64,000 nucleotides of DNA. Source: Ylistrum balloti. Lineage: Eukaryota. Positions 1 through 64,000 of the stretch are shown here, one piece after another (positions within the stretch are counted from its first letter, which is position 1; each line of letters begins with the position of its first letter). Made by a program: the position numbers and the translations under genes. Under the pieces are notes generated by a model. The model saw only the letters and a list, made by a program, of their open reading frames with translations. It was not told the DNA's origin and made no database searches. Location of the stretch: contig NW_026782173.1 of NCBI RefSeq assembly GCF_031769215.1, positions 2,728,001 to 2,792,000 on the forward strand, written 5' to 3'.

Positions 1-1535
1 TGAAGCAACCATTCAAGATATAACCAACTTTAAGTTTAAGAATCGGTCACATGATTGATTTCAAATAAATCGACATATAATTTTATTTACTGACATACAC
101 TAATACACATTTAAACATCTGCATAATACCATGTATATCATATAAACACCCTGTTTTACTTATGTAATGAGAATTATGGAATTCCATTGCATGCCTGTGT
201 TTTTATATATTCTCACCTTCTAAATCAGTGTTCCTGGTTGATATGACAATCAAACATGACCAGGTGGAACACGGACAGTGACAGGTATTCCCTATATTTG
301 TTGTTAAATGATCAGACTATAATCTTAACCAGATGGAATGATGTTGTACAACGTCCTGCCTTGATATAATTTGCATATTAATATTCTGAGTTTTAAACAA
401 TATTAAACCATCCACTATGTTTGCAGTTTTATCTTATTTTTTTGTGTATTCCGACCTCTTTTCCTGTTGGTCACTAAACTGTCTTTCTATCCACTGATCA
501 CTTTGTAATATAAAAATGTTTAGGAAGTGTCACTATAATGAAACAGTTATCAACCATTTTTGGGTGAATACGATGATATATGAATCCAAAAAGTGGTAGT
601 TTCTTCAGCCTCGAAACATATCACTTTCTCGGGTCGATAAATCATCATATTGCCATAATAAACAGTCTGATTATAGTATAATAACAAAGTCTCCGAACTG
701 ATAACGACAGTGTAAGTGGTATACCAACACTAGATTAGATTTACATATATTATATAACACAGAGACGTGGCCAATGCAGAAATTGTTCAATATCTTGTAT
801 ATTTAAGCGAAAAGTGGAAAGGTTTTTGATTGAAGAAGGACTGAATTTTGTCGCTTCAATGATGACACACTTTAAAATCACTAAAATTTCCCTCTTATCA
901 TTTATTCATAAAAAATATGATTTTTTCTATATCTATCATTTGTATTAATACAAAATAAAACATTGATACATATGCATGAAACACTTGTCCAATGGGAGGT
1001 TACGGACTTCTGATAAGCTTGTAATTTGATATACCAACGCATTGCTAGATGCCATCCAAGTTTTGTAGTGCGCGTTCCTTAAAGCTTATATACTGTAGTA
1101 CAATTTACATGATATATTACGTGTGATGTAAGAAATAACAAGGGCGACTTCGTATATCTAATTAAGTAGTGTTGTACAATATGTATTTGGACAAGATGAC
1201 GTCGTGCTTTAATGGCTTACGGCAGAGTTGTTCAAAACAATTTAGAACTAAACACAATAAATAACAACCTAGTGAATAATTCGTGAGATGTCCTTTCAGT
1301 CGGATAACACTTAATATCTCTTGTGAATTGATCAATAAAAGAATTTTCCACGGGATTAATCTCCGTCCAAATGCTCGGGAAAAGGTCGTCCTTACTCCCG
1401 ATCCTCCTAACACGTGCCTGAAGTTTTCTTTTCACCAATAATCATATTTCGATTATGTTAATGTTTAATATGGGTAGAATGTGCACGGGGAACAGAGACA
1501 TTGTCGTCCAGAAATATACATTTTGATATACGAAA

Positions 1536-3261
1536 ATGGCGGCTAACACTGGCTACAAATTTACTTTAAAGAAATTCTTGTTTCTTTACAGTATCTATGT
1601 TATCATTAACTGCCATGAAAATACCGACACCATGCACCCCTATTGTACGACGCCGACACACAAGTTTGATCTCCATCGTTCGACCCTTTTCCTCCGAACA
1701 TATGTACGAGAATCATGCCTTATCATTTTCCATTCGTCTTTTTTCCCCAAAAGTGAGTCTCCTCATTTCACCACATCTAGCCAAGCGGTTTTTCCTACCT
1801 TACTACTTGTAGCTATGTTTGTCAATATGAGAGTACAAGGTACGTGTAATGAAATCGTTCTCTATTATCACTAAATTTGTTAGTAAAACTGCTCACACAT
1901 TTCTATTCATTTTAACCAAATGTTCCAACTTTCTATAATCCCGATTTGTCACTGTGGGTTTCCTAGACCGAAAATTTCTGGCACTAAAATTATAATTTGA
2001 TGTCAATATTCACATTTATCATGCTGTGATATTTTCATTTTTACTGACTTTGATATTTTAGAGAAACAGCTGATGTTATCTTAAAATTGGTAGAAACGTA
2101 TGGATGTGGTGGATAAAAAAAAAAAACGTAACGTAACCAGACATTTTGGGTTCATTTCAAAGCAAAAGAAATTCATTAGCCTCACAAACCTTTACAGACC
2201 TTTTAGTTTGATATTTATAAGCTAATGCCCTGTGTGTTTTCTCTCTCTGCTTCGATTTGGAAATTCAATAGCGACGCTATTTATAGTTATACTGATAACA
2301 GCCTGGCATCAGCGCCAGAATACTGTCGCTGAGGACAGTCCAAGGCTACTACAGCCGAGGACCTGCACCTGATTATTACAGGTGAGGACCAACTCCTGTC
2401 AGCTGCAGTTGAGTACCGGCCTCCAGGCTACTAAGCTTGAGGACCAGTCCGAGATTACTACTATTGAGGACTGGCCCGTGGTTACTACAGTTGAGGCCCA
2501 GCCACAGAGTACTGGTTTCTACATGTTAGGTCCAGCCCAAGATTACTATAGTCGATGACTAGCCCCAGACTACTGCAGTCGATGACCGGTCCCATGCTAC
2601 TACAGTCCAGGACCAGGCCCATGCTACTACAGTCGAGGACCAGTCCCATGCTAGTACAGTTGGGGACCAGTCCCAGGTTACATCAATCAATGACCAGCTA
2701 CTGGTTACTACAGTTGAGAACCAGCCTCTGGTTACCATAGCTGAGGACCAGCCCTAAGCTACTATAGTTGAGGACAAACCCCTGGAGACAACAACTGTCG
2801 AGGACAAGCCTCTGGTGACTGCAATTGAGGACCAGCCCCATATTACTATAGTCGAGGACCAGCCCCGGTCTACTATAGTCGATGACAAGTCCCTAGTTAC
2901 TATAATGGAGGGCCAGCCCCATATGACTGCAACTGAGAACCAGTACCAGGGTACTACTGTTGAGGACAAATCACTGACTACCACAGTCGGGGATCAGTTT
3001 CAGTTGACTAAAGGTGAGGACCGGCCCCAAACTGCCACAGTTGAGGACCAGCCCCAGACTACTACAGTTGAGGATCAGCCCCAGATGTCTACAGTTGAGA
3101 ACCAACCTCGGACTACTACTGTCGAGGACCAAACCTTGGTTACTACAGCTGAGGATCACTCCCAGATTTCTATAGTCAAAAACCAGTCCCGGACTAGTGA
3201 AGATGAGGACCTGCTCCAGGTCATACAAGATCAGTCAAGCGTCAAAATTGTATGGTATTGA
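1536..3261 (+). pseudogene. Decayed Thr/acid-rich repeat-protein gene (EDQPQTTTV)n, possibly two exons (1536-1839, 2272-3261)
   Basis: Phase-1 donor CAAG|GTACGT at 1839/1840 and acceptor aatag| at 2271 put the repeat in frame. Frameshifts near 2337, 2420 and 2525 and stops at 2560-2562 and 2755-2757. Open from 2758 to TGA at 3261. Confidence 0.4.
2322..3215 (+). repeat. 27-bp degenerate tandem repeat, about 33 units (GAGGACCAGCCCCAGACTACTACAGTT)
   Basis: Direct reading; variation is largely codon-structured. Confidence 0.9.
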
Positions 3262-4904
3262 TGCTTTCCATTGTTATTTTGCCTTACTTCACCATACTGT
3301 TTTTGAAATCGTGATCGATTTTATTGCTGGTAGTGTTGTGAAACGGTAGTTAGGTAGAGTTCCGATCATTCCGGGAAGCTATTGTACCTTTTCATTACCT
3401 AGGTTCTGCTGTCGGTTATCGTTCGACTCCAAAGCAATACAGACTTTTCTACCTGCCGATACTGTAATGTCGTAATCCGTACTGCCCGATTCCGCAGCGC
3501 AGTTTTCATGGACAAGTCAATAGAATAATTTGGAATCCAGAAGTGAAAATTGGATACTTAACGTTAATTTGATAGCGTACCCGAATTTATACATTTTACG
3601 GAAAATGCCCTTCAATCCTTGCGAATGAATTATGGAAGAATTCATGCTGATGATGTAAAATCTTACTGTTTATTCATCACTAATGTTTTGTACAAAGAAT
3701 ATTACTTTCTTAGTAAGACCATTTCGAAATGGACAAAATTGTCACAAGTGTTCCTATCACAAATCAAACGGTCATGCGATAGATATTTTCCTATCCCTTT
3801 TGGGTAATTGTAAACATAATCAAACATTCTGCTGTTACATTATCAATAAAAAAAATCCAAAACAATCAGTTTTGTGTAGAAAATATTTAAGTGAATTTTC
3901 AGTGCTTCGATTTTGAAACGATGAGTCAGGACTATTTCGTCTCCGCAATCTTGTATACACTGCTCTGGGCATGGCGCCACTAAAAACGCAAGGTGCCGGA
4001 AGAAATCCGGATATTCTCTTCATTACATGAGCTATATTTACAAAATCAGCGATTGTCTGTAAATAATGCTGAATTTGTAATAATATTGCCTCTTTTTATT
4101 CATACTGAAAATAATACCAAAATTTTCAGAACAATATGCAATGGGTTCTCGTGTACGTTGTGTAGAAAGTATTATTTCTTCTACTGATGTCTAAATAATA
4201 TACCAAATAAAAAAAATTCACTTGTTCAATAACTATGTGTATGAGGTAATATTGATCTTGTTTCATTTGTTTAAGTTTCTACAAAATTTAAAAAGCAAAA
4301 ACCAACCTTTCGAATGTATGCAGGAATCTACATTGAAACCATTCTCTGGTCAGTTTAAACATAATGTCCTTTTCTCTATTTGCAGTAGAGATATAGCCAT
4401 TTAAGTGAACAAGAATTTCATGTTTTGGTTTTAGATAAATAACATGACTAATAAGCCAGGAAGAGCTATTAGATATCGAAACATTTCTCAGAAATTATTA
4501 CCCACAGTGAAAACATGCAATATGAAATACCAGGTAAACAAATACGCCGACTAATAAAATCTTTGCAATATTAAGATTAAACAAAACTGCACATTCTGTT
4601 TATTTTGATGTAAAGTTTATTTTGAATTGATTAAATGACAATTCTTAGGAGTGGATGATAAGACAAACAACAGCAAAACAGCAGCAAAACAGCAGCAAAC
4701 AGCCAAAACCAACCCGTCAGTCGAAATATGTACTTTACCATTGCTAAAACCATCAATGACGTCGTCAAAACCAACCTGTCAGTAGAATCACATAGGAGGA
4801 CGTACCTAAAACACGGCAAGCAGAACAGGAGGTATAATTAGTGACAGGGGGATATGTCGGTCACATACTCAGCCAGTGACAATTCGGAGGGGTCGTAGGT
4901 TTAG

Positions 4905-5150
4905 GAGTTTGTTAAGCGCGCTGGAAGAGTAAGCGTCTTAAGCTTCATCGACGACACCGGCCATGTAAACGTTGGTCAATAGAAGTAAGTAATGTCACGT
5001 TCTCAAACGAAAATAAGGTATACAACAACGGAACCCACGTGCAAACTAACGATCATCAAATACGTCCAGCTTCATGTCGCACAAAGAAATAGAATATTTC
5101 TCAATGAGATCACGATGGCGACCTTAAAACATCCTCATAAGACTTTATTT
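4905..5150 (-). mobile_element. Penelope-like (Naiad-type) retroelement 3' fragment
   Basis: Minus strand reads SLMRMF*GRHRDLIEKYSISLCDMKLDVFDDR*, resembling the RT C-terminus (SSLRKFYGRHHDL..Y.IS); followed by the shared 3' motif tcgatgaagc...gcttactcttcc. Confidence 0.7.
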
Positions 5151-7360
5151 GGACCAGATTTTGACTTTAACTGATTTTCTCCCTCTTTCATCCTTCTCCC
5201 TCTTATTGCCAAAAGACAGACAATGGATTAGGCAGAAGTTAATACAACCTATCATCGCCTTGTGCTACTGCCAATGTGAAACATGTGGTCAGTTTGTAAG
5301 AGGTCATCTATTTATCGAATCAATGGTTAACTCTTTGTTAAACAACTGGTCTTTTAGCCAGCGTCCTTCCCTAATAGCACCTGTACACAATGGGAAAGAA
5401 CAATACAGGTAAATAAAGGGGCACTTTTTTGCGTTCAGATCCATAGCAATGCCAATTTTAATACGTAGTGGTTTTGTTTTACTTCATATCTTAATAATCT
5501 TTATACCTAGTAAATGAAATTAACAACTGAAAGGAAGATTTGGTTCACTTACAAACATAACTGAGTCTTGATCAATTCCTTTGTAATCCTTAAAGTAAGA
5601 TATAAATCAATTCAATGTTAAACCTTGATTCATGTGTATATCTACAACACAATTCAGTTATTTAGATATCTTGTTATTTGAAAATGATATTTGATATATG
5701 TTGCATACATTGAAAGAAATTAAGTTTTTCTGATCTGCTAAGAAGCAAATAGTTTCTTGGTGGAAAAGCCAAAATGATACAAAAAATGTATTCCTGTTTG
5801 TACCTAATTTTGGTAAGGGAGTGTTGGATTTGGCTATCAAGCATGGTGTCATACATATTTTGAAAATTAACAGATAACACAGTCACCCTCAAACTGAAGA
5901 ACTCTCAGAAAATCACTTTACCTACAAAATAACGGCGACAATCACAACTTGTAGCCTTATGTACAAGTTAAATATTAACAAAAAGTTACTTATCAATTAA
6001 GTCAAATTCATATCTTTCTAACCTTATGATTAATTCTCTGATATTTTTCTACCAATTTGGATTTGACTAAATTCATTTTACTAGCTTCAAAATATTTCTT
6101 AGATATGCATCTTTGGTCGTCAATGAATAACAAAAATAACATCGAAAAAATGTTTTAGCATTTTTTAAACATTTTATAAAATGTCTAGATGACTTTGTAG
6201 TCGAAACAAAAATAATTGGTACTACTTTGAATAGTTCTGTAGAGTCACGAATTGATATCCTTGCACATTAAAAGATATCAAAATAAACTTGTAAAAGGAT
6301 TATCTTTTTCAAATATTTATAAAATCATAGAATCCACAGACAAGATTTTGTGGTGTAGAGGTACAACAACAGTTCCTTGTTACTCGGCCTACATATCAGA
6401 GACTGACAAATTGATGTTTGCAATATATCTATGATTTACTAATGAGCGAGATAACATTCGATGGTAGGATATAACAAAACGTAACGTCGTTCGGTTTACA
6501 ACTATTAATGTGCAAGGCATGCTATCTTCATGTCCATATTTCAGTAAAATCATGAAGTCATCGATATGATATGGCTCAAAATATATACTTGCATCTCATT
6601 TGTTCTAGAAAACCATGACTTTCGACAGAATAATAACATATTAATAAACACACACCCCTTTACGTCCAACCAACACATGGAAAGGCAGTTCTTTATCACT
6701 CTTTGTTAAAATAAAACAAATATTTGGCAATTGATCCGCGGCAAACGAAATATTAAGGTAAACCATTGAAAATTGATAGAATTTTGGCCAGCGTCAGGTT
6801 ATACATTCAAGCTTTCCTCGACATACACATATCCGGTACACACTCGGAAACATAATTCTTTCCAAATCTGAAAGCTGTCAATTTGTGATCACCTATTATG
6901 AGTTAATAGTCTGGTGTCCAATTCTAAAAACATTGGTTTTGATTCCGATGTTGACAGAATTCTTCTAGCACTTTCATTAAAGATGAATGGATCAAGAACT
7001 TTTACAAATTTGAGTAAAGTCATTTGAAAATCATTTTTTGTGCAGAAATTTGCAATGGAAATGTGTAAGTTTAAGCACACTGAGTAATTATCAAATAGAA
7101 GACTAAATAAATAACCAAGACAGTTGATACAGATTATGTTCATATTTATTTTGAGGGATGTAATATTTTATATAGATGGCGAATATAGGCCAATGACTTC
7201 AACTGAATCAGCATAAGAATGGAGGAAACTGGGTACAGAAAATTCCTCCAAAAATAGCTGATGTTAACTAGTAAGTGAGGCATTAATATTAAATTCAGGA
7301 AATAATAAGCAATCTGTTGTCAGAGTGCAAAAAACTAAGCCACTGCAAGGAGTGTAGTTG

Positions 7361-7440
7361 AAGTCTTGACGGATAGGTTCCTGATGTCCAGGTCACTGCA
7401 AGTCTTGACAGATAGGTTCCTGATGTCCCGGTCACTGCAA
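7361..7440. repeat. 39-bp direct tandem duplication
   Basis: aagtcttgac(g/a)gataggttcctgatgtcc(a/c)ggtcactgc twice. Confidence 0.9.
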
Positions 7441-7982
7441 AGACACAAACAAAAAAGCACAGCAGAATTTGAAATGAAAACGGGAGGGGTGGGAGGGATA
7501 TTTTTTCACTAAAACGCCCACTGATCTCTTTGCTGCCTAAGCTTGACCTTGCAAAATGGCGAATGCCCGGCTATGACGTAATGAACATCAAGGGAGTTAA
7601 CTCTACAGATACAAGGGACATAACTCCAACGACTTTAACTAAAGTTGGAATAGCTGACCGTAAAGAGTGTGTGGTCTTCATATGATAAATTAAATTATTA
7701 TAATGAAATAATTTTTATTATGTCCGATGCGTATTTACTGATACGTTATTTTAGCTTTTTCTCATTGAATTCAGCTCTTGTTAGTTAATATAAGCTACTT
7801 TTCTTTTTTATTACTTCTTACACTGTAAACGTTTGGTGTTATGTTCATCCATATATGGTATTATTAACGTGCAAATTCACTTCTATTTTGGTGTAAAATT
7901 TAGCGTTACACCATTTCTCATATAAAGTTAATCATAACAAGAAGAGTGTATAGTATACCGACATTTGTTGTAAATACGTGAT

Positions 7983-8222
7983 CTTACACCGTAAGAGAGT
8001 GACTTTACACCAGATTCTCACCAAAAAATGTTGCCTTACACTGTGAGGGAATGACTTAACGCCAAATTGATACCTTTAATGTTACCTTACACCTCACGGG
8101 TGCGGCATTCACCAAATTTTCACTTAAAAGTGTTACTTTACACAGTAAGGGAATGACTTTTACACCAAATCAGTACTGAAACCCGTCACCTTACACCGTG
8201 TGGAGCGACGTAACACCAAATG
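7983..8222. repeat. Degenerate 51-53 bp tandem array, about 5 units
   Basis: cttacac anchors at 7983, 8035, 8086, 8137 and 8190. Confidence 0.7.
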
Positions 8223-8358
8223 GTTTCTTGTCGAATATGATGGGCAATTACAATAAAATGCAAAATCTGTATTTGCAATAGTCATCATCATCAGTTACGC
8301 CATATGCTTTCAGTAAACAAATGCATTTTTGAACGAATCGTTCTGACCGCTTAATGAA

Positions 8359-8533
8359 CAGGCTCCACTTATATAAAACATCTCAACTTGAGAATTTCAG
8401 GACATCCTAGACGATGACTTCCTCCTGTTCCTTGAGAAAATTTTATACAAGCCGTTTTTGAGGAGATATCAGCTGAGGAAAATATCGACTTGAGGAAATC
8501 TCAAGTTGAGATGTTTTATACAAGTGGGACCTG
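8359..8533. mobile_element. MITE with about 35-bp terminal inverted repeats
   Basis: caggctccacttatataaaacatctcaacttgaga versus tctcaagttgagatgttttatacaagtgggacctg; no clear TSD. Confidence 0.75.
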
Positions 8534-9148
8534 GTCTTTAGCTGCAAAATACCGGGTCACCCAGATGCTTTTAAAGCGTTTGTGCGAGTGAGAAGCTGAA
8601 AAACCGCGCGCTTTACGCTAGCCGTAAGATATTTTGACTTCCCCAAGTCGATAGACGATATTGGTATGTCCAAATTCTATTGATGCATGATCTTTGTAAG
8701 TTCTGGTTTTTTCTATGTGTCTCATTGCCTTACATGGAAAATGTTACTGATACCTTATGTAATTACTGAACATTGTAAAAAGATTGATTATCTAATGTTT
8801 TGCACCCTAGAAATAAAGACCCGAGGGATTTGAGACAGATGACTTATTACAATTTTGTTGTGTTTACATGGAAGAGGTTTTGATATATTGTGTAGTTGGT
8901 AATATTCACAGGGGATTTAATTTTGCTCTATATGCGGCTGTTAAAGGTAGCACGAAATTAAATACCCCGCAAAGTGATTTCATATTTATCATTTGCCTGA
9001 TTACTGTGATACTCATTCATACACAAGCGCAAAAAATTACGACCGCAAACATGTATACCCCAAATAGAGATGACCCGAAATAAAAATAATTGATAAAGCA
9101 TGAAGCTTACATTAATTATAAATTAAGGTTACCCTAGTTGGAGTTTAA

Positions 9149-9704
9149 GTAACGCTGATAAAGGATGAAGGTAACACCAGTGAAGGATGAAGGTAACACC
9201 AGTAAAGGATGAAGGTAACACCAGTGAAGGATGAAGGTAACACTGATAAAGGATGAAGGTAACACCGGTGAAGGATGAAGGTAACACTGATAAAGGATGA
9301 AGGTAACACCGGTGAAGGATGAAGGTAACACTAATAAAGGATGAAGGTAACACCAGTAAAGGATGAAGGTAACACCAGTGAAGGATGAAGGTAACACTGA
9401 TAAAGGATGAAGGTAACACCAGTAAAGGATGAAGGTAACACTGATAAAGGAGGAAGGTAACACCAGTAAAGGATGAAGGTAACACCGGTAAAGTATGAAG
9501 ATAACACTGATAAAGTACGAAGATAACACTATAAAGGATGAAGGTAACACCGGTGAAGGATGAAGGTAACACTAATAAAGGATGAAGGTAACACCGGTAA
9601 AGGATGAAGGTAACACTGATAAAGGATGAAGGTAACACCGGTAAAGAATGAAGGTAACACCAGTGAAGGATGAAGGTAACACCAGTAAAGTATGAGGGTA
9701 ACAC
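9149..9704. repeat. 22-bp minisatellite, about 25 copies (TAAAGGATGAAGGTAACACCAG)
   Basis: Direct reading; explains the spurious ORFs at 9129-9825. Confidence 0.97.
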
Positions 9705-9717
9705 TTGTACTTAGAAG

Positions 9718-9843
9718 AAGGTTACACCAAAAAAGGTGGCACCAAAAGGGAATCCTTTCCTGGTGTAACTTTACATTAATATCGTTTACATCCGTGGTGT
9801 AATCTAATGATAGATGTGGTGCCACCTATTTTGATGTAACCTT
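9718..9843. mobile_element. Small MITE with 27-bp TIRs (25/27 match)
   Basis: aaggttacaccaaaaaaggtggcacca ... tggtgccacctattttgatgtaacctt. Confidence 0.75.
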
Positions 9844-10457
9844 TATTCTAGAAGTTTACAGCATATGCAACAAATGATGCACTAGCCATGTCGTATTAGA
9901 TAAAGTTAAAACATACGGAGTTTTGCTGCCTTTATATTATTTTTATTCAACTTGTTATCCTAGACCCAGGGAAATAATGACACCTGCGGTCTTAAATATA
10001 TACAATGCAATGTTGTTACATAATGTGGTGTAAATTATACATACGTTAAATTCAATTTTGTGTAGAACAACAATTATATAACATCAACATTTAAAAGGAA
10101 CCTTCTTAACATGAGAATTGGAATATTCATGCCATTTGATATGTAAGTTGGACACAATGAGCGAGGCAATGGTTATAACTCAAATATCAGCTTGTGCTTC
10201 GAATATATAATTAGTAAGGGCATCTGTGGACAGAGACGCATACTATACCAAAATTACAAACATTTTCGAGCAAACAGATGTTATACAGCTTTGAAATATT
10301 GGTGTCAACCTTACATACAGCAAAACTGATTTTTAATAAGAAAATAGATAACTTTCTCGCATAATGAAAGAATAATTTTGCATATATTTGTCCTTGGCAA
10401 TATCGAAAGAATCATCGTTGCAAATTTCACTGTAATGAATATATATATATATATATA

Positions 10458-10636
10458 TATAAAGAAAATTGTTTAAAAAAACACACACAAGAAAAAGTTC
10501 AATTAGCATTTTACATAACGTTTTCACAGCTTAGCTGCTCCTCAGTGCAATGTAACTATGCAAAGAATCTATGACGTCATGCAAAATGCTAACTTAACAT
10601 TTTCTTTTGTGTGTTTTTTAAACAATTTTCTTTATA
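10458..10636. mobile_element. Fold-back/MITE with about 55-bp inverted arms next to a (TA)n tract
   Basis: tataaagaaaattgtttaaaaaaacacacacaag... mirrored by ...ttttgtgtgttttttaaacaattttctttata; TA context suggests Tc1/mariner type. Confidence 0.7.
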
Positions 10637-10666
10637 TTATCACTTGCGTATCGTCATTAACTCTCG

Positions 10667-10699
<33 letters not shown>

Positions 10700-11456
10700 A
10701 CAATTGATGTTACACTCTATTAGTGAATTCTTCCCTATATGTGTATATCTAAGCATACCTAATATGTTATTAGCCTATATTACATACTAAGTATACTTTG
10801 GTAAATTTCTAATTTCTGTAAATATATTCTGGTTATATTATCCTTGCTGACTTTATTCATTGGATACTAGGTGTTTATTTAAAGTTAATATTCAATGTTT
10901 AGCAATTCCTTTATAAGTACTTTTGGTTTTGTGTGTCATTCCTTAATCGCCCTATTTGTGGTACTATTTTCTACTTAACGCCTGTTTTTATTTTGTCCTC
11001 TTTGTCATAATACATGTATTGTGAAGCTTCAGGATTGGTCCTTTTCTCCCACTACAATGCTTCATTCTGATTATTTATCGTACTGTTTTTAAACTTTTGG
11101 GTCAGTCCTTCACATTAATCGTCTGAACGCTGGTTTCTTCGTCATACGAAATGTAATTCCAGTTTGCTAGTCGTTCTAATCTTTTATCGTCTTTTTTAAA
11201 TTTCAGTTTAGTTACATTGCTACAACAGGATATATTGATACACTTTTTTTTTCTCGACAGTTTTTTTTTTGTTTTCTCTCTCGTTCTTTTTGCTTCCACG
11301 GTGTAAAGCTATTTTTCTTTCAGGTTTTTTGAAATTACTAGCTTTTTAAATCCGATTGATCTCATTTCTTTGCTGTTCATTTACGCTCTATATCAACTTC
11401 TAGATTTACACATTTCCCGATCTTATTATTAGCATCACTGACAACAAATCATCAAT

Positions 11457-11865
11457 ATCTATGTCATTGCTGTGTTGAGTGAACACATTGACCAATGCCT
11501 TTGCTGTGTGGAGTGAATACAAGGATCTATGCCATTGCTGTGTTGAGTGAACACATTGATCTATGTCAATGATGTGTTGAGTGAACACATTGACCTATGT
11601 CAATGATGTGTTGAGTGAATACATGGATCTATGCCATTGCTGTGTTGAGTGAACACATTGATCTATGTCAATGATGTGTTGAGTGAATACATGGATCTAT
11701 GCCATTGCTGTGTTGAGTGAACACATTGATCTATGTCATTACTGTGTTGAGTGAATACAAGGATCTATGTCATTGCTGTGTTGAGTGAATACAAGGATCC
11801 ATGTCATTGATGTGTTGAATGAATACATGGATCTATGCCATTGTTGTGTTGAGTGAACACATGGA
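11457..11865. repeat. 34-bp minisatellite, about 12 copies, partly a 68-bp dimer
   Basis: TCTATGCCATTGCTGTGTTGAGTGAACACATTGA alternating with TCTATGTCAATGATGTGTTGAGTGAATACATGGA. Confidence 0.95.
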
Positions 11866-12697
11866 ACTATGTCATACATTATATATTATACCTGACTTTC
11901 CTGCCATACGTTACAGTGGATGGACTTGATCCTAAAGAAGTTGTACCTGATCTTACAGTCATACATGATAGATGTCGTGCCAAACTCTGCAGTCAGACAG
12001 TCTGTATACGCACGATGTCTACCCGGGAAGAATGGAGTCGACGTTTAGGAGATCTTAATAACGATAGCATGCGATGTCACGACAGCTACATGATACATGA
12101 TACTTTTTTTTTTATCTTACAAAGGGTTTGCATGAGTGTCATACCGAAATCCTCAGGTGATATCACGGCAAGAGCATGCCGTGTACAACGTCGTATACAA
12201 ACATGATTAAATCAACACAGGTATTAAATTTCTTTCCTATGACCCTGAAATTGGACGAAGCAGTGCATGTTATGTAATATAGAATTTGGGTTTACATTGT
12301 TAAGTGTGCACTGACGCGAATCCATGCACACAGAATACATTAAAAAAGGATGTTGAATGGTATTTAAACAGTCACTATTGTTTCCACGTGGTACATGTAC
12401 TTCTTGACTCTGTTGTATTTTGCTCCTAAATTCTGACAGGATAAAATACTTTTGTTATTGGAAGTAGAAACCTTAATAATTGGATATACAATACAATATC
12501 ATATGATAAACATTGAAAGCGGCGTGGGACTGCTTAAATAAAGTTAGCACCCGATACAGGTAAGTCTGATGAGTAACTGTATAAAGGATGTAAAACTACT
12601 CTAAATACATAGTTAAGGTACGTTGTAAATAAATGAAATGTACTCTGAAATCTTGACACGATCGAAGATATGTGAAACGCGTCCATCGTCAAGAGTC

Positions 12698-12922
12698 TCA
12701 TAGGTCGGTAGAGTGTGCGTTGATGGAGGGATATAGAGTGTTATTGATACCATTCGTGCTAGTTGTCACACTCGACTTAGTTTCCTTGGTATCTTTAGAT
12801 TTAACATGGCCACTTTCGGGAGTAACACTTTCTTTGGTGACGTCATCGATATCGTTGAAGTAGGCTGCGTTTTCCATACCAACGTTCCCAGACCTCTCAG
12901 CAGCAGTTGTCTTCTCGTCTTT
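12698..12922 (-). CDS. SLC5 gene terminal coding exon 10 (KDEKTT...NAHSTDL*)
   Basis: ttacag| acceptor, 74 codons then TGA; ends in class I PDZ-type T-D-L. Confidence 0.85.
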   Translation of the reverse strand, partial: KDEKTTAAERSGNVGMENAAYFNDIDDVTKESVTPESGHVKSKDTKETKSSVTTSTNGINNTLYPSINAHSTDL

Positions 12923-15900
12923 CTGTAACTAATTATATTTGGTTCTTCACTGGATGAAAATTTTTATTGGAGATATAAATCATACTAGCATACCTTTTCA
13001 TATCAACGTAAGACTGATACTTGAAAACAAATATCTAACATATATGCCTTTACTTACTTTTCAATTACGTTTGTATGTTTTGACACAATAAACAAATGGT
13101 TTTAAGTTCCTATTTTTTATGAATCAAGCACATATATGCATATATTTATAAGTATCATAGCATTCCTTGATAAAATTATACATGAACATGTCTAAAGTGT
13201 GCGGGTGTCCACGGCACAGATGCCTACCTCCCCATGTCGAACACCAAACCGCAGCCACTTCCTGGTCTTCTCTGGTAGGCAAGGGAAGAATACATCAAAG
13301 AAGGGGCAGATGAGTCGTGGGTCAAGCTCCTCAGTCTTGGTGGCGCCTGTACAAATAAACCTCATTTTAAATACAAGATCAGGGTAATAACATGACTGAT
13401 TGATGTCAACACCTAGACAGTCTACCAGCCAAGTTTTCTTTGAAAATACTCATTGCATTTTTCTACTAACGTACTTCCCTACCTCAGAAACTCTAGAATC
13501 AGACACAGAGGTCAGAATGATGAGACTCAACTTTTGTTATTGTTAGATATTCTTGAGACTTGGGTTATACTAATGTCAGCCATCAGACATTCTCCAACAT
13601 AAATGTTGTGATAGAATTTGACATAGCATACAACCATCAGTCACATGATACCAGTACCAGGCAGAAAATACCATACTCAAATAATGCTCGTCCCACAGCA
13701 TTTTAATGAATCATACTAAGCATACAAAGGCTCTATATATAACACTTCGGTATTTTAAACGCACGAGGAATCTTTTATTCCGAAGCCTCGAGAGAAGTTT
13801 CTACAAAAAGCTCCTCATGCCGGTGTTTGTTTGCCTAAGAATACCCTATTGGTGTGAGCACACATCGAGGGTGAACTGTTCAGAACCGTTCCCTACTTAG
13901 GAAAATATATCGGTGACCAACATGTTGTAAAATACGAAAGTCGGATTAGCCATAATCTGTTCTGAGATAACAGATAGGGAGTGTGTGTGTTTGACACGAA
14001 ACACACTTTACCAGTCAGTGTTTATGAAGTGCGACTAACCTGTGCAAAAGCTGACAAGCAGACCAACTATAACTGTGATCAAAGCAGCCAGTGGCGAATA
14101 CCACATGTACGACATCCGGTAAAGAAAGAAAGGTTCTTCCCTGAAACAGAAAGAACTTGTATGTTATTCCTACATCATCGCCTTAACAACGTTGATTACC
14201 ATTCACGAAACTGCTTTTAAACAGAACTAGATTTTGTATGAAAATTATCTACAACATATCTCATCAACTATGATGGAGGTTAACATCAGTCACACCTCAA
14301 AAGTATCACCTACAACTCGTTTACCATCATGCAGACCAGAGAAAATGCCATGTCCTTATTGACAACACAGGTTATATGTTGACGATAGCGTAGGTTTGAA
14401 AACAAAAAAAAACGCTTGTTATGAAATTTGCATGTGAAGAAAAGATTTGCATGGTCCCTGTTAGTTCGTTACATCAAGATACTACAAGAATATTTAGAAC
14501 TGGCTTCACTGTTTCTTATACAGAAATAGTTTGCATTTCCTTTGCTCAATTTACCGTTTTATCATGTTATTAGCACTGTATAGTTGTCAGAATGGTTTCC
14601 CTCGCCATCTAATCTTTATGTCATTCATATATGATATGAATAACAACGAGGGTGATTGGCCTGATGACTTGCCTCAGCATAATTCATGGGAATCTCGTGT
14701 AATATCAATTTAAAGCGTTTGGAGTTAAATTCATGACCACAATTACATCATTCCAAAATGTTGTTAACGACCAAAATGATTTTATGTTTCAATACTTTCG
14801 GAATATATATTAAAATACTAACTCGGTTGTCTGACTGGCCGTTGTTGTTGCTAAAGTAGTTGCTAGTGTAGCTGCTGCTGTTGTTAGTGTGGAGGTGACA
14901 TTCGGGTGGCAACCGGAAGTTGTCACAGGTGATAGCGGGGTAACGACTACCTTATTAAATCTAGTACCTAATCCAATAAACATTAGCACGCCAAGAGCGA
15001 AAATATGACCAACAAGCCCTCCCCATTTGTTGGCCCAAGGAAATAACATCCCGAGAGTAAACAGGCCTAACAGTGGCCCTCCAAGGATTCCAAACATGAT
15101 GTAAGCAACCTGAAGAATGGCCCCAAGTTTGGACACGACGAAGGCGAGGCCAATACAGCAGAAACCTGCTATCACAATGGTCACCTTTGAGAAGATTGTG
15201 GAACCACGACCGGAAATAGGATGTGAATAGAATGGTCTAACGAAGTCCTCCAGAAGTACAGCGGCTACGGCATTGAGTCCCGAGGAGATGGTACTGAGGC
15301 TGCCACTGAACACACATGACAAAACAAGACCAGGCAGTCCGTGGTAGGGCCCTAACAAGTCCATAGCGAACAAAGGTATTAACTGGTCCGAGCTTTTTAT
15401 GACACCTAAGGTTACTGGATCGCAGCGCTCGTAATATGCAAACATAACCACTCCCACCAGGCAAACCACGGTTAAAATAATCGCCATACCAGGAAGGTTC
15501 AACCAGATAGCCCTATAACAAAGTAAAACATAGCTCATCATCAACGTTAGAGAATCTCAATGATAATTCTAGAATTACTGATACTGTGTCCTGACCATGA
15601 TGCTTAACGTATTACACCTACCATGAATACGTACCTACAGACACCGTACCTTTACTATGTCCGTACTGACACCGTACCTCTACCATATATACGTACCTAC
15701 AGTCACCGTACCTTTACTATGTCCGTACTGACACCGTACCTTTACAATGTCCGTACTGACACCGTACCTCTACTATGTCCGTACTGACACCGTACCTCTA
15801 CTATGCCCGTACTGACACCGAACCTCTACTATGCGCGTACTGACACCGTACCTTTACTATGTCCGTACTGACATTGTAACTTTACAATGTCCGTACTGAC

Positions 15901-18900
15901 ACCGTACCTTTACCATATATACGTACCTTCAGACACAATACCTTTACTATGTCCGTACTGACATCATACCTTTCCTATGTCCGTACCGACACCGTACCTT
16001 TACAATGTCCGTACTGACACCGTACCTTTACCATATATACGTACCTTCAGACACCATACCTTTACTATGTCCGTACTGACATCATACCTTTACCATATAT
16101 ACGTACCTACTGACACCATACCTTTACTATGTTCGAACTGACATCGTACCTTTACCATATATACGTACCTTCAGACACAATACCTTTACTATGTTCGTAC
16201 TGACATCATACCTTTCCTATGTCCGTACTGACACCGTACCTTTACTATGTCCGTACTGACATCGTACCTTTACCATATATATGTACCTACTGACACCGTA
16301 ACTTTACAATGTCCGTACTGACATCGTTCCTTTACCATATATACGTACCTACTGACACCGTAACTTTACAATGTCCGTACTGACACCGTACCTTTACTAT
16401 GTCCGTACTGACATCGTACCTTTACTATGTCCGTACTGACATCGTACTTTTACTATGTCCGTACTGACACCGTACCTTTACAGTGTCCGTACTGACACCG
16501 TACCTTTACTATGTTCGCACTGACATCGTACCTTTACTATGCCCGTACTGACATCGTACCTTTACCATATATACGTACCTTCAAACACCGTACCTTTACT
16601 ATGTCCGTACTGACATCGTACCTTTACTATGTCCGTACTGACATCGTACTTTTACTATGTCCGTACTGACACCGTACCTTTACAATGTCCGTACTGACAC
16701 CGTACCTTTACTATGTTCGCACTGACATCGTACCTTTACTATGCCCGTACTGACATCGTACCTTTACCATATATACGTACCTTCAAACACCGTACCTTTA
16801 CTATGTCCGCACTGACATCGTACCTTTACTATGTCCGGACTTTCATTTACCATGTAACTATTGAAGCTTTATCCCGACCATATTCCTATCGGCAATGTTA
16901 CCTCGCCATGTACCTATTGAAATTATACACTTATCATGTACCTTCTGACCCGGTATCTGTTCCTGGTACACGATATTCCTACTGACAATATACCCTTGGT
17001 ATGTAAATATTGATAGTTTATCTCGACCATGTTCCTATCTACTGACAATAATCCGATGTCAGGTACAACATACCGACAATGTTTCTTTTCTTTGTACATA
17101 CTTAATGCTTCATGAATTTATCACAATACTCACATGTACATACAAAAGTATATGGTAATACTTACTTACGTGAGTTCCTGATAGATGATACTGATACCGC
17201 CCGCTGTACTTGAGCTTGGTTAATACCATATATAGCTCCCCAAAAAATGCCTCCACCAATCACAACACTCCATACCGTGTGTCGTGTAGATGGATCAGGG
17301 TCAAACCTTATCAGAAAGTAGGTCAAATAAAAACATAAAGTAGGTCAATATCAACAATTCAGACCTGAAAGATATTGTATTTGTTACCTAGAGATAAAAA
17401 TAACATGAAATTTCACTTGGATTTCAAGAGTAAGTTCAGAATACTTATTCATTGTCAAGTATATATTGCACAAACAAATGCGGAAAGGTAACTTCTATCC
17501 TGAAGCTTGCTGGTTTTTTTCTTCCTGTTTGCAACATACATGATGTTAAGGGTATATTATTACACAAACAAAAGTATATCTTGTCCACAAATATCAGTTT
17601 TGAGCTATCATTTCCTTTTCATTATATTCATGTTTTTTAGATATAAACTGTAACTTACTCCAACAGAAGAGTGCGGCCGTTACGTTCGGCTATTTGCCAT
17701 GCTTTGTCCAGACCTCCCAGCTTCAAAGAACCAGCCACCAAAAGTGTTATCATTCCCGCAAACATGATGAGCATTTGTAGAGAGTCGGACCACACCACCG
17801 CCTTCATACCTCCCTGTGTTATAGTGTATAGCAACAAGTCTTAATATAAGACAATCCAAATTTTCTAGAACATTTTCTTCTTGGTTGATAATGTGAATAT
17901 AATAAACCATCTTATAACACAACAAGTAGAACATTTGATTTTGACGTTTCGAAAACTACACGGTCACCATCGTCAGACAAATGACTAGATAATATGAAGC
18001 GTACTAGCAATGACGTACATAGTGTACGAGATGGCTAGGAATCATTGAAAAAAATATGTATTCTTTCTTTTGTCTGATAATAAAATAGGATTGCTGTAAG
18101 AGGGATTCTAAAATGTTTACTTTTCATTTTTTTGTCATGCATGATTATGAGAAAAAGTGCCGCTAGGTTTCTTATATTTAGTGTTCAAAATATGTATTTA
18201 TTATCTACGGAAGATCTAGGGGGTTATGGTCAAAACCACACATAGAGAGTCCACTTTCTGTTTTGAACTCAATTACGATTTGTGGTATATCATGTTAGCA
18301 TAGGAATAAAGTTGATATGAATAATTCTTGCTATCGACATATCAGTACTTTCTTTGCTTTTTTACGTGTTCACATACTAATGTGGCATGAGAAACGATTT
18401 GACGTGGTTACATACCAGTGTGGTGTAGAAGATGGTGACCAGTCCTACAGCGAACACTGATCCCCACAAAGACATACCAGTAACTATAAAAAAAACATAT
18501 AACTATACAAACGGTATTTGAGCTTTAACAAACGCGTATCAAATGCCTGGAGAGATGTCACAACGACCAGTGTAATTACAGACAGGATTACGTCACTTAC
18601 CTGCATTGAGAGCGAGAGAGGGTCCATATAACACTACAGCCATATACAACATCTGAAAACGAGAGTGAATGAAATAAGGAAAGAGTTTTAGATGGGTTAA
18701 GTTGTAAATGTAAACTGTATATGATTATTACATATTAAGATACAATTTATTATATAACATGTAATCTATTAGATAATACGTTTCTGATATAAATAGTACT
18801 AGTTTTAGACCGTGCAACGAATGGCCATATTTCCCACTTGATGATAAAAAATGTTGCATTATCCAGCATAAGGATATAAATATAAATTTAAATTGATTTT

Positions 18901-21900
18901 TTTAAGTATTCTAATATATTTGCGAAACAAGTTATTCCAGTATGATTGACTCATCAGTTTGATAATATAAATCCCTTAGCAAGGACATGTCATATGCAAG
19001 TAACATTTGCTTGCAAAATCTATAATTTATACAGAAAATTCGTTATTTATTTATCAATTCCTAAATCGTAATACCATAGACCTTACTACATTCCACGACT
19101 TTGAAGGAAATCATGATATAAATTGTATGCATCGCTCTCGGATGCCAGAAAGTTTAAATTGATGATCTACAATGGTTTCAGTTTTTAAAAGTCCATTAAT
19201 TATTTTGTGGCATCTACCGATACAAATCGTGTGAAGAATTGTCATAATTTGTTCTGTCGGGATTGTAATGAGGCGTTAGTTCCTTCTATCAATATACCGA
19301 TCAAACTTACCATGTCAGCCATTATACTTTACAAATAATTATTTAGTCTTACAAGAACATATCATTTATTCTATTTAGTACTCTTTAATTCAAATTAAGT
19401 GAGTTTAAACGCCAAGTGAAGCAACTGGAACTTCAATATTTCTATTTTCCATTTTTGTTAGAATAAAGCTAATTGAACATTACAGTGAATTAGTTTAAAC
19501 TGTTACACTCTCGCTTGCTTAAAAAATCCCCAATAAACTGAATTTCTTAGACGTTTAATCAAAGCAATGCATTTCATTTATATTCATTTGTACTTGGAAG
19601 ACGAGGACTAAGTTCATGGAAACCTGATTACTTCGCATTTGTACAAAACACTTAACACGAAGAATAATATACAATTTATTAAAGACATTTCGCTGCCTCG
19701 GTATATCAAGATGACGTTCAATACCCTTGATAACAGTAAGACGACTGTGTCGTTGTGATTTTGTCAGTGTATATGGAAATAACCAATCTAAAGATAGACA
19801 CATTAAGTTAATGAAGCTGTTAAACATGATATTACCAATGTAAAATATCGGTTTTTCAAAATGTGTAACACCGAAATATGATTTTCACCATCTACACGAG
19901 GTTCTTGTGTATATTGAACATAAACTACTTATCATATGAATTATTATTGTTTTCATCAGGCAGACACTGTGTTAGATTTTAAAAGTCATCAAAGGCGATG
20001 ATTCGCTTAAGAATGCTGAATACGTAGAGTCCCCCTAGACAAGATACAAGGTACATGTAATGACAGTTCCCTGAGTACTAATTGTCGGGTAATAACACAC
20101 TGCATTATTCTGCAGATGCACACTTACTCCTAAAACTATGTTGATTTATGGCAATTATAGCGGATATAAGTGACATTACATGGTACTCACCATCCATAAG
20201 AGGTATATGATACTGGCTGAGAATCTGTTAACCTTTCCAAATCTCAGCTCTACATACTGAAATAAACACAGAAAAAAAGGTATGGTGACCGGAACGCCCG
20301 CGATCGAAAGATTTGCCCTTTTACCATTTTATTTCGTGTCATATTTCAACATTTTTATGTTCATATCTATTTTTCCATTATTCTCATCTGCAGCGACAAA
20401 ATGAACACCACCATAAGAATGATGAAATATAACACGAAAATATAACTAGTAAGTAATCATGAAAGCAGAACCACTATACTATCCTTGATAGATGCAAAAG
20501 GGTATTTAAACAAATATTAGTAATAAATAGAAGTTTTATCATTATATACATGTTCTGCATCTAATCTTGTTGCATGTCACCTTTTAATTTATTCGAATAA
20601 TGGGACGGTTAAGAAAATATATATCAAAATTCTGTATTGATTAAGGGGCCAGTGCCCACCCCTTTCTAGATTTTGGCATTTCTTTCGGTTGATTGTGGTT
20701 TTCCTCAGTCGCCTTCTTGGTTCGAAAATGAGGCCCTTATCACTGATAAGCCCGACAAGGACGAATTAGTTGTGTTATACAGCTTATCAATTATCTGACA
20801 CGACACCATCTAATTTTGTTTCCAGTATATAATCTTTAAGGATATACGCTTATAAGTGTAATGGTCTCACAGGCACATGAGGTAGGTAGGTCGGTAGGTA
20901 GGTAGGTAGATACGTAGAAAGGTAGAAAGGGATAGACAAGCAGGTCTGTAGGTAGGTACACATGTAGGAGGGTGTGTGAATGGATTGGTGGGTAGGTAGG
21001 TAGGTAGGTAGGTAGGTGGGTGGTGAGTGGATGGGTAGTGAGGTATATATATACTTTTACATGGAAAAAGAAACGATGGAATGATTTTTTTTTTTTTTTT
21101 TTTTTAATCTTTTTGATTTTTTTTAATAATACAAAGGTGCATTTTTAAAAATAAGTATCCCAAACTTTATCCCAGGTCATTCTACAGTGATCAGTTGATC
21201 GTTTTTTTGCATGATATTTCCTCTGCAATTCACAAGAAAGAACATGTCTGTGTTTTGTGATCTTTCCATGTCGTCCTGCTGTCATGTTTATCAAGTAAGC
21301 TGACTAGCCGTCAGCAATCTGTCATGGTCATGTTATTTATTCACTGGTGTGCCGCAAGGATCAGTCCGAGGCCCCCTTTTGTTTTCATTTTATATTAATG
21401 ACCTTGTCGACCCTATGGAAACTGTTTCTAGACGATTTACGGACCTTTTCTTTAAACGTTATAGAACAAAATTTAAACCATAACATTCAACGTTTACAAG
21501 ATTCGTCCGATCAGTTGCTGATGCAGAACTTCTCTTCACTTCCTGACGTCTTAATACTAAACCAAATCTTACCTGCAATAACGAACCACTTACTGTCACT
21601 AAACTTACGATCTTGGTGTCTGTCTCAGAAGCAATTGTAATTGATATGACCACGTTATGAGTGTTATCAAATCAGCTTCATATTAATTTACTGCTGAAAA
21701 CAACTGAACTATAGAGTTAGCAATGAAACTCTTAATACTATGTACACGTCTTTTAGTAGACCAACGTATGAATATGCCTCCTGTATGAGAGATGTTCGCT
21801 CTGACCAAATATCAAACCAAACACCGTAGAAGATGATAAAAGAATCGTTTTGTGAAACAGCAAATTAGCATCTGAACTGGTTCAAATCACGTCACTACAC

Positions 21901-23969
21901 TGTATGCAGCATAAATCAAATTCAGAAAGCGCGAGTTATTACAGGTTAATCATGAATTTGATATCGAGCAGACATGCAACAAATACTTCTATCCACAGCA
22001 AAGGTTATAAACACATTATGAATTCAATGCAAGGGTAATGACTTCGATTAACATAGTTGGTTGACTAAACTCGGCTGTCAGAAAAAATTGTAATCCGGAA
22101 AACTATGACTTGTTGAAGATTATCGAGTTTTACACAACTTTGGTAACAAGCTAAAATTCTACATGAAAGTGTGTGATAACGTTTGGGTAACAACAACTAT
22201 ACATATCTCATTTGGTCGCACAAAACATATATAACCCTTAAATGTAGGCACGCAATACCAACCATTAATCGGCCACATGATTGTATAGAAAGTATGGTTG
22301 TGGTAGATAGCTATCTATTTCTTATATAATTCTTAAAAAGTTGACGGTATGAAAATTTCTTGTAATCATCTAAACCTTACAAGGATTCGCCGTTTTTTGG
22401 TCTTTTCAAATACATTCAATAACTTCCCCAACTTTTTTGTTGTTATCAATCTTGTTAAAGTGACTATACTTACTTGTATTGACCAATATTTAACTGTTGG
22501 TTGTCGTTGATACACCAAAAGATGCTTAACCTTCCCTAAACACCCGGCCACAATCTCCCTGTACATTTTCAAGGGCCACCAGCTAATATTATTTTATTCA
22601 GATTTTGTCTCATGAACTTTTAATTTGGGTTGTGATTTTGTTCACTTGTCGGTAGTGATGTGCTATATTTTCAGTCTAATGTATACATTAACAAGTTATC
22701 AATGTGAAACTAAACATGCTGTACATACCAGAACAAGACTAATACACAGGTTCTCATGAAAACCTATATCCGAAAGGGATACATTTCTGTTGTCTAAACA
22801 AATCACTATTGTTAAGTGTTATGATGTTTTAATGGTCAAGCTAACAGTAAATGCGAAAAACATTTTCTCTTCTTTTTAGTATAGCGCTGTGACCAGAACT
22901 GTCAATAATATTTAATGATAAGTGTTTTTCCCTCGGAAATCTTGTCGAAATATTTGCCGGTGGTGAAATTACAGCGCAGATTTCGAGACCATTAGCTTTC
23001 AGGACAATAATAATATACAACCCCTTTAAACCACTTTATCAAATATGCATTAAATACATCGCGAAGTATTGATTATTTTGATGCTGTATATTGTAAGCTG
23101 TAACCTACCTTAAAAGTCTTGTTCACATTGTTTCTGTTAGGTAATGAAATTAAATTAAAATCAACTGAATTTATTTTACATCGATTTTTTTCTAACTTAA
23201 TAAAATCATTCTTGTTGGGCCGGATGGAAGCGCACATATGGTCTTATTGGGAAGAAAACCGGTAAACCCGGGGGAGCACCCACGAAACCCAAGTGATCCC
23301 TATGCCTTTTCACGTCCTGTCTCGCAATCGTACTCCTGACGCTTAGATGAAATGCGAGCATGTTTACACTGCGCCTCTCGACCTCCCAATGATGGATTTT
23401 AAAGTATTACTGTCATTGATGTTGTTTAGTGACGAATGTTGATGCCATCGACGTTGTGATGTGATACTGACCTGACGCGACATTGGCTATGTTGTTGACT
23501 TATACTGATTTTTAAGTTGTTGATAAAATTGATGTTTTGAATTTATGTGAATATTGAAAAAAAATTATTGAAATTGATTTTGTGTCATGACACTCACCTT
23601 GAAGATGCTGGTGACTTTAAGGTTGTAAAAAACGGGGATGAAGATGTAACCTGACCCTAAGGCAGCGATGATGAAGCCGACCGATATCCACCAGTACATT
23701 GTGTTGTAGCGGTAGACTTCGGCGGGAGTTCCAAGAAGCGTGATTGCAGAGATGAAGCTTGACAAGAGAGACAAAGACACAGGTAGGTAATGCATCTTCC
23801 GTCCTGCCAATAAAAAGTCATCAGCGTCATCACTTCTTCGATCTCGAATGGCGTAATACAATCCAATGGCGGCGGACGCAAGGAGCGTTGCCCCGAATAC
23901 AACATAGTCGATTACATTAAAGGAGACATTGTTGTTTGCTTCGAAGTTGTACAGGTAAGTACGCTCCAT
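12698..23969 (-). CDS. SLC5A8-like: SLC5 sodium:solute symporter, SMCT/SMVT/NIS subfamily (sodium-coupled monocarboxylate transporter-like); 10 coding exons, 1989 nt, 662 aa
   Basis: Exons 23969-23598, 20256-20191, 18652-18601, 18483-18416, 17813-17659, 17306-17166, 15512-14823, 14140-14040, 13346-13228 and 12922-12698 join at GT-AG sites with matching phases and no stops. SSF motifs: LLGTPAEVYRY, YTTLGGMKAVVWSD, YGINQAQVQR, FSGSLSTISSGLNAVAAV, GGPLLGLFTLGM, SYMWYS. The exact ortholog (SLC5A5/6/8/12) is not resolvable by eye. Confidence 0.95.
13228..13346 (-). CDS. SLC5 gene coding exon 9 (GATKTEELDPRLICPFFD...RHGE)
   Basis: ttgtacag|...GAG|GTAGGC, 119 nt, LDPxLIxP motif. Confidence 0.9.
14040..14140 (-). 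CDS. SLC5 gene coding exon 8 (EEPFFLYRMSYMWYSPLAALITVIVGLLVSFCT)
   Basis: tgtttcag|...G|GTTAGT, 101 nt, last TM helix. Confidence 0.92.
14823..15512 (-). CDS. SLC5 gene coding exon 7 (AIWLNLPG...SQTT)
   Basis: tgttatag|...GA|GTTAGT, 690 nt; core of ORF 14810-15544. Confidence 0.93.
15626..16845. repeat. Compound minisatellite of 28-bp and 34-bp units in SLC5 intron 6
   Basis: A = ACTATGTCCGTACTGACACCGTACCTTT; B = ACCATATATACGTACCTTCA(G/A)ACACCGTACCTTT. Confidence 0.97.
17166..17306 (-). CDS. SLC5 gene coding exon 6 (FDPDPSTRHTVWS...NQAQVQRAVSVSSIRNSRK)
   Basis: gataag|...AA|GTAAGT, 141 nt; only the second of two overlapping donors keeps frame. Confidence 0.9.
17659..17813 (-). CDS. SLC5 gene coding exon 5 (GGMKAVVWSD...RTLLL)
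   Basis: cacag|...|GTAAGT, 155 nt; overlaps ORF 17655-17837. Confidence 0.93.
18416..18483 (-). CDS. SLC5 gene coding exon 4 (VTGMSLWGSVFAVGLVTIFYTTL)
   Basis: tttatag|...|GTATGT, 68 nt, phase matches exon 3. Confidence 0.93.
18601..18652 (-). CDS. SLC5 gene coding exon 3 (MLYMAVVLYGPSLALNA)
   Basis: ttttcag|...|GTAAGT, 52 nt. Confidence 0.93.
20191..20256 (-). CDS. SLC5 gene coding exon 2 (YVELRFGKVNRFSASIIYLLWM)
   Basis: tttcag|...|GTGAGT, 66 nt, YxELRFG motif. Confidence 0.93.
20881..21020. repeat. (GTAG)n/(GGTA)n microsatellite
   Basis: Direct reading. Confidence 0.9.
21270..21640 (+). mobile_element. Degenerate non-LTR retrotransposon RT fragment
   Basis: Reads ...KLTSRQQSV... then TGVPQGSVRGPLLFSFYINDL (RT GVPQG motif), disrupted downstream. 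Confidence 0.75.
23225..23395 (-). mobile_element. Degenerate tRNA-derived SINE
   Basis: Plus strand ggaagaaaaccggtaaacccgggggagcacccac...aatcgtactcc...cactgcgcc resembles the reverse complement of mollusc SINEs; decayed A/B-box-like head at right. Confidence 0.5.
23598..23969 (-). CDS. SLC5 gene coding exon 1 (MERTYLYNF...VTSIFK)
   Basis: ATG at 23969; strong acceptor tccatttctcctccag just upstream (exon start about 23986) implies a non-coding 5' exon; donor AAG|GTGAGT. Confidence 0.93.
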
Positions 23970-25322
23970 TTTGTGCTGACAGAACGCTGGAGGAGAAATG
24001 GACACACTGACAATTGTTACTGGAGATAGTTACCATACAGCGGTTACACTCCAATGAGCACCTACTAAGTGTGTCCTTGGGCGAAGTTGTATTTATCGCT
24101 GCTTGAACTGGAGATAACTGCAGAAGATTATGTTACTTAAAGGACATTCACCTGGTAAAACGGTGTGTGGTTACGCCGAACTGTAAATACTAGACTCTCA
24201 TGCATGATTAAGCTTTATAAAAGACGATGACTAGCCTTGACCTCAATTACCAGAAGTGTTTACTGAATGTAAATGTTGATGTATTAACTGAACCTTAATA
24301 CTGTCGAATGATTATGCAATATTTTCATTTATGCTAGGTCATGCCCAGTGGGCTTTCATCTACATACTGTTGTAATGTATTCCCCGTCTTTATGATCTGT
24401 ATTACGTCATGGGTAATTAAGATGTATTAGATGTGACGTAGGTTTCTTGCCGTCATCTTACTCTTATCATCTAATACACATATCGTGTATTAATTTACGT
24501 TGTACTTTTATAAAGTAGTACATGGCTAGTCGACCGCTATTTAAAGTCACAGTATCTATATCATCTGAGGCAGACCATTACATTTTCAGTATTTTGTTTA
24601 ATGGGAGGCGGAAAACTAGATTTTGTAAAAACATTTTGGCTATAAAAAACACAAGGAACAATCATTCGGATGTATCCCATCTGTGGCCTCCCTCTCACCA
24701 GAGCAAATACCTTTCCTTGGCTCATTAATAGGATGATTTACATTTTGAATAATGAGTAACTTTCACTGTGCATGTTAATTTTCCTCCTGTAAACAAGCAC
24801 AGCTTGTAAGGATTAATTGTCTACGGAAACATTTAAGAGAGAAAAAAGACCCGAAGTATCAATACAAGATTTGTAAAAAACCAACTAATTATTTAGAATG
24901 AACGGTTCATTGCAGATTGTAGTACAATACTTGTTGAAGTAAAATGAAGTGTTGGCTAAAAGACGAATTACGATAGGGGAGATCTTAATCACAGAATTTC
25001 TGTTAAAATATAAAAAATAAAAAAGTTCCCAGTAAAGTTTGTCGTTGTTTAAAATCCTGTCCTCGCGTCGTTGATATTGAGAGTAAATGATGATGTTCAT
25101 ATGTCTTTTTGTTATCAGTAAGAACTATTGAATTAACTTCTAAGACGAAAACTGTGACATGGAATCCTCAAGGGTCCAATACTAGTTCCTTCATTGATGT
25201 TTCTTGACGTAGTCTTCATCATTCGCTACTCTTTAAGTTTTGATCTTGATATATGGCTACATCTTTCGTACAAATGGCACAGAGGTGAAGTGGGAGAGGA
25301 AGACCATTTTTGTCTGAACGAA

Positions 25323-25334
25323 TGCGCATGCGCA
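25323..25334. promoter_or_regulatory. Perfect NRF1-type palindrome TGCGCATGCGCA, candidate SLC5 promoter element
   Basis: Exact consensus, 1.35 kb upstream of the SLC5 ATG; function unproven. Confidence 0.35.
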
Positions 25335-25739
25335 CGAAGTGGCAAGAACCGTGACTAGAGGAAACATGGCTTAAACAAACGTAATCTTAAACGGAGAACG
25401 GTGTGGAAATTGTACGCTTAATGAGTGTATTGGTATTAAGAGACTTGTCATGTTTAAAGATATTGTTAATGAAGAACAGAACGATTTATATTCACAATTA
25501 TCGCTTGAATGCCGACCCATGCCTATTTCCCCACTTTATAAGGGGCTAGAATTCTGATGTTCATCGACTCCAGACCGATATAAAAATTGTCGATGAAACG
25601 TCAGAATAATTCGAACTACAGTGGACGATGGCCCTTACATAAGTTGCTTCTGCTAAATATGTACTGGTCACAACATCTTTATATTTAATGAGTTAAATGG
25701 GTATGCTTCCTAACACCAACGATACCACCACACACACAA

Positions 25740-25950
25740 ATCTTCACTTTTTATCGCATGAAAATGGATACATTCCCAATTGAGATGATGGCGGTGACCA
25801 TAGAACTTTCTGATACTCTCCTTCAACCTGTATATTACGAATTTTCTGTGTTGTAAGGTTATTGGACAGGTATCGACATTATTTACCGAAATCGTGATAT
25901 TGAAGACGAGCCGATTAATATTGAATCTATTGTGGCATGTTAACACCAAA
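25740..25950 (-). mobile_element. Penelope-like (Naiad-type) RT C-terminal remnant
   Basis: RLKESIRKFYGHRHHL in ORF 25710-25949. Confidence 0.5.
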
Positions 25951-26280
25951 GGTTGGGGATGTAGGTGGAACTTAATTGAAAGCGGTCCCTAATGGATTTC
26001 TTATAAACGATTACAGTAGAAGAGACGGGGTTGTCCTTTGAAACCGTGTATACTCGACCATAGCCTATATTAGATGGATGCAAGTGTATGTTCCCAGAAA
26101 AAAAAATAAACAAACTTGTCAGATTGAAATAATCATTTAATTATACATCCGAGTAATCACACTTATTGATCTATCAATTCGTGAAATGGTAATAAATTTA
26201 TTACACATTTATTTCACGCTGTGACATCGTGTTGAATTATTAATAACATTTTCGGAATTACTCTGTTTTCTCTTTTTGCG

Positions 26281-26430
26281 TCATTCATTATTACAAGTTG
26301 TTGTCATCGATTCATCGCTCAATTTGTCATCGTCAGAATACTTGCTGGATGGCTGATTCATCGAAATTAAACGTACTGTTTCCTTGTCTGATTGCTGCCA
26401 TCTGCGTACCCTGGCATTCAGATTTCCAGA
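26281..26430 (-). CDS. MFSD1-like copy 1 terminal exon 13 (SGNLNARVRRWQQSDKETVRLI...NNE*)
   Basis: tgttttag| acceptor; homologous to the terminal exons at 49173 and 63523. Confidence 0.88.
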   Translation of the reverse strand, partial: SGNLNARVRRWQQSDKETVRLISMNQPSSKYSDDDKLSDESMTTTCNNE

Positions 26431-27507
26431 CTAAAACAGCAAAAACAGGAATAACACGGAGGTTGTATGTAGCTCATTTGGTGACCATTGATAATTCATA
26501 CCCGGTAAAAAAGCATGTCAGTGACCACTCTTATCGTGTAGAATGGAACAAATTGTAGTGATAAATGTTTTATAGTGAAAAGATAGAAGGATACAAAAAA
26601 TACTAGTCGTCCAGGTAGAGAAAGGACGTTTACCTTAAAATGTCCACAACAAGTCGCAACGTGAAGGGGAGGATCTAGGCTCTAGTAATGAAATCACAAT
26701 AGGCAATTCGACAACGAGAAAGAAAACTTTTCAGAGCGAATAGCATGTTTCGCTTATTTAGTCAATAGAAATTTTATTGATATAATGACAATTTCTTACA
26801 AACTCGATTGGTTTAGCGTAAGACTGATAAGCTAGAGGCATTTAAATGCAGTAAAAATGACGATAACAGAGATAAAAATAAAGAAATTAAACGCTTTCAA
26901 ATGAGATTCTGAACAGAATTTAAATTATCCCAAAAATTCTAGTGTTGAGTTTATAATTAATAATAATGATATTCTAGTCATGTGTTTGATTATGGTATAT
27001 CTGTTACTTGCTTTGATTGGATTAGTGGAAAAGATTGATGTTAATCGATATAAAACAAGAGAATCTTACTTTACAATATAAATATATGTGAGATATCAAA
27101 AATACTGAAGGAGAAGACGAAACGTTATCATCTTAAACAATTTATGAGTCAGATGAAAAACTACAACCAACGCCCCTGGAACATTTTAAAGAATGATTAA
27201 CGGCCAATGGGAAAAGGCTATTTTAAATTAATACAGTCAATATTTTGACACATCTTTGAATCAATAATGAAATCTCTGAAAATACAACTTGTGACTATCA
27301 TTCAATTGGGAATGCAGCAAGCTTGAAATCATACAGTTAACACAATAAAACATTTGACGGAGAAAACTTCAAGCCATTTCGTCAATGGCCGACCGTTAGG
27401 GACTGTTTCGAGATATATATCAACTTCTAGAATAAGATGAAGCCTAAAGTAAAAATGTGATACATAAATCGTCGTTCTCTTTGATATTAATATTCATTGT
27501 TATTTAC

Positions 27508-27622
27508 CTTCCGGATATCCAGCAGATTCATCATCATTCCGCAGATCACAGAAATGGCACAAAAGGTTACCAACATAAGGTTAAAATGCTTGTAATTGTG
27601 AAGTGCCTCTTCAGTGTCTGTC
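27508..27622 (-). CDS. MFSD1-like copy 1 exon 12 (TDTEEALHNYKHF...LDIRK)
   Basis: attacag|...AAG|GTAAAT, 115 nt. Confidence 0.88.
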
Positions 27623-28492
27623 CTGTAATAGGTATGACAGTGGACATACATGCAGCATATTTTCTATGCAAAATAAAGTATTATGTTGGTAACATAATTT
27701 CTGATAAAACTAATCTGAATATTGATACATGTAGCTAATTACACAAAGGTCAACTGGAATAAAGCAATACGACACAATACACACACACCAAGAACACAGA
27801 TTTAAAACTATTTAAAAGATTGGTCTATGTAAGAAGTCACAAATGCTATGAAGAAGAGGATATCGCCCAAGAAAATACACCAGAGATTTAGAAGTACAAG
27901 TATTAGCGTTGGTCAAACAAAAGTTTACCCCCACACTGCTTTATTTGTAGAATGAAAACATAGTGGAAGCATAACTCTGACAAAATTTGAGAAATGGAGG
28001 AAAAGCCGCATCAATGGACCTCATCATGTGCTAACTATAACAGCGGAGTTGTAAAATGTAAAGATAATTCTAGGATGGTTTTAAGAAACAGACAGACTGG
28101 CAGATATACATTCTTACATCGTTACAAGTTACACAAATGTAAATATATTCATATGCGAAACACTCTTAGTAACAATGGCCTTTCGTTTCATGTCCCAGGA
28201 ATTAATTTGTATTTTGCTTTTTCAGGGACATTTAGAACAGTTTTGAAAAACGTTACGTATCAGGTTTCGTTTTAACTAGTACATACAAAAATTACAATGT
28301 ACCTGGAATTTGAAGATTTATAAAAAACTAGTCGACACGCAATACAAAACCTGGAATCCTTGATTTATATTTATAAAACATAATCAAGTGGGACTGGTTT
28401 CAGCGAAAATTTCTCATGAAATAATCTGATTTTGTACTTATACTTATTTTGTCATAAACGCTAAGAATGTATCAGCACATTGATGGACTCAC

Positions 28493-28632
28493 TCGCTTTG
28501 TCTCTGTAGTATATATCCCGAGATGATGAAGGTAACCGCTAAAAATGCATTCCTCACTAGGTACATTAATCCTCCAAGTGTTCCTACATGAGAGGCGGGA
28601 CAAAGAATCAAGATGATCTGCCACGATGCCGC
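28493..28632 (-). CDS. MFSD1-like copy 1 exon 11 (AASWQIILILCPASHVGTLGG...QRQS)
   Basis: tttccag|...|GTGAGT, 140 nt. Confidence 0.88.
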
Positions 28633-29031
28633 CTGGAAACACAAGTTGAACGTCAATATTACTTTGAGAACTCGTTACGCAGTCACAACATTCAAGTGAA
28701 TGCAATATATCAAGTCCACGTACGTTAATTGGGGAAATATTTCAGCGCTAAAATCAAAGCTACTGTTCATAACGTAATTGATTTTCATTGAAGAGTAGAA
28801 CAAAATCAAAAGATATAGCCATCATTAAATTATGGTGGATAATTTCACATACTCTGAGATGTTATCATGAAAGACAATGGCCATTGAAAGGTGTAGGAAC
28901 CTATTTTAGAATGTTTTGATAAAACAGGATCAAACTAGGTTCTACTCCGAAAGAAACCACAGTGGAACGAGTCGTAGCTGCAAATCACAGATAACGACTA
29001 GCATTACAGAATACCGCCAATACCTACTTAC

Positions 29032-29171
29032 CGTCAGAGTGCCTAGGCATATTCCATCCGCCAGGGATATGGCTAAAATATTTACAGTTGAACAGAATCC
29101 TAGCAAGGCATAGAAACTAACATCAAGGATTGAAAGAACGTTAGCATTATCCCATCACAGTCAATTTTTGT
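29032..29171 (-). CDS. MFSD1-like copy 1 exon 10, frameshifted (TKIDCDGIML.../FYALLGFCS...GTLT)
   Basis: cttccag|...|GTAAGT; 140 nt versus 141 nt in copy 2; homology switches frame near 29114-29118; premature TAG at 29100-29102. Confidence 0.85.
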
Positions 29172-29541
29172 CTGGAAGGAATAAATGTTTGTACTTGGTC
29201 AACTACATCTGACCAATACATCATAAAGTTTGACGTTTGTTCAAATTAATGGTAACTTTAGATTATACAAAAAATATTTCTAAGCGAGAGGCAAGACACA
29301 TTTAACTTCAAGCCAGTGTTAATTCATATTGTTTAAAGTTCTATAACTGATCATGATCATTTAAGGAGAAAATTCCCTTATATGCGAGGTAAGATCATTG
29401 AAATAACTAAATCCAATTTTGATTTCTTTTCATAAACATTTCATAGTTCAAGTATAGTAATATCAATATAGGATAAAATGTTAAAGACACCTTCTTAGGT
29501 TATCTAATGGCAGTGAAAGGTCATGCAGTACATGTACATAC

Positions 29542-29647
29542 CAGTATAAAACAAATGAAGGGACTTAGCAGGAGAATGGTTGGAGATGCACCGGTGATAC
29601 GACTCGCATCTGTCATGGTATATCCGTATCGTAGCATCAAGTAGTTA
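29542..29647 (-). CDS. MFSD1-like copy 1 exon 9 (NYLMLRYGYTMTDASRITG...FIL)
   Basis: ttttcag|...|GTATGT, 106 nt. Confidence 0.9.
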
Positions 29648-30179
29648 CTGAAAATATATAACTTCTGGTATAATGTTATATTAGATTTCTGTCCTGAGGT
29701 CTTTCAGCATGAACGTATAATGTTCAACGATCAATGTAAACCTTTTGATAATTATATATATTGGGCCATATGTTAGGGGCCATGGATATCAATTAGAAAA
29801 TTTTAATCAAAGTCGATTTTTCCTGTTTGTAAAAATATACTTTGTCGTATTCGTTGCAGTGTCTCCTCACACACTCAACTTAACGGTAACCCGGTTTACC
29901 CTTGGTACCCTGAACTCAAACAAAACACAAGTTTGCTTTGTCACCTAAAACACGTGTACTACTGATAAATCATACAACTGCTCATACTTTATCTAAAAAG
30001 TAGGACGACAAAAATAAACAAATGGTTAAAGATGGCAAGCTTTCGGGATGGTTCAAGGTGATAGGATATACAGGCAAGTAGCTGCATGTTTTCATGTCAG
30101 CAATTCTTTTATTTCTCGGGTAATGCTGCGTTTGAACCAAACAAGAAATTTTGACTAGCATTCAAGGGCTGGCAGACTT

Positions 30180-30545
30180 CGAAAAACTACAGATAGAGAA
30201 GATAGACTTCTGTGAAGACAGACATTGCATTGAAGGCATTAACTTATAAAACTGCAATGTGCTAGTGCTGCCCGGACATGGAATATTAGGTCTTGGTGAA
30301 GCGTCCTTTGGTATTCAGAAAGCTGGTTTCTACTCTAGCATAAGGCAGGATCCGCATTTGAATACCAATAAATACGACAATACATCATTCACATTCTTGT
30401 CGAGACAGCATTTGGTGATGACTTTGTTACTGAGTGGGGATGCTAATTTCTAAGCATTGCCGCACACCTTGACGGAACTTTAAATGGGCAAAGGTATCGT
30501 GACTTGATCTGTCGACCTTTAGTTGTTCCACATTTCGGTGCCTAT
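30180..30545 (+). mobile_element. Tc1/mariner transposase remnant in copy 1 intron 8
   Basis: Broken frames read W*SVLWYSESWFLL (cf. WxxVLFSDESxF), FGDDFVTEWGC (cf. FGGGSVMVWGC) and GTLNGQRYRDLICRPLVVPHF. Confidence 0.7.
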
Positions 30546-30618
30546 CCTAACACAGACCCCGTCTGAATAAGTAAAAATAAGAAGAGTTCCAGAGGCTTAC
30601 AGTATTACCAAACATTAA

Positions 30619-31121
30619 AGGGGTATACATACAAACTTTTGGTTCTAATTTACGTTTGAAAACAACTTTGCGCAATATTTTATTTTTCCTGTATCCCGGG
30701 ATTCATGAACTTTCCGCAATTACCAAAATTTACAAGTTACGCTACCAATTTGTTTAGTTTGATTTAAGAATAAGCGCCGGGACGCGATATATTCTGTAAA
30801 GTTGTGGGCGGCGAAGAAGCAACCAAATCTCGGGCATGCGCATATCGCGCACGTGCTAATAAAGAAGAACACTGTCGCGTTCAGCCATTTTCTGCAGCAG
30901 GTGGCTGTGCAACTGTTGTGACTGCGCATGTCCCTCGTGCCAAATCCCGCGATCGGTTTTGATTGCCAGTTCATCAGCAGATTTTTTAATTGCGTAAATA
31001 AATGTGTTAGAGTTTCTTTGATTGTTTATAATATTAATGAATATTCTCTTTTAATAATTTTCTAATCGTAGTTTAATTCATTATCCGTTTGAGAGACCTT
31101 TCAGTTGGAATGTATACCCCT
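30619..31121. mobile_element. Non-autonomous DNA transposon with TTAA TSD (Kolobok-like)
   Basis: TTAA|AGGGGTATACA ... TGTATACCCCT|TTAA: perfect 11-bp TIRs and TTAA flanks. Confidence 0.8.
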
Positions 31122-31571
31122 TTAAGCATTTGTGTGAATATCGCGGACAATACGTCAATGAACGATCCAAAATACCAATAAAATGGAGAATCACTGACTG
31201 CATTGTTTCAGAAGTGGACAGATTTCCTCAGAACAAGCTTCGGTGTCCAGCCAATGGTATGAGACGGCGGGCCTAGTCATGGGCCAAGTAAACACAGAGG
31301 ATATATACATATCAATGTTTTGATTTACTATGGATAACATTATTGTCGATAGATTCAATGGAAACCTCAATTCGCTCCTTACCCTCAATTTGCTTTTGGC
31401 TAAAGGTCGAAAATGGAACCGGGAGGAAAACAGACTTCAGCGTGTTAAAAAAGAAAACAACGTATTAACTATTGCAATATCAATTTATGGGAAAAAGATT
31501 GGTATCTGCAAAAGGTGAAAATAATATCAGGACTATAACTATTTTTGAATCGTTTTATTTAGTTTTCTTAC

Positions 31572-31672
31572 GAAAGATTGGCTTGCTTGACGTTCCAACA
31601 ACTGGATGAGAATCCTACATACAGTACAAGCAGCCAGAAGGATCCCGGAAGTTCCCGTAACTCAGTCAGCGT
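31572..31672 (-). CDS. MFSD1-like copy 1 exon 8 (TLTELRELPGSFWLL...KQANL)
   Basis: ctcgtag|...|GTAAGA, 101 nt. Confidence 0.9.
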
Positions 31673-32008
31673 CTACGAGAAAATGCAACAAATCACGGTT
31701 TGTCCAAAACATCTACATAACCACTATCATCGTTTATGGTAAGCTAGGAAATGAACTAAACAAAGTAGATACGGAGATTTTGCATGACCGAGAAAAATTA
31801 ATGAGGTATATCATGATGTTCTGATCCTTAAGATGCAATACGACTCTTCGAAATAAACTTTCCCATCGCTAAACCAAAACAAAAAACCAAAAAAACAAAA
31901 AACGATTGATTAATAGAAAATAGTTGTATTTTTATGTTTTAGATTTTTATCTGGTATTTGATCTGAAGCAGCGGTGTCACAACATAATATAAAGATATAA
32001 ATTTTTAC

Positions 32009-32115
32009 CATTGTTTTGTTTTTATCCTTGTCCTCTGCTGTTATTGATGGTTGTAGGTGTAAAAGGAAAGCTAAGCCGACAGCACATAACATCGATAATC
32101 CACAGGATACTGGCC
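32009..32115 (-). CDS. MFSD1-like copy 1 exon 7 (PVSCGLSMLCAVGLAFLLHL...KTM)
   Basis: ctacag|...|GTAAAA, 107 nt. Confidence 0.88.
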
Positions 32116-32411
32116 CTGTAGAAGTTATAATACCTAAATCACAAAGACATTTGTGTGAAGGATATTTTGTTTTACGTATTCAGAACTTTCGAAGTCAGTT
32201 AATGTCCCTTGTGCTTCACTTTGACCAATCTTTCTAATTAAACCCTCCTCTGTTAGTGGTCTTCTCAGACGTGTTTATATGACAAATGGTATCCTTTACC
32301 GTAATGATTGAGGAATAACACACTGCTATGTAAAGCTTGGTGGCTTATGCTTACTCAATAAGAAAGTCATCAAAAATACACTAGAATATCTTAATACCAC
32401 CTGCTACATAC

Positions 32412-32564
32412 CTAGCCATAACGCAGGCATCAGGCCCAGACAAGTGGCAATATAAGGCGTCACATAGAGACTTATACCCTGTCCGCAATATCCTAATGAG
32501 GCAAATGCTAACGCGGTAAATGTGGCTTCTGGAAAACAATGGGCGACAACTCTTGCCTGCACCA
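32412..32564 (-). CDS. MFSD1-like copy 1 exon 6 (VQARVVAHCFPE...MPALWL)
   Basis: tccgcag|...G|GTATGT, 153 nt; 31/50 aa identical to the copy 2 exon. Confidence 0.9.
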
Positions 32565-32730
32565 CTGCGGATAAAATTTGCAACCAGATTAAAATGAACA
32601 AATTTAGATAAATTCTTTGTGTTTTAGATTATGACAACTGATTTAGAAAGTACATATAAACATTGTGTTTTATTGGTTTACGTAATCATGATGCGGTTCA
32701 AAATAATAATAATAAAAAAAGAAACATAAT

Positions 32731-32781
32731 AACCTGAGACAAACATCGTAACCTGAGACAAACATCGTAACCTGAGACAAA
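32731..32781. repeat. 19-bp tandem repeat, about 2.7 copies
   Basis: aacctgagacaaacatcgt at 32731, 32750 and 32769. Confidence 0.9.
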
Positions 32782-32876
32782 TGAGTCTACGTCATATTCT
32801 GAACATATCTAGAAATTAAAAAGTGAAATACAGAATAAAATGACAAGGCTGGTAGTAAAACATCTTAGATATGTAC

Positions 32877-33026
32877 AGCGGAGGGACATGTCTCCGAACG
32901 CCAACATGCCGTATCCACTCGCCATCAAAATGTACATAGGAGTTGTCACTGGAGCAATGGACATGGATCCCACCGCGAACAGGACTGAGCCTAACATCGA
33001 CAGTGTACTAAAAAGGACTGCAGAAC
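32877..33026 (-). CDS. MFSD1-like copy 1 exon 5 (SAVLFSTLSMLGS...AFGDMSLR)
   Basis: tgttttag|...T|GTACAT, 150 nt, same length as 54904-55053. Confidence 0.88.
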
Positions 33027-33263
33027 CTAAAACAAACACAATAATATTGATAGTATTTATGAGAAATTTATATATCATGTTCTTGTCAGAATACCAGGGG
33101 TTTGTAACCATTACGGATTCTTTAGATAGGCCACTGACAAGGACTTGGTCATTGTAACACGTGAGCTGTGTAGTTTCATCCATTCAACATTACCGGGAAA
33201 TACAAGTGAACCGTCGCAGACGTCGGTGCATGACATTACGACGATGATCAATGTCATAATGAT

Positions 33264-33598
33264 ATCATATACAAGACAACTAGTTTGTGCACTGAATGGG
33301 AAATTGAAAAAGAACAAATTGTTGTAATTGACATTGTAAGGGAATTTGCTTCGATTGACAAATGTTTCCATAGGTAATATCGTCGATGAAGTAAGAGACA
33401 CTCATCTATACGGAACATATTATCTGATCTGTAACCAAATCATATACAAGACAACTAGTTTGTGCACTGAATGGGAAATTGAAAAAGAACAAATTGTTGT
33501 AATTGACATTGTAAGGGAATTTGCTTCGATTGACAAATGTTTCCATAGGTAATATCGTCGATGAAGTAAGAGACACTCATCTATACGGAACATATTAT
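33264..33598. repeat. Identical 160-bp tandem duplication with a 15-nt junction insert
   Basis: 33264-33423 equals 33439-33598. Confidence 0.95.
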
Positions 33599-33759
33599 TT
33601 TCTTTTGCTTTTTAGGAACCCTTTCTTTCACTGGTTCCTCGTTTAAATGAATATGAATTTTAATTCGGTTGGAATATCAGTATTTCTTTGTTGTTATAGC
33701 ATGTTCCGTTGAAGAGTCACACCATGATATCTATCATTACCATGATCATTGTCATAATC

Positions 33760-34436
33760 ATTAGGAACCAGGCCTATGACCTTGAAGATTAACAACAAAA
33801 TCTTAACTGTTCTCCAACATCGTTAGGAACCAAGTCACAGACATTACAGATTGACAACAATAACTCAACTATTCTCTAACATCGTTAGGAACCAAGTCGC
33901 GGACATTGCAGATTGACAACAAAATCTCAGCTATTCTCCAACATCGTTAGGAACCATGTTACGGACATTACAGAGTGACATCCAAATCCCGACCATTGTC
34001 AAACATCATTAGGAACCATGTCGCGGATATTACCGATTGACAACAAAATCTTAACTATTCTCCAACATCGTTTGGGAACAAAGTCACGGACATTACAGAT
34101 TGACAACAAAATCTCAACTACTTTCTAACATCGTTAGGGAACCAAGTCACAGACATCACAGATTGACAACAAAAACTCAACTATTCTCTAACATCGTTAG
34201 CAACCAAGTCACGGACATTACAGTTTGACAACAAGATCTCAACTATTCTCCAACAACGTTAGGAACCAAGTCAAGGACATTACAAATTGACAACAAAATC
34301 TGAACTATTCTCCAACACCCTTAGTAACCAACTCACGGACATTGCAGATCGACAACAAAATCTCAGCTATTCTCCAACATCGTTAGGAACCATGTTACGG
34401 ACATTACAGAGTGACAACCAAATCCCGACCATTGTT
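33760..34436. repeat. 62-bp minisatellite, about 11 copies
   Basis: ttaggaaccaagtcacggacattacagattgacaacaaaatctcaactattctccaacatcg. Confidence 0.95.
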
Positions 34437-34687
34437 CCGATTGTAAGGAACTGTTGATTGACAAAATCGTATGACTATCGTTTTCACCACTTGGCGGGTA
34501 ACTATTGAATGATGCAACACTATATTCGGAAACTAAACCTACATGTACATCAAAGTGGTAATTTGGAAGCCTTCCTATAATTAACTACGTCATTTTAACC
34601 ATAAGATATTAATTAAAAATATTTGGTACGGCGTGCTCTCTTTATAAGGCACTTGTTAAATGCACATTATGCAGCTTTTGTACTTAC

Positions 34688-34743
34688 GACCGTTGCCTAG
34701 TTTGTCGAGTATGATCCCTGACGGTAGACACACTGCCACTGAT
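34688..34743 (-). CDS. MFSD1-like copy 1 exon 4 (SVAVCLPSGIILDKLGNG)
   Basis: ggttacag|...|GTAAGT, 56 nt, MFS motif-A-like DKLG. Confidence 0.9.
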
Positions 34744-36952
34744 CTGTAACCAAATCATTGAATGATGTTCATTTTAACATGTCATTATAATTAAACATTA
34801 AACTATTCACCATTTTGTTATCATAACCAGTTTGTATTTTCACACTATTTTACTCAATATCCCTTGATTAAAACTGCTTGATATATGATAATGGAATAAA
34901 TGAAAAGGCACAAAAAATGATAAGGAGTTAAACTTGATAGTGACTTTTAACCTTGACTGCTTACTGCTGTAAATAATCTGGTGAAGAACTTGTAAATTGA
35001 TGTTGTGATAGCGTGACTATGCAGTTAATCTGATCTGTTTCCTTTGGATATATTGTACACAAATTTTATGCGACGATGCACACATGTTTCTGTAGATTGG
35101 TTTACTTCATACATTCTCTGAAGGTAATATTAATGTAAACTGTAACAGGATGGAAAGGATTTCAGCCATATTGTAAAGCTCGCTAACAATTCTATGGTTT
35201 TCTACTTATTATATTCTGTTTAAAAAGTCCAAGAATATGAAACCCTTGATGAAGTACAAAAAATCCAATTGAACGCAATGCTATTATTATTGTCCGACAG
35301 AATTTGCTCACAAAGTTTTTTTTTTTTTTTTGTATTTAGATTAAAAACGTATTAATTGCAAAAAAAGTTAAAACATATCTTGTTTACATTACAGCAGAAA
35401 GATAAAAGTACCGCTCTAAACTGACCATACTGAAAGTGTTATCTTGAAAGGGATATTTTTAAGTCATGCCTATACTGGAGATGTACTTGGTAGTGTGAAG
35501 CGTTTTAAACAAAGTCATAGTTCCTAATGCTTCAATAGTGCAATATCCAATAATTAAGGAAGGTTGAAATCTTTCGTAATAATTGTTATTATTGTTATTG
35601 ACTAGAACCGGTGCATAAGTTCATAAATGATATGGTGGGCAATAGAACTGATGCTAATGTATTTAGTATATCATTATCATACCTTTGAATAATAATATGA
35701 CAAGTGGATATGTTTTTATATATGTCTTGCATCTCTTCCGGCTTAATGTCTGATGTGTTCATACACTATGGACCACATGACCAGTACACTACTGAGTGTA
35801 TAAAGGACATGATGCTGATAAATAGGCATTATTTTTAATAAATTCCCAAAAAGAAACTGCTCAGATTATGACTGGAATCAATATAGACTATAAATGACCT
35901 AATATGGAAATTGTCTCCCTTACACCAAATGATATAGATAGCTTAGCTATGGTATAATATGATATGCATATATGTAATCAAATAGGCTCATCGTGATGTC
36001 TATTCGTTTGATACGGAAAATGTCAATATATTCATTAAGCTTGAAACTGAAATGGTACAACAGCAAAATTATAAAGATTTAAGTGCTACACACTAGGAAA
36101 ACCTGAGCATAAAATTTTACTTAAATTGATACTGATTTTATTGTAGAGCTCTTTTTTTAATGAATATCGAATATTAGATATTAAAACAGCTACTGTTTGT
36201 CCTTCAACATAAGACGTGTATAGATTTTTTTTATCAATAATGGAAAACGAAATAAAGTATTTGGTTTTACATACAGGAATTCTAAATGTGAAAAAAAAAT
36301 TAAAACTTTTCATCAATGATTTGCAAAAAATATTTAAAACTTAATTAGAAAATTTACATAATGTAGTATAGTTGGCAAAACATTAAATACAAACACAATG
36401 ATGAAAACAACAACAATGATGATATACTGTATGTCACAGAGCTACAGAGCCATTCCAATAAGAACTAATGTACTAATAGATTCTTCTTAATTTTTCTCAA
36501 TCAATAAGCTTTTCTTTTTTATTTCACTTCAGAGTTGTTGTTAAACTTTGTTGTATTGCCTATCTGAATACGTGATAAAATGTAGGTTTATTTTTCCGTG
36601 AGATAATTAGTTTGATGTAAATTTGATGTGTTGCTTCATACAAGATGCAATCTAAGTTTTTGTTGAACGTTGAATTATCTTACTTACATAAATGAATCAC
36701 TAAACCTTGGTTTTTCTTAATTATCATTATTTTTCATTTTTTATGTTATAACTTAATCTAAAATCTATTTCTTGGCATAATACATATAACATTTTGTCTT
36801 GAGAGAAACCTGGAAAATAAGCCTTTAATTGTGCAAACAATAAACAGTATTGCAGGAAGAGAACAACGATATAATTGACAAAATATTGATACGAGGTAAA
36901 TATTTTGATATTAAGACTCTCGTTATAGTTACACATTGCATCACATACTTAC

Positions 36953-37059
36953 GCCCATCTTGTTACGGAGAAGAGTAGGTTATAACGGACTTCTCCGAGG
37001 GCAAGACACACTTTACAGTTAATATGGTGTCCCGTATTGTTTGCTCCTGTGTTGGAATA
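36953..37059 (-). CDS. MFSD1-like copy 1 exon 3 (YSNTGANNTGHHINCKVCLALGEVRYNLLFSVTRW)
   Basis: tttacag|...|GTAAGT, 107 nt; homologous to 55905-56011. Confidence 0.9.
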
Positions 37060-37064
37060 CTGTA

Positions 37065-38906
37065 AATAAATTGACAAAATATTTTTGTACTAAACTTTGT
37101 CAACATATTCCTAATATAATGACCAGTACAAAGGGTATTGTCACTGACACACGGAGTGTACGAGATGGTATGGAATCTATCGACTTTTTTGGCTGTGTTA
37201 AAATCATATATACACTAAGGTGGACAAGATGGTAAAAAGTTAATGTTAATATTCGTACATTTGCTTCTGAGAAACTTTGTGGTGATACTTTTTCTATACC
37301 ACAAATAGATGTTTCCTTTGATGTTAAGTACTTCAAGGCGTTAGACAGTAGAGCAGCTACTGGTTTAGATAACGTTAGTACCTTATTTTTGAAACACTGT
37401 ATTGATAATGTGGCTCCAGTTTTGTGTAAAATTATGAATCATTGCATTGAAACTTGCACATTTCCTTCTGTATGGAAAAAATGCAAAAGTATGTCCACTT
37501 TTTAAAAAGGGTGAAAAAGAACTAGTTTCTAATTACAGACCAATATCTGTGCTTCCAGTGTTATCAAAATGTCTTGAGAGGCATGTTCATATCCATTTTT
37601 ATGACTTTTTAACAAAATATAACTTGTTGTTAGAAAAACAGTCAGGTTTCAGACCTCGTCACTCATGCCAAACAGCCTTAACTAACATTACAAACTCGTG
37701 GTATGAAGCCATTGATAAAGGTTTTCTTACAGGTATTCTATTCCATGATTTTCCCAAGGCGTTTGACTTGGTCAACCACAAAGTCTTATTACAAAAGCTA
37801 CAATCTTATGGCTGTTCTGACAATGCATTAACATTTTTCAAATCTTTCCTTCTTGATCGTTTTCAAACTAGAAATTTTAAGAGTACATTAAGTGATAGTC
37901 AGCAGCTTACTGTTGGCGTACCTCAGGGACCATTGATGTTCATTTTGTACGTTAATGATTATTCTCTATTGAACAAACACTGTACCTCCAATATGTATGC
38001 TGACGATACCTCAGTTGAGTGCAGTGATAAGTCCATTGATGTTATAAGTGACAAACTGTGTATAAGTACTGAGAAAACAAAATCCATGTTGATTGGCAAT
38101 TACCAACGTAAGAGCAGACAAAGTCGGCAATTAAATATTGTGTCACTGTAGATGATTGTTTGTCTTGAAATACCCAAGTTAACATTGTGTACAAAAAACT
38201 GTCTTTTTATATTTTTTAAATGAAACGTTTGAGAGTGTTCCTTAGCCAGTCTTCCTGTTTAACATACTTTTAACTGTTTTGTAAATCCACACTTTAACTA
38301 TTGTGTACATATCTGGGGCAATACTTCACATAATAATATAGCCAAGCTAGGAAAACTCCAGAAAAGAGCTGCTAGGATTATCTTGAAGTGTGATTTCAAT
38401 ACGTCGTCCAGTGACATGTATAAGAAGCTGAACTGGTTACCTTTTACAAAGAGAGTGATGTACAACCAATCAGTTTTAATGTACAAGGTTTTACATGGTC
38501 TGGCTCCCCAGTATCTGTACAATTTTAGGTATACTGATGTCCAGTCCAGATTTACTAGATCATCATCTAATAACATATTCTATCTACCTGCTTTTAAGAC
38601 TGCATTGTATAAGAAATCTTTTACCTATCAGGGACAATATACCTGGAATATTTTACCAGATTCCGTGAGAAACGCATCATCACTTTTATCTTTTAAACAA
38701 AGTGCCAAAAAGTTTTTTATGGACTCCTCTTAATTTGCTGTGGATTCTTTAACTGATGCACTTTTTTCTTAAATGTTTCTCTATTTTATGTACATTTTGT
38801 AATTATTGTACATTTTATGTATACTTGACCAGAAGGTAGACGAGTCTTTGACTCATTCTGTTATCAAAAATAAATAAAGACTTTTATTATTATTATTATT
38901 ATTATT
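37065..38906 (+). mobile_element. 5'-truncated, decayed CR1/L2-type LINE, antisense in copy 1 intron 2
   Basis: RT motifs PLFKKG, NYRPISVLPVLSKCLER, QSGFR, DFPKAFDLV, GVPQG, MYADDT; C-terminal LNWLPF...TWNILP; 3' UTR hairpin GAGTC-TTT-GACTC, AATAAA and (ATT)n tail at about 38885-38906. Confidence 0.93.
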
Positions 38907-38949
38907 TTAAAACGTGCACAAAATAATAATTCAACTTCACCATACTTAC

Positions 38950-39056
38950 ATGGCTATTCATCAGTTCATTCTGAAGACCAACTGGGATTTCTAAGAAAAA
39001 ATAAACTCCAAACACCATAAAACTGTTACAGAGTAACATCCCGTAACGCCAACATG
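38950..39056 (-). CDS. MFSD1-like copy 1 exon 2 (CWRYGMLLCNSFMVFGVYFFLEIPVGLQNELMNSH)
   Basis: ttttcag|...|GTAAGT, 107 nt, TM1; homologous to 57982-58088. Confidence 0.9.
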
Positions 39057-39319
39057 CTGAAAATAGAAATGAAATGTCAGCTGTTTGAATTAAACATATC
39101 TTATTGAAAATCATTTACGAATGGATCGGGCACTAGTTATTACAACTTATGATAGCTCTTCTCATTTTTTCCTCAAATTAATTAATAACAAGTACTGTTT
39201 CCTGATTTGATGAAGTGCTGGACATGTGAAAATATTTCAGAATTATTTTCAAGAGACACATAATCATTTATATACATTAACATGTCTGAATCACATGGTG
39301 CAGGTAAATCGATAGCGAT

Positions 39320-40000
39320 CATCAGATGGTGGGCTATTCAAGAGGCCTTGTGTCCGTGGTCCGTCCGCCAGTAAATTATCTTTATTATCGCTTTTTCTTA
39401 AGTGCCGAGTGAATCGTTCTCAAATTGCATATACAGGTCCCCATTGTTTCCTAGTTGTGCCCGTTTGATTTTTGGACTTATCAAAAAAGAAAATGGCTGA
39501 AAGAATGGCCATGTTGGATTTTGACTTTGAAAGATTATTATAACGTTTTCTTGAGATATACGTGATGGATCTTTCTTAAATTTCATATGTATGTTTTCCT
39601 TGATCCCTAGTTGTGCATGTTTGGTTTTGGTACTGATCAGAAAAAAATGCCACACAAGTGGCCATCTTGGAGTTTGATTTCGATAGACTTGTATAGATCC
39701 TTTATGTCCCTAGTTGTACCTGTTTGAGTATGGGATTGCTCAGCAAAACAAAATGGCTTACAGGTAGTCATCTTGGATTTCGTCTTGTCAAGATTGTTAT
39801 TGCTATTTCCAAATTTCCAAAGAAGTACTGAATGGATATCTGTCAAATTTCATACGTATGTTCCCTTTGGTCTCTCCTTCTGGTCATTTGATTTTGGGAC
39901 TGACCAGAAGGAACAAAAAGGCTTCCAGACAGCCATCATTAAATTAAGGTTCGATAAATTCTTAACAGAGCATCTTGTTTTAATATGATTTTCTATTTTT
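39320..40000. mobile_element. HINE/pearl-like non-autonomous element with internal subrepeats
   Basis: Starts catcagatggtgggctattcaa...gtccgtggtccgtccg; internal cctagttgt repeats at about 39450, 39605 and 39708; family assignment from memory. Confidence 0.45.
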
Positions 40001-41659
40001 ACAATACATTATTTTTTTCGTAACTTAAGTTCAAATGATTCTCTATACAATCCCCCATTTGACACCAGAGCTTAATGTAACTCCTAGATGCCTATGACTG
40101 TCTGTCAAATCTAAAACGTTAAAATCGAACTCTAGCAATGCATCTATTTCTCTTCTATTAGTAATAGTTTGTTATATACAATGGCATCTATATATATGTA
40201 CACAGGTATGAGTGTAAGCCATGTCAATAGCTGAATTAAGTGCAGGCCGGAGAGTCTTCATCAGAACAAAATACAGCCGCCGGAAGCGATTTCATTTGTA
40301 TTACTTTGGTAAAGAAGAAATTAGGAGTTTTGAACTTTGAAAAATTAGCTCCCTGACCAAGTCTTAAATATCAAACACGGATATTTTACAAAAATAATAT
40401 GAATTTTTTTTGACCATTGCAGATTTCGATAGGCAATTATATAAAAAAGAAACAAAAGAACACGGAGATACATGCAAAGCTGACAACAATGGTTAAAAAG
40501 CAGATATTTTAGTTTCATTATAAAAGTTGTGAGAGCGAAACCTTTTTTTCGTTCAGACAAAGGCTTAGCGAGGCATACCATCCCGGGGTGTATTGGTAAT
40601 CTGGCACCAGGCGTTGAATGTCAGAGAGATTAGAAGTCTACAATTTTTGGGAGTCGTGTTTTTTTTTTTTTTTTTTTTTGTAAAAAATCGCCCGTCCGTT
40701 GTTCGAAATGATTGATTTTTTTTCTCAGATGACGCAATTTATTAAGTGCAATGGTATGTCGTTTTTTTCGTCAATATTTCTACGATTAGTCTACTGTAGG
40801 CGTTGCTCCGGAGGTGATGATTTGCCAAAGGACATGGCATCTTGAAATGGCGTTCACAGTGATCTTTATATCGAAGGATTTTTCACAAATACAGAATACT
40901 GAATTCAAGGCGTCAAATAATTAACTAATAACCAAAGACGTTGACCCGTCCGGAACACCTGGTCTTACTTATTCTCCTTGTACTTTTTCGAGTCTCGATG
41001 TAAATCTTTCTATTGTTCATATTTTGTCTTGGTTTTATTTAATCTGAGTTTGAATTATGATTAAATGTGGACCTTCAGCAAACAAACAAAAAATAGTCTG
41101 TACACGTGGTGCAGGTACAGTTAGGAAATTTAAGCAAGTACGTCTGGAGTACTGCTCCTATTCTTTAACATTGTTTTCATGCTCGATATTTTCTTTTTCT
41201 AATCGCTCAATTTTTACATTCAAAACATTGTTAATTCCCGCATCGAAGCCTTTAGGACAAGTTCACTTGCTGAGTACTTTGAGGCTTAAATCTGACACTC
41301 AGAAACACGTTTTCTAATTAAGGCACCGTCACTGATTCGAGAAAAGAAACATGTTTTTCAATCAATTGCTTTGTCTCGTCGAGTCTTTTGGATAATAGAC
41401 TCCATCGTACTGGCTACTGGCTGGACCAAATTTGAATAGGTTGGTTGATGAAATGAGGAATGAAAATTGTCTGATGAAATGAGTCATTTATTGATGACGC
41501 AATAAGGCTTGTTTGGAAGAATGATTTCTTGGGGTCGGTCTCGACTGATGGGTCAGCAAATAAACTTTTCATGTTTGAGCGATGCGAACATTAGCGCCTG
41601 TTCCCTTGTTATCGATAAAGATAGTCTAGAGGTCGTTTGGTTCATAATCGATGGCTAGG

Positions 41660-44600
41660 TATACAATTGATGAGTGTGTACTTGTGTAGTAATGTAAACA
41701 AGAGACCATATGGATATCCATGACTATCTGATAAAGATATTGACCCTACTTACAAAAAGACCTGAAGATTTTGAGAGTTGTATTTCCTTCACTATTCAAA
41801 ACAAATGTCAATTACGTGTTATGACTGACGATACGAAAATGTTATGATAGTGTTAGCATACAATAGTCTGGATTTTGATATTTTCATGTAAAGATAATCC
41901 TAGTACAAGACAGAATTTTTCATATATAATTTATTATTATCATATTATCTCCGAAGCATTATAAACTGGCTGATGTATATGTATCAGACGAGGATAATAT
42001 AGGACAGGTTAATAAAAAAAAGAATCATTTGGATCTACATACATAGCTGAAAAGGATGCATTGTGTTAATTTATAAATATTTGATTGTTTTAACACAATT
42101 TGTTTTGACTCCTGCCCTTTACGGCCCTCGAACTCACTATCTCCGGCACCAAATGGTCTCGCCAACAAATTCTACAGCTGCCTTACAATTGCACCACACT
42201 GACATCCCCAAAAATGGATGTATGGAAGTTGCAGTGAATAGACAAGTAAACAATATCGACATGATCGTAGACACAAATTGTCTAGTATGTTATATGAACA
42301 CTAGATCACAATGTATATATGAAAATTTATCTGAACAAACATCATAAGCGGTCCAATTACGACAATTAATGACACGTTCTGGTATCCCTTTCTAAATTAA
42401 TAGATGACGAACCAAACAAAAATACACTTTGATTTCACGCGTCACGGCAACTCAAATCATTCATATATACTAGTCTAAGAAAAGGAGGCTGGGAAAACCT
42501 ATGATTATGTTGTCATGTTGGCATTTTCTTGTTTATTTTTGCGGACGTTTGTGTGCGAGAGAGACGGGACATTGTGAACTAAGCACATCATTATATCATT
42601 TTAGAATAAAATATAGAATTTTGAACTATTGCTACTAAAACTTTTAAATAAAAATAACATTCGTACTTTTTCAAAGTTTAAAAACATACATTCCGAGCTC
42701 AAAACAGGCATAATCACACCCCTATCTACGACAATAGAATAGAAAAGACACCAATTGTTTTCTTCCATACCATCAATATATGTCGGTTTTTTCTTCACAA
42801 CGACAAACACGTTTAAATAAGATAAAGATCAGCCTATTGGAGGATAGTGTTAAGTACCTATATTTCATGGATCGATGATAAAGATATGTAGCCACGAGCA
42901 CTGTACACTACTGTAGTAAGTAAAAAAATACCCTTATCATTAAAAAACATAGTAAGTAAGAATATCCTACCTCCCTTTTCGACACAGTTATCAAATGTAA
43001 TAGTGTAAGTGTATGAAAAATTTCCTGGAGATGGAACGTTGTAAATATTATCTGAACATCGTTTCTTTTGTTTGTTCACTGGAATAGAATGGCCCATATA
43101 TATCTCCTATCTGTAGAATGTAGATCCTTAAATGAACCTTGAAATGCTAATAAAGATTATGATATTAACCTTACTTTACATCCTAATTTAATAACACTCG
43201 AATTAAAAAAGTAAACTAATTTAGTTTGCCATTATTCCCAGGAAACAAAAATATCTAGCTGTCGTTAGTAACTTGTGTTATACAGTGACTTACCGGGAAG
43301 GAAAAGTGTTCGTTTACGATATAAAATGCAGGGTAAATAAATGAGAAATATTTTGTATTTCAGTTCTTTGCATGCATGTATATATGTGATATAATGGTAT
43401 ACAAGTAAGATAAAGTCATATTTGTGAAGTTCCAGCTATAACCTCTGATGGTTTGAGGGTAGTGGTGACATGTACCCTATAAAAACCATAAATACAGTCC
43501 TGTGTGGACACGAAAACTATATATACAGTCCTATGTAGGCAAGACAACTATCTATTAGTCCTCTTTGGGACAATCAATCGCTGAAAAGTTCAACGTAATA
43601 TGTCTGATGCCAAGCTGCATAACATTCAAATTCTGAGTTTGGAATGTCGTTACATCGGATTTTCTGTCAATTTCATACACATGTATTAACATTATACCGT
43701 ACGGAATAAGTAAGATTCACATTCTCACCCCATATAACAACACACAAGTGAATATAGTATTACTTTAGTATGTTATATCTATAACCTATATCGAAGCAAA
43801 CATTCGTCTTTATTAGTAAGGTAAAATGTAGGCTTTCACCGACATTATGACACGAAATTACTGTTAAAATAAAAAGAAATAAGTGGAAAATCAACATCGA
43901 AGGATCATGAGTCTGCGAATTCACGTGTTCTTAGTTTTAACATCTGTTACTCTTCTGTAATTACTTTTTGGTATTGCATATACTATAATTACACCAATGT
44001 TATGTTGAATATATTCTATAATTTCGGCTGCTCAGTTTTGAAGGCATAAAGGTGTTTTATAACAGAGGTACACGGTAAACAAAGGTTAATGTACAGACAC
44101 ATGACGGCACGTGTATTCAGTTGAATGCGTACTTATGTCGTAACGTAAACAAGAGACCATTTGGATATCCGGGATTATCTGATAAAGATATTGACCCTAC
44201 ATACAATTCAGCAGTAAACTCATATAGACTAAATTACTTGAAGATTTTGAGAGTTGTATTTCCTTCACTATTCAAAACAAATATCAATTACGTGTTTTGA
44301 CTAACGATACGAAAATATTACAAAAGCGTTAGCATACAATAGTCTGGATTTTGATATTTTCATGTAAAAATATTCCTAGTACAAGACAGAATTTTTCATA
44401 CATAATTTATTATTATAGTATTATCTCCGAAGCATTATAAACTGGCTGATGTATATATATCAAACGCGGATAATATAGGACAGGTTAATAAAAAAACAAT
44501 TATTCGTATCTCCATACATAGCTGTAAAGGATGCATTGTGTTGATTATAAATATTTGATTGTTTTAACACAATTTGTTTTGACTCCTGCCCTTTACGGCC

Positions 44601-45783
44601 CTCGAACTCACTATCTCCGGCACCAAATGGTCTCGCCAACAAATTCTACAGCTGCCTTACAATTGCACCACACTGACATCCCCAAAAATGGATGTATGGA
44701 AGTTGCAGTGAATAGACAAGTAAACAATATCGACATGATCGTAGACAAAAATTGTCTAGTATGTTATATGAACACTAGATCACAATGTATATATGAAAAT
44801 TGATCTGAACAAATATCATACGAGGTCCAATTACGACAATTAATGACACGTTCTGGTATCCCTTTCTAAATTAATAGATGACGAACCAAACAAAAATACA
44901 CTTTGATTTCACGCGTCACGGCAACTCAAATCATGCATATATACTAGTCTAAGAAAAGGAGGCTGGGAAAACCTATGATTATGTTGTCATGTTGGCATTT
45001 TCTTGTTTATTTTTGCGGACGTCTGTGTGCGAGAGAGACGGGACATTGTGAACTAAGCACATCATTATATTATTTTAGAATAAAATGTAGAATTTTGAAC
45101 TATTGCTACTAAAACTTTTAAATAAAAATAACATTCGTACTTTTTCAAAGTTTAAAAACACACATTCCGAGCTCAAAACAGGCATAATCACACCCCTATC
45201 TACGACAATAGAATAGAAAAGACACCAATTGTTGTCTTTTTTACCATCAATATATGTAGGTTTTTTCTTCACAACGACAAACACGTTTAAATAAGATAAA
45301 GATCAGCCTATTGGAGGATAGTGTTAAGTACCTAAATTTCATGGATCGATGATAAAGATATGTAGCCACGAACACAGTACACTACTGTAGTAAGTAAAAA
45401 AAATACCCTTATCATTAAAAAACATAGTAAGTAAGAATATCCTACCTCCCTTTTCGACACAGTTATCAAATGTAATAGTGTAAGTGTATGAAAAATTTCC
45501 TGGAGATGGAACGTTGTAAATATTATCTGAACATCGTTTCTTTTGTTTGTTCACTGGAATAGAATGGCTCATATATATCTCCTATCTGTAGAATGTAGAT
45601 CCTTAAAGGAACTTTGAAATGCAAATAAAAATTATGATATTAACCTTACTTTAGATCATAATTTAATAACACTCGAATTAAAAAAGTAAACTAATTAAGT
45701 TCGCCATTATTCCCAGGAAACAAAAATATCTAGCTGTCGTTAGTAACTTATTTTGTTTTGTGTCATAGAGTGACTTACCGGGA
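41660..45783. repeat. Local duplication of about 1.6 kb (41660-43298 and 44110-45783) in copy 1 intron 1
   Basis: Long near-identical blocks; duplicated ORFs 42063/44531, 42601/45075 and 42858/45339; homology ends at gtgacttaccggga in both copies. Confidence 0.95.
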
Positions 45784-45821
45784 GCGGCGCGCGCTTGAGA
45801 CACACTTGATTCTTTCAACAT
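45779..45821 (-). CDS. MFSD1-like copy 1 putative first coding exon (MLKESSVSQARAAP)
   Basis: First ATG after an in-frame stop; phase-1 donor CCG|GTAAGT matches the phase-1 start of exon 2. Confidence 0.6.
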
Positions 45822-46126
45822 CTCTCCAATAGCAAGATCATCCAAGGCCCCCCTCGGCTGTCTAACTTATCGCTATATCATCTACTGAGTGAAAACGATG
45901 GGAAGTAACTCTGGGAGATCAGAACGTAACATGATTTGCTTAAAAAAAAGATATCTAGTAAACATAACGTCTTTAATTATACTCACAATGTACACATTAA
46001 CTTGTCACATCACTCATCACTACAACAATTCACAGACATCCGTTGGTCATTAACTTCGCCCTTTATAGGTTTTAAACAAGATTTCGGCATAATCTTCTAC
46101 ATATGTAGATTTCCTCGCCGTTTATT

Positions 46127-46490
46127 TACTTTACAACTAACTGTAACTACTCCCCACTACATTGTATCGAGAATGTATTTATTTTAGTTACTTTACAACT
46201 AACTTTAACTACTCCCCACTACATTGTATCGGGAATGTATTTATTTTAGTTACTTTACAACTAATTCTAACTACTCCCCACTACATTGTATCGAGAATGT
46301 ATTTATTTTAGTTACTTTACAACTAACTTTAACTACTCCCCACTACATTGTATCGGGAATGTATTTATTTTAGTTACTTTACAACTAACTGTAACTACTC
46401 CCCACTACATTGTATCGAGAATGTATTTATTTTAGTTACTTTACAACTAACTTTAACTACTCTCCACTACATTGTATCGAGAATGCGTTG
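46127..46490. repeat. 62-bp minisatellite, about 6 copies
   Basis: tttacaactaactgtaactactccccactacattgtatcgagaatgtatttattttagttac. Confidence 0.97.
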
Positions 46491-47899
46491 ATTTTCACAA
46501 CTAATGTATTGATCTACATTACTTTAGAATTAACCAGGAATTTTTCTCTACGAAGTTTAAACTACCGGTAAATAAAGCATGGTCCGAAACTTTAATTTTT
46601 GAGCATTGTGTGGATGCAGAAGTTCAGAGATAGAGGTAAGTAGCACGTGGTTTAGAGCTTCAATTTATCGATTTTTATATAGATTGATTGGAAACTGCTA
46701 TTCAGATCTATCGGTAACTGATTGATATCGATTGATTTAATCATCGATTTGATCTTGATTGATTAGATGATAATTTTTGTTGATCGGGAATTGCAACTTA
46801 CTCATGGAGTCATTGACTCAATCAGTCTCATTAATACTAGGAAGTTGTAGCAAAACATATGCCTTCAATAAATCTATTGAGTAGATTTGATCGTTTTAGT
46901 TTCCTTTGTATCGGAGATAAATATCTTTTCACAACAGGTTGAAAGGTGGGGTCAACATTTGGCCCCCACATAGATTTCTATTATTTTTTTTCCGCCATAT
47001 GTAGATACATGAAAATAACCTACAACCGCATAAATAAATAGTCATTATAACTACTTATAGTCATACTGGACCTTCTTGTATAACAAAGGTACCCTAACAT
47101 AATGACAAATACTTGCTGCATGAAAATATTTATATACAAGCCTAAAGTACATCAAATGACCGTTATTATGATACCACATATGTTATATTGGCATAAAAAT
47201 GTAAGCATATTGATAACTTTGATTTAAAAAAATGCAACATTTTCGCAAAATAAGGAATATATCAAAGTTTGTCAAGTTCATTTCGTATAGTTTCAATCTC
47301 AGTCTATATTTCATGCTTCTTTAAAAACTTTCTACGTATATATGCTGTCTATTGAATAAATTCGAAGTGGTTTCAAAAGCGGTAAAATATATTTTGAAGA
47401 TATGATTTTCATTGTTTTTGTGCCAAATACTACTGTTTTTCCAATTTTGTGTGGTACCAAATCACATTAAGTATTTTCTATTTGTTTTAAAATCAAATTT
47501 AGGATGTATAACCTAACATGGTGTTTTCTGCACTAGAAATCTCTCCTCTAAAGAACAACTAACAGTTTAGTTTGTATCATAAAAACTTAACAATGATTAA
47601 ATAATCAGTATTACTGATAACATGTTATCATCATTCCACTTTTCTTCGTTTATCATTAAACATCACAATAATGTATATAAATTAGTTGTATGTTCTAATT
47701 AATAAATGAAACCAGAAATGATAACCTTGTCTGACACCTGAATGTGCAAGTATGTAAATTTCCTGAAACATCTAAAGGTATAACTATAAAGTATTCATAC
47801 CAAGTATCTGTAGACAATTACATGGACAATGTTACACTTATGTGAGGCATTCTGTATTCAATTCAAATTACTTCAAATCTTCCATCAAGTTTACTAATA

Positions 47900-48260
47900 A
47901 TCATGTCAGAGTGCAGATGAACCTGACCTTTCTAGGTGCAACAAGGCCAACTGGGTGAAACCTGATGCCTGTTCAATAGAGTTTCCAGTACTGAATATGG
48001 AATATTTATAACCAGTAACCTGCAGATCATACCAGTTGAAAGTAGCACCCAGATATATTGCTGAGCATCTGATTCCTGCTGGAGACTCTGAATCTATCAG
48101 CATGATGAAAATCTTCTCTGAGGCCAAACCCATTCAAGGCGCAGTCAAAATACAATGTTTGGATTGCGTTATAAAATAAATGATCAAGATGACCCTGTCA
48201 AAGATCACTACTGTGTCTGTCCAGCGGGCAAGCGAACTGTTGGAATGGATTTCCAACTGC
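47900..48260 (+). mobile_element. DNA-transposon protein remnant with SWIM-type Zn finger (ISL2EU/Harbinger-like)
   Basis: Broken frames read FPVLNMEYL*PVTCRSYQLKVAPRYIAEHL, KYNVWI and DHYCVCPAGKRTVG (cf. YCxCxxGxRTVGCCAH). Confidence 0.55.
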
Positions 48261-49172
48261 TATTGATAACTCTGAATTAAAAGTTAAAAATAATTACACT
48301 TTACCTCTTAATTACCAACGTAGAATAGAAAGTTTATTTTCTTTTTAAATTAATATTAATTTATGGTATTTTTTTCCACTGATGGTGAACAAAGGTAGGT
48401 AGTCCCTCACAGAAGCACTGATGTAGTGAGTAATTCAACCAAGACATTAAGTAATGTACAAATAAACCTTTTAAAAAGCAAGTTAAGATTATAATTATCA
48501 CACATAAAAAAATTCCGTTCAAGCTCGTTAAATTGATGACAGCCATTTTTTTAAACAATATAATCATATAATTATGTCCCTGAGTTTAACTACATTTAAT
48601 TTGAAAAAAAAAACATAAACCGTTTGAAACATGCGGTATTCATTTTATTGTGTTCTCCTGTGCATCATTAACATTTGTGGATTGTTTGTAGTCAAATTAA
48701 TTTACAACTGTTAATATCATTTCAAGCAGATGACAAGTGAAGCGTTCTTTGTGTAACGATGTGCTAGACTGGTTTTATCGCCAAGTGTAAGTGGTACACA
48801 ATAAATATGGAAATCGAATAAATAAAAAAAAAAATAACAAAAATTAGATAAACAAACCTATCCCTTTAAACGTTGCTATAACACTATAATTCAAACCTCT
48901 GCAAGGACAAAAAGATGTATAAGAAAGGGAAAATATTTAACATTAATATTATACAGCGCTCCGTCTACGGGGTTTTCTATTGTACTCCAAATCATCAGAT
49001 ACGATCTTAATGGTATAATGGACCTAGGTAATATATAAAACTGATATTGGGTATAAAAACAGACGAGAAAATGTGGACAGTTGGAATTGAAATCAAACAT
49101 GATAAACTAAATAGTATTTTCACAAACACGCGGATCAAGTGATAAAAGGTATATTTTGATGCTTTCCCTGTT

Positions 49173-49325
49173 TCAATCAGTAGTAATATTACTTTCCATT
49201 GGAGACTCCTCCATTACATTGTTTATATCACAGTACTTGTTGGACGATTCAGTACTAGACATTAATCCTATAGATTCTGTATTGGATAGTTGCCATCTGC
49301 GTATTCTGGAATTCAAAGTGTAGGC
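49173..49325 (-). CDS. MFSD1-like copy 2 terminal exon 13 (AYTLNSRIRRWQLSNTESIGLM...TTD*)
   Basis: atttcag| acceptor, 50 codons plus TGA. Confidence 0.88.
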   Translation of the reverse strand, partial: AYTLNSRIRRWQLSNTESIGLMSSTESSNKYCDINNVMEESPMESNITTD

Positions 49326-52300
49326 CTGAAATAAAAGCCAAATATAACATATATGAATTAACGTTAACATGAATTTGGATATCTAGGGAAACGCCCACTG
49401 CAGTATGTTATTAAGTCCTGAATTTATCCTTAAAATCAGCGCCATCAACCTCATACTTTAAAACATTATATAATTTTAGGTACGAGATTTCTATTAGGAT
49501 TATATTGCATGTAATGTAAACAGCAGAAGATAGAATCTACAAATTTGTCGAACATTGGTCAATACGGATACAAATCTACAAAACAAGAGATTGAAGTGCG
49601 ATACGATATGAATTTTATTAATTAGTATATGATCAAAGCCCCTTCTTATCTGGGCTTTAAAGTGAAATCTTGAATTCAAATTTTGAAAACACCTTTCGGA
49701 CATCCAGTGCGTTCATCATGGCTCCACAGACCACTGCCGTGCAGGACATTATTATCAACATCAAGAAGAAATACTGGTATCTGCGCAGTTCCACCTCTTT
49801 CTCAATGCTATGAAATATTAAGTGTATAAAAACCGACATTTAACATAACGGTCATGTTAAGCGTTAAATTTGAGACGAATTCAAGAAAATATCATTCTAT
49901 TATTGCTGGGCACAAATTAAAGCATTTCTTTGTAAATGGTATGGTATTAATATACTGAACATTCGACGACTTATTTTCAATACACTTACATATCGCCTTT
50001 CTCTAATAGATATCCAGATGCAACCAACGCCAGGGATGTAATGATGTTAACCATTACGTACATCACTCCCCCAAGAGTACCCACATATTTTGGTGGAGAC
50101 AAAGCCACGAGAAGCTGCCACATCATAACCTAATATAAAAATGGCAGATTATGTTTACAACGATATGCTGTGGTACTACATATACATGGTAACTGAACAG
50201 TTACAAGACATTAGGACATTTCCGTTGAGATTCTCAAGCTTTACTCATCAACATTATGTGTATATATCAATTTGATCTATTTTACAGCAATTGCAAAACA
50301 ATCAAAAGGAGCGTTGTGAATGAAAATTAGTTTGTCAGTTTCGAGTTCATTAGCGAAGAAAAACACGAAATTTTACCCAAATGTTATAAAAAAATCTTTC
50401 ATTAGTGAAATGAGGGACAAAAAAAGAACAATTAACGCCTTGATTAACGACCAAGTTAATGGAATTAAAGATAATGTATTCTCGGAGCGACACCTGCTGG
50501 GGAAATCTTGGTAGTCCAAAGTTAGTTATGTTAACCATGAGAAACAAACCTAAAGCAGGTTACTATGACAAACTAAATATTAAACATATCTTCATAACAT
50601 ACAAGGAATAACGTTATATCCCGATATGATCATGATAGTGACTATACAAAATCCATGTAGTCTTAATCTCTTAGGACACTGACTTACAAATCACAGAAGT
50701 GGGGTATTGGAAACAAGCCAATGAAATTAGGACATATAAACATTGCTGATTGGTGAAGCATCAAGAAATAAAAAAGTCACGGTAGGCAATCAAAGTGATC
50801 ATGCTTATACATCGTAGCCACGGTGGGCTACCTCGTCAATACCTACATCATGTACCTAAAAGAAAACAGATAATTGACGATGACATTCTGCACTTTATCT
50901 CCTTAGGTGAAATTCATCGTTTCCTCATAAAAGTTTATTTCTTACCTGCATTATTCTTTGTCGTTGTACAAAATATTTGAAAGATGCTGTTTATCTCGGG
51001 TCGTACAATACTGAGGTGTTTTTGACTAAACACGAGTTTACAACGGGAATACCCTCGTTATATAAAATATCCAATTGTAGCCACGAGTATACTCAGTCAA
51101 ATGTGACTTACCAATCCATATCAATGTATTTGTTAACGCCAAGTACGATTGCCATAACTTTCTTTTCTCTTCATATGATCGTATCGATATTTCCATGGTC
51201 ATATATTTTATCCTTACCGTAAGAATAGTAATACCTATTCCATCTCCTATGCCAATAATGATAACGCTAACACCGGGACAGAATCCAATTAAGGCGTAGA
51301 ATGGCACCATCCACATTAGAAAAGTCATGGTCATAATTCCGTCACAGTCGATATTCTTCTGTAATAGAATCAAATCGTCAAAACAAATAATGAAAAATGT
51401 TACCATTTGTCAAGGTGTTAAAGATGAACTGCCAAAAATGATGGGAAAAAGGCTTTCAAATGAACTAATAAATAATGATATATCTGAAAGGTAAGTCTTA
51501 AATTGTATGATTTCTTTGTTGTATTCCGTTATAGAAAAAATGCTTGTGTTTCTTCAGAAACTTAGAGCTTTTGACCTGTGGTTCTTTCGCAAATCGGAAC
51601 CAAATTGTCCGTTTCTATTCACCTTGATAAGCATTCGTTTTGTCTTCATACGGATGAAACAAAATTGAATCAATCATGACAAATAATCATGAGGGAATGC
51701 AACCATTTAAATAGAGTTATTACGGAAGGTTTACAGTTCCTGGTAGATTAGTTATATTACTTACCAGTACTGAACATAAAACGGGACTCAGTAACAACAT
51801 AAGTGATGATATACCGGTTATGTAACTCGCTTCGCTCATGGTATAGCCATATCGTAACTGCAAATAGTCTCTGTAATGATAGAACTTCACGATAGTTTAA
51901 CATGGACTTTACAATACTGATTTATTAATTGTAAACATCCTACACGTACACTCGAAAGACATCACTAAATTATGTAATCATATTTGATTACCTTATCGGT
52001 GGAATATGATGTTTAAAAATATATTGAATTCCACGGAAGTTTATGTGTCGCCTGCCCAGCAAGATTTCTGGAGATGTGTTATATGGAACAATAGCCATAG
52101 ATATTCATTGTATTCATATCATTTGTAAAATTTGTCCATTTGTTTGAGATGTGATGAATAAACCCGCAGATTAAAAGCATTGTGTCGAAGGGAATTCCAA
52201 GCAAGCACTTCTGATAAGGAACTCTGTATGATGTTTGAGGTAGATCGGACAAAGTGTACTCAAGTTATCGCGATTAAAGAAACAATTTCCTATTTATAGT

Positions 52301-55300
52301 GACAGTGACCTTGAAATGTGACCTTTGGATCTGAAAAGCAATCCCCAAAAAATACTTCTGGTAAGGAAGTATATGTGAAGTTTTAGCTTGATCGACCAAA
52401 GTAAACGTCGCCAATATAATAAGTAGTACATATAAGTCGCCTTGGCAGGCGACACAAAAGCTAGTTAGATTGTCAAGTATTTGAGGAATTGAAATATAAC
52501 ATCATGTGAAATATGACAGAGCAAAGATAAAAGGACGTATATAAAAGGCAATACAATAATAGTAAGTGATCCACATATTATGCGTATAGAAATACATCGT
52601 ACTTATTAAAGGATGCATTCAAAATATGTCAAATAAAAGTGAAACTATCAAAATGTGTGTTGATGATAGTGTAAATATTTAGAATTACTAACATTACGTC
52701 AGTTACGTTTATTTATCATATGGCAAGGCATCATATTGACATTGATCGGACCATGTATATGACTCAAGTAAATAATGTAATGGCCTGTGCATATCATTCT
52801 CTCTGGTAGTTGTACTAAGTTGATGTACATGAGGTTTATACAGAAATACAACATGACTTGCCAACTGACTGATGGATTATAACCATTCACATGTATACCA
52901 CTGACAAATGAGGTTTACAGAGTTCTTACGGCAAATTCACTTGTTTTGCAATCCAACAGGCAGTCACTAGTCCAATAGCCATAACATACAACCAATACGA
53001 TACCGGCAACATGCAAATTTGTCTCAATGTCTGAAAGATAATATATATCAATTTATAATAATGCAGAGACATGGCGCCACCTACAAACGATACAACCATA
53101 GATTTATTTACAAAACGGTAAACGTTCGCATTTAACTTTATTGGCATGTTTCATGTTAAATCAATTTCTCCTGAAAAAAATCCGCATCGCGAATGATATA
53201 AAATTTGACATTGTTTTCGGACAAATTCGGTTTTCCTCATTTCCGTTACAGGTTTCATAATCTAAGCCTTTCGTGTCACTTAGACACCAAACAGGACGGA
53301 GCCGTAACTTGCATGCATTTTATTCGAATAGATAGACTTAGTTCAGTAAACACCCATTTACCTGACTTTGTGAAATTATCAACATAAGAACATTACGAAA
53401 TTTATGGAATTTGGTGGAAGATGCATCTAGAGTTTAGGATTAAATGCGTTCACTTTTGTTTTCGTTCGTCGATCAATAGATTTCAAAATTTGAAAATCAG
53501 TTTCACTGGAAAAGGTGAAAAAGCTGTATGAGACAGTTTAGTTTATTATTTGGGTCTACATTATATAAACCCCCTGAATTTATATTGAGTGGCAGTGCTC
53601 ATTTCTGAGAATTTTGTACAATAATTAATTTGAAGTTTGGAAATTACAATCAAAAACCATGGTTTAAGGTTAATGTGCAGCCCAGCTGAAGTAACTAGTG
53701 ATATAACTTTTTCTTTAAAAATTCGATTCTCTTTAAACTTTGATATGCCATATATCTTTTAAGTAAAAACAATCTTTGGCCATTGTTTTCTTACCAACAT
53801 TTTGTTGTGACAATCATCTGCTATCGGGAGTGTTTTAATATGAAGAAGGAATGCTAAGCCAACAGCACATACAACTCCAAATCCACATATTACTGCATCT
53901 GTAAACGACAGCAAACGTGCTTAGCGCATGCGCTTGCTTAACCTACAATTTTATTGCTTTGCAGAGATGTTATTTTGCTTTGAACTTGAACTAAAAAGCT
54001 CATACATAGCATTACGTATATTTAAATATTATTAGCAAGTCGTATGGTTTCGTGAATTCAAAGATGGTATTGACAACAAATGTGTGTTCTATATCATAGT
54101 GTCCACCTTACGATTTTATCAGTTTATTGCAAGCATAATATAATGGATTGTGCTGTTGTTCTACCATATGTTGATAATGATAATTATGTACTGATTGGTT
54201 CCATTGTCCAATAGTAACGTCTTAATTAGACATTAGCTTTTGCCAAGCTAAAATGCCTTAAACAAATAACATTTTACCAAGAACTACTGCAGGCACTAGT
54301 CCTATAGTCGTGGCAACGGTCGGTGTGACAAACAAGCTAATGGCTTGTCCGGAAAATCCTAATGTGCCGAACGCTAGGGGGATGAGTGTGGACTCCGGGA
54401 AGCAAAGGGCAACGACTCTTGTTTGAACAACTGAAATAAAAAAGACAAACTGATAAACAAGTATGATGTATTCATGATGAAGTAAATGTCAGTATGTTGA
54501 TTCCAATGTATATATCCTTCCATGTGAAAGATGAATCAATGGACTAAGAAACCAGAGTGCTAAAGAGAACTGTAAAGAAAATGGAAAGCAATGTATGATA
54601 CCAACGTCATATACATTATATGTATATTATTATTGTACATCATATCAGGTAACATTGTAAACGGCGAAACAAGTAGAAATAAACAAGATAGTACCAACAT
54701 GTGAATATAATCATAAAACAAAAACTCGATTCAATAAAAGTAAACCTCAATATGAACAAAAGAAAGAAAGTAACTTTTGTGGTTTATCACAAAAGAACAT
54801 GAAATATCGCTGCAGATATGGACATAGGATGCAATCATATGATAACACTCAGAATCAGTAATCCGTATTGCCGTAAAATATATAGTGTATCCTAAGCACA
54901 TACAACGTAGAGCTCCGTCTCCAAACGCCAACAAGCAATACCCTATCAACATCAGTATGTACATAGGCGGAGTCACTGGGGCATCTGAAGTGGTTCCCAC
55001 GATGAAAAGGATTGATCCTATTAGTGGCAAAATGCTGAAGAGAATCGCAGAACCTAGAAAAACGAGAAAGGAAAAAGATAGACTGATTCGGTGGTTCTTC
55101 GCCTTCATAACGAGAGAGTCACGTATACATACCATGTGACTAACCGATACTTCATCGACAACACATACAATGTAGATCGTGGTCGATTGAAATAATATTT
55201 CTGTTGGTCATCTTAATTCAACCTTTGCACCGGTTATTTTAATTGAAAGCATTGGACATTATGGACTTATGTAACCGTAAGAAAACACAAGATTAAAGAG

Positions 55301-58300
55301 TAGTGGAATATTGGCCTGTACGCACAGCTGGTATTGAATTTTAATGTTAATGATAATTAAATTCAGTAGCTGATTTGTCAGCTCTACGTATGTTGCATAC
55401 GCGAAACAGGTGTTAAACGAAAGATATAACAGTACGAGGATTGCCTTTTATCGCCAGAGAATCGATGAAACGAAAACATGAATTACTCCACATATCTCAA
55501 CAACTGAATCTCATATAAAATTCTATATATATGTGCTATTTTAGAACTGCTCTTGGAAGCACAATATGATCAACAGATATGACGTACTTACAACCATTTC
55601 CTAGCTTGTCGATTAACACTCCTGAGGGCAGACATACGGCTATTGAACTGTCAGTAAAATATGGGTTAAATTTAATAGTATTGGGTTTTCAAATTATTTT
55701 CATGACGGACTAAAAATTAATAATGCTTCAATGATCTTTTTATGAATGATTGGTAAGATTTGTCTACGTATGATCCCAACAACAATATATGAAAATGATT
55801 ATAAAGGCATTATTTGATAACCTGACCTCAGTAAGGTGTAATAAAATTTACTAATTCTTTAACTCTTAATGCGATGTCAATCTACGAGCCAGTTCCACAC
55901 TTACGTCCATCTTGTGACCGCGTAAAGTAGGTTATAACGGACCTCTCCGAGGCCTAGGCATACTTTACAGCCACTCTGGGTACTCGTGCCATTGGAACTG
56001 TTGAAGAATTGCTGTAAAAAAGGAAACCTTTCACATTTCGCAGTTCAGATACAAACCCATCCATTGTCGACATAAATCCTGAAAAGAATCGATCGATAAG
56101 CAGCAAAATAAATAAAGAAAAAACCGTTATCTACGACATAAAATGTTAATATAAAAATCCAACCTTCCGGAAATGATTTATGTACATTGTATGTCAGGTG
56201 TGTGTCAATTAGTGTTCTGTTGTATAATAGATCCACATTAATTAAAGCCAAATGTGATCACTATTTACTAAGTAGTATTATTGTGTGTTATGTTGTAGAG
56301 AAAACTGTGACTCTGAATTCTGTGTTGTAGCGCAATAAACAATCGAATGCCGTATCTTAATGAAAACTTATTTTTCTAGAAATACTAATTGTGAATGTAG
56401 ATATCTGTGTAGATAGGCATGGCGAACCCCACTCACCACTGTCATCAGGCTCAGAGTACAGTGGAAAGTTCGCCTTAGCCGGCGTGTCGTCAAAAGAGTT
56501 CGAACAATAGACAATTTCATCTCACCAACCAGTAGATCGTCCTCTCTGTTGAATGAAATGGATTTATTTACATTGCATTTCAGGTGAGTGTCAATTAGTG
56601 TTGTGTTGTATAATAGATCCACATTAATAACGAGCCATATGTGATCACTATTTACTGAGTAGTATTATTGCGTGTTATGTTGTAGAGAAAACAGTGACTT
56701 TGAATTCTGTGTTGTAGCGCAATAAACATATACTTGACCATAACATTGGGACCATCAAATGCTGTATTTTAATGAACACTTATTTTTCTAAAAATACTAA
56801 TTGTGAATGTAGATAGGCATGGCGAACCCCACTCACCACTGTCAACAGGCTCAGAGTACAGTGGAAAGTTCGCCTTAGCCGGCGTGTCGTCAACAGAGTT
56901 CGAACAATAGACAATTTCATCTCACCAACCAGTAGAGCGTCCTCTCTGTTGACTAAAATTCAAAAACAAGCAAGACTGTAATGGGCACGTGAACATCGGT
57001 CATACTAAGTCTTGGCGAAGTGTCAACTGGTCTGATGAAGGCTTCTTTTCACATATTCTGACAGACGGCAAGGTCCATTTTTGGAGACAAAGAAATAACG
57101 CATAACATGAGAGTCACATCTGGGCACAACAGTATTTGACTGTTTGGGAATAGCTTTTCTCTAAACTGTAGGCTACACTTACATGTCCTTGATGGAACTC
57201 TTAAATTACAGAAGTAGCAAGATTTGACCATTGTTCCGCATTTTAATACCCGTCCATTCGCAAATCGACCTACCCTAATGGATGGCAATGCAAAACCACC
57301 CGGAGCCCGGCTAGTGTAAGACTCTCTTCAATGTCGCTAGATATGGATTAAATAGAGCATGCATGGGACTATACTGGGAAAAAAGCACGGGATCCAAAAT
57401 GCCAAACAGTTGTAGAATTACGGACTGCATCAATTCAGGAGCCTCTCAGTAATGATATAAAAGACACACAAGTGAATAGCGTCTTTCAATACAAATTTCG
57501 AATATAATACAGGAGAGTCAAATAAAATGGTTCACTTATCAGGACCCGTCAATAATGCTTGGGAATAAAATTTTAAAACTTCGCAAGTCACTGAGAGGAA
57601 AATCCAAATTAATAAAAAAAAGGACATAATCTAGAAAGGAAGATGCATGCTGTGGCGTCTGGTCAATGGTATGAGACGACGAGCATAATATTTTTACAAG
57701 AAACGTGGTGGCTATGCTAGATATTGACATTTTCATACAAAAAAGGACCTGTTTTGGAAATGTCATTTTCAACAACTCTTTTTGAAATGATACAATACTG
57801 CTGGTTCCTTAGATTTCTTTTCCTATCGGTATTTATCTATCCTCTTATATTGCCATTGAGAGTTTTTCTTAAATAAAACAAAGAAAATTCAAACCAATCT
57901 AAGATATGAGTGATCCCGAACTTATGGCCAAGTATATGTCTGAGAGGTGATATTTCACTGACTAGATATTTGCATACTTACATGATTATACATGATCTCA
58001 CGTTGCAGTGCATTTGCGGTTTCTATGAAATAATAAACTCCCAAAATCATCAAACTGTTGCAAAATAACACTCCATATCGCCAACATTCTGACAAATTAA
58101 AAAACAGAAATATCTCGATATAGCAAAGTAGATTTTAGATTTTGATTTTGGGTTTTATCCAGTGTAATCATACGGTTTCATTTTCTCACACGTCGTATTG
58201 AAGTGTCATTTTTGTGATAGTCTGCAACTTAAAAGGCTGCCTTCGTTTTATCATTTTGAATTTTAGAGGTTGTTTTAAAAATAGCGCTGATATTTCTGTC

Positions 58301-61008
58301 CTGTCCTGCAGCTGTAAAGTTAAAGGTAATGTATTTTGTAACTTTTGAAAAATGATTAATTCAGCTGAAAAGCATGCTATTTATAACAACCACTTGTTGA
58401 ATAAGTTTTAAGTACTGTATTCATGTGATAGATATGCTAGAAAATGAGGTTAATGTTAAACATGGACGAGCACGCCAAAACCAGTAAGTATGTAGCTATC
58501 TCTTAAATTTAGTGAACAGAGAAGAAACCGATAAAATATATCTTACATCAGTCAAAAGTGTGGCTTTCTTCAGATTTTCATTAGCGACACCAGTTTTTCA
58601 CTAAAGTGAAGAATAAAAGGAGCATTGTTCGCTGTCTAACAGTACGATGAGCAGAGACATTTAGAAACAAACATTAATCGGTCTACAATTTGCTACGACA
58701 CTACAGGTAGCCCGGCCAAGGTAGGAAGATCAATTTCTTTTTTTGTCATGATTCAACGTTAATCATTTTGTGGTTAAGTTCTACTTATCAAACCCCTTTT
58801 AGCAATGACCGACTTTTTTAGTTATTATATCACGTACTAACAATGATTGCTCTACAATAATTTTTGATGAAAAGATACTAACGAGTAAATATAGGGATTG
58901 GATATAACGTGCCCCATTAAGAATATATTCATATATTCCATATAAAAGCGTGGTTAACATTAAACTAAACTCCTATCTCCATGTATCAATGTATCGATCA
59001 ATTATTAAGATAGCAAAGCAAAATTAATATACTGTAATGTGTTATCAGTCAACAACACAGTCCAGATTCAAATGGAGATTGTACAAGAGACACAAGTCAA
59101 TAGCACATTTTGTTAAATAACATTCAGGCCAGATACAGTACAGGCAATATACAGCTATTATACAGCAGTTTTTTTTCATTCTAGGACTCGCCAGTGACGC
59201 TAAGGTCCTAAATATTGTCAGCATGAAAAAGGCCACACCCAGATGTGAGTGTTTAAGTCTACCTTCAACATGTTGCTTGTTACGCATCAGTAATACCACA
59301 GGCCGAGCTCCTGAAGAAAGGAGACATTATGTTTACGTCACAACACACCTTTGAGAAGATATGACCTCGTGTCTTCTTCACAATGCTATACCTGTCAGAG
59401 CGATAGAGTAATGTCTCATTTCACTATATTTACCCGGCAGAGCGTGAGACCGAATGTCTGCTTAAATAACTAACAACTACCCACCATTCATGATATCAAA
59501 TCAAATTCTAGTTTAAAGAATGACACTGGTCAGAGTCTGTTATAATTTGTCAAAACATTAGATCATATGTCTAGCTTAAAGTATGGCACAAAGTCCAGAA
59601 ATTTGTATGATATTCATGTACCTATTTTAATGTTATTTGTCAATGCCCGACACACAAAGAGACAAGAGTCAGACTTTATCGAGAATAAAATAAAGGTGGT
59701 TAAGTTTATTGTTTATTGATAAAGACCACTTGAGTGCGATGTTTCAGACAATGAATTCATTAAAACTTTTTTTCTAGATCAACCGAACATGAGAGGCAAT
59801 AAAAAGCATATACTAAATGTACTAACCACCGCTATGATATCACTTTGACTGGAGCCTTATAACAGTGATGCACAGTTATGATTAACGTGTGTTTAAGGAA
59901 ATGCAAATCGTTCCTATTTAGAAGATTGTAATTAGTTATTCTCCTGTATGCAATGGTAGATATAAGAACATATCATAATCCAAATTTTATAAATCTAGGG
60001 CAAAATATGAACAAAAGAAGGAAGACTTCTGAAAAAGTTAAAAGGGAATAAGATCAGGTGTTCTAGAAGAGTAAGTGTCTTCCGCTTCATTGACAACATC
60101 CGTAATCTTGGTCAATCCAGGTAAGAGTAATGCTACGTCCGCAAATGAAACAAGGAAACCAACAAGCAAAACTAACGTATATCAAACACACCAAGTTTCA
60201 TGTTGTGACGTAATGGTATATGGAGTTAAACAGAATTGAAAAATCAAATGCCTTCATAAAAATGTTTTAAGAAGATATTGAAAATTGGTTAAAAACTCTT
60301 CGAAGTTCTTTAGAATCTAAATACTATTAATTCGACGTCATGAGTAAAAAGTACAGTACTAAGATTGTTGGTTAGTAGTTCAGACAAAGGCTTGATTGAT
60401 AAGCTAGATGAGCCAGCAATAAAACGTTGTTTATATAAGATTCTTGTAGAATCTGGATAATTAGAAAAAATTCTTATCAAGATTGCACAAAGTAGTTCAT
60501 GCAAGTGCACATGCTTCTAAACAAGAAAGTCATACAATTAGCTTCTACTGACAAACATGAAGAATGATAACTATACAGGAATCACATGTGACTACGCCAA
60601 TATTGGATATAGAAATTTAAAATCGTATTCATATACACATGTATTATGATAGAAATATCGTTATTGTACTTGCAGTCAAACATTAAAGTCAAGCGTAACG
60701 ACAAAAACAACATTGTTATCAGCCACCAATTCCACATTTGATATCTCTATTCAAGTTATCATTTTAGTTTTGCTAAGACTACCTTTTCGGAATTTAATAA
60801 CGATAATGACATCAGAGCTAATATAAGGTGACATGGTCGGAAAATCTACTTGTAAGTAAATATTCAAATGCATTGTAATAACATCATCAAAAATTCAAAC
60901 TCTACACATACAGACCATATATAGTCTTACCTGTCATCGTCAGTCAGCGCACTCACCTTTAGTACAGATAAGTACCCGTTGTTGGTTGATATGAAAATAA
61001 ATCGCCAT
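49173..61008 (-). CDS. MFSD1-like: MFSD1-like MFS transporter copy 2; 13 exons, 1485 nt, about 494 aa, apparently intact
   Basis: Exons 61008-60957, 58088-57982, 56011-55905, 55647-55592, 55053-54904, 54430-54278, 53898-53795, 53030-52930, 51870-51765, 51358-51218, 50129-49990, 49807-49693 and 49325-49173 splice in frame without stops. Intron phases are identical to copy 1. Exon 1 is tentative. Confidence 0.9.
49693..49807 (-). CDS. MFSD1-like copy 2 exon 12 (IEKEVELRRYQYFF...LDVRK)
   Basis: ttcatag|...AAG|GTGTTT, 115 nt, same length as copy 1. Confidence 0.87.
49990..50129 (-). CDS. MFSD1-like copy 2 exon 11 (VMMWQLLVALSPPKYVGTLGG...EKGD)
   Basis: atattag|...|GTAAGT, 140 nt. Confidence 0.9.
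51218..51358 (-). CDS. MFSD1-like copy 2 exon 10 (KNIDCDGIM...GITILT)
   Basis: attacag|...ACG|GTAAGG, 141 nt; donor position confirmed by copy 1. Confidence 0.9.
51765..51870 (-). CDS. MFSD1-like copy 2 exon 9 (DYLQLRYGYTMSEASYITG...SVL)
   Basis: attacag|...|GTAAGT, 106 nt. Confidence 0.9.
52044..52456. mobile_element. HINE/Helentron-like non-autonomous element in copy 2 intron 8
   Basis: 13-bp inverted ends TGTGTCGCCTGCC / GGCAGGCGACACA; terminal hairpin GTCGCC-N6-GGCGAC; internal gtgaccttg...gaccttt motif. Confidence 0.65.
52930..53030 (-). CDS. MFSD1-like copy 2 exon 8 (TLRQICMLPVSYWL...KQVNL)
   Basis: ctttcag|...|GTAAGA, 101 nt. Confidence 0.9.
53795..53898 (-). CDS. MFSD1-like copy 2 exon 7 (AVICGFGVVCAVGLAFLLHI...KML)
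   Basis: tttacag|...|GTAAGA, 104 nt. Confidence 0.9.
54278..54430 (-). CDS. MFSD1-like copy 2 exon 6 (VQTRVVALCFPE...VPAVVL)
   Basis: atttcag|...G|GTAAAA, 153 nt. Confidence 0.9.
54904..55053 (-). CDS. MFSD1-like copy 2 exon 5 (SAILFSILPLIGS...AFGDGALR)
   Basis: Long pyrimidine tract ttctag|...T|GTATGT, 150 nt. Confidence 0.9.
55592..55647 (-). CDS. MFSD1-like copy 2 exon 4 (SIAVCLPSGVLIDKLGNG)
   Basis: ctgacag|...|GTAAGT, 56 nt. Confidence 0.9.
55905..56011 (-). CDS. MFSD1-like copy 2 exon 3 (QFFNSSNGTSTQSGCKVCLGLGEVRYNLLYAVTRW)
   Basis: ttttacag|...|GTAAGT, 107 nt. Confidence 0.9.
56171..56952. repeat. Tandem duplication of about 390-400 bp in copy 2 intron 2, containing an exon-like block
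   Basis: 56171-56553 resembles 56555-56952. Confidence 0.93.
57982..58088 (-). CDS. MFSD1-like copy 2 exon 2 (CWRYGVLFCNSLMILGVYYFIETANALQREIMYNH)
   Basis: ttgtcag|...|GTAAGT, 107 nt. Confidence 0.9.
60044..60510 (-). mobile_element. Internally deleted Penelope-like (Naiad-type) element
   Basis: YKQRFIAGSSSLSIKPLSELLT (RT N-terminal motif, cf. PYKQRxIAGSSKCSTKPLS) joined to the C-terminus MKLGVFDIR* and the shared 3' motif. Confidence 0.75.
60957..61008 (-). CDS. MFSD1-like copy 2 tentative first coding exon (MAIYFHINQQRVLICTK)
   Basis: gtcATGG start and phase-1 donor AAG|GTGAGT fit exon 2; no similarity to copy 1 exon 1. Confidence 0.45.
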
Positions 61009-62244
61009 GACGGTAACCCGTCACGGATAAGTTAACATTTGAAATAGTGCATATTTTTCCATACTGTACTTTAGTACACAATTTTTTTATACAAACTATT
61101 ATCTCTCTATTATTCAGCAATAAGCTTGGCTAGTTATCACTTTCACTTTGTACATACATGCAAGTGAGTGATACTTGAAAGAACGAAAAAATGGATTGAA
61201 ATTTTAGATATAAAAAAATGTTCAATATGATATTTCAATTACATGCGTTTTGCGATCGCAGAGATAAGGTTTGGAACTGTAGAGTACATAGATTTAATAA
61301 TCTTTAAGAGGATCCAACAACATAAAAGTTCTATATTATAATCTAACTGCTATAATTTTTGCTACACATGCTTTATACACCGTAGAGTGACATCTGTTGA
61401 ATTTATATGCATAATTAATCTGATCTATGTTCCAAAGAAGATGTTCTGTATAACTGAACATTATTCGATATTAAATGTAATAACGTAATGCAATATCGCC
61501 ATCGAGAGAGAGTGGGAAGGTCGGGTTCCGATTTAGTTCACATGAATGGCTGTGGAAAAAACGTGTCAAAAAGTCAAGGTAAATCAAATTTCTCTTTAGA
61601 ATCGTTACATGGCAGAAGCGATTTATGTGAAGCATAAACTAAATGTTCAGTCTTTTTTCTTCATAGCACAAGTGTTTGAGTTAAGTGTCTGAACAATAAG
61701 TCATTATGTACTTTCACACATGGTTAGACAAAATATCAGTATCAGTATTTAAATCAGTATGGTCAGTAATATCAGAAATAACGACCATAGGTAAAATATA
61801 TTTTGATGTAGATAAACGACATAAAAAGACATTATAATAATAAATGCCGAACAAAAAAGATATCACATTGCCTTTTATGACTTATCATCCTTATCGCTTT
61901 CATCTAAAAGTCACCGGAGCGTTAAGTACGAATATATCAGAGCTTACCGAACGCGTCAGAGTGTAATCTTCTTACAGAATATTGTGCTTTCCTTACTGCA
62001 CCGGGTAAGATGCAGGTTGATGAAGACTGTAGAGAAGTCAGGTCGACATCATAATGTCGGGTTATGAGGACTTTTGTGACTGGTTCAGCGATTTAATTAT
62101 TCAGTGTTATAAGACACTTAAAGTATAACATGTGGGTGTAAATGTAGGATACCACTTTAAACAGATATCAAATTATTTTCGTTGAAAACCACAAGATATT
62201 GCATGTGTAATATAGATCATGTACATGATTTCTTGTAGTGTGAA

Positions 62245-62335
62245 GAATAAGGCCAGGTGCTCCGGAAGATTAAGCGTCTCTTTGCTTCATCGATGACATC
62301 CGTCATGTAACACTTGGCCGATAGTAATGGCATTT
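62245..62335 (-). mobile_element. Penelope-like (Naiad-type) 3' terminal fragment
   Basis: gaataaggccaggtgctccggaagattaagcgtctctttgcttcatcgatgacatccgtc matches the copies at 4920 and 60050. Confidence 0.7.
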
Positions 62336-62479
62336 TGACGATCGTAAAACTTCCCAATGATTTTCATCAATCGGCATCTTTTGAATGCTTTTTTTTTTCT
62401 TGCGCGAACATCGGGATAATGGGAACAGAACCTTGAATTTGCATAAAAAAAAGTTGCTATTAGCTGGTGTATCTGTTGT

Positions 62480-62950
62480 TTCCGATCTATGCTTTATGAA
62501 ATGCTGTTGACGTTATCACGATATCCGTGCGAGAATTCGTCATCTGATGGACAAACTCTTAACACAGGGGTTCAAATGGTGCGGTTTGATGAAAATTGTG
62601 GGATTCTTTTATAGTCGCAATAGTGATCCCATTGAGACTTTTGTATATCTTTATGTGATGTTAAGCGGGACTTGTTTGGTGTTCGTTAGTTTACATATTG
62701 GTTCCGTTGTTGTATACTTTGTTCTCATTTGATATAGTGACATTTCTTACTTGGATTGACCAAAGTATGCATGACGGGAGTCGTTGATGAAGTAGAGGGC
62801 ATTTACTTTTCCGGAACACCTAGTCTTATTCTTGTCACTTTTCTAGAGTATCCGTTTAAATCGTTCTTTTGTTCGTATTTTGCCCTACTTTATGAAATCT
62901 GAGTTTGAATTATGACTTATCATATTGGTATTTTGTTGTTGCTGTGTTAC
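62480..62950 (+). mobile_element. Penelope-like (Naiad-type) 3' fragment
   Basis: RYHDIRARIRHLMDKLLTQGFKWCGLMKIVGFFYSRNSDPIETF (cf. KLLNQGF...LRKFYGRHHDL) followed by ...ttccggaacacctagtcttattc; a shorter copy of this end lies at 40945-41035. Confidence 0.72.
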
Positions 62951-63522
62951 GAGTATGAAAGAATATCTTTGTTTTTCACGAATGCAAAGTACGTATATAG
63001 ATATAGATATAAAAATATAAATATATTCTGCAATACTCGTGAAATATATGAAGAACAAGTAAGAAATAAGAAAAGTCGATCCAAACATAAATTAAAGCTG
63101 TATTCAACAAGTATTAAACATGTTTTTTTGACATGGGATAGTTTGATATTATATAAGGCGATGTCATATTTAATTGGATGTTTTTCGTTGTATTCTACCA
63201 TTTGGTACAAAACTGTTTTATATCCAAAATTAGAGAAAGACCAGAAGTGTAAATGGAATGTGTTTGATAGAAAACGGACTTATTCTACCTTCGATTCATT
63301 TGCAGTTTACCAAGAGAGAGGAATCACACAACAACAAATAAGTGTGAAATAATTTCGTTTTTTTATTTGTGTAGTCAAAAAGTACGAAAGTTACTGGAAA
63401 AGTTATATCATCACCGACAAAATATAAAGGCATGATCCATCTAAAAACACGTGTTTTTAATTTTTTTTTTTCATGTGACTGTTCACGGGGTAGCTGAAGT
63501 GTAATCCCACAATAACTAGGCA

Positions 63523-63711
63523 TCAATTCGTCTTCCCCAATAAATCATCATTACATACGCTGGTTGCAGCAGGCGGGTCATTGGTCATTGTGTCGACATT
63601 TGTAGACTTCATTCTGAAATAGTTGCTGGACGGTTGAACCATTGACAAAAGTCCTATAGCTTCGATATTGCTTTGCTTCCATTTGCCTATTCTAGAATTT
63701 AGGACGCTGGT
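63523..63711 (-). CDS. MFSD1-like: Terminal exon of a third MFSD1-like paralog (TSVLNSRIGKWKQSNIEAIGLL...KTN*); rest of gene beyond the window
   Basis: tgtttcag| acceptor; LNSRIxxWxxSNxExIGL shared with the copy 2 terminal exon. Confidence 0.82.
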   Translation of the reverse strand, partial: TSVLNSRIGKWKQSNIEAIGLLSMVQPSSNYFRMKSTNVDTMTNDPPAATSVCNDDLLGKTN

Positions 63712-64000
63712 CTGAAACACAAAAAAGTTGTTGACTTAACATGTCTGTGAAAGTCATTAGATACGAGATTTTGAAAGATATACCAAATGCCATTGTCATT
63801 TTTTTGCATATTCAGTATAATTTACCTTTCGGATATCCAGCACATTCATCATTATTCCAAAAATTAATCCCGTTGATGACATTATTATCAACATCAGGAA
63901 AAAGTGTTTATAATTACGTAGTGCTTCTTTTGTGTCTGTCCTGCAAAAAAAAAAAAAAATGAGAAAATCGCAATTGAAATTATGTTCTAACTGAATTTAT

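What the first reader, a model, noticed from the sequence alone, without database searches (positions are those of the whole stretch)
26281..63711. Tandem expansion of a divergent MFSD1-like transporter subfamily hidden from the ORF track
Seen: at least three same-strand paralogs. Copies 1 and 2 share all intron phases and most exon lengths yet are well diverged (for example 31/50 aa identical in exon 6). Established: vertebrate MFSD1 is a single-copy lysosomal dipeptide uniporter partnered with GLMP. Inference: an old, retained local expansion with new functions, for example in intracellular or lysosomal digestion, sitting directly upstream of an SLC5 nutrient symporter on the same strand. 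This is the best candidate in the window for an undescribed system.
Basis: partly seen in the sequence, partly recalled or inferred. Interest (0 to 1): 0.7.

Follow-up and report, generated by a model that had tools for sequence, protein, structure and literature searches.

The report
Scallop tandem array of MFSD1-like transporters
This stretch of scallop (Ylistrum balloti) genome holds three neighbouring copies of an old, scallop-specific offshoot of the lysosomal dipeptide transporter MFSD1 that has lost MFSD1's peptide-gripping residues; it is a real gene-family expansion of moderate interest, not a new kind of system.

Summary
Three paralogous genes of 12 mapped coding exons lie head to tail on the minus strand. 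Copy 1 is at 26281-39056, copy 2 at 49173-58088, and only the last two exons of copy 3 are in the window (63523-63940).

The genome is Ylistrum balloti. The three copies belong to an array of five full genes plus a fragment spanning about 75 kb, and two more members lie on other contigs.

The family is MFSD1-related. A profile of this subfamily hits only mouse MFSD1 in the PDB (E 3e-21). The true MFSD1 ortholog sits elsewhere, on contig C685. The window genes fall in a mollusc-wide "MFSD1-like" clade, within a subclade found only in scallops. The paralogs each have orthologs in Pecten, Mizuhopecten or Argopecten, dS is saturated, and dN/dS is 0.16-0.35, so the expansion is old and retained.

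Compared with MFSD1, this subfamily:
- lacks the N-terminal EDRALL tail;
- lacks Glu150, Arg181, Tyr276 and Tyr365 of the dipeptide site;
- has a roughly 20-residue CxxC loop with N-glycosylation sequons;
- carries a C-terminal [DE]xxxL[LIMV] motif.

Copy 1 is frameshifted in one exon as assembled. RefSeq already names relatives "MFSD1-like". The scan holds another first-reader note (s1-240817) on this same stretch.

The parts
26281..39771 (-). Copy 1 (c1), an MFSD1-like gene. It has 12 mapped coding exons plus a candidate 10-nt coding start, and is frameshifted in exon H2 as assembled.
39762..39771 (-). c1 candidate exon-1 coding part (ATG + 7 nt, then a GTAAGC donor). Inferred only.
   Evidence: by analogy with the annotated exon 1 of the C491 paralog
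38950..39056 (-). c1 exon A (TM1)
36953..37059 (-). c1 exon B (loop 1 with an NNT sequon and CKVC, then the start of TM2)
34688..34743 (-). c1 exon C (TM2, the LDKLGNG motif)
32877..33026 (-). c1 exon D (TM3-TM4; 'GDM' where MFSD1 has 'GGE150')
32412..32564 (-). c1 exon E (TM5; no Arg at the R181 position).
32009..32115 (-). c1 exon F (TM6)
31572..31672 (-). c1 exon G (TM7)
29542..29647 (-). c1 exon H (TM8)
29032..29171 (-). c1 exon H2 (TM9-TM10). It is 140 nt instead of 141, a 1-nt deletion near exon position 50-54, which gives an in-frame TAG.
28493..28632 (-). c1 exon I (TM10 end and TM11)
27508..27622 (-). c1 exon J (TM12)
26281..26430 (-). c1 exon K (C-terminal tail with ETVRLI; stop at 26281-26283)
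49173..60937 (-). Copy 2 (c2), an MFSD1-like gene. All 12 mapped exons are in frame with no stop (476 aa without exon 1).
60931..60937 (-). c2 candidate exon-1 coding part (ATGACAG, then GTAAGA). The context resembles the annotated exon 1 of the C491 paralog. Inferred only.
57982..58088 (-). c2 exon A
55905..56011 (-). c2 exon B (NSS and NGT sequons, CKVC)
55592..55647 (-). c2 exon C
54904..55053 (-). c2 exon D
54278..54430 (-). c2 exon E
53795..53898 (-). c2 exon F
52930..53030 (-). c2 exon G
51765..51870 (-). c2 exon H
51218..51358 (-). c2 exon H2 (141 nt, intact)
49990..50129 (-). c2 exon I
49693..49807 (-). c2 exon J
49173..49325 (-). c2 exon K (tail with ESIGLM; stop at 49173-49175)
63826..63940 (-). 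Copy 3 (c3) exon J. Exons A-I lie beyond the window end, at C316:2792178-2801636.
63523..63711 (-). c3 exon K (tail with EAIGLL; stop at 63523-63525)
14810..24005 (-). Neighbouring SLC5-type (Pfam SSF) symporter gene, directly downstream of c1 on the same strand. No functional link is shown.

Best explanation

SHOWN:
- The genome is Ylistrum balloti.
- Copies 2 and 3 are intact genes of 12 mapped coding exons. Copy 1 is intact except for a 1-nt deletion in one exon.
- With two more genes and a fragment just beyond the window, they form an array of about 75 kb on contig C316. Two further members lie on contigs C491 and C242.
- The genome also holds at least 8 more distant 'MFSD1-like' loci and one canonical MFSD1 ortholog (C685), plus a GLMP gene.
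- The window genes belong to a strongly supported Pectinidae-only subclade of a mollusc-wide MFSD1-like clade. That clade sits beside canonical MFSD1.
- Individual paralogs have orthologs in other scallop genera, so the duplications predate those genera. Coding sequences evolved under purifying selection.
- Relative to MFSD1, this subfamily has only about 3-5 residues before TM1, so it has no EDRALL lysosomal sorting motif.
- It has a roughly 20-residue insert in the first luminal/extracellular loop, with CxxC and 1-3 N-glycosylation sequons.
- It has no Glu at position 150 (Gly, with Asp at 149) and no Arg at 181. Tyr59, Tyr276 and Tyr365 are lost.
- It has new conserved charged residues: Asp in TM10 ('ADG'), Lys after TM7 ('KQxNLP') and Arg in TM11.
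- It has a conserved [DE]xxxL[LIMV] motif in the C-terminal tail.

INFERRED:
- The proteins work as ordinary rocker-switch MFS carriers.
- The C-terminal acidic-dileucine-like motif directs them to endosomes/lysosomes or related vesicles.
- The rebuilt, differently charged cavity means their substrate is no longer a generic dipeptide but some other small polar or charged solute.
- The several paralogs divide this role by tissue or substrate.
For: Species and model check:
- Contig lengths of C491, C108 and C194 equal those carrying Ylistrum balloti RefSeq proteins.
- My C491 gene model equals XP_060076526.1.

Gene structure: conserved splice sites and phases in all paralogs.

Family:
- Pfam MFS_1 matches on relatives.
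- PDB search with the C491 paralog hits only 8r8q_A (MFSD1), E 7.5e-6.
- A subfamily-only profile hits only 8r8q_A, E 3.4e-21.
- The AF2 model has pLDDT 82 and Foldseek ranks 8r8q_A first.

Canonical ortholog elsewhere: an exon on C685 matches MFSD1 at E 2.7e-27, about 70% identity.

Tree: mollusc clade 100/99, scallop subclade 100/100, c1 with Pecten P0024 100/99, the C491 copy with Pecten P0026 100/99.

Narrow distribution: only 22 hits at E <= 1e-3 among 1.84 billion representatives; every hit that carries a species name is a bivalve, mostly a scallop.

Age and constraint: dS 1.1-2.3, dN/dS 0.16-0.35. Pecten maximus has a matching multi-copy cluster.

Residues, loop and tail: read against the MFSD1 site and motif as published (PMC11252000; PMC6819133).

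GLMP gene present.

Expression of a member: the c5 ortholog P0008 sits as an uninterrupted 467-aa ORF on a 1770-nt Logan contig of run SRR23580857. That is only possible for spliced mRNA.
Against:
- Copy 1 is frameshifted as assembled, so at least one copy may be dead.
- No protein of the C316 array surfaced in the protein searches. This may mean the copies are not annotated, or only that the word index missed them.
- Vertebrate MFSD1 itself could not be placed in the tree. Only the scallop canonical gene (partial, 326 aa) and a fungal homolog represent it, and the fungal branch is long.
- Residue correspondences around R181 rest on alignments at about 20% identity. MAFFT and HMMER differ by one to two columns there, although neither places a basic residue at that position.
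- Asp149 might substitute for Glu150.
- A [DE]xxxL[LIMV] match is short and could be coincidental, although it is positionally conserved across the clade.
Confidence: 0.72

Rival explanations
1. The genes are still lysosomal dipeptide or oligopeptide exporters like MFSD1. They were simply duplicated for dosage or tissue-specific expression in an animal with heavy intracellular digestion, with no real change of substrate class.
For: MFSD1 is the only detectable solved relative. The fold and many helix-packing motifs are conserved. An acidic residue (Asp149) lies next to the Glu150 position. A dileucine-type motif is retained, although at the other terminus.
Against: Arg181, which with Glu150 gives the bipolar site that holds the two peptide termini (PMC11252000), has no basic counterpart in c1-c4, c6 and c7. 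Tyr59, Tyr276, Tyr365, Gln393 and Gln396 are also replaced. A canonical MFSD1 with all these residues is kept elsewhere in the genome.
Confidence: 0.15
2. The array is largely decaying. The window copies are unexpressed or pseudogenised leftovers of an old expansion, and only a few family members (for example the annotated C491 gene) are functional.
For: Copy 1 carries a frameshift and a premature TAG. Exon fragments of further copies exist at C316:2817811-2818090 and C491:592618-593515. No C316 protein surfaced in the database searches. A retroelement fragment sits in a c1 intron.
Against: Copies 2 and 3 (and c4, c5, c7) have all mapped exons open with canonical splice sites at conserved positions. 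This holds despite saturated synonymous divergence and dN/dS of 0.16-0.35, which is not expected of long-dead genes. Copy 1 has only one lesion and an intact Pecten ortholog.
Confidence: 0.1
3. The genes belong to a different, already characterised MFS family (for example sialin/SLC17, SLC37, SPNS or FLVCR), and the resemblance to MFSD1 is generic MFS similarity.
For: Foldseek gives nearly equal TM-scores to many MFS structures. Single exons match no Pfam family or PDB chain.
Against: With a subfamily profile, MFSD1 is the only PDB chain at E <= 0.1 (3.4e-21), although those other families are in the PDB. The more conservative paralog d3 hits MFSD1 at 3.8e-25, against 2.5e-3 for the next chain. 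The tree joins the clade to canonical MFSD1 against bacterial MFS proteins with 100/100 support.
Confidence: 0.03

Closest known systems
Vertebrate MFSD1, the lysosomal dipeptide uniporter that works with GLMP (PDB 8R8Q; PMC11252000, PMC6819133, PMC10990142)
   Same: Both have the 12-helix MFS fold. MFSD1 is the only solved structure detectable by sequence and the top structural match. Shared motifs include the TM2-TM3 'G(F/Y)LID(R/K)xG', Tyr56, Gln156, Trp373 and the TM11 'GT'. A GLMP gene exists in the same genome.
   Different: The window genes are not the ortholog; that is on contig C685. There are many copies instead of one. There is no N-terminal tail with EDRALL. A loop-1 insert of about 20 aa carries CxxC and N-glycosylation sequons, whereas MFSD1 is not glycosylated. 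Glu150, Arg181, Tyr59, Tyr276, Tyr365, Gln393 and Gln396 are replaced. New Asp (TM10), Lys (after TM7) and Arg (TM11) appear. The dileucine-type motif is at the C-terminus.
RefSeq 'major facilitator superfamily domain-containing protein 1-like' / 'lysosomal dipeptide transporter MFSD1-like' models of scallops, e.g. XP_060076526.1 (Ylistrum balloti), XP_033754815.1 (Pecten maximus), XP_021348060.1 (Mizuhopecten yessoensis)
   Same: XP_060076526.1 belongs to the same Pectinidae subclade as the window genes and shares their exon structure, loop, tail and residue changes. It is the paralog on C491, about 53-55% identical to copies 1-3. XP_033754815.1 (P0006, d1-type) and XP_021348060.1 (P0016, d3-type) belong to the neighbouring d-type subclades of the same mollusc clade. 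They share the 12-exon layout, the Cys-rich glycosylated loop and the C-terminal motif.
   Different: These are automatic names without any study. The window copies are distinct paralogs, and the d-type models keep Arg181, Tyr276 and Tyr365. No paper in the searchable library describes the mollusc clade or its expansion.
The more conservative mollusc MFSD1-like genes ('d-type': Ylistrum C108, C194 and others; oyster, clam and chiton homologs)
   Same: They share the 12-exon layout, with introns at the same positions and phases. They share the inserted Cys-rich glycosylated loop 1, Gly at position 150, the short N-terminus and the C-terminal [DE]xxxL[LIMV].
   Different: The d-type genes keep Arg181, Tyr276 and Tyr365, have 4-5 loop cysteines (C..CC..C), and occur across molluscs. 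The window's c-type genes have lost those residues, keep only CxxC, and were found only in Pectinidae.

Membership tests
Major facilitator superfamily (Pfam MFS_1, PF07690) | Significant match to the MFS_1 profile and a 12-helix two-bundle fold | tested here: met
   The paralog P0001 (53-55% identical to the window copies) matches MFS_1 at E 1.4e-13. Its AF2 model has pLDDT 82 and pTM 0.82 with 12 long helices, and more than 400 MFS structures match it. Single exons of the window copies gave no Pfam hit by themselves. The joined window models were not submitted to any tool.
MFSD1 family in the broad sense (homologs of the lysosomal dipeptide transporter) | MFSD1 is the closest characterised relative, ahead of other MFS families | tested here: met
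   A subfamily-only profile hits 8r8q_A alone at E 3.4e-21, with nothing else at E <= 0.1. The single sequence P0001 hits 8r8q_A alone at 7.5e-6. 8r8q_A is Foldseek rank 1. The clade joins canonical MFSD1 against bacterial MFS proteins with 100/100 support.
MFSD1 proper (ortholog of vertebrate MFSD1) | One-to-one orthology with vertebrate MFSD1 | tested here: not met
   The canonical ortholog is at C685:154251-162608; one exon matches mouse MFSD1 at about 70% identity, E 2.7e-27. The window genes lie in a separate mollusc clade on a long stem.
MFSD1 proper | Bipolar dipeptide site: Glu150 (TM4) and Arg181 (TM5), with Tyr56/59, Gln176, Tyr276, Phe280, Tyr365, Trp373, Gln393/396, Asn397 (PMC11252000) | tested here: not met
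   In c1-c3, position 150 is Gly or Met (with Asp at 149). There is no basic residue at or beside position 181. Tyr59 becomes Ile/Leu/Met, Tyr276 becomes Ser/Thr, and Tyr365 is lost in c2 and c3 (that exon is missing from the c1 model). Gln393 becomes Tyr/Phe and Gln396 becomes Arg or Val. Tyr56 and Trp373 are mostly kept (c3 has Phe56 and Pro at 373). The alignment is at about 20% identity, so exact columns near 181 are uncertain.
MFSD1 proper | N-terminal cytosolic dileucine motif (EDRALL, aa 7-12) needed for lysosomal sorting (PMC6819133) | tested here: not met
   The annotated paralog starts MEA, followed directly by TM1. Candidate first exons of c1-c4 and c7 code for 3-5 residues. A [DE]xxxL[LIMV] motif is found in the C-terminal tail instead.
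MFSD1 proper | Not N-glycosylated; stabilised and shielded by the glycoprotein GLMP | not testable with these tools
   Loop 1 carries 1-3 NxS/T sequons plus CxxC in every copy, and a GLMP (Pfam NCU-G1) gene exists at C93:2004268-2009717. Glycosylation and partnership need experiments.
Mollusc 'MFSD1-like' clade, Pectinidae c-type subclade | Shared 12-exon layout, CxxCLGLG loop insert, 'GDG' in TM4, 'ADG' in TM10, 'KQxNLP' after TM7, C-terminal ExxxL[LIM]; monophyly with scallop sequences only | tested here: met
   c1, c2 and c3 fall within the 100/100 subclade of 16 sequences. Every named sequence is from Ylistrum, Pecten, Mizuhopecten or Argopecten; the exception is P0008, a Logan transcript of unnamed origin.

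The most novel reading that the evidence does not exclude
Scallops evolved a self-sufficient branch of the MFSD1 family. In this reading the proteins carry their own glycan and disulfide shield in loop 1 and so no longer need GLMP. They reach endolysosomal or digestive vesicles through a C-terminal instead of an N-terminal dileucine signal. They use a re-charged cavity (Asp in TM10, Lys after TM7, Arg in TM11) to export a class of digestion products other than dipeptides. The tandem paralogs would be specialised for different substrates or tissues of an animal that digests food intracellularly.
Probability: 0.15. Interest if true: 0.55.

Novelty: new variant of a known kind. Interest (0 to 1): 0.35.

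Why it matters
MFSD1 was deorphanised only in 2024 and is single-copy in vertebrates. A mollusc clade with at least 15 paralogs in one scallop genome is a natural experiment on this transporter. One subfamily of that clade has swapped the residues that hold the dipeptide termini and moved the sorting signal. It could show how the transporter's substrate site, its need for the GLMP partner and its targeting can change. It could also point to solutes exported during intracellular digestion in bivalves. For genome annotation, the practical points are that the C316 array holds several intact genes, and that one copy may be a pseudogene or an assembly error.

Tried and rejected
- Pfam scan of single exon translations found nothing meaningful.
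- PDB search with single exons of the window copy and of the C194 paralog gave nothing, or spurious Kelch-repeat matches.
- Read-through of two exons across a short intron, to get a longer stop-free query, failed because both candidates contain stops.
- The three word-index protein searches (P0001, P0016, profile A3) never reached vertebrate MFSD1; beyond molluscs they returned only a fungal homolog and bacterial MFS proteins. Vertebrate MFSD1 is therefore represented in the tree only by the scallop canonical gene and that fungal homolog.
- The paralog comparison of upstream regions did not reveal exon 1. The reason became clear later: exon 1 codes for only 2-4 residues.
No read-level check of expression, splicing or the copy-1 frameshift was possible, and read laying was not used.
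- The spliced (joined) protein models of the window copies were built and compared only inside scripts. They were not submitted to any search, fold or family tool; those steps were done exon by exon or with the annotated paralog P0001 as proxy.
- Considered and rejected: membership of another MFS family, and a wholesale pseudogene array.
- A functional link to the SLC5 neighbour has no evidence beyond adjacency.

Full report
**What is there**

A six-frame self-comparison of the window showed collinear series of similar short open segments on the minus strand. One series lies at 26.3-39.1 kb and a second at 49.2-58.1 kb. The start of a third lies at 63.5-64.0 kb.

Splice-site analysis gave 12 coding exons per gene, which I label A, B, C, D, E, F, G, H, H2, I, J and K. 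AG/GT sites sit at homologous positions and all intron phases are identical. Copy 2 joins into an uninterrupted reading frame of 476 codons.

Copies 1, 2 and 3 are 51-55% identical to one another.

Downstream of copy 1 on the same strand lies an SLC5-type gene, with Pfam SSF matches at 14810-24005. The one correction is that the common strand is the minus strand, and that only the last two exons of copy 3 are inside the window.

**Where the window comes from, and how far the array goes**

The window is contig C316:2728001-2792000 of a 648-Mb assembly. Searching the assembly and fetching flanks showed the following:
- Copy 3 continues to C316:2801636.
- Two more complete genes follow: c4 on the plus strand at 2805182-2811370, and c5 on the minus strand at 2821588-2828961.
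- An exon fragment lies at 2817811-2818090.
- Two more close paralogs lie on other contigs: c6 on C491 and c7 on C242.

A profile of exon D searched against 1.84 billion representative proteins found only 22 proteins at E <= 1e-3. Every hit that carries a species name is from a bivalve, mostly a scallop.

The best hit, XP_060076526.1 'MFSD1-like [Ylistrum balloti]', sits on a contig of exactly the length of C491. From residue 4 onward it is identical to my model of c6. This identifies the genome as the saucer scallop Ylistrum balloti and validates the exon models.

It also explains why exon 1 could not be found by comparison: it codes for only Met-Glu and one base. Candidates of the same form, ATG plus 4-13 nt and then GTAAG, lie 0.2-2.9 kb upstream of exon A in c1-c4 and c7. 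These are inferred, not shown.

**Family**

Single exons match nothing in Pfam or the PDB, but full-length relatives do:
- Ten relatives all match Pfam MFS_1.
- The c6 protein hits one PDB chain only, 8r8q_A (mouse MFSD1), at E 7.5e-6.
- A profile built only from this scallop subfamily hits the same chain alone at E 3.4e-21, with no other MFS structure at E <= 0.1.
- A more conservative Ylistrum paralog (d3 on C108) hits MFSD1 at 3.8e-25, against 2.5e-3 for the next chain.
- An AlphaFold2 model of c6 (pLDDT 82, pTM 0.82) has the MFS fold, and Foldseek ranks 8r8q_A first, though by a small margin over many MFS structures.

These genes are not the MFSD1 ortholog. Using a fungal homolog as a probe, the canonical gene was found at C685:154251-162608. 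One of its exons is about 70% identical to mouse MFSD1 (E 2.7e-27). A GLMP (Pfam NCU-G1) gene is also present, on C93.

**Phylogeny and age**

I built a maximum-likelihood tree of 43 proteins. It used my spliced models built only inside scripts, RefSeq and transcript-derived relatives, the partial canonical scallop gene, a fungal homolog and two bacterial MFS proteins as outgroup. The tree shows:
- All mollusc 'MFSD1-like' proteins form one clade (100/99) on a long stem beside canonical MFSD1.
- The window genes fall in a subclade (100/100) in which every named sequence is from Pectinidae; the one unnamed member is a transcript-derived protein, P0008.
- c1 groups with Pecten maximus P0024 and Argopecten proteins (100/99).
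- c6 groups with Pecten P0026 (100/99), and c5 with the transcript-derived protein P0008.
- c4 and c7 are a younger Ylistrum pair.

The duplications that produced c1, c2, c3, c5 and c6 therefore predate the divergence of these scallop genera.

Nei-Gojobori estimates give dS of 1.1-2.3 (saturated) and dN/dS of 0.16-0.35 for all pairs. For c4 vs c7, dS is 0.37.

In Pecten maximus, the orthologous region of chromosome LR736838.1 (41.75-41.88 Mb) also holds several full and partial copies in both orientations.

A search with d3 found further, more conservative family loci on C108 (two), C194, C122, C88, C876 and C383. The genome thus has at least 15 MFSD1-like genes besides the canonical one.

**How the subfamily differs from MFSD1**

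The published MFSD1 features are as follows:
- The binding site comprises Tyr56, Tyr59, Glu150, Gln176, Arg181, Tyr276, Phe280, Tyr365, Trp373, Gln393, Gln396, Asn397 and Leu400. Glu150 and Arg181 hold the peptide termini (PMC11252000).
- The sorting motif EDRALL lies at residues 7-12, and MFSD1 is not N-glycosylated (PMC6819133).

Numbering was anchored on the canonical scallop gene, whose motifs are near-identical to mouse.

The whole mollusc clade shows these differences:
- Gly at position 150.
- Loss of Tyr59.
- A short N-terminus.
- An insert of about 20 residues in loop 1 with cysteines and 1-3 NxS/T sequons.
- A positionally conserved [DE]xxxL[LIMV] in the C-terminal tail.

The conservative d-type genes keep Arg181, Tyr276 and Tyr365. 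The scallop c-type genes of the window differ further:
- They lack a basic residue at or next to position 181. Only the c5 lineage keeps it.
- They have lost Tyr276 and Tyr365.
- Gln393 and Gln396 are replaced.
- They carry Asp at position 149.
- They have new conserved charges: Asp in TM10 ('ADG'), Lys after TM7 ('KQxNLP') and, in most copies, Arg in TM11.

MAFFT and HMMER place the columns around 181 one or two positions apart, but neither finds an Arg or Lys there.

**Interpretation**

Shown: this is an old, tandemly arrayed, scallop-specific subfamily of MFSD1 homologs under purifying selection. Its substrate cavity is rebuilt and its terminal motifs are rearranged.

Inferred, with moderate confidence:
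- The proteins are rocker-switch carriers of endolysosomal or related vesicles, sorted by the C-terminal acidic-dileucine-like motif.
- Their substrate differs from generic dipeptides.

The idea recorded in another first-reader note on this stretch (s1-240817), that the glycosylated CxxC loop makes them independent of GLMP, is compatible with the loop features I confirmed. It is untested.

**Status of the copies**

Copies 2 and 3 are intact over all mapped exons, as are c4, c5 (exons A to J), c6 and c7.

Copy 1 has a single lesion. Exon H2 (window 29032-29171) is 140 nt, against 141 nt in all paralogs and in its Pecten ortholog. The missing base lies near exon position 50-54, and an in-frame TAG follows. 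No in-phase alternative acceptor rescues the frame. This is either a young pseudogene, a polymorphism or an assembly error.

Direct expression evidence exists only for a relative. The c5 ortholog P0008 is an uninterrupted 467-aa ORF on a 1.77-kb contig of run SRR23580857, i.e. spliced mRNA.

**Novelty**

RefSeq already labels the relatives 'MFSD1-like'. Lineage-specific expansions of transporter genes are common in bivalves. No paper in the searchable library mentions a mollusc MFSD1-like clade or its expansion.

I rate this a new variant of a known kind, of moderate interest. The family assignment and the age of the expansion are solid. The functional shift is a sequence-based inference.

**Limits**

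- Vertebrate MFSD1 could not be included in the tree.
- The canonical scallop sequence used is partial, built from tblastn segments.
- The fungal branch is long.
- The joined models of the window genes were used only inside scripts, not in any search or folding tool. The fold and the PDB profile rest on annotated paralogs and orthologs.

Noticed in passing
window 37447-38151 (+): A 234-aa open frame with a reverse-transcriptase domain (Pfam RVT_1, E 4e-20) lies inside the intron between exons A and B of copy 1, on the opposite strand. It is a retroelement fragment.
   Followed up: partly
window 41752-43221 and 44228-45696: A tandem duplication of about 2.5 kb (93-98% identical, spacing about 2475 nt) lies in the spacer between copies 1 and 2. 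A 62-nt minisatellite follows at 46059-46554.
   Followed up: partly
window 15636-16841, 9159-9704, 11457-11875, 2528-3196, 33786-34424: Several minisatellites with periods of 28/118, 22, 34, 27/81 and 62 nt. The first lies within the span of the SLC5 gene and the last lies in a copy-1 intron.
   Followed up: no
G000:C316:2817811-2818090 (+) and G000:C491:592618-593515 (+): Isolated exon fragments of further family copies (H2 and I; D and part of H/H2). They are probably remnants of degraded duplicates.
   Followed up: no
L024 (Pecten maximus LR736838.1:41750626-41781504): The RefSeq protein at this locus (P0002, 236 aa, 'uncharacterized') is much shorter than the locus suggests, since all 12 family exons are present there. 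L022 holds an unannotated partial copy upstream of P0024 and another copy in opposite orientation downstream.
   Followed up: partly
upstream regions of c2, c3, c4, c6 and d2 (e.g. C316:2787998-2788181, 2804026-2804404, 2799508-2799747): A shared short repeated element, translated in one frame as '..EAEDAYSS.. KQKTLTLPEH..', recurs near the 5' ends of several family genes. It is probably a dispersed repeat.
   Followed up: no
G000:C685:154251-162608 (-) and G000:C93:2004268-2009717 (-): These are the canonical MFSD1 ortholog and a GLMP (NCU-G1) gene of Ylistrum balloti. The canonical gene has a different exon layout, with TM1-TM3 in one exon.
   Followed up: partly
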